A stretch of 64,000 bases of DNA from Mytilus trossulus (lineage: Eukaryota): NCBI RefSeq assembly GCF_036588685.1, contig NC_086375.1, positions 88,970,001 through 89,034,000 of the forward strand, read 5' to 3'. The position numbers and the translations under genes were made by a program. Shown piece after piece: positions 1 through 64,000 of the stretch (its first letter is position 1; each line of letters begins with the position of its first letter). The notes beneath the pieces were generated by a model. That model did not search any database. It was not told where the DNA came from and was given only the letters and a program-made list of their open reading frames with translations.

Positions 1-2
1 GT

Positions 3-3000
3 ATTAAGTACATCCTGTTTCATAGCAGCTCTTGATGGTTCTATAGTTGTATTATCTATTTTCTCCATATATGCAGAATGATCCAGAATTATGCCTTTTT
101 TGTCCTGATGAATTTGAAATCCTACATATGAAAATGTTTTCTCTTCAATTTTTCCAGCAACAAATCTTGTCCGCAGTTTTCTCATAACTTCCTCAAAATT
201 TTCATCCCCAGAATGAAGAAAGTCATCTACATGACAACAAATTATTCCACTTAAACGTTGGTCAGTATGTTTGACAAACACTGCCGGGTTCAGATTACAT
301 TGTTTACATCCCAAACTTAGAAGCTCTTCCCTTACACTGAAATAGAATTGTCTAGCTCCATCTTTAAGTCCATACAAACAGTGCTTTAATCTCCATATTT
401 TTCCTTTCTCAGAATTGCTTTCTTTTGGGGGCTTCAGAAAAACATCTCTATCTAATAACTTCCCTTGAAGAAAAGCTGACTTTATATCCGTTGTTTTAAC
501 GATCCAATTCATGCTAGCAGTAATTGAAAGGAATATTTTAATCATTCCTTTTCCTACTGTTGGACTGTCTCTTTGCATAGAAAATTCTTCTTCAAAACCT
601 CGCACAACAAGTCTTGCTTTTGTTTGATTATCTTTCGTTGTAATAACCCATCTTGTAGAAAGAACATTCTGACCTATGTCATCACATTCTTCATAAGTGT
701 CAAAATTATGGAGTTTTGAAAGTTCTGTTTGTTTAGCAATTTCCTCATCATTTAAAAAGGAACTCTTTGTCATATTTACACCAATTTCATTCTCATCACT
801 GTCACCTGTGACCTTTTCCCACTCAACTTTATCTAAATCTACACTTTTCTTATCTTCATCAACATCATCTTGAACATTATACCAATGTTTATTTTTCCCA
901 GTTGTTTTTCCTGCTTTACTTAGTACAGTAGCTTTAGTCCATGTGTTCGAATTAGGCAGTTTGTACTGAATTTTGTCATTTTCTTTTAGATTAGGGATTA
1001 TTTTAGCCTGAATGTTCTCCATCTGAGGAATTGTTTCTTTTGATGTTGATAATAACTCAGAAAAACAATTCTTCTTTTCTTTACGGGAAACTTCATTATT
1101 TTTATTGGTATATCTAGTTTCATGAATGTTTGTTTCATTTGTATCAGGTGTTTCAATATTGTCATATTGTTCTCGAAAATTAATATCTTTAGTTTTAGTT
1201 AATCTGTTTGGTGAAACCCTCACAAATACTCCTCCATGTCGAACAAAAATTACTTTTCCATCCTGGAAAACTACTTTTCCCGGTCCTAGCCAGCGATCTT
1301 TTCCCTCTCGCTTATAAAAAACGCTGTCACCGTGATTAAATATCTGCTCTGATGCTCTTATTTTGCCACGTAGTGCTCGTCTAATGCGTTCATCAGATTC
1401 TGATTGAATGTAAGCTTTTCGAGAATCATGTAAAATATTCAAATGTTTTGCAAATTCTTCACTTGAAGTTCTTCCTTCTAAAGCGGGCAAAGTGTCTTTC
1501 AAAATGTTTGGAAGGTTAGGATTAAGTCCAAAAACAAGTTGATGACTACTGAAACCATTCCACATCTGTAAAGAATTTCTTGCCATATTTGCCCAACAAA
1601 GAAGGCTCTGATTATTCACCTGTCTATAATCTGCTTCTAGCTTCATAAGCATAGTATCAGTAATTGCATGGACTCTCTCACATAGTCCGTTTTGGAAAGG
1701 ACTTTCACCAGCTGTGGTATAAACTTTAACATTTAGTATTGATGCAACCTCTCTCATTTCATCTGAGCTGAACTCACCGCCATTATCTGTTAATATAGTT
1801 CCCATAACACCAAATATTCCGATCCAATTAGTCATCATTTTCTCAATAACACCTGTTGTCTTTTTCCTATCAATAAAAACAGATACAGTGTACCGTGACC
1901 ACATGTCGATCATGTGCAAAATCCACCGTCCATTCCATTGTTTTAGGTCCATTGCCACTTTTTCATTAAATTGAGATGCCATAGGTAGGGACACTACTGG
2001 TCTTGGTGGGGTTTTTGCATATCGCTTACAAATTTCACATTGTTCCTCTATAGTCAACAATTCTTGTTCATATTCCTCTTTCCATACCCCAGCATCTTTC
2101 AAAAGGGCAATTAAACGCTTCATTGGTGGATGTGCAAATTGTCTGTGCAACTTCAGTAAGGTTGCATATCTCTTTTTCGAGTCTAACTCTTCAAGTCTCA
2201 CAGCACATACATCTGCGACTGGAATTTCTTCAGTTTTATCTATTGGAATGCAGTAGTGGCCTGATGAAGTTAAATTCAATGATATATGTTGACCAAATAT
2301 CTCTGCAGTATCATTTTCCAGGTCCATTTTCACACCTGCCTTTTTCATTGCTGTTCGAGACAATAAAAGTGGTATGTCCGAATCTACAACATCAGTTTTT
2401 ATTGTGACATCTTTACCTGCGATAACTGCTGGCAGACTATACTCTCCAATTGATTTTAACCGTGTTCCACCTCCAAATTTAAATACCTTGTTGCCATCCT
2501 CCTTAAAAATCTTCGCTTTATCTGTTTCATTTAAAGAGTCAACATAACTTCTCATCCATAATTGTCCACAAACAGTGCTACTACATGCACTATCAAGAAC
2601 AGCACAGTTTCGTGCATCTATCCCAAGACGAGTGATATCCTCACGCACATTCCCTGTAAACATGACTACTTCTTCTTCCTCTGTTATATTTACTCTCTCC
2701 TGCATATTCTCCCAGCTATGTGGACAGTTTGCCATCATATGTCGAAAAGATCCACAAGAACTACATGTCAATAATGTGCCGTCTGAACCTTTTGGATTTA
2801 TACTCTTCTTTACTGTAGAGCTGCCTCCTTTTGTCCAATTTGTTTGTCCACCCCGTTGACTTTTATTAAATCCTCTATAAAAATTGCCTCTACCTCTTGA
2901 AAAGTCCCCCTTACCATTATATTGAAATGGTTTTTGTCTATTTCTAGAATACCCTGCTGCCATGAGGGCTTCTTCATTCTCAGCCAAAAAAGCAGGTTCA

Positions 3001-3587
3001 AGTTTAATGCTACTTATTGAGGCAGAAATTTTGTCCGAATCACACATTTCACCCTTAAATTTCTTAAGAGATCTCTTTGCTTCATCATACAATGTTGGTT
3101 TGTTTTCATAATTCATGCCTGTAAGGACTAACATTTTTTCTTCTTTTGTAATTTTCGCTCTTCTCAGTAATTTAAATGCCAATATTTCAGAGGGCAACTT
3201 CATGTTTTTCTTTTCGATTTTTCGATATTTAGCATCAAATGTTTCTACATAATCTTGAATTGATTGATTAGGACCCCTTTGAAAATCTTCAAAATCTTCG
3301 AATTTTGCAAGACTGTCAGCTAAATCATCTTTTGCAAGATGCTTGTCCATAAAAGTAATTAGTGTGGTCAAACCTGTGTCTTCCTTTAAATCATCTAAAC
3401 TTATCTGATCAAACACTTTTTCTCTTATTTTTGATTCATCATCTTCAGGTAGGGATAAGGCAATTACAACACCCTGTTTTTTCTTATCTAAATCAGTTAT
3501 TTCTTTCCAGGCCAAAAGTTCTTGCTTGTAAAGTTCGTATGATTTCAGTTTTGCATTGTAATTGGGGGGGTTTATTTTTGTTGACAT
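3..3587 (-). CDS. copia gag-pol polyprotein (partial, runs off window; ~1195 codons visible)
   Basis: ATG at 3587 (MSTKINPPNY...); zinc knuckle CSSCGSFRHMMANC (~2720-2768); protease AVLDSACSSTVCG (~2565-2603); integrase HRQFAH...CEIC, VAMDLK, TDNGGEF, ESPFQNGLCER; RT KARLVVRGFEE, YGLKDGARQFY, HVDDF (~219-233). ATG and HVDD share one frame; the ORF track lists no stop-terminated ORF in this frame, consistent with no internal stop. Confidence 0.92.
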   Translation of the reverse strand, partial: MSTKINPPNYNAKLKSYELYKQELLAWKEITDLDKKKQGVVIALSLPEDDESKIREKVFDQISLDDLKEDTGLTTLITFMDKHLAKDDLADSLAKFEDFEDFQRGPNQSIQDYVETFDAKYRKIEKKNMKLPSEILAFKLLRRAKITKEEKMLVLTGMNYENKPTLYDEAKRSLKKFKGEMCDSDKISASISSIKLEPAFLAENEEALMAAGYSRNRQKPFQYNGKGDFSRGRGNFYRGFNKSQRGGQTNWTKGGSSTVKKSINPKGSDGTLLTCSSCGSFRHMMANCPHSWENMQERVNITEEEEVVMFTGNVREDITRLGIDARNCAVLDSACSSTVCGQLWMRSYVDSLNETDKAKIFKEDGNKVFKFGGGTRLKSIGEYSLPAVIAGKDVTIKTDVVDSDIPLLLSRTAMKKAGVKMDLENDTAEIFGQHISLNLTSSGHYCIPIDKTEEIPVADVCAVRLEELDSKKRYATLLKLHRQFAHPPMKRLIALLKDAGVWKEEYEQELLTIEEQCEICKRYAKTPPRPVVSLPMASQFNEKVAMDLKQWNGRWILHMIDMWSRYTVSVFIDRKKTTGVIEKMMTNWIGIFGVMGTILTDNGGEFSSDEMREVASILNVKVYTTAGESPFQNGLCERVHAITDTMLMKLEADYRQVNNQSLLCWANMARNSLQMWNGFSSHQLVFGLNPNLPNILKDTLPALEGRTSSEEFAKHLNILHDSRKAYIQSESDERIRRALRGKIRASEQIFNHGDSVFYKREGKDRWLGPGKVVFQDGKVIFVRHGGVFVRVSPNRLTKTKDINFREQYDNIETPDTNETNIHETRYTNKNNEVSRKEKKNCFSELLSTSKETIPQMENIQAKIIPNLKENDKIQYKLPNSNTWTKATVLSKAGKTTGKNKHWYNVQDDVDEDKKSVDLDKVEWEKVTGDSDENEIGVNMTKSSFLNDEEIAKQTELSKLHNFDTYEECDDIGQNVLSTRWVITTKDNQTKARLVVRGFEEEFSMQRDSPTVGKGMIKIFLSITASMNWIVKTTDIKSAFLQGKLLDRDVFLKPPKESNSEKGKIWRLKHCLYGLKDGARQFYFSVREELLSLGCKQCNLNPAVFVKHTDQRLSGIICCHVDDFLHSGDENFEEVMRKLRTRFVAGKIEEKTFSYVGFQIHQDKKGIILDHSAYMEKIDNTTIEPSRAAMKQDVLN

Positions 3588-3656
3588 TTTGTCCACCTTT
3601 GAATTTTCTCTCCACTTTAAACTCTTTTATTATACACTCTGATGTCTTTTCTTTTC

Positions 3657-3674
3657 AACCACGCTCTGTTACCA
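3657..3674 (-). promoter_or_regulatory. primer-binding site complementary to the 3' end of initiator tRNA-Met
   Basis: Minus strand TGGTAACAGAGCGTGGTT 2 nt after the LTR end; plus strand AACCACGCTCTGTTACCA resembles the tRNA-iMet 3' end (...CUCUGCUACCA). Confidence 0.88.
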
Positions 3675-3676
3675 TT

Positions 3677-3850
3677 TGTTAATGCACTCAGAAGGACATC
3701 AATAAGTTTTAATACTTTAATAATTATTAGCACATGTTACACAATTCACCATTGACAGGAAGAGGATAACTTCAACAGGAAACCAGTTAGTGTTCAAACA
3801 TAATATTGAGTTATCTCTCTTTATATAGTCCAAATGACATTAGATTAACA
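3677..3850 (-). repeat. 5' LTR of the copia element (174 bp)
   Basis: Bounded by inverted TGTTAA/TTAACA, abuts the PBS, TATA-like TATATAAAG on the minus strand near 3819-3827. The 3' LTR is outside the window, so the outer boundary is inferred. Confidence 0.8.
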
Positions 3851-4337
3851 CTCTGGCTTCTTCCACCAATAAAAACTGACTGCCACGAAATAGCCTAAAT
3901 GCGATGCTTAAAATTGGCGTTTAAACACCAAAAATCAAATCAAATTAATTACGTCGAGTAAAGTGGGGAAACCTACATGTAGACAGACATACACATGTAC
4001 CTTCAATGTATATGATGACTTGGAGTACCTAGGCAGTCAGACTTAAAATCAGTTGAAAGAATTGGTATGATTACCAATGAGACAACAACAAATACATGTA
4101 TGTATTGGAACCAAATTTAGGCAAAGTGTGAACATCTAAAGGTCACTATACACCTTTCAACATGTAAAAAGGCCAGACATAACATAATGTAAAACAATTC
4201 AAAGGAGAAAAGCAATGGCCTGATTAATTTATGCTAAAGATATAACCAGGCCTGGGGCCATTACATTGCGATGTAATGCATTACATTACAATTACTTTGT
4301 AGACAATATATATATGCTTATTTACAATTATTTACAG

Positions 4338-6956
4338 GTACATGTTTGCTATTGGAGGTCAGGATGGGACTGAAATACTTAGCAGTGTTGAACGATATGA
4401 CCCCCACTCCAATGCCTGGATGTTGGTGGCCCCTCTACCAAAGGCCCTTAGATTTATGACAGCTTTGAGTTACAGGGGAAGGTTGTATGTTTTTGGAGGA
4501 GAGGCATCCACAGATGTCAGTAACTCAGTGTATAGGTAAGGACTAGGTTTTATCAACGATCAAATTACCATGGTTACAGAAAACCATCCACAGTTGTTAG
4601 AAACTTGGTGTTTATGAATTTGTAAGGCCTATGTTCTTTGGTTACAGAAAGCCACAAGATGAGAACTCTAAGTCTAAGTATGAGAGAAATTTATATATAT
4701 CAATAACTGATTACTAACCTGTAATTCATACTCTTTTTTCTGTGGTCGGGTTGTTGCCTCTTTCATACATTCCCCATTTCAATTCTCAATTTTATATTAT
4801 ACATGATGCAACTACAGAGATTATTTTAAAGTTTTCTGATCAGTGAAATTTAGATATAAAAGTTTTATCTACACACCCTGAAAAGGACAGACATATGGTA
4901 ATTTTAATGCAAAAATGTTATGAGTTATAAATGTTTTAGCTTATAGGAGCCTTTAGTTTTCTCCCTTCATATATTTGTTATCTGATGTTATATTTTGTGT
5001 ATATTTTAGGTATGATCCAACAGAAGATACGTGGACAGAGTTACCTCCCATGAATATAGCCCGAGTTTTAGCCGGAAGTGTTGTGTATAAAGACAAGATC
5101 TATGTTATAGGTAATATATATGACAGTGAAACATTTAGCAAACAATTTTTTTACTAATCCAGTTTTATTGCTAAAATGTATACTCAATTGGCTTAAACTC
5201 ATCATAGATACCAAGATTAAAATTGTGTACACCAGACACAAATTTTGTCTAAAAATAATTAAATTTGACTCAATTTTTGTAGAAATTCAAATATAAGACT
5301 GTCCCATATTACTTTGTAATTTTTGGAACAATAGATTTTAAGATTATATTATAAAGATCATGTATATGTATGTTTAGAAAAGATAAAAAATCCTTTGCAC
5401 AATGATCATAACTTATGAAAGAGAGACGAAAGATACCAAAGGGATATTCCAACTCATAAGTTGAAAACAAACTGTCAATGCCATCGGAAGAAAAGAAAAA
5501 TCACAAACAATAGTACACAACATAGAATCATGGAAATTAAATGCCATATGTATACACTGCACATGTACTTGATTATACTGATGAGCCGTAAGGCTCAAAG
5601 TTAATAAAGAATCTATTAATGAAAGTGCACACATTTATTAATGAATTAACAAGAATTTTGCTGTATTTTATCAGACAATCAACATGTATAGATTATATCA
5701 ACTCAAGATATTTTTACTGGATTATAAAACAGCTCTGTTCACTCAGTGCAAGTTTTCAAAGAAGGTTTTTTTTATGCATTTTTTTTTTTAAATATTCCTA
5801 GTTTAATTTGTATCGGAAAGGTTAGAATAAAATTTTAGATTATATATATAAAGCCTTAACTAGCTTATCTTTTTTTTTTATTAATTAGGTGGAAATTCAG
5901 CATTAAGTGAGAAATGGAAGAGAGAGTTTTTACCAGAACACTGTGTTAGCTCTGTAGAGATATTTGATCCAGAGAGTCAGACATGGAGCCCAGGACCAGA
6001 ACTTCCAAATGCTTTATGTGGAGCTGGTAAATTAGTTTCTGAACATTTAATAGAAAAACATGTACTTCAATCTCTTTGGGGTCTATTTGGAAAGATATAA
6101 GAAATGTAGAAATATTAGATAAAAGGGTAGTTTAGTTGTTGACACAAAATTGAACATCAAGTGAAAAATTTATATCTAATTTCTTTGTATACTAAACAAA
6201 AGTTTCAACAAGAATGACAAAACATCAAACAAATTGTCTTGTAAAAGAAGGTACAAACACTCTTCATTTTGATGAATACACTGATTTATATTTTTAAAGT
6301 TATTTAAAGTTATTCTCTAATATCTTTATTATTTTTCACACATGAGGGGCCTTTTGTAAAAAGATTCTGTACAACTCTTGATTTTAACAGGCGAAATTGT
6401 AATGGCTATTTAACATTAAACTTAAATTGTAAGGGTTATCTGCCCCTAGACTACATTTTATTTTTATGTTCTTTTATATGGAAAAATAATAATTTATTTT
6501 TATGATAATTAACATTTGATTCAGTTTACTTTATTACATAATTTATGTTTACTTATGAAGATAAACATTTATTCAAACTTTAGAATTATTTTGGTACATA
6601 CATACCCTCCCCCCACCAAAAAGAAATTGGGTTTAGGATTATTTGACCTTAACCATAATATGTTACCTAAATCACAATGTTTGATTTTGATATTGTTGTT
6701 ACCAATCTATATATACATTAACACTATTAAATAAATACCCAACAACTTATCTTTTGTTTAAGGAATTGTGAAATATGGAAACACCATATTGATTGTCGGT
6801 GGAGAAGATGATAAAAGTTGGATGGCAGGACTTTGTTGGTTAAAAGAAGAGAAAGGGCGACAGACTTGGGCTGAAGGACAAGAATTACCTACAGTCATGA
6901 GTACATTTGGTTGTGTTGTAGCTAACATACATCATGAAGCACCAAAGAATCAGTGA
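4338..6956 (+). CDS. kelch-repeat (KLHL-like) protein, last four coding exons
   Basis: Exons 4338-4535, 5010-5110, 5889-6026, 6763-6956, all AG/GT bounded with matching phases; kelch motifs YMFAIGG..SSVERYDPHSNAW, LYVFGG..YRYDPTEDTWTELPPM, IYVIGG..SVEIFDPESQTWSPGPELP, ILIVGG..WAEGQELP; stop TGA at 6954-6956. Upstream exons lie outside the window. Confidence 0.93.
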
Positions 6957-7361
6957 TCTTGTTGACTTCTATAGGTCTTCTTCTATAGGTCTTGTTAACT
7001 TTTATAGGTCTTTTTGAAGATGAACAGAAGATTTCTCTGACAGCCTTTTTAGGATTTATTTTATTTTTCGACCTTATAGTGTAGTCCATATAGAAATCAT
7101 GATGACAATATTTGACCCAGATGTATGAAACCAAGTTTCTATCTTGAAATGGTAAAATATCCAATTTCATGTAACTAATTTATGCATTAAGCAATTTCTT
7201 ATTAATTTGTATCTTTTATACACGTACACCCCACCAAGTCTGGTTGGCAATAAACATGTTTTCAATAAGGACTGCACTCTGGTGTTCCACAGCCCAACAA
7301 CTCTTTAAAAAGACTGTCAGGAGGCAAAGCAAATCAGAAATCAGATTAGTTGTAGATTTAT

Positions 7362-7630
7362 AGATTATCGTTGATTATCTCAACAGATTGATTTTCTCAC
7401 TTGAGCTGGTACAGCGAAAGTGAGAAAAGCAATCGAGTTGAGATGACCAATGATAATCTGTTTATCGCTATTTTACCTATGATGATGTTGTCAATTTCAA
7501 TGTCAATTTCGTTAGCAACGCCACGTGGCCTCCTTAGTTTCTAGCGATAATTTTTCTATCTCAAGCGAGAAGCATGATATGAAAATTATCACAAATAAGA
7601 TCAAAGGAAAAATGCACAAAATAGCGACAA
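7362..7630. mobile_element. non-autonomous hairpin element (long palindrome plus short inverted repeats)
   Basis: Imperfect inverted repeat 7362-7459 (AGATTATCGTTGATTATCTCAAC...GTTGAGATGACCAATGATAATCT) followed by TTATCGCTATTTT (~7462) and AAAATAGCGACAA (7618-7630). Confidence 0.55.
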
Positions 7631-9304
7631 TATAAACATCATGATGTTTTAAATGATCATTACTGCCATATTTAAACTGTTGTTTTAGAAGCTACAAAAA
7701 ATTTGAGTATTTTAGGAGTTTCCCAGTTTATTTTTGTGAGATGTCAAATTTTAATTGATTTTCATTCAGTTTGTTAAAGTATTTATTACCATGAGCACTC
7801 ATTTTAAAGCTGCTCCTGTTTTTGACTTTTTTGGAAATATTTTGGATTCATTTGATTTATCTATGTAGTGCCATTAAATATTTTACCATCTAACTCCTAC
7901 TTTTCTTATCATAATTTAAATAGATATAGTTTAAAAAGCTTTTTTTATGTTATAAAATTCTCGTTATTTTTCATAGTTTTTGAAAGAAAATGGTACAAAT
8001 GTTTAGTGTATAAAAATCAAGAGTGATTCATTTCGAGACAAATTTTCAATGGCTTTCATCTCAAAGACAAGGATTTTTTTTGCCTTCTTAAGTTCTGTTA
8101 TTTATATACTATCAATTTATATAGCTTGATATTTTGAAACAGAGTAGCATACATCCTTAATTAACATATGTTTGGAAACTTATTCTACTCTTCCTTTTTT
8201 ACATAATAATGTCTTGTGATTGTAAATCCTGTAAGTTGTTTATTTAATTAAATTTTATATTGATGAAAGGAAGCTTTGAAAAAGATATGAAAATATATGA
8301 TGTTTAAATATGTGGACAGAGAGAAAAGCTACAATACAGTTATATTATCAGGGAAGATGGGATATGGTATGTCATATCTTAAAAATGTTTTGAAAGAGTC
8401 TAGTTTAGTAATAAAAAAACATATTTTTAAAGTTAATTCTTCTCATGTGCCCTATGAACACTAAAATAATGTTTGCTAAAAATAGTAAATTCTTTTTTTA
8501 GAATCACCCATAGAAGCAATGATACAGTTTTATTAATAGAGCATATATTGTGTTATAGAGATAGAAATGTGCAACGTTGTTTGAATGTGTTTTAAATTTG
8601 TTGATATACAGAAAGTATTGGTAATTAAAAGAAACAAATGGTCTAATTACTGCAATCACTGCATTAGTTTTTAATAAGTATTTTTTCAATAGTATTCTGA
8701 AATCTGTTTATATTGACATTTTCATACTGTTTGTATATCTATTTTACCTGCATTTATGGTGACCACAATTGTGTAGGTTCACCTTATTATGGTGAAGTCA
8801 TTTTTATATTGTTATTTGAAAGCATTTTGTTTACAACTGTATGTATGAGCTGCTATCAAAATGAACACTGTGATTTAAATTATAGATTGTTTTTGTATAG
8901 AAATTAAAAGTATTAAATGCAATTTAGCAAAGCAAAAAAATTCTTTTAATTTATTGTTAGCTTTAGATGGTTTCACTATTTTGCCTCTAGTGCAGCAGCA
9001 TTGATTTGATTTCTTGTCTAACAAAAGTCTTAAACATTAGTATTTCCTTCATTATGTAATAGAATGGATTGCTAGACTATTTGACCTTATGTAAACATCC
9101 TGCTCAGCATATCTGTATTGTACAAAGCATGAGGTTACTATTCATTTAACATGGTCCTGCCCTTAAATATTGAAGGTTTGCTTACTACACTGAGAATTTA
9201 TATAACAAAAATGTGGAACTGCAAAGAAAATTCAAAACGGAAAGTCCTTTATCAATTGGCAAATTCACAAAACTCTAAAAACATGAAACGAATGGACAAC
9301 AATT

Positions 9305-10320
9305 TTTATACATCCGCAAAATTGCTATCACGTTGGCGTCGTCGTCTGTGTCGTCGTCGTCGGCGGCGTCTGAATACTTTTAGTTTTCGCACTCTAACTT
9401 TAGTAAAAGTGAATAGAAATCTATGAAATTTTAACACAAGGTTTATGACCACAAAAGAAAGGTTGGTATTGATTTTGGGAGTTTTGGTCCCAACATTTTA
9501 GGAATTAGGGGCCAAAAAGGGCCCAAATAAGCATTTTCTTGGTTTTCGCACTATAACTGTAGTTTAAGTAAATAGAAATCTATGAAATTTTGACACAAGG
9601 TTTATGACAACAAAAGAAAGGTTGGGATTGATTTTGAGAATTTTGGTTTCAATATTTTCGGAATTAGGGGCCAAAAAAGGGCCCAAATAAGCATTATTCT
9701 TGGTTTTCGCACAATAACTTTAGTTTAAGTTAATAGAAATCAATGAAATTTAAACACAATGTTTATGACCACAAAAGGAAGGTTGGTATTGATTTTGGGA
9801 GTTAAGGTCCTAACAGTTTAGGAATTAGGGGCCAAAAAGGGACCCAAAAAAGCATTTTTCTTGGTTTTCGCACTTTTGGTCCCGTTTTCAAATTGGTCTA
9901 CATTAAGGTCCAAAAGGTCCAAAATTAAACTTAGTTTGATTTTGACAAAAAATGAATCGGTTGGGTTCTTTGATATGCTGAATCTAAAAATGTACTTAGA
10001 TTCTTGATTATTGGCCCAGTTTTCAAGTTGGTCCAAATTGGGGTCCAAAATTAAACTTTGTTTGATTTCATCAAAAATTGAATAAATGGGGTTCTTTGAT
10101 ATGCCAAATCTAACTGTGTATGTAGATTCTTCATTTTTGGTCTTGTTTTCAAATTGGTCTACATTAAAGTCCAAAGGGTCCAAAATTAAACTTAGTTTGA
10201 TTTTAAAAAAAAAAATTTAGAGCTGAATCCAGCTTGAATGTTGTGTCCATACTTGCCCCAACCGTTCAGGGTTCAACCTCTGCGGTCGTATAAAGCTACG
10301 CCCTGCGGAGCATCTGGTTA
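9305..10320 (+). mobile_element. Helentron-associated interspersed element (HINE/DINE-like) with internal ~150-bp tandem array
   Basis: 5' subterminal TTTATACATCCGCA with inverted partner TGCGGTCGTATAAA near 10281-10294; (CGT)n microsatellite 9337-9370; three ~150-bp subrepeats 9380-9870 and a second subrepeat type 9875-10200; short GC-rich 3' end; interrupts a SINE-like repeat. Confidence 0.72.
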
Positions 10321-10829
10321 TAATCCTGAATTGGTTCCCACGTTGACTTAATTGAAAACAAAAATATTTAAAAGAAATTTATGACTGAATACAAAACAAT
10401 CTGTAAACAGCACCAATGATAGCATTTCCTGAGATAAGCACAGTAACACTCCATTGTCAATATAGTTGATCACAAAATTTACATTTAAAACTGTATGTAA
10501 TTAGAATAGACATTAATTCTTTAAACATTAATTTAAACCTTTTCTACACAATATGGCAACTATCTGCAAAGAAAAGGTTAATGATTATACAGATATTTTT
10601 AAGAGGCAACAGGAATTTAGCGATGGTCAAAGCTGGATAATCCATTTAGTATATTCCAACCAAGAGAATAAAAACAACCATAATGGAATCAGATGTATCC
10701 CAACACAAGTCCTTCCACTAACTCATAGAATTTCCTGATGTAGTATTTGTTTTTCCTTTGTTATGTGGTTTTAGCCATTCTTCTTCATAATCCTGCTAGA
10801 TTAATGTAAGGAGAATGCTACTTTTGAAT

Positions 10830-11436
10830 TATATCCCTGCTTTGAAAAAGGGGGCATACTGTTTTACCTTTGTCTGTCCGTCTGTCCCATGAATATTTTC
10901 GTCGCATTTTTTTCAGTAACTGCAATGCCAGGATTTCCGAAATTTGGTTTCATGGTTTATTTAAGTCAGTTTTACCATGTGATGCGTTTTCAGATTCATC
11001 ACAAGACAACTTCATGTTTAACAGACATTTGAATCATGTTACACATGATGGCCAAGTTGAAAATTTTCGTCGATTTTTCTATGGAACTAAAATACCAGGA
11101 TTTCTAGAATTTGGTTTCAGGGTTTATATATTAAAGTCAGCTTTACCGTGTGATGCGTTTTCAGATTCATCACAAGACAACTTCCTGTTTACCGAACATT
11201 TGAATCATGTTACACATGATGGCCAACATTTTCGTCGCATTTTTCTCAGGAACTATAATACCAGGATTTCTGAAATTTGGTTTTGGGGTTTATATAAGTC
11301 ATTTATGTCGTGTGATGCGTTTTCAGATTCATCACTCAACATCCTCCTGTTTACCAAACATATTTTTTTACTATTAACATTATCCACTTACGGTGGGGGT
11401 ATCATCAGTGGGAAGAAGGCCACAGTTACACTTGTT
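10830..11436 (+). mobile_element. HINE-like element with ~180-bp internal tandem repeats
   Basis: 5' CCCTGCTTTGAAAAAGGGGG hairpin, GTCT/GTCC microsatellite, ~2.5 copies of a ~180-bp unit (GTGATGCGTTTTCAGATTCATCAC at ~10979, ~11150, ~11312), 3' end ...CACTTGTT. Confidence 0.68.
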
Positions 11437-12408
11437 CTTCATATTATGTGGACAAACCAGCCCATAACGTATCAATTAAGATTGGAAATGCCATATGAAA
11501 GGATGGGTGATATGCTCATACTGAGAGAACGGAAGACGAACTCTCCATGCTTGTTCTAGTTGTCAGTTTGAATTATTGAATTGAGTCAGTTTCAGAACAG
11601 AGATCTAGGTATATCACATTACTCAATGTCGATAATATTCTTCATATCAAGCTCACAGAGATATACGATATGCAAGCTGAAATGTGAGGTTTTGAGTTAC
11701 ATGATATCTACTTTATATGTGAATATGAAACTAATGAACTGGTCGAGATGTATTTAACTTAATTTTGTATATAAAATATATTTAAAATAGTGATTAAAAA
11801 AAGCGATGTATTAACTGGAAATAAAAATAAACAGATAAACATTAGATAAGATAAACAATAGTTTTTGACAGTCTGTCATTGAAGTATTTTATGTCAAATA
11901 TTACGTAAAAATTATGATAACAGATTTTTGATGTCTGTTCAAAATGAAATAAATTTTATCCATATGTTTTTTTAAAATAAGACATTTAATGTCCATTGAC
12001 CTTTTGAGTGAAAGGGCTTTGCCAATTCTAAAGCAAATCAAATAGATATTAGAAGATGAGGTATGAGACAACTCTACACCCAAGTCATAATTTAACAAAG
12101 TAAATCATAATAGCTCAACGTACGGTCTTCAACACGGAGCCTTTGCTCACAACGAACAGAAAGCAAGCAAATAATTATCATGATGTTTCCTGCAACACTA
12201 TACAACTAGATAGAAATTACGCAGTGTTCGTGGTAAATGTATCTTTAAGATTAGATAACAAGTGACATACATACATCAGTAGATTAAATAAATATCATAC
12301 TATATCTTATTTACATAAATAAAAGTAAATCTGAATTATCAATATTTTTGTTTTGATGTACTCAATAGTGTAGTCCGACAGCAGCTGATGACTTAAGTCG
12401 TTTGGGCG

Positions 12409-15400
12409 ATGGACGACGTCGAAATTCAAAAGACAATGAAAAGGGACAGCAAGTTTGTCTGTTCTAACGCTAGGATTTTAATTGTATGTGTTTTCTCATC
12501 TGTTTGTTCAATTAGTTGTGTTATTGTGATGTGGTTATCTGTTAACAAAATTGAACAGATAAGGAGAGAGTTGCTAACCTTGTCGCATAGAAGTCCTGAA
12601 ACAAATTCTACCAGAGCAGCAGCGGAACATACAATCAAGGTAACTTTAACAAGCAATTTGTAGATGTTTTGTTCACAAATTACATTTCATAAATATGTAC
12701 TATTGATATTTGTATTTCAATACTTGTAGAATTCATCACATGTGCAAGTGCCATTCAACATTATATTTAAGAGTCTTAATAAAACGACCAGCCAGCAAAT
12801 CTTGTAGTATTTACTTTTTATTATCCCTTCAACTAATCTTAATATATTATCTTTCTGGAGAAAACGTCATTATATATATTCGGTGTTGACATGAATATGA
12901 AATATATGGTCATTTTTATAAATTTTCTGTTTACAAAACTTTGAATTTTCGAAAAACTAAGGATTTTCTTATTCCAGGAATATATTATTTAAACCGTATT
13001 TAGAACTCCCTTTTGGAATTTTGGGTCCTCAATGCTCTTCAACTTTGTACTTTTTGGCTTTTAAATTATTTTTATCTGAGCATTTCTAATAAGTCTTATG
13101 TGAACGAAAAGCGCGTCTGGCGTATTAAATTATAATCCTAGTACCTTTGATAACTATTGACAGTCAATCAAATAGATTTTGAATTTATATATGTTTTGAT
13201 TTTGACAGAGTGATAATATACTTCTAAAGGAAGCAAATGACGAGACAATGTCAAGCAACCAAAGTCTACATGGTGAAGGTATGTTCATTACTATACATTG
13301 CTTATAAAACATTACTGATCGTGAAATTGAGGGGTGACAACGGGTTCTTTCCGTATTGAATTCTCCTCGGAGTTTGTTTTTTTGTTGTTTTACTTTTTTC
13401 TCACGTTATAAAAAATAAAAGATGATACCAAGAGATTAAACAGTGTCACTAGTCATAGAAAGACCGGCAGCGTATATTGACCAAATAAGAAGAAAAAAAG
13501 GACACAAGTAGTAGAAAACAGTAATGATATTCAATGTGAACGATACCATGAACCGAGTAATTGATTGAAGAAAATCTCCTAGGTTAGGGGAGGGTTGGTG
13601 TCCTGCTAACATGTTTAACCCCGCCACATTCTGTATAATGTACCTGTCCCAAGTCAAGAGCGTGTAATTCATTGGTTTTCGTTTGTTGATGTGTTACATA
13701 GTTGTTTTTCGTATTTATATTTATGCGGTTTGGGCTTTGCTCATTTTTGAAGGCTGTACAACGACCTATAGTTGTAAATTTCTGTGTCATTTGGTCTCTT
13801 GTGTATAGTTTTCTCATTGGCAATCATACCACATATTCTTTTTTTCATCGTTCATTTACCGAGTAAAATATTGAAAAAAGTTAACCCTACCACTAACCGG
13901 TTGAAACAATTCACAGCTGAATGATTGGACCAAATGAAACATCCATCAACAAGGCGAAAGATTGAAGAAAATAAGACCCGCCATTATTTATTGAAACCAG
14001 TTGCCCAAAAATGGTTACCATGCATTGTTCTTGTACTTTTATTTGGCGTATTAGTTATGACAATCTATTCATTTCAATTTTGAACATCGGTATACTACTG
14101 GTGCCTTTATTTATGACAATAACTAGTACAGAGACAAACCTATGTTCATTCTCTATCGATGATAAATCAATTTCGATTTTGTAAAACCGGAAATAACAAA
14201 AGTACCGAACTCCTATATAAATTATAAAAACTGGTGGGAAAATCCATCAATCTAACATAATCAACCAACAGAATGAACGGAAAAGATTAGTAAGACACAG
14301 AATAATATTTGCCATGCCATTATCTATTTCTATTTTGAATACAAAAACTCTTGCAGTAATTTGTTATTCAATGTTTATCAGCTACAATATTTTAAATGTA
14401 CAACTATTTTATTTGAACAGAATTGGGAGGGAGACATCTAAGAACAAATAACAGAATGGAAGATATTCAAGGTAACTGCGGCACACGTCTATTTTTTTTT
14501 ATATATATATGCTATAATACAATCCTAAACGGTTTTGAGAAACAGTACTTTCAAAATTTGTGTCTATTTTCAGAATATATTTAGAACATACACTATTTGA
14601 TATTAAGTTATCCACGAATTCTTTGAAAACGTATAATAGCATAGCATTTGCGATCCATTAATCGATAAAGTCGAGAACTAAGAAACAGAATTTTACGCAA
14701 ATGATGCAAAGGATTGTTGACTATTGCTGCAAAATGTGCAAATATGGTGTGTATATTTAATTTCAGGTGGTATTTTGCATCTTGATGCACCTGTACAGCA
14801 GGTAATATTAATTATAATTTAGAATTTGAAGTCGTAAAACCGTTTTCAATGCATTGTTTTAAAAAAATACAGATGCGCAGAAAAATTGATCTTAAAAAAA
14901 ACCAAACAAATATAAAAAATCATTGCAAATAATTGTAGTAAATTCATCTTCTTCTTCATTATAATATTCAAATCAAGTGTTATTGATACATGTAACATAT
15001 ATGCTCATATGCATAGCATGTTTTAGTATACTGAAGCAAACACTTTTACTTTTTTTTTATGCCTTTAATATTTTAAAATACACAGTATACATACAATCAT
15101 AACAATTACACTGTTAAACAACTTTGTATTTTAAAAAGGCAACGTATTGAGAATGTGAAGAATCAGAATAAAATGTTTTTCATACATTTGTTGACCTTTA
15201 TAAAAAAAGTGTATAAGACTAATAAATAACATAAATACATCTTTCTTTACACCTTTCTATAGCCAAAAGCCATTCATTATGTTCCAACTGGAGTCACAAG
15301 AGATCTTATCAGTCAAACATTTACAAACAGTAAGTTGAATACTCACAATTATATCTAGAAAAAGGTTCAGTTGTGTTTACTTATAATATTGACTGATATC

Positions 15401-18400
15401 GACATTACACAGGTGTTTACAGTCAACATCACAAATTGTATCACCAATAAGATGTGGCGGTGTTCAGCTCACTGGTGATATGTGTTCGTGGTGTTAGATA
15501 CCAATATATAGTCATCTGATCTCTAACTGCACAGATTGTTTCCTATTCCTAATTGTTGCATCTCTGCTGAGGGTATCCGTGTTTCCTATTCCTAATTGTT
15601 GCATCTCTGCTGAGGGTCTCCGTGTTTCCTCATTTCAACAGTTTACCTTCGTATATTGCACGATAACTAAATCAAATGTAGCGATAAATAGCACTGTTCA
15701 ACAACTGCAATGACTCGTTTTACTCTACACTATTTTTAAAATACATAATTGAAACTTAAAATATTATATGTTTATTACACCACTTCAATCCAGTTTACTT
15801 CAACACAAAACAAATATGAGCAAGACAAAGACACTTCTTATATCATATGAAAATGAAAATACCGCTTTATACATATATACGTCTGGAGTGCGTTCCAATT
15901 ATCTATCATAAGGTCAAATAATTTTCAAAAGACATCATTTCAACATATGATATAAATATTATGTGGAAAAAGTAAAATAACAAAAATACTGAACTATGAG
16001 GAAAATTCAATACGGAAACTTTCTTAGCAAATGGAAAAATCAAAAGCTTTTAAAAATAGAACAAATTAAATGCAACAAACAAACAATAATATATATTTTG
16101 CATTTTCATCAAACATCCTTGGATTATTTTCTATGTTAGATACTTATACAGTGATATACTTTTGCTTTAAATATCTCTTATACGTTAACTTGATATTTTT
16201 CTGTATTATATTGGTATCTCCTTATATTCTAGATGCAATGTGTGTAAACAAATGGCACGGTTTTATGTGTAGGAATAATACATATAAGAATACAGGTATG
16301 ATTCATTTCGGTGTGAATGAATAAAGGCAACAGTATTTTACCTCTGTTCAAAAGTCGTAGATCGATTAAGAGATGACAAATCCGGGTTACAAACTAAAAC
16401 CGAAGGACGCTACAAGAGGAAAACAACGAAACAACAGAAAAAGAGTTATGAAAGTATACACAATAAACAAAATAAAATTGCAAATCGAGTATGGTATAAA
16501 GTTCAACACCTTGTTTTTATTGTTAAAGCAAGCAAAAACGACCTACGCTTTAAATAGAAATAGATCGAGATGATTTCCAACGAATTATTTTTGCAACAAT
16601 TTCTATTAAACCATACATATATAGTTATGTTTTCTGCAGACTTTCCCCTGACTTTGATCTCTGACAAAGATAACGTTTAATCATTTCAACATAAAACCTA
16701 CTCTTGGGCACCTCTTCATTATTCCGACTGGTCTTCTGATATCGATAGTTAATAAAAGAGGAACGACAGATACCAAAGGGACAGTCAAACTCATAAATCG
16801 AAAATAATTTGACAACGCCATGGCTAAAAATGAAAAAGACAAACAGACAAACAATAGTACACATGACACAACATAGACAACTCAATTAGCAACATGAACC
16901 CCACCAAAAACTAGGGGTGATTTCAGGTGCTCCAGGGGTAAGCAGATCCTGCTCCACACGTAACACCCGTCGTGTTGCTTATGTGATAACACATTCGGTA
17001 AATAGTCTAATTCGGTAGGTCACATTCATGAAAGGGAAGGGGATTGTAGTTATGGCGTAAGAAACATATCCGATATCAATTGTGAAAAGGTTATTTCAAA
17101 ACGGTCAACCAACTCGTGATGGCGGTCGTAAAATTTACTTCACCATTTGGAACTCTTGGTTTAATAGCTTATGAGCAGCAACCCTCTATCAAGAAAATCA
17201 TGATAGGAAATGCTAGCACGGGAATATCGTACCAATTTGGAGATATATACCCCGTATGCAGGTGCTGCTTGAATGTTGCTACTCAGAAATGGAAAATTCA
17301 CAATAAGAAAGCTGAAATCATCTCTTTTGTCGTAAAGTTTTGTTTTCAACCGACCCTTGTTGTCAATTTCTAGATGTAAGTATGAGGCTGACTTAACTGT
17401 ATCTGTAGTATCTTTTATCACTAGTTCGATGGGATTAATGCGTTCAACATAGTCACCAAATTTTGAATTATCAAGTGAAAGAACACCATCTATATAGCGG
17501 AAAGTAGAGTTAAAGGATATTGCTAACTTCTTATCTTTCTTCCTAAGGAGTTCCTGTATTAAGTCAGCCTCATAATGATAAAGAAACAGGTCGTTAAGAA
17601 GAAGGTCTCAATTTGTTCCAATTGGAATGCTGAAAAGCACGTCCTCCGAAAGTAACAAATATGTTGTTAATCAAGAAATCAAGCATTTTGATAATGTCAG
17701 TCTCAGAGAATTTTTTGTTTGAATCAGAGTGATCCTTTACAAAGTAGTATTTATCCCTCCCTAAGACAAGATACTTGTGTCTACGTTGGCCATTCTTTTT
17801 TATGAAACAAAGCAATACTAACTCTTTCAATTTGTCTTTTAGTTTGAAATATGGAATACTTGTGAAAAGTGTAGAAAAGTCAAATGATTTTATAATTATC
17901 AAAAAAACTCTTGAACTTCCACCTACCAGGAGGTCTAGGTCCATTCACTTAGCAGTACAATACTACTGTTGAATCATTACATGTGTATATTGGTATTTGC
18001 ATACCCGTTTAGTTATCTTAAAATACCTTGTACATGCTGCGAACTGAATTTGTTCCTTATTTATAGATTCCAATCGAATTATAGAATTTTGGGAAAAAGC
18101 TCAATGGACAAAGACACACAATAGAGATGTACTTTCACTCGGAATGAACAAATCAAGCCCTGGAATATTTACAGTGGAAACTGGCGGATTATATCTTTTA
18201 TATCTAAATGTAATAATTTGTAAATAATATAAATATAGGAAGATGTGGTATGAGTTCCACACATATGTATATATGTATCTAAGTTTATTTTGTTCATATT
18301 AATTAACAATATGAAAACAGTAGATGTAGGAGAGTTGGATTACATTATTAGCAGTTGAATAGTCAAAGGAATTATACACCATAGTAATGTCACATTCGTG

Positions 18401-19035
18401 AATAGTGAACGGGATTGTAGTTACGACATAACATATCCGATATTTATCTGTGAAACGGATATTCCATAACTTTCAAACAAACTAGTTATGTTCTCCGTAA
18501 AATTTACGAAGAGAAAGAGATGATTTCATCTCCATTTTGAACTCTTTGGTTAATAACTTGTTTAATTGTTGTTTGCTCAACGTTTAGTTCTAATTTATTT
18601 GTGGATATTTGAAAGACAGACATAATTCTAAATCAGTATCCTTACTTTTATATTTAAAAAAACTATTCAAAAGGCATATTCCAAAAAATATTATTTTTTT
18701 ATACAGATTTCAAACATGAAGTTATTATTACAAAACGCATTCTAAATGTATACTTTTCTTAATATATGTTGTAGGTTCTTATCAGTGCAACACTTTCTAA
18801 ACACGACGTTGGAATATTTATAGCAGATGACAAAAAATTAGTTTGCCGTGAGAATTTAGACTATGTCAGAGGTGCCGCATCTGTGTCTACTAACTCCAAA
18901 GCTAAAACCTGCAGTGTATCAGGCGTGTTTTACGTCGAGCGAAGTCAAACAATTACCGTTAAGATAGTCACCAGGAACACCGAAATATACCTGGATAGCT
19001 ATAATACAAACTTTGGAGCTGTTTTACTTGCATAA
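12409..19035 (+). CDS. TNF-superfamily ligand gene 1 (type II membrane, no collagen; ~306 aa, 8 exons)
   Basis: Exons 12409-12639, 13209-13278, 14421-14471, 14767-14801, 15263-15329, 16233-16295, 18067-18209, 18775-19035; total 921 nt in frame. TM ILIVCVFSSVCSISCVIVMWL; RHLR candidate convertase site; TNF-domain motifs PKAIHY, W, GIFTVETGGLYLLYLNV, TCSVSGVFYVERSQTITV, terminal TNFGAVLLA*. Confidence 0.88.
12880..13158 (+). mobile_element. decayed retrozyme copy (mutated hammerhead)
   Basis: Colinear with 48837-49115; hammerhead core altered (CTAATAA...GAAAAGCGCGTC). Confidence 0.75.
13584..13846 (+). mobile_element. SINE-like interspersed repeat (AACATGTTTAACCCCGCCAC...CCTGTCCCAAGTCA core)
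   Basis: Core and 3' end (TCATTGGCAATCATACCACAT...T-tail) recur at ~42875-42940, ~47620-47950 and ~49890-50130; assignment to SINEs (Nin/Deu-like core) is from memory, not a search. Confidence 0.55.
15538..15630. repeat. 43-bp tandem duplication (2.2 copies)
   Basis: GTTTCCTATTCCTAATTGTTGCATCTCTGCTGAGGGT(A/C)TCCGT starting at 15538 and 15581, partial third copy at 15624. Confidence 0.9.
16753..17886 (-). mobile_element. Penelope-like retroelement (Naiad-like), 5'-truncated RT fragment plus 3' tail, frameshifted
   Basis: FDFSTLFTSIP..KLKDKLKELV, FLINNIFVTFGGR, FRYIDG(D), SASYLHLEID..RLKTKLYDKRDDFSF..VNFPFLSSNI..APAYGVYIS; lies in intron 6 of TNF gene 1. Confidence 0.85.
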
Positions 19036-19482
19036 TAATTTTAATCTCAACATAAAAGTGCGAGTCTTTTTTAATTTTTTTATTTATGACTATATCGCTG
19101 AATAATGTATAACTATGTGGATATGATGAGGGATATGATAAGTGTATTGTTAACACCTGCTTGTTTTACATATTCTAAGTTAATGTAAAAAGAAACAAGA
19201 ATAAATAAAATGAAATAGAAAATGTGTAATCAAATATTTTTCAGCCAACCTTATTATGCAACATTTTAATCTGAAGTCTTAGTTCATTGTCAGTATTTAA
19301 AGCGTCACCCTTCAAGCTAAATTTATAATGTGCTTTATCCGACTTCATAAATTTATTGTGTCAAGGTAAAAAAAGGCGGAAATCATAATCCGGTCACCTG
19401 TGTTTACATTTTGAATTTCACAAATCTTAATTATACGTTCTTATGACCTTATGTAGCCATAGGGCTTAACTTTATCCTAGTA

Positions 19483-22400
19483 ATGAAAGTTACTCAAAAT
19501 AATGCACCCGTATGCATTCAAAATTTCGGATATTTTATCATATGTTTTTACATTTTATGGTCGTGCAAAGAAATAGCGCGACTTTCAAACGATGTTGTTG
19601 TTCTGCGTAAATCTGTACAAGACATTTTGATAGACGGCCATACACCAGTTCAGGTAAACTCTTTCTTATATGCTTATGAATTCCTCAATTATGTAATATA
19701 AAAAGCAGCACATCCAATATGTATGATATCTGCTCAGATAATTCTTCATCAAACAGGAAAAACACAAGCATTTTATATTTGAATATATCTTCGCTCAAAA
19801 ACTATTAATATTGCACAAAGATATTACATACAGTTTGTCCACATCAATTTTACGGTATTTTATGTCTAACTATTAATGTTCTCCCTTTATTTTGACAAAG
19901 CTATCATGTAATATACTTCTTAAACTTATGGTTTATGTTTTAACTTCATAAGAGTACAAGAGAGCATGGTCTTATGCATAAAAATGTACACAGAGTCCAA
20001 GACGATGATGACACAGAAAACAAAGCTTCCGACGATCAATATTTTCGCCAAAAAAGATTTGCAGATAAAGGTATGGTTTTGATACTTTATCTTTTTTAAA
20101 TGACATTGCATTTCTGAAACACTGTACAATTGTTTTTTTCTTCTTCAAATAATAGAAATAATGTAAAATTATAACTATAATTTAAACTATATGTATATCT
20201 GAATTTACTGTCTATTGTGTATTTTCTATTTTTCTTCTTGAAATATTTATAAATTGATTTATCTACATAAGGATTAGACACCGTCTTCATATTTAAGATA
20301 AGAAAAAATGCAAGAAAGAAAAACGATACCTGAGGAAATGTCGGAAGAAGCTGCGCAATAAGGCGATAGTCAGTTCAAAAGAGGTACCCACTTACTTAAA
20401 TTTTGATATAGTTACAATGATGATAGTTCATCCAAGTAAGGAAGACACGATAAAATATTCACATTATACGTCAGTTAAGTGATTAATGCGTAGAGTGGAT
20501 TAAAAATAAACCGTTAGATGATCAAACACAACAGGTGGAACTTTATTTGTGGGCGCTCCTGTGGAATGTTAATCGGATAACGCGCTACGGACGTATACAA
20601 TTTGCTCGTAACTTTTCATTTTTGATACTCTTTTTTTTTATTTTATCAAAAACGTTTTTCACAAGTTTTTTTTTCTGCCTAAAAGATATTTTATTTCACA
20701 AAATTTATTAATCACGTTAACGAATTCAATGTGTACAGTATACTTAAATGAGACTGAAAACAAACATTTTAACTTATTAAAAATAACTTAGATATTTACA
20801 TCTTTTAATAACCATGATAACAGCCACGTGTAATTGTGTCAAGGTAAAATGCATGTCGAAAACTTAACTAGCACCGCAATGGCAAATAAAATACAATATA
20901 CTAAACACAACATAAACAACTAACATGACTAAATACTGAGGAACTCAAATACCACTTAAAAATCACGGGGTGATATATCAGGTAGTCTGAAGTTTAATCA
21001 GATCATGCTCCATACGTGGCACCTGTCGTGTTGTGCAAAACGTACAAATCCATTGATAAATCTACCATTAACGCCTTATTCTCTTTAGAATAAAAGAAAA
21101 ACAATCAAGTTATGGCAAAACAATTTCTTTATTCGAAATAATAAAAAAAAACAAACATATACAACTTTTCAGTCAAATTTTAAACTGTAATAAGACGAGA
21201 CATTTCTTTTATTGCAGGCAAGGTTACAAGCAGCCCATGTGGAACTTGATTTTCATATAAACACTACAATGTCGAAAAAACTATTAATGGCTATTGACAG
21301 TAAGTATAACAATGTAAACATACACCTGGAAGGTAGACGTACATGTGATGCATCTTAAAAACGAATCTTATTATATATCAAAGTCAGACAGTAGTTTACC
21401 GTTGTTCAAATCTAAAACATTAAAAAGACAAAAGTCAAAGTAACAAACACAAATGAGGGAGTTTGTATATAGATACATGTTTATAAATGTTGATGAATAT
21501 ATGTTTATGTTTATAATATATATTGTAAAATGTTTATATTTTGATTTTGGACTCAAATATTTTCAGAATGTTATAAAGAATTTGGTGGATTAGTCTGTTA
21601 CAACAATAAGACTTATGAGAGCGACGGAAGACAATCAGGTAAATCATTTGAAAATTCAACCAATAAGACTTATGAGAGCGACGGTAGACAATCAGGTAAA
21701 ACATTTGAAATTCAACCAATAAGACTTATGAGAGCGACGGTAGACAATCAGGTAACTTATTTGAAAGTTCAAACAATAAGACTTATGAGAGTGACGGTAG
21801 ACAATCATGTAAAACATTTGAAAGTTCAACCAATAAGACTTTTGAAAGCGACAGCAGACAATCAGGTAAAATAATTGAAAGTTAAACCAATATGACTTAT
21901 GAGAGCGACGGTAGACAATCATGTAAACATTTGAAAGTTCAACCAATAAATCTTGTGAGAGCGACGGTAGACAATCAGGTAAAACATTTGAAAGTTCAAC
22001 CAATATGACTTATGAGAGCGACGGTAGACAATCAGGTAAAACATTTGAAAATTCAACCAATAAGACTTATGAGAGCGACGGTAGACAATCAGGTAAAATA
22101 TTTGAAATTTCAACCAATAAGACTTATGAGAGCGACGGTAGACAATCAGGTAAATCATTTGAAAGTTCTAGAGGATATAAATGAAACAGATATCGTAAAT
22201 ATAAACTAAAACAGAAATTTGTTTCCATGATGTATACGAGCATTTATCTCTACACATTGTACCTTTTTATCTACAGGCACTTGTCTCATATTTTCCCCCT
22301 TTTATGTTATATTTGGGGGAAAATTGAGACAAGTGTCTGTGGTTTTGACTGTCACCTGTTAAGAAGCATTAATACAGGTAGTCGTATTGCTTCAGACATA

Positions 22401-24858
22401 GGAGGAATCTACATCCATGATGGTTTAAAACTCGATTATTATTCAAAACAAAATTAATCTGTGATTTTTTGTTTTTTTTATGATAATCAGGCCATCATAA
22501 AGTATATGAACTAGCAATTATTATTTACTTATCACGATACAGATTAAACACATTAATGTTATCATTATAATTGAACGAAAACGTGTTTTATACGATAAGA
22601 AATGTAAACATAAGTTCAAACGACCTTAAAACATATATTATTATTGACAATCAAAAGATTGTTATTCTAATATTGTTTTGTTTTGGAATGGCAATAGAAT
22701 GACAAAACGTAAAATATATATAAAAAAAAAACTCATGTAGCAAAAGTTAACGGGAAAATAATTGAAATTAATAATAAAAATGTATGCGTATCCGTTTCTT
22801 GTTTGCTTATCAAAATGAAATGAAAACATTGAATACATTTCTATATTAATACAGAAAAGATTCTTGGTGTACCATGGAAACTATCGTCACCAAAAGAGAT
22901 GTCACCACTGGAACTGACATCTGAGCATGGAAAATATAAAGTAAAATATGATGGTTTATATATAGTGTATTTGAACGTAAGTGAATTAAGTATAGCTTAT
23001 ATCTTGAAGAAAATGCATAACGCTAGGCCAATAAAGAATAATACCAAATTCCATATTAGATAATAAATGTACTAAAATAACATTTTTATCGTAAACTTTG
23101 TCTCTTCTATAGTATTCCAAATTGAAAATAAAGTAAACTTGCACACTACAGTAATGTCACTAGTTTAGTCAAGTATACAACGTCAAAAAAAGTTATTAAA
23201 CAAATGTATAAGATCACAGTAGTGAACACAATGATGAATGTATCAAGTGCGATTTGATTAGGCAGGTTCCGTTTAGAATTTATCTAAGAGTGTAGTATTT
23301 GTGTTCTTTTTACTTTTTACTGATGTTCAACGCAACTAAAGTAATGGTATCTGTGAAAGGCGGATGAACACTTGATAATAAATGAGATACATACGTTCTA
23401 ATATATTCATATAACTAAAAAACTAAAGTAAAAAGTTGCCGGCTTGGTTTTTGTTGTCTATAAGAGTGGATGTAAAATTGAGAATGGAAATGGGGAATGT
23501 GTCACAGAGACAACAACCCGACCAAATAAAAAAACACAACAGCAGAAGGTCACCAACAGGTCTTCAATGTAGCGAGAAATTCCCGCACCCGGAGGCGTCC
23601 TTCAGCTGGCCCCTAAACAAATATATACTAGTTCATTGAAAATGAACGCCATACTTATTTCCAAATTGTACACAAGAAACTAAAATTAAAATAATACAAG
23701 ACTAACAAATGCCAAAGGCCTTGTACACTTTCCTTCATTTATCGGCACACACAACCATTACCATAGGAAAGTCAACTAATTGCCAAATAAATTAACATAT
23801 ATCCCATCTGACAGTTCTAGAGCCATAGTATTGCTTGGCTCGTAGTATTTGTTATATAGCAATGCACAGTCCTTTACAAAGAAGATTTGCTCTCGGGAAT
23901 CAGCAGCGTAATGTTCGAAATATGTTGAATCGGAGATGAGTGTTACCGGAGACCAAATGTCCAAACACAAAGTCAAACTACTTCATCGAAAATAAAACCT
24001 CCATTAAAAGAGAATATTCTGAGCATATATTTGCAAAGATAATATGTCACATCAATCGAGATGTAGACTATGTTGAATTAATCTCACCAAGATTGCAATC
24101 CAATGACAAACATACTATGATTTGCTATATTGTCCTACCGTTATAGAATAACCGTTTCACCGATGATATCGGATATGTTCCTGATGTCGTTACTACAATA
24201 CCCTCCCCTTTTCACGAATGTGACCTACTTTATTAGACTACTTACCGGATTTGTAATAACATAAGCAACACGACGGTTGCCACATGTGAAGCATGATCTG
24301 CGTACCCTTCCGGAGCATCTGAGATCACCCCCCCCCCCCCAGTTTTTGGTGGGGTTCGTGTTGCTCAGTCTTTAGTTTTCTATGTTGTGTCTTCTGTACT
24401 ATTGTTCGTCTTTTTTTTTTTAGCCATGGAGTTTTCAGTTCATTTTCTATCTACGAGTTTGACTTTCCCTCTGGTGTCTTTCGTCCCTCTTTCAGGTTGC
24501 TTTGCTGAACCTGATATTTGAAATAGGTATTATTAGAGTCAGTGCCTGTCATCTACAATTTTAGTATTGTCATATTGTATTTCAGATACTATTCATCCCA
24601 ACTAATCTAGAGGAAAGAGCTGCCGTGTTCTTAGATGACAAACAGATAATGACTTGTCAAGACGGTGTCTACATGGGACATGAACTAGATCTACCTGATA
24701 GCCAACAAAACTTCACAGAAAAATCATGTGCCACGTTAGGCATGTTCATTATAAACAAGGGTCAAACATTATCAATACGTATTGAAACACAAAGTACCAA
24801 AATAAGAATGTGGGGAGTCGGCAATAACTTTGGAGTCATTTTATTAAATAAAAAATGA
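19483..24858 (+). CDS. TNF-superfamily ligand gene 2 (no collagen; ~307 aa, 7 exons)
   Basis: Exons 19483-19653, 19953-20070, 20298-20383, 21218-21299, 21567-21638, 22855-22976, 24586-24858; total 924 nt in frame. Hydrophobic FGYFIICFYILWSC; furin site RQKR; basic stalk; LQAAHV, W, GKYKVKYDGLYIVYLNI, SCATLGMFIINKGQTLSI, NNFGVILLNKK*. Start codon less certain. Confidence 0.86.
21604..22168 (+). repeat. 57-bp minisatellite, 10 copies, spanning the exon 5/intron 5 junction of TNF gene 2
   Basis: Unit CAATAAGACTTATGAGAGCGACGGTAGACAATCAG|GTAAAACATTTGAAAGTTCAAC; base before GT at 21638, 21695, 21751, 21808, 21865, 21922, 21978, 22035, 22092, 22149. Confidence 0.96.
23474..23720 (-). mobile_element. 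SINE-like repeat, 3' part
   Basis: Reverse-complement match to ~47720-47950 (...TTGTCTCTTTGACACATTCCCCATTTCCATTCTCAA); short copies also at ~4740-4795 and ~33330-33390. Confidence 0.7.
24138..24492 (+). mobile_element. Penelope-like element 3' tail (non-coding fragment)
   Basis: Matches the tails of the RT-bearing copies at ~27560-27884 and ~16753-17110 (reverse complement). Confidence 0.8.
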
Positions 24859-25039
24859 AATTCAAAGATATTAACATGTAGTTCTGTTATAATATTTTTA
24901 TTCTTTGTGCTTTCTATCTCTTTTGCACGGTTAGTTTTTGAGACAACCCTTTTTCTTATCTTTGACAATTTACGAAATAAGAAGATGATAAGGAGCTGAG
25001 GCAAAGAACCGATATAGTAGATGTTGTTGTGTCCTGTTA

Positions 25040-25348
25040 AATTGTTATACGATGATGACTGATGTTCCCATATTTTGACTATTTTATTGATTGTGACTGT
25101 TTATTTAACGCATCGTGTAAATGTAACGGAATTTGATGAGACTGTTATTAAAGTGAGAGGGTTAGCGCTATAGAACCAGGTTTAATCCACCATTTTCTAC
25201 ATTTGAAAATGCCTGTACCAAGTCAGGAATATGACAGTTCTTGTCCATTCGTTTTTGATGCGTTTTGTTTTTTGATTTTGCCATGTGATTATGGACTTTC
25301 CAAATTGATTTTCCTCTGAGTTCAGTATTTTTGTGATTTTACTTTTTA
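25040..25348 (+). mobile_element. SINE-like repeat (CCTGTACCAAGTCAGGAATATGACAG family)
   Basis: Many copies in window, e.g. ~9215-9300, ~15965-16060, ~32965-33150, ~39095-39235, ~47245-47440, ~48070-48205, ~58310-58375, ~61230-61420. Confidence 0.65.
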
Positions 25349-26944
25349 TAAAATTATCTAGCATAGTCCAAAATGAAGCAAAACTAATGGCATCATAGGA
25401 CATTCAACTCGTACAAAAGAGATTTCTCTTTGAATTTCCTACAACTTTCTTTTAACTGAAATTATATATCATGTGGAGATTTTATGTCTACCCGGAATCT
25501 TTTTTGGTAAAAATCATAAAAATGAATTAAGTATCAGTTCATGCATACTCATCATATATTTGTATATATAAGATTTGATGTCCTGCTACACAAATGCACA
25601 TTGCACATATCATTAATCTTTGCATCATCTAAATCTACGCTAAATTCACAAATCGTCTGTCATCATCAAAACCTGCTCAATTTTTAAATATGTGTCTAAA
25701 TCTAGTCAATATTCATATACCATATATCATCGTCAAAACCCGTATAATTTGTCAATCTCTTAATCCACGCAATATTCCCAAATCTTCTGTAATCGTCAAA
25801 ATATGCTTTATTTCAATATATTTGTCCTCTTAATCTACTCAATGTGCACATACCATATGTCTGTCATCGCCTAAATCTGCTCATTTTTCAGATACTTCTA
25901 AGATTAGTAATTTTGTGATTTTACTTTTTACATCCATTATATCTGCTCAAGACTATTCTAACGTATCATCTTTTGTCCTCTTAATCAAAGATACACACTT
26001 AATCTCTTAGTAGTAGTTTGGCTGTGGAGAATCTGTCACAAAAACTAAACATTGTCTATCAATAGAAGATTTTGAACTTCAGAAGATTTAAAAAAAAAAA
26101 CTACAGTTGATGTGTCGTCATCAGTAAACCCTTTGTCCTATAACAGTAGGTCGCGCGACAGAAGATCTGCAATCCTAACTTAAAATTATGTCTGTAAAAG
26201 AGATTCGAACTATAAAACGTGTGCAATATAGATATTTCGTTTTGTTATAGTTTGTATGAAGAACGATAAATAAACGTATATTTGAAATATAAAGAACAGA
26301 CACTAATTTCATAGGCTCATCTAATCACAAGCTTAGAGAAATAATTTGTTTCTTTACTTAAAAATACCCAATCGGAATCGCGTGAATTCCAAACAGACAA
26401 TTGCGTGCTTCTTTAGGACAATTAGCTCTCAATATACATGAATCAATCGAAATGAAAAGCAAGTGTAGCAAAAATATCACAAGAGGAAATACGAAGACTT
26501 TTCTGATGTGTGATATATCTACGACCGCGTGAGTTGAGACACAGACACACCTTATCGGTCCACTTATGGTATGGTAACTTAAGAAAATATGGTTTTCCAT
26601 TAAAAGAACACTAATAAAGTTCAAGTAATTTAAACCATTATACACTAGTAAAACAGATATATTACCGCCACGTGAAGGCAGGGAGTATAATTGCTGAGAA
26701 AAATTGGACATTGCAACTAAAAAAAGTCAAGTTTGTTATATCCTAGATTGTTATAGTTGTCCATCTGTGTCAATTTCTTGTCATAAATGAAATGTAATAC
26801 AATATATATTAAAAGAGGATACACGTTAATTAGTCATCTGATACTCCCAAACTGCGTTGTTCACAGTTAGTCTGAAAAAGTCATCTTGGATACTCCACCC
26901 CCTGTGCTTTTTACATTAAGTCTGGGTTAACTCTGGGTAGTTTA

Positions 26945-27884
26945 TGCTTTATATCTTGATTGACAACATATTTGCTACGTTCGGAGGACGTGTTTTTCAA
27001 CAGACTGTCGGCATTACAATGGGAACCAATTGTGCCCCTCTTCTTGCCGACTTGTTTCTTTATTATTATGAAACTGACTTCATACAGGTTCTTCTTAGAA
27101 AGAAAGATAAGCAGTTGACAATATCCTTGAACTTTACTTTCCGCTATATAGATGATGTTCTCTCACTAAATAATTCAAAATTTGATGACTATGTTGAACG
27201 CATCTATATAATCGAACTAGAGATAAAGGATACGACAAATACAGTTAAGTCGGCCTCATATCTTGACTTACATCGAGAAATTGACAATGATTGTCGATTG
27301 AAAACAAAACTTTACGATAAAGAGATGATTTCAGCTTTCCAGTTGTGAACTTTCCATTTCAAAGAAGAAACATACCAGCAGCACCTGCATACGGGGTATA
27401 TATCTCCCAATTGATATTATTTTCCCGTGCTTGTATTTCCTATCATGATTTTCTTGATAGAGGGTTGCAGCTCACAAGGAAGTTATAAACGAACAGTTTG
27501 AAATGGTGAAGTTGAAATCATCACTTCGTAAATTTTACCGATACCATCACGAGTTGGTTGACCGTTATGGAATAGCCATTTCACAGATGATCCCCTTTCC
27601 TTTCAGGAATGTGACCTATCGAATTAGACAATTTACCGCATTTGTTATAACTTGAGCAACAAGACGGGTGCCACATGTAGAGTAGGATCTGCTTAACCTT
27701 CCGGAGCACCTAAGATCACCCCTAGTTTTTGGTTGGGTAAGAGTTGCTTATTCTTTAGTTTTATATGTTGTGTCATGGGTATTGTTGTTTGTATGTTTAT
27801 CTTTCTTCATTTTCAGCCATGACGTTGTCAGTTTATGATCTATTTATGGGTTTGACTGTCCCTCTGGTATCTTTCGTCCCTCTA
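26945..27884 (+). mobile_element. Penelope-like retroelement (Naiad-like), RT C-terminal fragment plus 3' tail
   Basis: LIDNIFATFGGRVFQQTVGITMGTNCAPLLADLFLYYYE...FRYIDDVLSLNN...SASYLDL..LKTKLYDK, followed by a frameshift; same family as 16753-17886. Confidence 0.88.
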
Positions 27885-28816
27885 TTAAGAGCCAGCAATA
27901 TTTTCCAGGGAAGTAACGGAACTGAATATTAATAATTAAATAATGAAAAATATGTAGTGTCCTTATTCTAACAATTAAGACTGTTTCTTTGGGTTTTTTT
28001 CTGCACAAGCGTCAAAAGTAATAACAGAAAACAGAAATACATGTACAGTTTATAAATAAACTACCCAAAATGCAATGATATTTGAGATAGTTATTCAAAA
28101 TGTATATAACAATATTTAACTATATTAAATTGCTTTAATCTTTTTAAAGCTCAAAGATATTTAATATTTTGCACCTATATTATCATGTTGGGCAAGTTTG
28201 AAAATAGAAAATAGAAAAATATCATTACACTTGTATATAATTGGTCAAATAATACAAACCTTTAATTGAATCTATAATTTTTAATGTGAGTTAATTGACA
28301 GCTTTCAGTTATAAGAGTTGATACGCGATATATAATATTTGACTTACACTCAACACTTAATATGTTTAATCATCCATAGATCATGATAAAAACACCCGGG
28401 GAGTAAACACTGGGACCCAAGTATCACATACAAGAAATTTCAGTCATAAAATTAAACAATAGTATCAATATTTAATTGTTTTATACAGACCATATTTCAA
28501 TTTGAAATCGTAAACAAATCAATCATTTTCAAAAAACCATTTAAATACAAGTTACATATCTTGGCCCTGGATTGATATTAATATAATAGTGATTTCCTGG
28601 GAATCAAAGTGCAAGTAGAATTCACCTGTGATATTAAAGACCTATATAGATATATCTATGTACGTACTTACCTATCTATGAACAATGCGCATGGCAATTT
28701 GGAAAAAATAAAAACGTAATAGAGAAGGTATGTTTAAATGGCGGGAAAAGCAACTAGCAGCTAGTAGCATAGATACTTGGGCTTGATGCTTTCTCGACCA
28801 AACTTTTTATTTTGAA

Positions 28817-31800
28817 ATGGATTTATACTCAGAAGCTAATTATGCACACGAAATGTCACCATGTCCTAAATGTCGAGGCGACAGCGACATAACAACGGGA
28901 AGAAAACAATCACTTACTAGTTCGCAAAGACTAATTATCTTAGCAACTATAGTTCTATTTATTTTATCTTGTGCAATTTTGGCATGCAATGTGTGGATAC
29001 TATCAGAAAACATTAACATCAGACATGAACTGTCTAACGAGTTACATAAAGCTGCTTTACAAAATCAAGTTGAAGAAACTCATGGAGTAAGTATTAAAAC
29101 ATGTTTATTTCTAATCATAGAAATATTTTTTCTTTTTCTTTAACAAATACTTTTACAGTTGCAAAACTGTTTCTTCTTTTTTTATTTGTTTTATGCTAGC
29201 TAGTGTTTTGTTTTCGCTTTTGTTTTTTGTATTTTTTATTTTGAATCTTTATTTCTTTTTGGTTTTAATATTTAATTTATTTTAGGGGGAGGTAGGTCGT
29301 TAAAAAGGCTTCTTCATTATTCCTGTATAATTAATACTATTGTATAAATGCAAAGGACGTGGGAAACATAATTGATGTACATCAGCTTAACTGGTATTAT
29401 CTCCCTTTCCGTTGAATTCGTTGAAATCAGCCAAATTCTCATGAATCAATTTACTTCCTCTTTCTGTTCTGTAAATTGGTCTGATTACCTAAAACGGAAA
29501 TAAATTAATATTAAAACATTTCCGTTTTTAATTTTTATTAATCTTTAAGTCAATATTTACAACTCTAAATTATCGCATATAGTGTGATGCAACGCTCTTT
29601 TGCGGATAAAAAAACTTTTTAAGGAAGATGGAGAAAGCATTCATCGTTAAAGCTGCTTAGTATTCGGCGTATTGTTTTGTTGATATTAAGTTGTATATAA
29701 ATGTGTTTTGCTTTTCATAACTTCCTTTATATTTACTTTTTCGACTGGTGGTATTTTCTTTGTATTATCTGTTTTAATGAGTTATCTTTATCCATCAATG
29801 AATGAAGCAAAAATGAAGACAGTTTCAACTATATATGCTGTGCCAAAGGTGTTCAAATAAATAAGTTAACCTTTTATATTCATAGTCACATTATGTACAT
29901 CATATTATTAACGGCTTAGTAAACCTAAACTGATTTTAATTACTTCAAAAGTTGACATCAATCTATGTAGTCAATTACTTCCTGTGAATAAAGAAAGTTT
30001 TTTATCCTTAACGAATTTGATCTCTTAAACAGAAAATGCGTACTTCTCAAGAAGATCTTGACATCAATCCGATTAATTTTGTTAAATATTTTTTGTTTGA
30101 ATTTGACTTTTTGTAAGTTGCTTTTTGTAACTGTTTTCCCTTACTCTATACATTTTCCTTCTTTTTTTTTATTATGCAATTTTCATTAGTTTTTTTTCTT
30201 CATTTCTTACATACATCTAATAATTTTCTGCGAAAATTTGAATAAAAATAATTTCGTTTTGAAATTACATAAAATGAGCGAGAAATTAGTGTAGGTTAGT
30301 ATATATCTCGATTTAAGGAGGCTCGCGGGTATAAGACTTTCAGAAAAACATTAAACATTTAGAATTAACATTAAAATTCTATTTATTACCTTTAGTAGTT
30401 GTGACTTTATCATAGGGTACAAAAATCATTCGACAAAATCAATTCGTGTAGGCCCCATGTGACTTTTAAAATGTAGATATCATTGAAAGTGCTCCAAATT
30501 ATCTCCCTTTGTATCAAAAATGCCATTTTTTGGCTTAAAAATTGAAATAACTTTTTCAACTCATCGGCGACCTATATTTTTCATTGTTGTTTTCGAAGAA
30601 GCTGTACATAAACTAAGTAATTGTAAAATTTAAGCGATTTCTGTAATTGAGTTATTTTTTTATTTCGATATTACCGCTATTTCTGCTATTAGTTCAACAG
30701 AAAAAAGGGACATAAACAAAAATGTATGCTTCTTTTGAAGGCAGATTGTGAGCGTAAATGAACGGTGACCCCATTATTTTAATTAGTTTTTTTTTTTCTA
30801 TTAGGATTAAGATAAAGTTCATTTAGAGAAAAATATAGAGGAATCCTATATTAAATAAAAAAAATGATTTAGACCCGCGAGCCCCCTTAAATACTTATTT
30901 AATGACTCTCAAATCGAATTAACAGTACTAATTAGGATAACAACATAATTGAACTCCCTTTTTTCATAACAATACATTCTGTAGTTTCCTCTTTATAGTT
31001 TTTAGCTTTGCAGTATACGTAAAATCGATATGCATTTTAGCTTCACGAAACATAATAGGATAAACTAGTTTCATGTTCAAAGATTATGTAAAAATAAGGG
31101 GACTTCCAGTGACAAATGACAAGGCTTTAAACAACCATCAGGCATTATACGCAATGAGCAAAAATGTATAGTTAGCTGTTATTGGCTACGGCATGGCAAA
31201 ATATTTTTTTTTAAAAGTCGAGAGGAGCAGGGTATTACTTTACAAATGTTGTTGTAATGAACTCTAAGCTTAGCCCCTCTTACTTCGGTAAGTGAAATAA
31301 CTAGATTGTGAAATGAAAATCAGCTCAGAAAAGTCAAATAAACTGTATAACACTTGTATAATAAACAACACAGCATTCAATTAATTCAATTTAACATAAT
31401 ACCGTATCTAAAATGCTTACAAAGGAAAATAGCATTTTGTCCATAGCGCTCTTCTTGGTTAACCTTCACCATGAACGCTGTAATAAACAATGACGTTGCA
31501 AGTTATTCGTACTTTGCAAGGGCAAATATCTTTATATAATCCTTTTACTAGTGTGCAAAAGACAGGGAAGAATTAAATATATATCTGATAAATATAAATA
31601 CTTATCTGTTTATTGTTTAAAATGTAAAAAGATGTTGTCTTGTCATTAAATATCAAAATGTTGACATCCAGGTCAATTGTCAACGGCTAGAATTTAGAAA
31701 AAACAAGAAAACAGAATATGTCTGTACGTCTCATGGCAGCGCATGCGTTGAATGCGAAGCTCTAGTTTCTTTTTTTTCAGTTTCATTTCTTGTTTTTGCC

Positions 31801-34800
31801 TTAAATTTATGTCATCCAAGTTTTATTCATTTACTTCCAATAGGATGAAGACGACGATGGAATTTACAACCACGTGGTTTTTAAACGAAACGCTCAAAAG
31901 AAAACCAAATCGAAGAGAGGTATATATATATATAAAAATTGCACAAGATGATCTTTAACACTTTTCGTAAAGTTCTTTTCACTATTTAAGACCATAGAAG
32001 AAGAAATGCTTCGAAAAAGAAAATATAATACCAAGAACATTGTTAATGAATAAAAAATAGATTCTTGTATGCATATAAAGCAAATGCGTGATACAGCGCA
32101 GGGGCGGATCGAGTCATTTTAAAAGGGGGAGGGCAATTGGGGGTTCCAACGACATGTCCCCATTCAAATGTAATGATCGTCTAAAAAAGGAGGGTTCAAA
32201 ACCCTTGGACCCCCCTCCGGATCCGGAGTATAACAAACACAATTTTGATATAAAATTTATTTTGTGTTTTTCTTTCAAGCAATCATCCGATGTGCATGAT
32301 AATTTACTTCAACTGTAATAGCTCTAAAGAATTATTATATTTGTGCAATATATTTCAATCTCAGGTCGCAGATGTAAGTGCAAAGGTAAACGTGGGAAAA
32401 GAGGACCTCCCGGACCCAAAGGTGATCAAGGAGAAAAAGGTGAATCTGGTAAAACAGGACAAAGTGGTACTCCTGGTATAAGAGGAGATCCGGGTCCTAT
32501 TGGGACTCAAGGAAATACTGGTGTGTATCATTTGATAAAAAAAACGATACAATGTATGTGTTTACTTAATTTTACTAAATCTGGGTATAAATTTCACCAA
32601 AATTGAAATATAATATATATAATAAAGATTTTCAAGCTTCGATTACACGTATATGTAGTGGAAAGAAAACAATGTTATCTGCTTTACGTACAGTTCGGTA
32701 GTTTTGATATGTCAGTCTAGGTACATGTTTTATATGCTATTTCGTTACTAATCCACTAATATATCAATTTGATTTTATGTCTCATATGTCAGTTATTTAA
32801 AGGATAAAGCCACGGTAATTTATCTTAAAACATTAGTTAACATTACTCATATTTTAATTAATCGTTTTATATGATTTATAGGACCGAAAGGAGAGAAAGG
32901 TGATCCTAGTAAAACGGTAAGTACAGTAGCAATTATGAAGAATATTTCTTGTAAAAATTAAAATAAAAAAATACTGAACTTAGAGGACAGTCAAATCGGA
33001 AAGTCCATAATGTCATGGCAAAATTGAAATACAAAACGCATCAAAAACGAATGGACAAGAACTGTCATATTCCTGTTTTGGTACAGGCATTTTCAAACGT
33101 AGAAAATGGTGGATTAAACCTGGTTCTATAGCGTTAACCTTCTCACCTTGTAAAATGATGTACTCCAGAAAAAAGCGATATCATTAAATTAGCATATTTA
33201 GTATAACAATCATAATAGCATCATAAGTTGATTAAACTAGTGGAAAAAATAATAATAGGATATAGCTTAACTTTAAACTTTAAGCGTTGAATACACATCG
33301 AAGACCCATTGTTAGCATTCGGCTGTTGACACTTTAGCCGGGTTGTCGTCTTTTTGACACATTTACTATTTCCATTTTCAATTTTATAGAATGAATACAG
33401 AATAGACAAGTCTATCTTGCTTATCGGGTAATATTTAGTTTGTTTTGTCTTGTTTTATTGTTGTTGCCACAGTAATGTATACCGCATACATACTTCTAGT
33501 TGTGAATTCCTCAAATTAATATGCTTTACTTATTGCTATTATGTCGGTTTGCTGGAATGCAGATAATTATCTTATTTATGACCTATAAATTATTTTTCAG
33601 ATAAAAATAAAAGCAGCCCATTATACTTCTGACTTCGATCGCGACATAGACCATGAGGACAAGATCTGGGAAAAGACAAAAAATGGTTATAGAGAATATG
33701 GTGCACATCATTCACATTTTATACTAATAACGCTTATATTTTCACTGAAGCAATCACTAATATAAAGAACTAAGAGGACGTTTTTTCCACTTTTTTTTTT
33801 AAAAGATTTCACAGTTATCCGTAAAAAATAGGACAGTTTTGATTTATTTTTTATCTATATTTTTGTAGCAAAACACAAACTCAACCCTCATTTATCTGAG
33901 ATCCGTTATCAGTTATGTTTTTACTACATTCGATATGCTAAATCCAGACAATCTTTTAGAAGCTAATGCTTGTTTCATTTATGTTTAATAATTAAAACTG
34001 GTAAATTTAGCTCTGAAATATCTTGAAAAATAAATAAGTATATGCATTATACTCATTATTTAACATTTAAAGAAAAGTATGCATGTACTTATTAATTTTT
34101 CACATCAAAGTAAAGTATTATGAACATTACCCCACACTTAAAAACAAACGAAATAATACAAGAAAAAGAAGTGACTAACGAGGCAATGGGAATTTATAAG
34201 TCGAAAAAGGTAAAAATGATTGGGGAAAAGAAAAAAGACAGACAACATTCTAGAGAAGGTTCACAGAAAAGTAAAGATTCAAAAATATTAACCACAAAGA
34301 ACACCGAGTAGTGATATATAAAGGCAACAGTAGTATACCGCTGTTCGAAACTCATAAATCCATGGACAAAAAACAAAATCGGGGTAACAAACTAAAACCG
34401 AGGGAAAGCATTAAATATAAGAGGAGAACAACGACATAACACTAAAATGTAACACACACAGAAACGGACCGAGCATCAGACAAAATCCCACGAGAATAAC
34501 AAATATAACATCAAAACCAAATACATGAATTAGGGATATCCGTTGTATTGCTCATGAAAAGTCATTATCCCCTAAAACATCGTATTCAGTTAGGCTAGCT
34601 ACGAGACGTAGATAACGGACTTGAGAAACCCCTAGTATTACATACCCGTGGTCATCTGTGACTAAGATATTCCATAACGGTCAACCAAATTGTGTGGCAT
34701 CCGTAGGAATTTTGACAAGTTTCTCAACTTTACCAGTCAAATATCCCAATTGAAAGCTCATCTTTTACGGAACTCATGTATAGGTAAAAGCATCAGTAGT

Positions 34801-37800
34801 ATTATCAAAACCTACAAAAAAACTAATTACACAGGCTTTCATAATTTTTAAATTGAAGAGATTAAACTTTTGGTATACACCGTCACATATTTAAATTTGT
34901 AAAGTAAATTACAGATATGTTCAATTATACAAATTGGCACCATAAACATTCTATGCTCGTTATTATGTCAATTGATGAGGAATTTGGCTTCAAAGTTAGT
35001 TGTGAAAGTATGCTTCAGGAATATCAAAAATACCTGCCATTTCTTATTCGTACCAAGTGACAAAATTAAAGCGGTATTTTGATACCTCTATACACTATCA
35101 AGATGCATTTCTTTTTTAATCGAATTTTTAGAAAGCTAATCAATTGTGTTAATAATTTGCTTGTTTTGCAGTTGAATGCAATAACATATGGCATGGTACT
35201 GTTTGCAGAAATAGAACATATACAAGTTTAAGTAAGTAGCAGTCAATGCACGTATTTCATGCTTTATTCAAAGTATGTTTCCAATAATTTTCCAAATACA
35301 CTTTAAAGGCTAGTATCATTATTGCACAATATAATGATCTGCAAAGGTTTTCTGACATAACTTTTTCGATAGTGGTAACGGAATTTTTTTCATACACCAC
35401 ACATGTTCATGATACTTGCAAATAAAGGCAACAGTAGTATACCGCTGTTCGACATTCATAAATCGATTGAGAAAAAAACAAAGCCAGGTTACAAACTAAA
35501 ACTGAGGGCCACACATTTTAAGAGATCTACGAAACAACAGAAACACAACACTAAATAGTAAAACACACAGAAACGAACAATGGCCATTTTCCTGACTTGG
35601 TACAGGACATTTTAATAAAATAAATGGTAGATTAAACCTGGTTTTGAAGCTCGCAAAACCTTCCGCTTTTATGACATTGTTAAATATAGTTAAAATGACA
35701 ACATTACATGACAGGACTACAATACATTTAAATGGGAGTACATATAGGACACAGAAACACACAAATGATAGCCACCAAAACAAAAAGTATCAGGTTTTAA
35801 TTTAATACACCAGACGCGCGTTTCGCCCACACTAGACCAATCAGTGATGCTCAGATAAAAAAAGTTCGAAAGCAAACAAATACAAAGTTGAAGAGCACTG
35901 ATGATCAAAAGTTCCAAATATCTGTGTCCAATACGGGTAAGGTTATCTGCCTGGGATATGAACATCCATATTATTCAAACTTTTGCAAACAGTTAATCGT
36001 CTTAACCAATTTCTAACGACAAAATTTTGACATTATCTATTCAACATCTGATGTTGATACACTTTTAAATATAAAAATATATAAGGCTACATCTATAGCT
36101 ATGTTATTTATAGAAAACAGTCAAACTATGACGTTTCTAGAGAGATCGAATTGGAATAATGTTGAAAATCCGTTTGATGATACAGAAAAGGGAAAATATA
36201 AAGCCAAAGAAACAGGGATATATCTCGTTTACTTCCATGTAAGTTTATAGTTAGAATCAGGAACACTCACAACAAACATTTGATAAATGAAACAGAAAAC
36301 AGAGACACGTCTGTCTGCTGCCACATGCTTCGTTAATTCGTACAGTAAACACACGTCTTATGGACTCAATTATAATTGTTTGTTGTTTTTTCTTTTTGGT
36401 TGCAGGGGATGAGGTTACGGAAACCTAAAACGAATAAAATAATTTAAGGCCGATCAGTAAATAGCTTTACTGAAGAAAATTTATATTTGGGTAATACAAA
36501 TGCAATGCACTCTAAATGAACATAACTTTTTATTTTGAGAAAGAATAAAAAACCTTACTGAATAATGTTAATGGTAGTTGTTTGTTTATTTGTGTGTGTT
36601 TTTAATATGTACATCAGATGCATCATATTGACATCGTCTTTATATTGAACAATAATTATCAAACCTCATTTAAAATAGCTCTAGACCAAATCACAGCTTA
36701 ACAGATTGTCACCGAGAACTTATGTAATCTAGAAATGCGATTATTTTTTTGGCATCTCAATTATTGTCACAATTAATCTAAAGGCGGTTTCTGCTAACAA
36801 TGCGGATCACCTTAGATAATCATCCACAACCAATCAGAAGGCGGTGACCTGCATACAATTGTGCATCACCCGAGATATTATCCACAACGTTTGGAGTGAT
36901 AAATGCTGACCAGTCCTAAATGACGTGTTTGGTTTGCTTGTCTTTTCGTCGTTTACGTTTGCCTAGCCGTGTTTTTATCTTTATATAATATAATAGAATT
37001 ATTTTTCTTCTGCTACTTTTTTAAAGAGCCACTGGTTTGGACTTTATTCTAATGAAGGTCCACATATTGATTGATTGATTGATTGGTAGAACTTACATTT
37101 ATATAATGCAAATATTTGGCGTATATTCAAGACGGATTTTATTTGTTAAAGTTATTTGTTAAAGAAATGAACTGACACATCCACAATGGGGAAAATTAAG
37201 TAATCGACATTGGTTGCTGTTTTTCATATTGATATTTCATCTCTTTGGTTTGTTCCACACATTGTTACACCAATGCGTTTAAAGTTTGAATTACCATATC
37301 AGTTTTGCTCATTTTTGAAGGCCCTTCGAATGCATATAGTTATCTTTTTGAAAGGACCAGGTACGATAAGGCCCATTTTTGGCCCCTTATTTTCTCATTT
37401 TTCAAATTCTGTTTTGGAAAGCTACTTATCACGTTAAAATATTCCCTCAGGTTGGAAGTTTGTTTGGATGAAATTCAAAACTTTATTTTCAGAAAATTGG
37501 GGAGGTGATTGGGTTAAAAAGGCACCAAAAAACGCCGAAACAAGGAAAACATACGATTTTTGGTCATTGTTTCTTAATTCAATTAAAATTTGATAGGGTC
37601 CGCCTATCTTCCAGAGAAAATGTTAGCGATTAAGACAGAAAAAAACCAGTGTTAATGACATTACAATAAAACAAATCTTGGGTCACGCTAGCGCAGGCAC
37701 ATAAAAAATAAAAATGTTGTTGTACGAAACACCTGCAAAGTGAATAATAATTACAATATTTGAGTAGTAACAGAAATTTAACCCCTCTCACAAGAACAGA

Positions 37801-38691
37801 ATTTGAGAAACGAAAAGATTGAGGGGGACAAAAGCGGGCCTTATCGTACCTCGACATTTTCTCTGGTTGAGAGGTGCTTATTAGTAGTTATATCATATCT
37901 ATAAAACTATATATTGGGTTTACCAGAATATGGTTTCGCAGATCTTAATATTTAAGATATCTTCACGCTATATACTTTGACTTCTTCCTAAAAAGAAAAT
38001 TATTTTGGTTAATTAACAGAAGCCAACATGTTTTCTACTAACAAAATGAAGTTAGCAATATGAAAGATACAAAACAAAACTACATGTTTATGCTTTTTTA
38101 TTAGTCTTTTGAATTATAGTTCGATATAATTTTAAAACCTTATCATTTCCTATGTACTTCTTATTTGAATCATTAAGATTTTTAACAATTAATTTCTTTA
38201 CATCTGAAACAAAAAAAAAACTGCGTTCGCTATGTTTACATACAAAGCATTGTTTAATTCAAATATAAACCTGTAATTTGTCAGATATTTGTAAATGAAG
38301 GCATCTTTTAAAATATTTTGGACAAGATTGCTGTTGCTACTAAAAAATGATTTTCACAGAAACCGGAAAATAATTTTGAAAATAAAACTATATGTTATTG
38401 CAGGTTGTGTTCAATAATGTTTTGTCCAGGGAAGAAATAGCCATCATACATCATCGACATAACCCAAACACTGACACTGTACTTAGGTGTGTTGAAGGCA
38501 ACGACAGTTATGATCACGGACCAAAAAGTCATAAAAACAAAAAGATGAAGACTTGCAGCATAACAAGTGTACTATTCGTTCAGCAGAATGATGTTTTAGA
38601 AATACAAAACAAAATTGCTGGTACATCCATTGACCTTACGAAGGATGCTACATATTTTGGAGCAGTTCTTTTATCAAATGTTCCTCAATGA
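28817..38691 (+). CDS. ectodysplasin-A-like TNF ligand gene 3 (TM, basic stalk, collagen, TNF domain; ~364-369 aa, 8 exons)
   Basis: Exons 28817-29086, 31844-31919, 32365-32520, 32882-32916, 33601-33685 (or -33700; donor uncertain, both phase 1), 35172-35231, 36114-36238, 38404-38691. [26 protein letters not shown]; stalk [25 protein letters not shown]; 18 uninterrupted Gly-X-Y; [49 protein letters not shown]. Orthology to vertebrate EDA is not established, so no symbol. Confidence 0.9.
30317..30886. mobile_element. MITE with TTAA target-site duplication (Kolobok-like termini)
   Basis: TTAA|GGAGGCTCGCGGGTATAA ... TTAGACCCGCGAGCCCCC|TTAA; purine-purine termini plus TTAA fit Kolobok rather than piggyBac. 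Confidence 0.8.
32099..32226. mobile_element. short GC-rich MITE remnant
   Basis: CAGGGGCGGATC start and ...CCCCCCTCCGGATCCG end; GC-rich island within an AT-rich intron. Confidence 0.45.
34318..34540. repeat. interspersed repeat (AAGGCAACAGTAGTATACCGCTGTTC family)
   Basis: Recurs at ~16322-16440, ~35425-35580, ~41800-41835 and ~50500-50665 (reverse complement). Confidence 0.7.
35785..35995 (-). mobile_element. decayed retrozyme copy
   Basis: Reverse complement GAGCATCACTGATTGGTCTAGTGTGGGCGAAACGCGCGTCTGGTGT; core mutated. Confidence 0.7.
37351..37859. mobile_element. MITE with ~60-bp imperfect terminal inverted repeats
   Basis: AGGTACGATAAGGCCCATTTTTGGCCCC...TTTCAAATTCTGTT versus AACAGAATTTGAGAA...GGGGGACAAAAGCGGGCCTTATCGTACCT; no clear target-site duplication. 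Confidence 0.75.
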
Positions 38692-41600
38692 TCTCGTTTT
38701 ACATGCTTCCAATTGAGATTTATTTTAATGACTTAAAAGTGTATTACATTTTGTTAGTCAGATACACATTTCAATATAATGCAGATATAATGATAGAAAT
38801 CAGTTGAAAAACTTATCGTTTTTTTTTGGTTAACAAATATATTCCTTTGCATAGTAATAAATGACTTTTTGCGTTTAGCATACACTTTTTCAAGTATTCA
38901 TCATACATGTATGCTTACTTATATCTTTGTTGAAAGCTACATTTGGGATATAGAATGACTTCCTCGAAGATTAACTAGTTATCCATTAGAAACTCTTACT
39001 TTTACACTGAAATCCTTTACAGCTTAACTTTTTTCTATATAAAATTCATGACCAAATTAAAATAATACATATTTTATGTTAATACCTCGACATTTCAAAA
39101 TACATGTACCAAGTCAGGAATATGACAGTTGTTGTCCATTCATTTGATGTGTCTTATCATTTGGTTTTGCCATTTGATTAGAGACATTCCGTTTGAAATT
39201 TTCCTGGGATATCATTATTTGTGTTTTTACTTTTTAAGTCAATATATAAAAAAGACGAGTAAAATATATAACCGGTTTAAACTGAATTTATAATACCGTC
39301 ACTTGTAAAAGCATTGCTACATACAATACATGAAAAGTATTTAGATGGAAATTATTTTTTATATTTAAAAAAAGAACAATTAATTAAGATGAATGCAATA
39401 TTTTATACTGAACTATTTATTGATGAGGAATTTTTCATCATTGCAAACTATAATATACATGTATTATAAAAGAGAAATGCTTGACAATTAATAAATCGGA
39501 TTATTTTGTACTCATTGTTATTATTCTAGCATTATCTTGTACATGGTATCTGTGTTTGCCAAAAAAGAGCTTGTTATTGGTATATGGTTTTTTTTCTTTC
39601 ACTTTTAGTTTTAAAACAGTAGAATAAATCCTATTTCACATTTTTATTCCTATAACATAAATCATGTTTAACAAGATCAATATATTTTCAAAACTTTCAG
39701 CTTCCCAGTTTGAAAATCTTTGAGACAATGTTACATGACATGCAGTAATTTTTCAAAGCTTAAATAAATGGACTGAACATAAATTGCTTTCAATAAATTG
39801 GCAGAAACAACTTCTTTTGAATTTTACTTAATTCTTAAAAAAACAACATTTAGTGCGAAAAGGCTATGATTGTGACCAACGAATATTTAAATTATTTACG
39901 TAATAAAAAATTGTTTGAAACAAGTGTTAGTCTAGTTATATAATATATCAATTAAGAATGTAATATTTTATTTTTAAAATTTTTAACACCATTGTTTAAT
40001 ATCAGATGTTTGGTTCTAAAACTGTCATTTACAACTTATAATCTATACAATTGACCCTAGTTGGTCAGTAAACCGACAACCAACCTCGATTTCATATAGT
40101 CTAAGGTGACTGTATCATATTATTACACTACTATATTTAAAGTTGTACGTCTCAAATAAATACCTGTTTATTTTAAGATTGTCTATACAAATCTGTTCAG
40201 GTATGAGATAACATATCAGTCGACCTACTTTTTAAACCGTCCTTTGTAAACTTCATGTAAAGATTTTATTATGTGTAAATAAAAATCTGTATAATATGTG
40301 GTTATTATAGACTGACTTAAAGACACCAAAAAGTGTTTAATGATTTAAACCAAGTATTTCAGTCTACGCCATTTAAAATATTATCTAAAATTATTTGATT
40401 GCTTGTTGTTAATTAACTTTTGGTATGCTCATCCGGGAACTTAACTATGATTGTTTCCAGTGTATCTGGATGTCACAGTCTGATTGTAGTACACATTCAG
40501 TTATCCTAGTTGCAGAACACGCTTATGTAACTTATATTTCTTTCTTTTCCAGTTCATTTGCGTACAAAAATATTAACCATTGTGCAAAACAACCGTGTTG
40601 ATTGCAGCTTACCTTAATGGTACACATCGATTAAAATATACAAGAACACATATTTAAATTTTCGAATCGCTTAATTTTTAGCGTAAGTTATACCTGTAAG
40701 AAAATTCATTGAGAAAAACTTTTAATACGCGTAGCAATAGAGAATTTAAACTGCATGCGAATGTTTGACCAAATCACTTGAATTTTGATGTCATGATATT
40801 GCTAACATCTATGCATAAATCACTTTTGATAATGGACTTTCCGTTTTCAATTTGTCAAATCGTTTTAGGTTTTTTGTTCTGTTCACACATAAAAACTAAA
40901 TTTTCTATTTTTAGAAGATAAAGTTTTTATTTTTAACTTAATAAAACATACTCGTTTCTCCTATCTGGTCCCTTGCGAATCACTTATAGGTTAGGTTTTC
41001 TATAGGGATGAGGCGTTTTTAAAAAGTTGTGACCATTTAAAATAAACTAAATCTTAAATTTATTGTTTACTCTTTTTGCCAACCATAACATACTGATCAG
41101 TGTGAAAACTACTAGTTTTTTGTCATTAAATAGGGGCAAAAGTTACCAGAAGGACCTTAAAACTCATAGATCGAAAATAAATTGACAACTAAAAAGAAAA
41201 AGAGTAAGAGACAAATAACAGTACACAAGAAACAACATAAAAAACTTAAGACTAAGAAACATAAACAATGCTCTCACCAAATATCATGCATTATCCATTT
41301 GATTATTGTACTATCACTCAACAAATAGAAACAAACTCATTATAAAAAAAAAATCTCCCTCATTTAACAGGACACTACCGATCATTCCCTGTGTCATAAA
41401 CAAAGCTCTTAATAAATATCCTGCATACTCCCTAAGATTCGCTGTTAATTTAAAAGAACAGTTGGTTGTCATCATTGCCAATGTCATTACCAATGCTCAC
41501 CCACTTATCATTTAGAACACATTTTTATCCTTGTCCGTGTTACTTAGGAATGTTCTGCAACTAATTTAAAAGAAGACCTCAGATCATTTTCGGTGTCAAG

Positions 41601-42087
41601 CATCTAATTTAAACTTCGAATCCTTGCTCGTATCCCTTAACAAAGTATTTCCTCACTCATTATTGTACATATACACCAAACTTCTTACCATTGCAAGTAT
41701 TAATCAATACAACTTTTCCACAAATTAACAGAACACTACATACCCTTGCTGATGTTCCTTAACAAAGTCCTCACTTACTATCATACATATACATAAATAA
41801 AGGCAACAATAGTACACCGCTATTCGAAAGTCACACTTTTTAAAGTTGCCAGTCTTACACAAAACATCTCTTCCACATACTAATAGAACACTTCGTATCC
41901 TTGATGGTATCCCTGTGCAATAATTACAAGAAGCTTTTGAATGATATGGAACACTTCAACTTCAACATATTATACAGTAGTAAACTAATGTTGCCTAAAT
42001 TTATAAATCAGTATAAGGCATTTCATACAATGGTCATAATAAAACAAAGTGTGTTTCTCCAGTCAAGTCTACCATTCCATTATGAAA

Positions 42088-42215
42088 CTTTGGTCCTCAA
42101 TGCTCGTCAACTTCGTACTTTTGGGGGGGATTTGAACGTCAATGACGAATCTTTTGTAGACGAAACGCGCGTCTGGCGTAAATGCAATTTAATCCTGGTA
42201 TCTATGATAAATTTA
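42088..42215 (+). mobile_element. decayed retrozyme fragment
   Basis: GAACGTCAATGACGAATCTTTTGTAGACGAAACGCGCGTCTGGCGT; CUGAUGA box lost. Confidence 0.7.
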
Positions 42216-43148
42216 TTCAGATCTTACAAATAATATCCAATGGACCAGGATTTTAGATTCTAGGTACTGACGTTGTTCATCATCTTCATAACTTGTTATA
42301 TCAGTCCTTATTCAACCCGTCATTGTGTTATTGTTCTATGTTAAATTTAAGTATTCTTGTCTTTCGTATTTGCTAATGTGCTTTGTTTATATGCATTTTT
42401 GTTTATCGGTGTTGCGATATTGCAATATTGACTGCTGTGCCCTCATATTTGACCTTTTTTTTACACATTATGTCTGTTTGTTTTGTTTACAGATTATTTT
42501 TTAATATAATGAAATTTTATTCGACTGTCAGAAGTTTAACTAGCTATAAAATTTTCTTCATAACAAAATATCTGTACCAAGTTTTGATCTTTTGATTTTG
42601 CTTAGGGATTTTCCGTTGATTTTCTCGGAGTGTGGTACATTTGTAATTTTACTTAATGGAATAACAAAAATGAATACCATTATTTTATACAGTTTTAAAG
42701 AATTTTAAAGACAAAAGTTTTGTTTGTTTTATTGTGTTATAAAGATTTTGTTGATCTCCAGTTACTCCATTTACAGTTTTATACTATGTACTTAGACTAA
42801 ACGCACATTTTGTGACCGAAGTAAATGCTTGTTTCTATGCTGTGTCTTAGCATTACATGCAGGGTGTATAAAGATTTGTGTCGTTTTGGTCTTTTGTGGA
42901 TAGTTGTCTCATTGGCAATCATACCACATCTTCTTTTTTATATTGATAAATAATGATCGTACACTGTTAGAAACAGAAGAAATGAATAAGTGCGTTTTAT
43001 CTTTTAAAACTCATATTATAAGATTAAAATACGGAATTCCTACCTTCACTTCCTTCCTTCTTCCAGAAGAATATTTCCGCCAAGAAATAGATCGCTGCTT
43101 GGTTATGTATGAAAACGGTATTGAGTGGGATATAAAAATAAAACTATA

Positions 43149-43325
43149 GGGAAATCCCGCACTATTAAATATACCCCGGGAATTTTCAATGATTACCTAT
43201 ATTAGATATACATTAACCATCAGATCCCTATAGTGGAAGTTTCAGTTAGAACTTCCGCAATATAATGTAGAACAACATAAAGCTTTAGGGCTTCTTCAAT
43301 TTGTTAGAATTGTACGAAGGTAAGC
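43149..43325 (+). promoter_or_regulatory. cluster of NF-kB-like sites followed by a strong splice donor (candidate promoter/first exon)
   Basis: GGGAAATCCC 43149-43158, GGGAATTTTC 43178-43187, GGAAGTTTCAGTT ~43235, donor AAG|GTAAGC at 43319/43320. Motif evidence only. Confidence 0.35.
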
Positions 43326-45407
43326 TATTTGATTTTTTATCTGAACTAAAACAGTATTTTAATATATATCGATATTTTTCATTATTCATTTTTGGAAAAA
43401 AAAACATATTCATCACGTAAACAAATTCATTTTTTATGATCTATTCTTGGTAACCTCAAAACCCAATCTTAAATGAAAAAGGCAAATTTTTATGAAGGCA
43501 GCTCATTTCAAACTCATAAATTTCGGATATGATATATTTTATTTTAGTAATTTCAGTCTTGCATGAATCCATTATCCTTTCTTTTTACCTAAACGTGATA
43601 CAGTTTTTGTAACTTTAGACCGAATGTTAACAACCTAGACCATAAGTCGGTTGCACGGTTAGCTTGTAATGGTCAAAAGGTCATATGGTTAATAGTCGTT
43701 TTTCTGTACAGAATTTGTTGCATACGTATTTAATTTTCAACTTTTAAGGATATAAAACAACGAGTTTAATGAAAAATAAAAAAAAATGTAAATCATTCGT
43801 CTTACCACTGACTGCTCGTTTTTATTAATAATTTGTATCATTCTCGATTGAACCATATTCCGCTTTTCTATTATAACACATATTTCCGAAGGTTAATGTC
43901 CTGGCAGTGATACATTGTACAACACAGTGAATGTTATTGTTCTAAATCTTTTTTTCTAATTTTTTTTTTAATTTCTTACTGAAGTAGATGCAACTGCGTA
44001 CAAACCAAGCAATAAGTTTAATAGAATTCAACATGCAATGTTTTACATGTACAATATTAGAACTTTACGATGAAGGCTATCAAAACCGTCTCCTTGTTTT
44101 CTTCGACATAAATTCTTGACATTTATCTGACCTAAATAACGACAGACGTTTTTAAAATGGTGCATACTATATTTGATGTGAACAATTTACATATAGTTTT
44201 GTAGTGTTGCATAATTTTTTTCTGTTAAAACAGCAAGTAAACATTGGTTTGATAAAGACCACAATTACACACAATTTTATCTTAGTTTCAGCGAGTAAAT
44301 TGCTGTTTACCATGTGTTTAAAATGCGTGTCTGTAAAGTGGATTGCAGTTTTTTGTTCTAGACATGTTTAATCAAACTGCTTCTAATGTGGTAAACATTT
44401 TGAATTGCTATTGTGGTTCTTTTTTAGGTTCCAAATTCTTTTGAAGATACATTAACAAATATTTATCACGAAAAACTATTAAAACATAACAATGTTGGTA
44501 TTATTCACATCTTGCTTAATCCGTTGAAGGTTTTTTTCACTAGGCATTTTAGACAATTTAGAACATATTAGATATCATGAATCTATTTTGTAGAACTTTA
44601 CGTTCTTTCTAATTAGTTAACCCTTCGATACAAACACATATACATATACATGATATACAAACAAATTAACATTCATAAAGAGATATTATTCTCTGCGTAG
44701 CAATTGAAAAACAAATCATATTCAATACTTCAAATAATGTTGTCAGTTTTCTTACCCCAATACATATATTGATATTGAGTATAACCATCTTAGTTAACAC
44801 ATTATACTTGAGTTTAAGTTCTATGTTTTCTTTAATTCATTATGAACCAATCATTGTATCAGACCCCACAGAAGGCATACATTTGTAAGTAAATTTTCAC
44901 ATATTTAATATAAACATGTAATGCTTTTGAGATATTTGTAACCGTTTAAATAACAATTGACATTTGGTAGGGACAAATTGTAGAAAATGAAGCTGTCTGA
45001 ATGATATCTTAATAACATAATAACAGCAATTTCATTTTTTCCCCTTTAATTTGTATTAAAAATAAAAGATAAAACAAAACATCCATATCATAGAATTGGT
45101 AGGAATATTTATAGTCAGAGTAAAAGTAAGATAACAGTTAAACCGAATTCTGAGGCAAATTCCAAAAGAAAAGCCTATAATAAAAAAAACAGTTATAGTA
45201 AAAGAAACTCGTTAAGTTTTCAGAGTCAATGAATGTTTAAGGACTGCAAGGTAAATTATACAATCACATACAATTAGTTCTGTTGTCAATTATTTCAATA
45301 GATCGTAACATTTGCACACAATCATATATTTGGAGTCACTTGAATAAAATTATTTATGATTACTGAGGCTGTCCTTTAAGGAAATATTTTTTTGAATATT
45401 ATTATAT

Positions 45408-45757
45408 CAATGCCACTGCTGGTGGAGATTTATTTGTTCGAGGGAATCACCAGCCCAGTGGTCAACACTTTTGTGCTGACATGATTTATCATTGATATGG
45501 TTATATTTATAAATTAACTGTTTACTAAATATGAATTTTTGAAATACTAAGGCTTTTCTACCTCAGGCATAGATTACCTTAGCTGTATTTGGCAAAACTT
45601 TAGGAATTAGGTCCTCAATGCTCAACTTCAACTTCGTACTTTATTTGGCCATTTTACCTTTTTTGGATTCGAGCGTCTCTGATGAGTTTTTTGTAGATGA
45701 AACGCGCGTCTGGCGTATATAGAAAATTTAGTCCTGATTTCTATGATGAGTTTATTT
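45408..45757 (+). mobile_element. retrozyme monomer with one hammerhead (core boxes retained, weak stem II)
   Basis: Colinear with 48778-49115; GAGCGTCT-CTGATGA-GTTTTTTGTAGAT-GAAACGCGCGTC-TGGCGT at ~45671-45716. Confidence 0.8.
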
Positions 45758-45759
45758 TT

Positions 45760-46085
45760 GAATATTAAGGCCATCTTAGAATAAAACATCTTAATGTTAA
45801 TTGAGGACATATATTTATGATAATCGAGGCTGTTTCATAAAAATATTTTTATGATATTTGAGACTGGTCCAAAAAAACCATCTTTATAATTATTGAAGCT
45901 ATCATAAAAGAAAATATCTTTATGATAATTGAGACAGTCCTTAAAGGAATGTCTTTATGATTAATGTGACTAACCTATAAGGAAATATATTTATGATTTA
46001 TGAGACATTCATTAAAGGAAATATCTCTATGCTTATCGAGGTTGTCCTATAAGGACATGTATTTAAAATAATCAGGCTGTCCATT
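45760..46085. repeat. degenerate ~35-bp minisatellite
   Basis: Approximate unit TAAGGAAATATNTTTATGATAATTGAGGCTGTCC, ~8-9 copies; one further copy at ~45350-45390 on the other side of the retrozyme. Confidence 0.7.
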
Positions 46086-47621
46086 TAAAAATATATATTT
46101 ACCATACCAACAATATGTGAAAGTAAGATTTATACTTATCTTAAGGTAAACCATAACAATTGAACTGTGTGAATTGTACTCTAAAAGATGCGCATTTAGA
46201 CAAATAATGTCCTTTCCGACGTACACGAGATCAAGATATTTGAAAATCAAAGACCTAATTAAAATATTTAAAGATGATAGAACTAAAATGTTGAAGTCAA
46301 ATATGGAAAAGGAATCAGAGCTTTCCTTTGAGTATAATTTAAGTTTACTAAAGCTAACAAAGATAATATCATGTCGTAGCTCACAGTAAAACTTAATGTA
46401 AACAGAAAAAATAGTCAAGCTCGATTAAACGGATTTTACAATTTGTTCTCATGCTGTGCTCTTAATGCAATGTCCCATTTGTAGAGAAAAGAAATACACT
46501 CACACATTTGATCAAAGCAGATTTGTTAGGAGTTTGTCTTTTACAAGCAAGGAGCCAATAATCTAATGATTGCCGTTGATTGCCGTCTCTTACACACAGT
46601 ATTTACTAAACGTTACAAAGTTAAATCGAACGATTCGTTGCTGAATATATTCACATTATTTCATCAAAACATAAACAAAATTATTACAAACATACCGAAC
46701 TAGAAAGTAAATTAAAAAATATCAGACGCTATCAATCATCGAAACATGTTAAACATAACTGCCGGATTCAGGACTCGGTATAGGCATTTCCCGAAGAAAA
46801 TATCGGTTTAGCCTAATTTTAAAGCTAGCTAAACCTCTAACTAGTTGTTAACAGTTCACTTATATTGAGCAAATTGGGTGAGCATTTAATGTAATAATAA
46901 TTTGGATCCAGCAGCCAAAACTGTGGTAACATTATGAAGACATAGAACACAACAGATTAACAATTCAAACATACCTGAAAATTCATTTAACAAAGACGTT
47001 TACAACAAATGGGTAGATAGTAGATTTTACATTTAAGATTTTATCCTACGATAGGTTGTACCCATTGTAAAAGTTTGAAAAAATGAACTGCAGTTTTTTG
47101 TACATGCTTGTTTTGTGGTCTTTGCTTTACAGGTGATTCCGTTATACAATTACACAACTACTGATTGGATTTCACTGTTGTTGAACGTTTCATCCAAAAT
47201 GGTTTTGAAATTTCAGTTCTTATAATGGTTTAAGTTCAAAATGTATAATCGCAAAAATACTCTGCGGAAAATTCAAAAGGAAAGTCCCTAAAATCAAAAG
47301 CTCAAACACATCAAAACAATGGATGACAACTGTCATATTCCTGACTTGGTACAGACATTTTCTTGTGTAGAAAAGGGTGGATAAAACATGGCTTTAAAGC
47401 AAGCTTAACTTCTCACTTGTATGTCACATACAGTTCTTTTTTTATTAACACCGATGTGTAAAAGAAACAAGAACAAACAGACATGATAAGTAAAATGTCA
47501 AACTAAAGGGGTACAGACTATAAACGATACTTAAGACAATAATACTCAAATTAAGTAAGTACAATACACAATGACAGAGCCACGTCATATATGTAGCAAA
47601 TCTCCAAAAGGCATATAGACA

Positions 47622-47950
47622 TTGTTATGCGTTTACTTTTCTACATTGGCTAGCGGTATAGGGGGAGGGCTGAGATCTCATAAACATGTTTAACCCCAGC
47701 GCATGTCCCAAGTCAGGAGCCTTGTCTTGTATTATTTTAATTTTAGTTTCTTGTGTACAATTTGGAAATAAGGATGGCGTTCATTATCACTGAACTAGTA
47801 TATATTTGTAGGGGCCAGTTGAAGGACGCCTCCGGTTGCGGTAATTTACCGCTACAATGAAGAACTGTTGGTGACCTTCTGCTGTTGTTTTTTCTATGGT
47901 CGGGTTGTTGTCTCTTTGACACATTCCCCATTTCCATTCTCAACTTTATT
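47622..47950 (+). mobile_element. SINE-like repeat nested in an oppositely oriented repeat
   Basis: TGGCTAGCGGTATAGGGGGAGGGCTGAGATCTCATAAACATGTTTAACCCC..GTCCCAAGTCAGGAGCC..CACATTCCCCATTTCCATTCTCAA. Confidence 0.65.
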
Positions 47951-48684
47951 GCACATTACCAAACATGAAAGACAAAAGTTCGAGAATTGTCATAGAACAA
48001 TTACACAAAAACGGGGTCTATAAGTACCGAGCCACGTCAAATGGATATCAATCAACATAGACTACACAAAAATACTCCAAGGACAATTCAATCGGAAAGT
48101 CCCTAATCATATGGCAAAATCAAATGACAAAACACATCAAACGAACGGACAACAACCGCTAAATTCCTAATTTGGTACAGGCATTTTCAAATGTAGAAAA
48201 TGGGTAAAGTAAAGACAAATAAAAAGAATAGTATAACACGTTAATAAGATGACAAAACATGTCAGTGCCCAGAATCTATACTTTAAGACCATCGTGTATT
48301 ATTTGTGAATTTGAATATTTATAAACAAGGTCTTGTTACCTTCCGATGAACTTCTTTAGGAAAACGAAGAGACTTTCTTGGATATGACCATAATTCATTC
48401 AAATCATATCTCAAAAGAATCTCAAAATTTATTAGCCTCGAAAACTATGCCAGAATCAAAACTTTAACATGTCAAACACATGGAATATAACAGTCATATT
48501 ACTGACTTGTACATGTATTTCCTTTCATCGAAAAGTGTGGATTTACCCAGGTTTTAAAGCTAGCTTAACTAGAACTATTGTAACGGTATTTTATTTTCAA
48601 TTAGATTTGAATTTGTTAAGTTCCCTGCCTTATTCGATATATATATATATATATTTATAGTATGTTTTAAATATTTTGATATGA

Positions 48685-48728
48685 GCGTCACTGATGAGTC
48701 TTATGTAGACGAAACGCGCGTCTGGCGT
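48685..48728 (+). ncRNA. type I hammerhead ribozyme (copy 1), predicted cleavage after C48722
   Basis: Stem I GCGUCA/UGGCGU, CUGAUGA 48691-48697, stem II GUCU/AGAC, GAAA 48711-48714, palindromic minimal stem III ACGCGCGU, GUC triplet. Confidence 0.9.
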
Positions 48729-49039
48729 ACTAAATTATAATCCTGGTACCTTTGCTAACTATTTACACCATTGGGTCGATGCCACTGCTGGTGGACGTCT
48801 CGTCCCCGAGGGTATCACCAGCCCAGTAGTCAACACTTCGGTGTTGACATGAATATCAATAATGTGGTCATTTTATAAATTTCCTGTTTACAAAACTTTG
48901 AATTTTTTCAAAAAACTAAGGATTTTCTTATCCCAGGCACAGATTACCTTAGCAGTATTTGGCACAACTTTTTGGAATTTTTGATCCTCAATGCTCTTCA
49001 ACTTTGTGCTTGTTTGGCTTTATAAATATTTTGATATGA

Positions 49040-49083
49040 GCGTCACTGATGAGTCTTATGTAGACGAAACGCGCGTCTGGCAT
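49040..49083 (+). ncRNA. type I hammerhead ribozyme (copy 2), predicted cleavage after C49077
   Basis: Same core as copy 1, CUGAUGA at 49046-49052; stem I 3' strand UGGCAU has one mismatch. Confidence 0.88.
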
Positions 49084-52000
49084 ACTAAATTATAATCTTG
49101 GTACCTTTGATAACTAATTATAGCTATCCTCCAAAAACAACATAAAGATCTCTGCGTCGTACACCAACAAATGCAGGTCACTATCCAGAATTGAAATTAT
49201 CCACCATTGGGCATCTGTTAGTGTGACTGCACGCGTGTTTGTATGTATTTACCGTTCAGTACAATTGGCAGAAGTCCGCTATGCTGGAATTGAGTAATTA
49301 CTTATATTTTGGTGATTCGTGTAAAAATTGATTGATAGGTTCATTGTTTCCTTCATACATTTATTAAATCTATCAATATTTAATTGGTATAACCAATTAC
49401 ATGATTGTATATGAATTGGGAGTATTTAAACCTCATTTAATGTGATTGGGCATGGAGAGGCGAATATACAAAAGCGTTTATTACTGACACTGCCATCAAA
49501 ATAAGTATTGTTCATAATGATTACTTGTTAAAAACACTGGCAGACATTTACTTCGTCGATATCATTTTTGCAATAAATATAACAGAACACTCATCAAATG
49601 TTCAAAACGTGATGTCAGCAGCTTTTCATAATTTTCAAGCTCCTGTATATGAAATATTTAAAACATTTAATAAAGATGGGTTTTTTTTGTTTTAGTGTCA
49701 AATTTCTGCTTAATATGATATTTGAGAAAGACAACAAGATGTAAACAGCGTCTCTTCAGGTTATATAGCCAATAAAACAGAAGAACCGGAAATCAAGTAA
49801 TTTATCAGTTGTATGCTACCTGTAACTAACTTTTACATGGTTATAAATTGTTTGGCATGTATAAAAGTAAGAAAATGGTAGGATTGCCAGTGATATTACT
49901 CTTCACCAGACGTAGTAAATAGCAACTTTGGTTCACAGTACGGACTTCAACAATGTGCAAAACGCATATCACATAGCAGTCTATGAAATTTATATAAAAC
50001 AAATCAAATCTTATTAAAAACAAAAACAAAAAATAAGGTATGATATACAGCACCAAACTACAACATATGAAATGCATGCTTCTGACATTGGGCAGGCAAA
50101 TACACAATGTGACGGGTTTAAACATGTTTGTGCCAAGTCCTTTCCTAAACCTATTACAGTGGTGTAACATCTCAACATATGTTGCATAGTGCAAGCATTA
50201 AACAAAACTTCAATACCATTAATAGTTTTACTTATTTATTATATGGAAATATAGTTTTTGTTTAAATTAATCGGTAGATAATCATTATTAAAACTCTTAA
50301 AATATGTGAGGATACAAAATATATTGAGATGAACCGAATGCACATTTGAAATGTCATTTATTCGTGAACAAATATTGATATTGTTTTCGAAATTTTCAAA
50401 CGTGGAAATCTGTTTAACACGAATAAAACAAATATTGGCATTCACTAGCTTAAATTAGGTTTAAAACCTTGTAAAACGAGTCATGAAACATCAGTGTGTA
50501 TTGCATTGTCGTTTTGTTTTTTGTTGCACTTCAGTGTTTTTGTTGTTTCGTTGTTTTCCATTTATAGTTGATGTATTTACCTCAGTTTTATTTGGTACTC
50601 CGGAGTTGTATTCTCTCTGTAGATTTACGACATTCAAACAGCGGTATACTACTATTACCTTTATTTTTAACACAAATCAAAACAAAATTTTGATAAAATT
50701 TATGTAAAAAAAATTTTCACAAAAATACCCAAATCCATGGCAAACTAAAAAACATTGACGTCCATAAACCTGACCAAATGTTCGAATATATAAAAAACAG
50801 GAACATAAGGAAAACATGTTTCATATTCCTGACCTGGTTGGGGCATTATCCAAAGAAAATTGTCATTAAACCTGTGTTAAATATCAGTCTGCTTATCTTT
50901 TTTTTAGATGCATGTAAGAGATTATTTGCTTTGGTTAATCAATGATGAACAGACAAAATCATGACGTTGAAGGTATGGTTTGTTTATAAAAATGATATAC
51001 AATCTTTCCCGGCACCAAACATGTATGCAATTTAATAATACAAAAAAAACTCATTTTAAAAGTAAAACCATAAAAATACATAACTCCTAGGAAATTCGAT
51101 AAAGGAAAGTCTCAAGTCAAATGACAAAACCAAAAGCTCTAACACATAAGATACCGAGCAAATTAAAACAGGAAGTGAAAGAGCATTGCAAACATGTGAC
51201 AAAATACAGCAACGGCAATCTACGCCTGAGATGGAAAACCTTTAATTTCGAAAAATGTAATATTTTTTTCTATACTTTTTACAGTTTATTTACATATAAA
51301 TCTAAAACATAACCGATGACAACCACCCGACGATGTCCTGACAAAGAGCAAATCAGAAAGTGTGGCGGATTGCACTAAACTGTCGATTTCATCATTCTTC
51401 TTGATAATGATCAATGGAATTGAGTGGTAAACAGATAAAGGTTGCAATTAAAGAACAGTCTCTGAGCTGGCCAGTTTTGAACAACATGTAAGTCATCTAT
51501 GTTTGTTTCTCCGAAAATAACACATCGTCATTATACAAAGTAGGATTTGGACTAAATCTTAAGCTAACTATACCTGAATGATAAATACAGAAAACAATTG
51601 TAAAACTTTAATATAACATGTTTTCTGAAATAGTGTATGTCATTTGATTTGAAATATTGTGATAACAAATTAAGCTACATATTCTTGTATCAGTCCTTTA
51701 TGAGTTTATTTCAACTCGATTGGTTTGAATATTGTAAATCAATTTTATACAAGAACCGGTGTAATAATCTGTCTGTGAGCGCTAAGATTCCTTCATGTAA
51801 TATACAATGCGTTCCTTCAGTGTAGTCAGTATATCATAGTTGAACCAAATATATTCATTGTGCCTTGGTTTTTTCTTTTACCTGCAAAACATAATTACAT
51901 AAATATTACCGTATTTAAAATTAAAAATGCAAAACAATGGTAATCAAAAACGACTTTCACAAATACAAAAGCATTCTGATGAAATAATAAGGATATCTGA

Positions 52001-55000
52001 CAACAATTATGTATATTTTAAAAAGAGCAAGTATTGGCAAAGTATTTGTTGTTTTAAAACTATAACATTTCTGTAGAATGGATTTTGTAAAATGATTCGG
52101 TGTATATTATTACATTTATATTTGTATAAATAAGTTCGTTTTTATTTCTATGGAGATATGCATTTACCCCTCCATAAAACAACAAATTTCTTAAGAATCG
52201 CTACACCAAGTGTTAAATTGTATCTTTTATTTCTCTATCAAACTCATGGGAGTTGGGACTTTCGACGTCATAAAGCATAAAACGTGGTCAGTAGATATTG
52301 CGTCCGTAATTACGCAACTTATGTTTTTTTTTTTTAAAATATTTTTTTTCTTTTCTTGGAAATTACAATTTATTGTAGAATCAGTTCCGTTCTTTATATC
52401 CAACTAAATTGTTTCTATTCCAATTGTAATAATTTGTTATTCAACTTTATGTAGGAACTCGTATTATCAGAGCGTTTCTATTATAGGATGAGATACGGAA
52501 TAAATCAGGGGTTTGCAATCGGCATGAAGTAAACTTGCAGACAACACTTTGGCATACGACACCAACGAAAAGAAAACAACAGTTCATGGAACAACATAGA
52601 AAACCACAAGAAGACCGCCATACACGATATGTGTTAGCCTTTTCTAAATAAAGACAACAGGAGACAACACAAACTTTATACAGACAGTTGAAATCATAAC
52701 ACCTTCAGAAAGGTAGACAATTATCACAAACTTCAACTTCGTACATTATTTGGCCTTGTAACTTTATTGATTCGAGCGTTACTATGCGTCTTTTGTAGAC
52801 TAAACGTCGCGTCTGGCCAAAAACCGTTTCATCCAGGTTATTTTAATGGATTTATTTACATGAAAAGGCCTGAAATTACGAACATAGAACAAGACAAACT
52901 TCTTACGACCGTACCTACATTATCAACAACACACCTGTCTTAAAAGCGCAGTTTCCAGGGATATTGTTATGCATACTCTAAGGTTATAACTCGCTCTAAC
53001 ATATTTGGCCAAAGTTATATATCAATATTAATAGTTAAGGCTGGGCTTATTCATTTATATCATTTCGTGTACTTGTATGTTTTTGTTCATATTAAATGAA
53101 ACGCCAGCCTGCAAAGTCACCAAAGTATATAAACATTTTACAGCCACCTTTGCTTTAGTATTTAATTTGATTTGTTTTATCTGTTTCGTTGAATGTCAAT
53201 CGCATATTTATTTCTCAATGAAATTTAAAAAAAAACACATGCCTTTACACAAAGAATAAAGTCACGTTCCTTGCATTTAGAAAATACTTATTTTCAGAAT
53301 GAATGGGATGACATTCTCTCGGTATGATTATCAAAGCCTTTAATGATATTTTTTTTTCATTTTAGAGTACATAAATCTTTGATACACAAAGACTTCAAGA
53401 AATTATATTGATACGTACTTATAAATAATACTTCATCATTATATCAAGTGCATTTCTTTGTATTTTATACTTTATTTAAAGAAAGTATTATTAATGTTTC
53501 AATGACATTTACTTGCGGTATGTGGTATACTTTGAAGTCAACATACAAGCGGGTGCTGTGTATCCAAATGTAAACATTATGGTCACAAGTGAGTGATCGG
53601 AACTATGTATAAAGACTTCTAAACTTTGAAAGCCATATGCACATTTGTAGAGGATCTGAATACAGTTTATGCCTTTGTAATTTAATAGAGTAAGAGTTTG
53701 ACATCTTTTTTGAATTATAAGGCATTTGAACAAACAAAGACCGAAACCTTTAATCACAGATACCCTTTTTTATTATTTTTCAGATTTTATTTGAAATACT
53801 ACAGAAGGTAACCGAAAGACTTACAGAGATTTTAAGTTTGATGAATCAAAACAGTTTACTTTCAGCAATATGGTTTGTGTGTTTGTTTGGTTAAAATAAG
53901 TGATATTTTTATTTTGGTTAAAGTTTCTCCAATCTTACCGTTCAAACTGTTTTAAAAATGAACCCTTTTTCATTGGTAAAACAGACATTCTGTCTATGAC
54001 AATCATGGATATGAATTCCGTATATTAGTTTTAAATTGCATTTAATTGATTAAAAAACATTTTCCAAAACCTTGTTCTCAACAATTAATCTGACGGTCAA
54101 GGGGCAGATAACTCAGCGATGTAGTCTAATGAATACAAAACTTATACATATTCAATATAATTAAATCTAAACCACAAATGGTTTCAGTTTTTTTTGTTTA
54201 AAATGTACAAATAATTTATATGAAATTTTTATTTGCTTAAAATGATATACTTCTATTAAGGAAGAAACACCACTCATAAGTCAAAAATAAACATTGCAAA
54301 CAACAACTTGATTATAACAACAACATGAAATCTGGAATAATCTAGATAAGCACCAAGAAATGTTATGAATAAATGCAAAGTCATTAGGAGAGCACAGTCC
54401 TATATAATTTAGCTACTGAAAAGTAACTAATCTTTATTAAAAAAAAAGTAAACACTCTGGACACAATATTTTATCAACTTTTAGCTTTTGTGAATAACCA
54501 GGGCATGCAGCCTATATATAAACAACTCAAGGATCAGGTCTATATGAATAAACTAGGACAAGGTCTTCGTTCTATTTCAATGTTTTTCCACGAACTTCTT
54601 AACATTTCCGAAAATCGTGAATTCTATGTCACGTTGACATCTGTCTGTTAAATTGATTGAAGTTTTCTGTCTCCTCCCTGATGTACACATATTCGCGGAA
54701 AGTTTAATTCCATTCTCCGAAAATTAAACCCAAAACATGCTTCTTGCCAATTCTTAAGTGCAATTGCAATTAAATCTTAAATATGATTATACAGTAAGTT
54801 GATGAGAAAATAATATACAAGAGTAATAAAAATACATTCACTATAAAATAAGTATTTATTTCTATTTATATCTGCGCCCGACCAAATACCATACGAGCTA
54901 AATGAACCTTATATATATTATCACAATATATAAAGTTAAATTTAGATCAGTATATGGCCGTGTATATTATCTGTCTTCAATTTAACAATGTAAAGGAAAT

Positions 55001-55012
55001 TGTAACCAATGG

Positions 55013-58000
55013 ATGAAAATGGATGCTAATAAAACTTTTCGCAAAAGTGTGAACGAACTATCGGAATATGCATATGATAGCAATAACGAGACGGAACGGC
55101 ATTGTTCCAAATGTGCAAACCAGCAAAAAATTAACATTATAATATTCTGTATTTTGTTTGTAGTAATAAGTGTAAACGCTGTCTTAGCTGTGAATCAAAT
55201 TACAGATGCACAAAGACTACAAACGTTACAGAATACAATTGACATACTGAAGAGCCAGGTCAAAGATGTCAGACTGAGGCAAGATGAGGGTGATGTCGAG
55301 GATGGAGATGATCAGGTCGGATATATATTTAATTTAATAACTTAAGAATTTATAATGTTTCTAATATTTGAGGCTTATTAACAGATTTTCAGTAACCAAG
55401 TAAATAGTGATGGCACGCATAACTTTTAATTTTTGTTTTCTAAGCAAGAAAAGAACCTTTTCTCGCTTCTTTTGGAAATCCTGCGTATCAAAAAGTTCTT
55501 TATTACAAGATTTGAACATCGGTATACTACTATCGGATTTATTTTTATCTGCATTATTTCATATGAAAAAATATGCCAACGAATTGTCAAAGTCACGAAA
55601 CAATTTTCTTAAATGGTACAAGGGAAATACATAATTATTTCAAAACAATAACATCTTTCAAACACATATAACACAAGCTATTAAGTAAACAAAAGAAACA
55701 TTGTATTCAGTTATTACAATATTCACCCATTAAATGCAGTCTAATTGTAAATTTTGGTAAATATGGACATGTTTTATGTGATGAATTGATTTTGTGTTCA
55801 GGTATATGTTTGGTATTTTGAACATTGAATTCGTGATCGAGAAATCATACCCGTCACCTCAATTATCTACAAAGCATATTTCTGGTTATATTTTGTTTTG
55901 TTTTCCGGGACCCCTGCTTAAAACTCAAACACGACTTTTGAAAGAGTATAAAGATAGATTTCAGATTAATATGAAGGCAACAACACAGATAAACTAACAA
56001 AACTTTTTGAAAAACTAGAAATCAAAGATTGAGAAGACACACAACTTTGATAAAACAATAAAAAGACAACTATTCAGAAATAAAGCAATTTTGAAAAACA
56101 CAATATTGATACATATGTTAAATAAATGATATAGATATTTTTTTTTTTTTAAGATGCTAAACAGTTGCGTAGAATGCAAATAAATCAGTCAAATTGTTAT
56201 TTTTGTCTAACATCAAATTGATTCACTTTCTTTGCAAACCACATTAAAATTTTATTTTCTGCTTGTATCACATATTATATGCCGTTTCAATATAAGGCAT
56301 TGATAATGTCCATTGTCTATTAATACCGTAAAAATCAGTAGTGTATTAAATAGCAAATCATGAGCACATGTCATTTGGTAAAAACAAAATTCAAAAAAAC
56401 CAGATTTCTTTATTCATTCTCATTAATCAGGCCATAGAAGGAGCCACAAGGAAAGTAGAGGAGAAGCTGGCATTTGGTTTCGCGATGTTATATAGATTAT
56501 GACAGTTCAAAGATTCAGTTCCATATTGATTGCATTTCTCCTTGAAATATACTGTATATTTAGGAGATAACTGTATTGTATTTTAAGCTTGGCCTTCGTA
56601 AAACGTAGATTTTACTGTCGCAAATTGAGGCGGAGCGGAGATAGGTAAACGGATATTTGCGACAGTAAAATCAAGTTTTACGAAGGCCAAGCTTAAAATA
56701 CAATACAGTTATCTCCATTCTAATGCCACATATTAAAATAAATGTCATTTAATACATATTTTGGCTTAAAAATGGCAACAATGAAAAATTCCGCGAAACT
56801 GTTGCATTGTCTTTAGGATCTAAACAATGTGACGTCATGTGTTTACTCTGGATGTCAAACATGAATACTAAACATATTTTTACTTTTCGTATGCTTCAGA
56901 ATGTTTTCAATATAGACTAAAAGAATATTTTGAGGCTCAAAATGTGAATATCTTGTTATTTTTTGAGAAATTACATATCCCAGAATTCAAAATGGTGGCT
57001 TTCTTAGTTACGGACTGGTAGAACGTGGAATCTAACCCCTCAAAAAATTTATCAACGTCCAATGAAAATTATCGTTACAAACTAATTGCTTTAGAATTTG
57101 ATATAACTTAAAAACTTATTTTAAGGGAATACCAATCCTGTAGTCACGTATTGACCATGAATACCTGCGATTACTCCCAGTAAGCGTGTTTCGTATTGTT
57201 AGTCTTAAGTTCTCTATGAAGTGTTTAATGAACATCGTTGTCCTGTGCACCTGATATTACTTACAGTGTTAGCTGGTTCATATTGCACAATCGTTATCTA
57301 TTGACCGTTTTGTGAACATCTGTGTCATGAACACCTGATATTAACCCCAGTGTTAGCTAGTTTTGTGTTGCCTAGACTAAATTATCTACGCAGCTTTTGT
57401 GAACCTCTTTGTACTTTTCACGTGAGATAACTCCCAGTTTTAGCGGAGTTCGTGTTGCCAAGTTTTGAATTATCGATTATTTTATCTCTTTGTCCTGAGC
57501 ACATGCGATTACTCACAGAGTAAGCGGGTTCATGTAGCTTATCTATTAAGCGTTTTATGAACCTCTTTGTCCTTTTGGTGTTTTCAATTTTGTTCATTGC
57601 GTTATCAGTTTCACTTTGATTTAAAAGAGGGACGAAAGATACCAGAGGGACAGTTAAACCCCATAAATCGAAAATAAAACTGAAAACGCCATGCTAAAAA
57701 CGAAAAAGACAAACAGACAAACAATAGTTCACATGACACAACATATAAAACTAAAGAATAAGGAACACGAACCCCACCAAAAAATGGGGGTGATCTCAAG
57801 TGATCCGGAATGGTGAGCATACCCTGCTCAACATGTGGCACCCGTCTTGTTGCTCATGTTCTAAAAAATCCGGTAAATAGTCTTATTTGGTAGGTCACAT
57901 TCATGAAAGGGAAGTTATAGGTTTTAAATGTCTTTTTTTGTTATCTTCCATATTTTTTAGTCGCATCTAGAAATTAAAAAAATATATATTTCATTTGAGA

Positions 58001-60377
58001 ACACTACTTTACTACAAAAATATGATTTCAATTTGCCAACTATATTTCTTAATTTATAGCTGCAAAACTATTACTTGCATCAGTTGTCAAATGGTATAGT
58101 TGATCATTGAAATTGGCCAATGTTTAGGTTTCTCATAAACGTCTCCTTTCTTTTCGTATAAAATACATTGCTCATTATCATTGACCCATGTTGAAACTGC
58201 ATACATTATGTGATGCAGCAGAAAAATAAGTCTCAATTTTGCAAAGTCTATGACCACATTTAATGAAAGAAAAATAAGGATGGTTTCCAAAAACTTGCAA
58301 AGGGATTAATTCAAAAGTAAAATCACAAAAATACTGAATTCAAAACGGAAAGTCCCTAATCAAATGGCAAATAAAAAAAACTCTGTATTAATTTTGAAGA
58401 TCAAGGTTTTACCTTTTAATATAACACACCAAAAAATAATAATTATGTGTACTTGTAAATGTTATGAAATTATCTGTTTGATTTTTATATAAAAACAATA
58501 CCCCTGCTGGTGGACTATTAGTCCCCGAGGATATCACCAGGCCATCAGTCCGAATTTTCGGTTTTTGAAGAAAAAATCAGATATTGTGTTATTTAAATTT
58601 GCCGTTACAAAATTCTTTTTTTTTAATTAAGCTATATCTCCCTCAAGCAAGGCTGCAATTCCTAGATTGTTTTTTTTTCTATACGTTATGATCATTCAGA
58701 TGCTTATGCTTTTCGAATATTTAAAAAAATTTCTTTACAAAAATCATATTTTTTACATAGTTTGCCCTCAAGCATCACATTGTCGAAATGCGTATCTTGT
58801 GTAGGCAAACTGGTACCGTTTATTTTTGTTTGATTCTGTTTGTTTTCTATTCAAAAACTTTAAAAGTTATTCCTTTTTTTTTTTTTAAATAATTCGATTA
58901 TTAACAGTAGTATTAAAATCATTATTATCTATAATATTATAAGTATTTGAAATAATTCATTGATTAGTAAATGTTGATAAATAATTATCTTGACATAATG
59001 TTCCTTTTTATTTATACAACAATCTTCAGTCAAAGCATAACAGTTTGCAATCGACCGCAACAGATGGTTCAAAATTGAGAAAAGGTTATTTCTAAAAGTT
59101 TGCTTGAATGACATAAATATTTAGCTTTTGGAATTTTTTATAATTTGACATTTGGCAAAATTATGACATTAAAATATTCAACACTAAACCTCTAATTCAA
59201 CAGAATTTATATCAAATAAAAACATATATAATTACTAAGGTCATATTTCCCTCCATAATTCTTTTGACTTCTGATAATTTTTTTATGATACATGTCAACA
59301 GACAGGGTCAATTTGTGCTTAATCATTTCTTTTTAATTTAAAAAAATTAGTTTTAAATAATTTGACGTCAGTTAAATGAAATTGTTGTTTGTGTACATAA
59401 AAGATACTAGCTTTGGAATTGGTTTCATATCATTCCAAACAAATGCAAATATGTATTAATTAGATTTTAGCTAAGGCCCAAATTATAAATGGTAATACTA
59501 CTTCAGCACGACAACTTGGACATATTTATGTCATTTTAATAATAGAAAAAAAAACTTTCTGCAAAAAGTTATTAAAGGTACCAGGTTTATAATTTAGTAC
59601 GTCGGCCGCGCGTTTCGTCGATATGAGAATCATCAGTGACGCAAACTTATGGGTAAATAACAGTGCACTTCAATGTCAGATCAGAACACGATTAAATTAT
59701 AAGATTGTAATAAAGATTGCAATACATTACTCTGTTATATTTTTTTTTTTAATATAAAATTTGTTGTTAATGTAGTCCAACACATATTTATTTCAAGATT
59801 AATTTTTCAAATTTTAAAACAAATTTTGTATTCGTTAGTCCGATACAATGCAATATATTTTGTCATGTCATATACCTAGTAGTTTTCTTTCTTAAACAAA
59901 ACCTGTTTTTGGTAACATTGCGATACCATGTATTTTAAATAGACATAAATTCAAATACTTTATGAACTATACACAGGTTGCCTCAAAAAATATTTTCATG
60001 TCAATTAAGAAAAAAGTCCTAATAGATAGTTGATTAAATATATAGCTCACATAACGTAGTTTCTGATATATTCTATGGAAGAAACTTATTGTTTTAATAT
60101 TAATAAAGAAGAAGAAATGAGTACAACTGTTTGAAGTTCAATTTCAAAAACACATCACAGATGATTCTACAAGGCTTTTTTATTTTAATTTTGACTTGAC
60201 AAAGTCTTTTTTCCTATTTTTTAGGTTGACATTTTAGACACATTTCCTTTTCAAATAAATCCGTTTGCCGGAGAACAAAGTAGAGAAAAAAGAAACACAA
60301 ACTCCAAACCTTGTAATGGTGATCCAAACTGCAAGAAAAGAACACGGAGACAGCAGGGTCGACGGAAGAAAAAGAAG
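55013..60377 (+). CDS. probable fourth TNF/EDA-like ligand gene, first two exons (remainder presumably beyond window)
   Basis: Exon 1 55013-55315 (CSKC, TM INIIIFCILFVVISVNAVLAV, coiled-coil-like segment, acidic end DEGDVEDGDDQ), exon 2 60225-60377 phase 0/0 (furin REKR, then CNGDPNCKKRTRRQQGRRKKKK). Layout parallels genes 2 and 3, but no TNF domain is visible in the window. Confidence 0.7.
56563..57097. mobile_element. non-autonomous hairpin element (near-perfect 154-bp palindrome plus short inverted repeats)
   Basis: 56563-56716: GGAGATAACTGTATTGTATTTTAAGCTTGGCCTTCGTAAAAC..GATTTTACTGTCGCAAAT and its reverse complement; then ATTCTAATGC (56717) and GCTTTAGAAT (57088-57097). Confidence 0.7.
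57150..57610 (+). repeat. degenerate ~80-bp tandem array resembling part of the Penelope-like tail
   Basis: About 5 copies of CACCTGA(T)ATTA(A)C(T)CCCAGT..TAGC.G.TTCGTGTTGC...TTTTGTGAAC.TCTTTGTC, similar to GAGCACCTGAGATCACCCC..GGGTTCGTGTTGCT. Confidence 0.55.
57623..57913 (-). mobile_element. Penelope-like element 3' tail
   Basis: Matches ~16753-17040; another start of the same tail at 63975-64000. Confidence 0.8.
58498..58820 (+). mobile_element. decayed retrozyme of a second, related subfamily
   Basis: Shares CTGCTGGTGGA..GTCCCCGAGG.TATCACCAG with the 355-bp unit but diverges internally; hammerhead remnant AGCATCAC[deleted]ATTGTCGAAATGCGTATC. Confidence 0.5.
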
Positions 60378-60837
60378 GTATATACTACATAAGTAATAAA
60401 CCAACACCAGGTCTTTGTCTATCATATCCAACTGAAACATCCAATATTTTCTATATTTTTGTCAACAAAAAATCATATAAATTGGACATTACGTTATGAT
60501 TAAAATCCTACATTAAATATGCTTACCCCTACGGTATATTTCTAAATGATTTTACAATTAAACACACAATTCAACTTCCTCATTTCATTTCAGATACTAA
60601 GAAATGTAGTGAGATTACGTTGAAAAATTCGACGAAAACATCCTTCTTTGGTTAAAATTCTCATTTAAAGAAAATAATTATTTCAATCATATCAATTGAT
60701 ATCATTTTAGTTCAAAGGGTAATATCTTAAAATTTAAAATACGTTCTTTATCATTTTATCTTTTTACAAGAAAACTATTTAGATTAAAAAAGATAATTTA
60801 TATGTTTTCTATATATTCAACTCGATATATAATATTT

Positions 60838-60992
60838 ATCAAAGGTACCAGGCTTATAACTGGATACACAAGAATAGCGTTTGTTTTACATAAGACTCAT
60901 CAGTGACGTTCAGATCAAAATAGTAAGGAAGTCAAAACAAGTTCAAAATTGAAGAGCATTTAGGATCCAAATTCCAAAAAGTTGTGCCAAAC
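60838..60992 (-). mobile_element. decayed retrozyme fragment
   Basis: Reverse complement retains AACGTCACTGATGAGTCTTATGTA but GAAAC/GUC is lost; a similar fragment at ~59575-59643 has the cleavage triplet mutated to GGC. Confidence 0.65.
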
Positions 60993-61460
60993 TTTGTAAA
61001 AATTAAAATATGAGGTGATTGTGAAAAAAATAAGACTTGAATTGATCTTAAGACGACAATCGTATTCTAACTTTCGGCAATCCTTTTCAGTTTTGTCAAA
61101 TTTTTGTGTATATCCTTGGTAAAATAAAGCCAGCCTGACAATGTATAGGAAATAAGGAAAGCGCATTTATCAGAATTACATCTTTTAGCATTTCACAGTT
61201 TTATTCAATCGTATTATCTTTTAGTTGGAAAAAAGTTAAATCCGAAAATACTTAACTCTGCTGAAAACTCAAAACGGAAAGTCCCTAATCAAATGGCAAA
61301 ATCAAAAGCTCAAACACATCAAACGAATGGATAATTACTGTGGTATTCCTAACTTAGTACAGGCATGTTGAAAATGGTGGATTGAACTGGTTTTATAGCT
61401 AACTAAACCTCTCACCTAGAACCTATTGTTATACAAAAAGCCAATTGCATCGGATTTATT

Positions 61461-61776
61461 TATTATGCCCAACCTACGATAGCAGAGGGGCATTATTTTT
61501 TCTAATCTATTGATTCGTTTGTTCGTCCTTCTGTTCGTTCGTTAGTCCGTCTGTTCGTCCGTCCGTTCGTCCCGCTTCAGATTAAAGTTTTTGGTCAAGG
61601 TAGCTTTTGATGAAGTTGAAGTAATATCCACTTGAAATTTAGTATATATGTTCTTTATGCTATGATCTTTCTAATTTTAATGCCAGATTAGAGTGTTTAT
61701 CTCAATTTAACGGTCCATTGATAATAGAAAATTATAGTGCGAGTGGAACATCCGTGTACTTGGGACACATTCTTTT
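61461..61776 (+). mobile_element. HINE-like element
   Basis: TTATGCCC..GGGCATTA 5' inverted repeat, (GTTC/GTCC)n microsatellite, 3' GTGTACTTGGGACAC hairpin followed by a T tract. Confidence 0.65.
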
Positions 61777-62124
61777 TTTCAACAACACTTTACATAAGTT
61801 TTTATATATATTCTACAGCAAGTCTATTCAAATGTGTTACTCAGTATTGTGTGTTCATAAATACCAAAAAAACAATGAATATTCATTAATGTTTTAAAAT
61901 TCTTATACCATTTCAAAATTATTAAAAAAAAAATGTTTCTAAAATGGATAAAATGCGAGAAAGTTTTTTCTATCTCAAATAGTTGCTTAACAATCGAATG
62001 TTTACAAGCTTGTGTTTTAAATCATATACATGAAGAGAAAAAATAGTGCCGTTTTCTTGTTCGTTAAATAATTCTAAATTATTTACACACATCATCTGTC
62101 TAAGGTTAATATTGACATATTTAA

Positions 62125-62671
62125 GGTGGTTACGGGTATCTTTAGATAACTTGAATTGCAAAAAAACCCAGAGAACACAAGGACCGGAATTTCAATCAAG
62201 TTAGCATGATGGAGGAAAGCAGATAAATAATGTGAATTTTCATTTGAGAGAACAAACTTATAAGATTATAATTAATAAATATTAATATTCTAGAAGTGAA
62301 GATGATTTGTCCTTGGTTTTTAATTTTCAAAAATTGGCATTTAAGGGGAGGTAACTCTTAAATAGTGCACTTTCTGAAGGAGTCTCTATGGATTTTTCTC
62401 TTTCTTTTTGTATACCTAAAGAACTGTCTAAAAGCTATCTTTCCGTATTTTATTTTACCATTTTATCAATTAAGCTAGCTTCTAATGACATAATGATGTT
62501 TTTCTTTCTAGTTCATACTAAACGTGTCATTTTTGCACAACCTTTGATTTCAGAAAATGCACGAATACCTATCATTTTTATTATATTTTTTTTTAACATT
62601 TATCAATATATACTACGTTTTAGCAAAGAAGGAAAACGTATATCATTTTTAATCTAGACTCCCATACCACC
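62125..62671. mobile_element. MITE with TTAA target-site duplication (Kolobok-like)
   Basis: TTAA|GGTGGTTACGGGTATCT ... AGACTCCCATACCACC|TTAA. Confidence 0.65.
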
Positions 62672-64000
62672 TTAACTGTATATTCGTTAAAATATTTATT
62701 GTTCAGCACACCTTTATGTATATATACATACATGCATGAACTCAAAATAAGCGACCAAAACAAGACCTTAAATTATCGAAATCCTTTTACAGTTTGGTAT
62801 CTTAGTTTCTTAATTTTATGACATTTAGTTTGGACAATTTAAGAAAGGTTGTTATAAATTTTGTCAGTGCTGAGTGATTAATTCGTAGGAGACAACAGTT
62901 TTTAAACGCATATGAATTGTCGAAATGATCATCTGGTATCGGTATTATTACCACCATCAGCATTGACAGAGTCCAAGAAAAAATGAGAAATAAAACTCCA
63001 TAAAATTATAAAACCGACATGATTTACTTCTACGGATATGTGTTTTAAAGTTTTATTAGTTTTGCACCCTTAAATAAGAAGAAAACCAAAATGTATGAAA
63101 AATCTACTAAACACAAAATCCTTCAGATAATAAGGCATACATAACACGAGAAACGTTTGTAACATTTAGTAACTATTTTAGTCTTTACTGGTGTAATAAT
63201 ATTACATTGTCCTGAGGCATATGAATCGATTCTGAATGCCACCCATTTGAACAATCTTAGGGGAGATGAACTAACATCAACCCAACTTTTTGTTTAAATG
63301 ATATGATATTACACTTACACAGAAAACTCCAAACATCTGCTAAGGGGATATTAAATCAACCACACACAATTTAATCATTAACGGCTATATGCTGTCACAT
63401 AGACATACATATCAACCATAACATGGTATGATATAACACAACCAACCAAAATCCCAATCATTAGAGGAAATGATGTTGCACACATTTTAACTATTACAAT
63501 ATACCCTCCTATAACTCATTCATCAAATGCAAGACAGTAAATGTGTTGACCAAATGACGGCACAAAATTTACTCAAGTTATACGATAAACAATATTCGCA
63601 AAGAGCTCATCCGATATCATGACTGACGTCACGGGCCTTTCCTAAATAGTTGAATTAAAAGAACTACTAGAATTATGCTTTTGATCCCTTTGGTATTTTC
63701 TGTTTTAATTTGGTAATTATGTGTTTATTTCCGATGAAAAGACTAAATATTGATACAAAAATATGCAATCTTTAATGACGAGACAAATGTTCATTTATTG
63801 TATTTTTTCTTTTTTTTAATCTAATTTTGGTTTCTTTTCTCTCGGTTTTCCTTGTTTTCGTATTTTTTTATCTGGTATATTTCTGGTTAAATTATGAAAA
63901 CCGATAAAGAAAAACAACACCTCTTAAAATAGTGAAAATTTAATAGTAAGTGGGTAGTTAGTATTAAATAAAACGGGGACGAAAGATACCAGAAAGAGAG

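What the first reader, a model, noticed from the sequence alone, without database searches (positions are those of the whole stretch)
12409..60377. Tandem array of highly diverged TNF/EDA-like ligand genes with modular stalks
Seen: three complete same-strand genes and a probable fourth, with conserved exon phases in the TNF domain (A-H exon 0->1, Cys mini-exon 1->1, G-x-Y-x-x-Y exon 1->0, terminal F-G-x-x-L-L exon) but low sequence identity. The stalk differs per paralog: 18 Gly-X-Y in gene 3, none in genes 1 and 2. Gene 1 has a 35-nt phase 1->0 exon at the same position as the 35-nt collagen exon of gene 3 but without Gly-X-Y. Known: the EDA collagen domain multimerises TNF trimers, and bivalve TNF families are expanded. 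Inference: an old local expansion in which collagen was lost or gained, giving ligands of different valency. I cannot tell whether this cluster is already described.
Basis: partly seen in the sequence, partly recalled or inferred. Interest (0 to 1): 0.8.

Follow-up and report, generated by a model that had tools for sequence, protein, structure and literature searches.

The report
Mussel EDA-like TNF ligand gene cluster
Four neighbouring genes of the bay mussel Mytilus trossulus encode very divergent membrane-anchored TNF-family signalling proteins, one with an ectodysplasin-like collagen stalk; the genes are real and old, but public annotation already lists at least two of them.

Summary
The window is Mytilus trossulus chromosome sequence. 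It holds three complete same-strand TNF-ligand genes: g1 12409-19035, g2 19483-24858, g3 28817-38691. It also holds the first two exons of a fourth, g4 (55013-55315 and 60225-60377). I place g4's TNF-domain exons 9-13 kb beyond the window end; the link between them is not proven.

g3 has 18 uninterrupted Gly-X-Y, and both g1 and g3 have a 35-nt phase 1>0 exon. g1 and g3 match, residue for residue, the RefSeq proteins XP_063426035.1 and "ectodysplasin-A-like isoform X2".

- Pfam TNF is over threshold for g1 and g3.
- The AlphaFold model of g3 is a jelly roll closest to Eiger, EDA and APRIL.
- Spliced contigs in four runs confirm five g3 junctions.

Trees show the paralogs are old: a Mytilus-only clade is rejected. 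Collagen changed state at least five times. g2's relatives in other bivalves carry collagen, so loss in g1 and g2 is the likelier direction. Different valency is plausible but untested.

This is a new member of a known kind. Bivalve TNF expansions and collagen-bearing invertebrate TNFs are published, and this scan judged a similar four-gene TNF cluster 760 kb upstream as ordinary.

The parts
12409..12639 (+). g1 exon 1: cytoplasmic tail, transmembrane segment, start of stalk (phase 0>0)
   Evidence: 100% identical to residues 1-77 of XP_063426035.1 (P0051) by tblastn. Model checked.
13209..13278 (+). g1 exon 2, stalk (0>1)
14421..14471 (+). g1 exon 3, 51 nt (1>1). It sits where g3 has its 156-nt collagen exon, but has no Gly-X-Y.
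14767..14801 (+). g1 exon 4, 35 nt (1>0), no Gly-X-Y. Same position, phase and length as g3's 35-nt collagen exon.
   Evidence: The two 35-nt exons share only 11/35 bases, which is chance level (P=0.29).
15263..15329 (+). g1 exon 5, A-strand exon with A-I-H-Y (0>1)
16233..16295 (+). g1 exon 6, Cys mini-exon with C-x8-C followed by an N-x-T sequon (1>1)
18067..18209 (+). g1 exon 7, ends G-L-Y-L-L-Y-L-N (1>0)
   Evidence: Weak Pfam TNF hit on this exon alone (12.7 bits).
18775..19035 (+). g1 terminal exon, strands D-H, ends F-G-A-V-L-L-A then stop
   Evidence: Pfam TNF scores 28.3 bits on the whole protein P0051.
19483..19653 (+). g2 exon 1: short tail plus transmembrane segment (0>0)
   Evidence: 95-96% identical to Mytilus edulis and M. 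galloprovincialis proteins P0002 and P0058. Model.
19953..20070 (+). g2 exon 2: acidic stalk ending in the furin-type motif R-Q-K-R (0>1)
20298..20383 (+). g2 exon 3: very basic stretch with two Cys, no collagen (1>0)
   Evidence: 100% identical to P0002 residues 94-122.
21218..21299 (+). g2 exon 4, A-strand exon with A-A-H-V (0>1)
21567..21638 (+). g2 exon 5, Cys mini-exon (1>1). Its 3' end and donor site are repeated in the 57-nt minisatellite at 21604-22168.
22855..22976 (+). g2 exon 6, ends G-L-Y-I-V-Y-L-N (1>0)
24586..24858 (+). g2 terminal exon, ends F-G-V-I-L-L-N-K-K then stop
28817..29086 (+). g3 exon 1: tail with C-P-K-C, transmembrane helix, coiled stalk (0>0)
   Evidence: 100% identical to P0071, 'ectodysplasin-A-like isoform X2' of M. 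trossulus. AlphaFold predicts a helix over residues 35-88.
31844..31919 (+). g3 exon 2: acidic then basic stretch ending K-S-K-R (0>1)
   Evidence: The junction 31919>32365 is present in spliced contigs of 4 runs.
32365..32520 (+). g3 exon 3: R-R-C-K-C-K followed by 15 Gly-X-Y triplets (1>1)
   Evidence: Pfam Collagen: 39.4 bits on this exon alone and 40.8 bits on P0071. Junctions confirmed.
32882..32916 (+). g3 exon 4: 35-nt collagen exon holding the last three Gly-X-Y (1>0)
   Evidence: Junctions 32520>32882 and 32916>33601 are present in 4 runs.
33601..33700 (+). g3 exon 5, A-strand exon with A-A-H-Y (0>1). It has two donor sites: 33685 (RefSeq isoform X2) and 33700 (adds G-Y-R-E-Y).
   Evidence: The long form, 33700>35172, is seen in all 4 runs.
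35172..35231 (+). g3 exon 6, Cys mini-exon (1>1)
   Evidence: Junction 35231>36114 is present in 4 runs.
36114..36238 (+). g3 exon 7, ends G-I-Y-L-V-Y-F-H (1>0)
38404..38691 (+). g3 terminal exon, ends [12 protein letters not shown] then stop
   Evidence: Pfam TNF gives 13.1 bits on the exon alone and 24.1 bits on P0071.
55013..55315 (+). g4 exon 1: tail with C-S-K-C, transmembrane segment, stalk (0>0)
   Evidence: It is the only clear type II membrane-anchor ORF between 39 and 73 kb: hydropathy 3.08, against 2.0-2.2 for three weak ORFs at 50-53 kb. Model. No RNA or annotation evidence was obtained.
60225..60377 (+). g4 exon 2: R-E-K-R motif, then a basic stretch with two Cys (0>0). The remaining three exons lie beyond the window.
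   Evidence: Weak similarity to the basic stalks of gastropod THD proteins P0016 and P0045. Phases checked. Downstream exons: L001:9093-9141 or 9380-9428, L004:1866-2032 and L004:2756-3016.

Best explanation
The region is a same-strand tandem cluster of four type II transmembrane ligands of the TNF superfamily in Mytilus trossulus. They belong to the EDA/APRIL/BAFF/Eiger-like branch, in which the TNF homology domain is split over several exons.

g3 is the mussel copy of a gene found across molluscs that RefSeq calls ectodysplasin-A-like in several species. Reading from the N-terminus it has:
- a membrane anchor;
- furin-type basic motifs;
- a Cys-containing basic patch;
- 18 Gly-X-Y;
- the TNF domain.

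g1 and g2 belong to a second, bivalve-wide group whose other members often carry collagen. g1 kept the exon skeleton of the collagen region but not the Gly-X-Y. g2 lacks the 1>1 collagen exon and kept only the basic Cys-rich exon. g4 is a more conventional, Eiger-like paralog with a short basic stalk and no Cys mini-exon.

The following mechanism is inferred, not shown. Each protein trimerises through its jelly-roll domain and is shed by a furin-type protease. The shed ligand then signals through TNFR-family receptors. Only g3 would bundle trimers through a collagen triple helix, as vertebrate EDA does. The basic patches of g2, g3 and g4 could tether the ligand to sulfated glycans. On this reading the paralogs differ in valency and range of action.
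For: Species and gene models
- The chromosome length is 94,312,406 bp. That equals the contig length recorded for the two RefSeq proteins below.
- P0051 (XP_063426035.1) and P0071 (ectodysplasin-A-like isoform X2) are 100% identical to g1 and g3 exons.

Family membership
- Pfam TNF scores 28.3 bits for g1 and 24.1 bits for g3 (cut-off 23). Pfam Collagen scores 40.8 bits for g3.
- A profile of the three terminal exons hits only TNF ligands in the PDB: an APRIL/BAFF fusion at 1.6e-9 and EDA at 1.9e-4.
- A profile of 30 family members gives APRIL/BAFF 1.9e-39, EDA 1.4e-17, APRIL 4e-17, Eiger 2e-11.
- The AlphaFold model of P0071 has pLDDT above 90 over most of the domain.
- Its best Foldseek matches are Eiger (6i50), EDA-A1, APRIL, EDA-A2 and BAFF, with TM-scores of 0.76-0.80.

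Expression of g3
- Contigs in four runs carry GT..AG joints at all five predicted g3 junctions tested.
- One 1505-nt contig spans collagen exon > 35-nt exon > A exon > Cys exon > G-x-Y exon.

Age and collagen history
- THD-only tree.
- AU tests reject a Mytilus-only clade (p 3.7e-60) and a single collagen-bearing clade (p 3.8e-4).
- g2 resembles P0042, which has 14 Gly-X-Y, in both the TNF domain and the transmembrane region.

g4
- Its two downstream exons hit consecutive parts of Pfam TNF, at 20.0 and 17.4 bits.
- It shares the phase-0 intron after G-L-Y-x-x-Y-x-x with g1-g3.
Against: - g2's orthologue scores only 19.3 bits on Pfam TNF, below the 23-bit cut-off. Its membership rests on homology to g1 (E 6e-19) and on the family profile.
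- I obtained no RNA evidence for g1, g2 or g4.
- The link between g4's first two exons and the TNF-domain exons 8.7 kb further on is inferred only from phases and from the lack of another strong membrane-anchor exon.
- The two 35-nt exons show no sequence similarity above chance, so their homology rests on position, phase and length.
- No vertebrate or cnidarian sequences were in the tree. Orthology to EDA proper, and the ancestral state of the collagen stalk, are therefore not demonstrated.
- Trimerisation, shedding, collagen bundling and receptor binding are untested.
- The runs laid are only guessed to be RNA. They may come from sister Mytilus species: likeness was 90-99%, and there is a 9-nt indel.
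Confidence: 0.85

Rival explanations
1. Collagen was gained rather than lost. The ancestor of the cluster had a plain stalk, and Gly-X-Y repeats expanded independently in g3 and in some relatives of g2.
For: - Tree counts cannot give a direction.
- Gly-X-Y tracts can expand by slippage. The tract varies among Mytilus species and RNA contigs (18, 19 and 20 triplets; 9-nt indel).
- The 35-nt exons of g1 and g3 show no residual sequence similarity.
Against: - Collagen-bearing members occur in both main molluscan groups and in a protobranch, pteriomorphs and a gastropod.
- Gain would have to create the same layout each time: basic Cys patch, then collagen directly before the A strand.
- g1 keeps a 1>1 exon plus a 35-nt 1>0 exon exactly where g3 has its collagen exons.
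- Collagen-bearing TNF ligands are reported in Hydra, Acropora and Nematostella (bioRxiv 10.1101/2019.12.13.875351) and in vertebrate EDA.
Confidence: 0.12
2. The fourth gene is not one gene. The membrane-anchor ORF at 55013 and the basic exon at 60225 are unrelated to the TNF-domain exons 9-13 kb beyond the window. Alternatively, one of the two parts is a dead fragment.
For: - No RNA, annotation or homologous full-length protein was found for g4.
- The inferred intron is 8.7 kb long.
- Exon 1's donor, GTCGGA, is weak.
Against: - Phases fit without any extra exon: 0>0, 0>0, 0>1, 1>0, 0.
- No other strong type II anchor ORF lies between 39 and 73 kb. Three weak ones (hydropathy 2.0-2.2) lie at 50-53 kb, upstream of the 55013 exon.
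- The basic exon resembles the stalks of gastropod THD proteins.
- All exons are open and on the same strand as g1-g3.
Confidence: 0.2
3. The genes are C1q-domain proteins. That family is hugely expanded in bivalves and has the same jelly-roll fold, often behind a collagen stalk.
For: C1q-like structures appear among the Foldseek matches from rank 32 onward. Tandem C1qDC expansions are common in bivalves (PMC6835236, listed).
Against: - There is no Pfam C1q hit in any search.
- The 60 best sequence-profile hits shown in the PDB are all TNF ligands.
- The proteins have an N-terminal membrane anchor instead of a signal peptide.
- The G-L-Y-x-x-Y and F-G-A-x-L-L motifs are TNF signatures.
Confidence: 0.01
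4. The cluster is a recent, Mytilus-specific burst of duplication followed by fast divergence.
For: Paralog identity is low, and g2 sits on a very long branch (2.94 changes per column).
Against: - Holding the Mytilus paralogs together costs 69.5 log-likelihood units (p-AU 3.7e-60).
- g1 groups with oyster, pearl-oyster and scallop genes. g3 groups with Solemya, Potamilus and gastropod genes.
- A fused Pinctada gene model (P0007) joins a g1-type 3' end to a collagen-bearing group-A gene. That suggests the same neighbourhood in pearl oysters.
Confidence: 0.02

Closest known systems
Vertebrate ectodysplasin A (EDA-A1/EDA-A2)
   Same: g3 has the same order of parts: type II membrane anchor, furin-type basic motif, basic patch, an uninterrupted run of 18 Gly-X-Y, then a C-terminal TNF domain. 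EDA has 19 Gly-X-Y with one break (my own knowledge).

Further resemblances:
- The TNF domain is split over several exons.
- The Cys pair in the terminal exon aligns with the pair shared by EDA, APRIL and BAFF.
- EDA structures are among the best sequence and fold matches.
- An alternative donor site inside the TNF domain gives two isoforms. This recalls the two-residue EDA-A1/A2 switch (the EDA fact is my own knowledge).
   Different: - Identity is only about 15% in the structural alignment.
- g3 has an extra disulfide mini-exon between strand A and the next strands.
- g3's alternative donor adds 5 residues after strand A, not at the EDA-A1/A2 site.
- Orthology to EDA and use of an EDAR-like receptor were not tested.
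- g1, g2 and g4 have no collagen.
Drosophila / Spodoptera Eiger
   Same: It is the only well-studied protostome TNF ligand. It is type II, and its structure 6i50 is the top fold match. The family profile gives E 2e-11. RefSeq names a Haliotis member of the g3 group 'protein eiger-like'.
   Different: Eiger has no collagen stalk and is a single gene, not a cluster. Its receptors Wengen and Grindelwald are not known to be the partners here.
APRIL, BAFF and TWEAK (TNFSF13, 13B, 12)
   Same: - They are the best sequence-profile hits.
- They share the Cys pair in the second half of the domain.
- Furin shedding followed by a basic glycan-binding patch, as in APRIL (my own knowledge), resembles the g2 and g4 stalks.
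   Different: They are vertebrate immune cytokines without a Cys mini-exon. No orthology is implied.
Cnidarian collagen-bearing TNF ligands (HyTNF of Hydra; some Acropora and Nematostella TNFs)
   Same: They have a membrane anchor, a collagen domain and a TNF domain in an invertebrate, and were interpreted as EDA-like (bioRxiv 10.1101/2019.12.13.875351).
   Different: They are in a different phylum. No tandem series of paralogs with decayed stalks is described. They were not compared by sequence here.
Expanded TNF superfamily of bivalves (23 genes in Crassostrea gigas)
   Same: The expansion is in the same class of animals and was already reported (Gao et al. 2015, as cited in PMC12843592; Zhang et al. 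2015, as cited). This genome has at least 18 further TNF-domain loci, 14 of them on the same chromosome.
   Different: Those 18 loci have the whole TNF domain in one exon. The four genes here have it split over 3-4 exons, so they belong to a separate, EDA-like lineage. I could not read the oyster paper to see whether collagen-bearing members are described there.

Membership tests
TNF ligand superfamily (Pfam PF00229) | C-terminal TNF homology domain recognised by the family profile above its curated cut-off | tested here: met
   - g1 protein P0051: 28.3 bits. g3 protein P0071: 24.1 bits. The cut-off is 23.
- g2's orthologue P0058 scores only 19.3 bits, below the cut-off, but is homologous to g1 at E 6e-19.
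- g4, exon by exon: 20.0 bits on profile positions 16-36 and 17.4 bits on positions 63-127.
TNF ligand superfamily (Pfam PF00229) | Type II membrane topology: N-terminal cytoplasmic tail and a single transmembrane segment, with no signal peptide | tested here: met
   - The first exons of all four genes hold one hydrophobic stretch after a short tail.
- AlphaFold gives a long helix over residues 35-88 of g3.
- Topology itself was not measured.
TNF ligand superfamily (Pfam PF00229) | Ten-strand jelly-roll fold | tested here: met
   - Tested for g3 only.
- pLDDT is above 90 over most of residues 180-364.
- Foldseek matches TNF ligands with TM-scores of 0.76-0.84.
TNF ligand superfamily (Pfam PF00229) | Homotrimer that binds TNFR-family receptors | not testable with these tools
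   Only monomer models can be made here, and there are no binding data.
Ectodysplasin-type ligands | Collagen Gly-X-Y domain between membrane anchor and TNF domain | tested here: met
   - g3 has 18 uninterrupted triplets and Pfam Collagen at 40.8 bits.
- The collagen exons are spliced to the TNF-domain exons in contigs of 4 runs.
- Not met by g1, g2 or g4, which have no run of four or more triplets.
Ectodysplasin-type ligands | Furin-type cleavage motif and a basic patch upstream of the collagen | tested here: inconclusive
   The motifs K-S-K-R and R-G-R-R and a Lys/Arg-rich stretch lie directly before the Gly-X-Y run of g3. This is seen in sequence only. Cleavage and glycan binding were not tested.
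Ectodysplasin-type ligands | Orthology to vertebrate EDA and signalling through an EDAR-type receptor | not tested
   - No vertebrate ligand sequences were available for the tree.
- The PDB rankings put EDA, APRIL and Eiger together at the top.
- The RefSeq name 'ectodysplasin-A-like' is automatic.
C1q domain family (PF00386) | Globular C1q domain recognised by the family profile, with a signal peptide | tested here: not met
   There is no C1q hit. C1q-like structures appear only from rank 32. The proteins have membrane anchors instead of signal peptides.

The most novel reading that the evidence does not exclude
The cluster may preserve an ancestral bilaterian EDA-type gene (g3) beside three derived copies that shed the collagen stalk in different ways. 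It may also use alternative splicing of the A-strand exon to change receptor choice, as EDA-A1/A2 do. Two features point that way:
- g3 has two donor sites, giving isoforms with or without five residues.
- g4 has two tandem 49-nt exons that cannot both be included in frame.

If true, this would be a natural series for testing how stalk valency and a spliced loop tune TNF signalling outside vertebrates.
Probability: 0.25. Interest if true: 0.6.

Novelty: new member of a known kind. Interest (0 to 1): 0.4.

Why it matters
How TNF ligands came to have different stalks, and whether the EDA layout of anchor, collagen and TNF domain is ancestral, is still open. This cluster puts four stalk types next to each other with a shared exon skeleton:
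- full collagen (g3);
- a relic of the collagen exons (g1);
- a basic patch only (g2);
- a short basic stalk (g4).

That makes it a convenient system for testing whether collagen bundling and glycan tethering change the potency or range of a ligand in an invertebrate.

For annotation, the practical gain is modest. At least two of the genes are already in RefSeq. The general facts, TNF expansion in bivalves and collagen-bearing TNFs in invertebrates, are published.

Tried and rejected
- Pfam on single exons was too weak to decide: terminal exons scored 13-17 bits. I therefore used public proteins identical to the exon translations.
Scripts translated exon by exon and read only the single split codon at each junction.
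- Searching the window for g4's TNF-domain exons found none. They were found after fetching flanking DNA.
- No further TNF-domain exons lie in the 20 kb upstream, or in the 20 kb downstream that follows the stretch holding g4's exons.
- A word search with g4's terminal exon found nothing. Because of the length limit of that tool, this says little.
The fused Pinctada model is only an indirect hint.
- The two 35-nt exons are not similar at the nucleotide level.
- The C1q reading is rejected.
- A Mytilus-only burst is rejected.
- Eight literature searches found no paper on collagen-bearing molluscan TNF ligands or on this cluster. The key oyster paper (Gao et al. 2015) is not in the library.
It found only a copia-type retrotransposon. 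I did not pursue the kelch gene.

Full report
**What the window is.**
The window is G000:C3:88970001-89034000 of a 1.30-Gb assembly. The contig is 94,312,406 bp long. P0051 (XP_063426035.1, 'uncharacterized protein LOC134709830', 306 aa) matches gene 1. P0071 ('ectodysplasin-A-like isoform X2', 364 aa) matches gene 3. The sequence is AT-rich (about 31% G+C) and has no N.

**Checking the observation.**
ORF listing and three-frame reading showed the membrane-anchor first exons, the G-[LI]-Y-x-x-Y exons and the terminal F-G-x-x-L-L exons of three same-strand genes. I fixed the remaining exon boundaries in two ways. One was tblastn of public Mytilus proteins against the window. The other was reading each boundary directly.

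Scripts translated each exon in its own frame and read only the one split codon at each junction. The public proteins identical to the exon translations served as stand-ins for the spliced products.

The resulting models have canonical AG/GT at every junction and open frames:

| gene | span | exons | product |
|---|---|---|---|
| g1 | 12409-19035 | 8 | 306 aa |
| g2 | 19483-24858 | 7 | 307 aa |
| g3 | 28817-38691 | 8 | 364 or 369 aa |

The TNF-domain part has the same phases in all three genes: A-strand exon 0>1, Cys mini-exon 1>1, G-x-Y-x-x-Y exon 1>0, then a phase-0 terminal exon. g3 encodes 18 uninterrupted Gly-X-Y across a 156-nt exon and a 35-nt exon. g1 has a 51-nt 1>1 exon and a 35-nt 1>0 exon at the same places without any Gly-X-Y. 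g2 has no 1>1 stalk exon at all.

**The fourth gene.**
The window contains a clear type II anchor exon (55013-55315) and a basic exon (60225-60377, phase 0>0). The basic exon holds an R-E-K-R motif and two Cys. Nothing resembling a TNF domain follows inside the window.

After fetching flanking DNA I found the rest downstream, on the same strand:
- a terminal exon ending F-F-G-L-I-K-L-K at L004:2756-3016;
- a G-L-Y-F-L-Y-S-Q exon at L004:1866-2032;
- two tandem 49-nt A-strand exons at L001:9093-9141 and 9380-9428.

The two larger exons hit consecutive parts of Pfam TNF, at 20.0 and 17.4 bits. The intron after G-L-Y-x-x-Y-x-x is phase 0, as in g1-g3. There is no Cys mini-exon. No other strong membrane-anchor ORF lies between 39 and 73 kb, and the phases close without further exons. 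One five-exon gene of about 306-310 aa is therefore the simplest reading. I have no RNA or annotation to prove the 8.7-kb intron.

**What the genes are.**
A profile of the three terminal exons, searched against PDB sequences, returned TNF ligands as its 13 best hits. These included an APRIL/BAFF fusion at 1.6e-9, EDA at 1.9e-4 and APRIL at 3e-3; the four weaker hits (E 0.9 and above) were unrelated proteins. The same profile, run against 1.84 billion representative proteins, found 50 relatives, essentially all molluscan where named.

Pfam results were:
- TNF is over threshold for the g1 and g3 proteins (28.3 and 24.1 bits, cut-off 23).
- Collagen scores 40.8 bits for g3.
- TNF is 19.3 bits, under threshold, for the M. 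galloprovincialis orthologue of g2. That protein is nevertheless homologous to g1 at E 6e-19.

A 30-member family profile hits APRIL/BAFF at 1.9e-39, EDA at 1.4e-17, APRIL at 4e-17, Eiger at 2e-11, then BAFF, TWEAK and other TNF ligands. The 60 best hits shown are all TNF ligands; none is C1q.

The AlphaFold model of P0071 has a confident beta-sandwich from residue 180 to the end. Its best Foldseek matches are Eiger, EDA-A1, APRIL, EDA-A2 and BAFF. The C1q alternative is therefore rejected.

The two Cys in the terminal exon align with the pair found in APRIL. The second of them also aligns with the EDA Cys.

**Expression.**
Sixteen runs held part of the g3 region, with shares that fit its exon fraction. 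I laid four of them on 31800-37799. All four showed GT..AG joints at 31919>32365, 32520>32882, 32916>33601, 33700>35172 and 35231>36114.

One 1505-nt contig runs through the collagen exon, the 35-nt exon, the A exon, the Cys exon and the G-x-Y exon. These five predicted junctions are thus confirmed, and the collagen stalk is joined to the TNF domain in mature RNA.

Three caveats apply:
- The tool only guesses that the runs are RNA.
- The contigs are 90-99% alike, so they may come from sister species.
- The joints to exon 1 and to the terminal exon lay outside the stretch I could lay.

Two public transcript-derived proteins from other species (P0005, P0069; contigs of 1.25-1.5 kb) have the same complete layout.

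**History of the cluster.**
A tree on the TNF domain alone (181 columns) gives two groups.
- Group A holds g1 with oyster, pearl-oyster, scallop and one unnamed sequence. It also holds scallop 'ectodysplasin-A-like' proteins with 13-14 Gly-X-Y, a pearl-oyster gene with 7, and g2 on a long branch.
- Group B holds g3 with its Mytilus orthologues (18-20 Gly-X-Y), Solemya (7), Potamilus (0) and a starred gastropod clade. In that clade Gigantopelta has 11 triplets and the others have few or none.

Holding all Mytilus paralogs together is rejected (p-AU 3.7e-60). So is holding all collagen-bearing ligands together (p 3.8e-4). Collagen needs at least five changes on the tree.

g2 also shares its transmembrane motif with the collagen-bearing P0042. 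Its basic two-Cys exon looks like the patch that precedes collagen in scallop, Gigantopelta and g3. Collagen-bearing TNF ligands are also reported from Hydra, Acropora and Nematostella. Taken together, these points make loss in the g1 and g2 lineages more likely than gain in g3.

The direction is still not proven. The tree is unrooted, and the two 35-nt exons have no sequence similarity above chance (11/35, P=0.29).

A fused pearl-oyster gene model (P0007) joins a g1-type 3' end to a collagen-bearing group-A gene. This hints that the g1-g2 neighbourhood is old.

**How it probably works.**
Shown:
- type II anchor;
- TNF jelly roll;
- collagen tract spliced between them in g3;
- furin-type and basic motifs in the stalks of g2, g3 and g4.

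Inferred from what is known of EDA, APRIL and Eiger (my own knowledge, plus Swee et al. 2009 as cited):
- The domain trimerises.
- A furin-type protease releases the ectodomain.
- In g3 the collagen triple helix bundles trimers into higher-order ligands.
- The basic patches hold the ligand on sulfated glycans.

g1, with neither collagen nor a basic patch, would be a plain trimer. None of this was measured.

**Context and novelty.**
The genome has at least 18 further TNF-domain loci with the whole domain in one exon, 14 of them on this chromosome. The four genes here form a separate lineage with a split domain.

Bivalve TNF expansion is published: 23 genes in the Pacific oyster. Several RefSeq annotations already name molluscan members 'ectodysplasin-A-like' or 'eiger-like'.

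I found no paper on this cluster or on collagen-bearing molluscan TNF ligands in eight searches, but the main oyster paper is not in the library. I therefore rate this as a new member of a known kind. It has some attractive details: the retained exon skeleton, the spliced A-strand region, and Gly-X-Y number variation.

Noticed in passing
window 21604-22168: A 57-nt minisatellite (9.9 copies, 90% matches) repeats the 3' end of g2's Cys mini-exon together with its GT donor. At least eight exact donor-like copies follow the first. The unit is 19 codons, and use of the second donor stays in frame. A public M. galloprovincialis model (P0059, 320 aa) appears to contain extra repeat-derived residues. 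This is the subject of another note of this scan.
   Followed up: partly
window 16233-16295, 21567-21638, 35172-35231: The 60-72-nt Cys mini-exon (C-x8-C followed by an N-x-T sequon) is present in g1, g2 and g3 and in many bivalve relatives and Gigantopelta. It is absent from g4 and from several gastropod and Solemya proteins. In the AlphaFold model of g3 it forms confident short strands (pLDDT 93-95 over residues 211-230).
   Followed up: partly
window 33685 / 33700: g3's A-strand exon has two donor sites 15 nt apart. RefSeq isoform X2 uses the first. The M. edulis isoform X1 uses the second, which adds G-Y-R-E-Y just after strand A, and the four laid runs show only joints at this second site. 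The position inside the TNF domain recalls the EDA-A1/A2 splice switch.
   Followed up: partly
window 32455-32461: Contigs of three of the four runs carry a 9-nt in-frame insertion in the collagen exon (19 instead of 18 Gly-X-Y). The fourth matches the window. Orthologues have 19 (M. edulis) and 20 (M. coruscus) triplets, so the collagen length varies within the genus.
   Followed up: partly
L001:9093-9141 and L001:9380-9428 (9.1 and 9.4 kb beyond the window end): These are two tandemly duplicated 49-nt exons (both phase 0>1, similar splice sites, 287 nt apart). They encode alternative A-strand segments of g4, with Y-I-H-I-E-G versus F-V-H-I-E-G. Including both would break the frame, so they look like mutually exclusive exons. 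There is no RNA evidence.
   Followed up: partly
window 3-3626 (- strand): A 1208-codon open frame runs off the window start, with Pfam RVT_2 (104.5 bits) and integrase core (37.1 bits). It is a copia-type retrotransposon.
   Followed up: partly
window 17164-17944 (-) and 26941-27345 (+): Two related open frames share motifs such as I-K-D-T-T-x-T-V-K-S-A-S-Y-L. One lies in g1's intron 6 and the other between g2 and g3. They have no Pfam hit and are probably fragments of one repeat family.
   Followed up: no
window 33000-33199, 34200-34599, 35400-35999, 37200-37799: Contig depth is very high, with many partial matches, in the g3 introns. These are repeated elements that are abundant in the runs, not part of the gene.
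   Followed up: no
G000 contig C3, e.g. 82543303-82607541 and 88175564-88182756: The genome has at least 18 TNF-domain loci with the whole domain in a single open frame, 14 of them on this chromosome. They include a group of five at 82.54-82.61 Mb and a pair about 0.79 Mb upstream of the window.
   Followed up: no
P0007 (Pinctada imbricata KAK3095714.1): This public gene model looks like a fusion of two neighbouring genes. It starts with the 3' end of a g1-type TNF domain. That is followed by a basic patch, 7 Gly-X-Y and a second complete TNF domain with a Cys mini-loop.
   Followed up: partly
window 28856-28867 and 55100-55111: The cytoplasmic tails of g3 (C-P-K-C) and g4 (C-S-K-C) carry a C-x-x-C motif shortly before the membrane segment. 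Several relatives have Cys pairs there too. The function is unknown.
   Followed up: no
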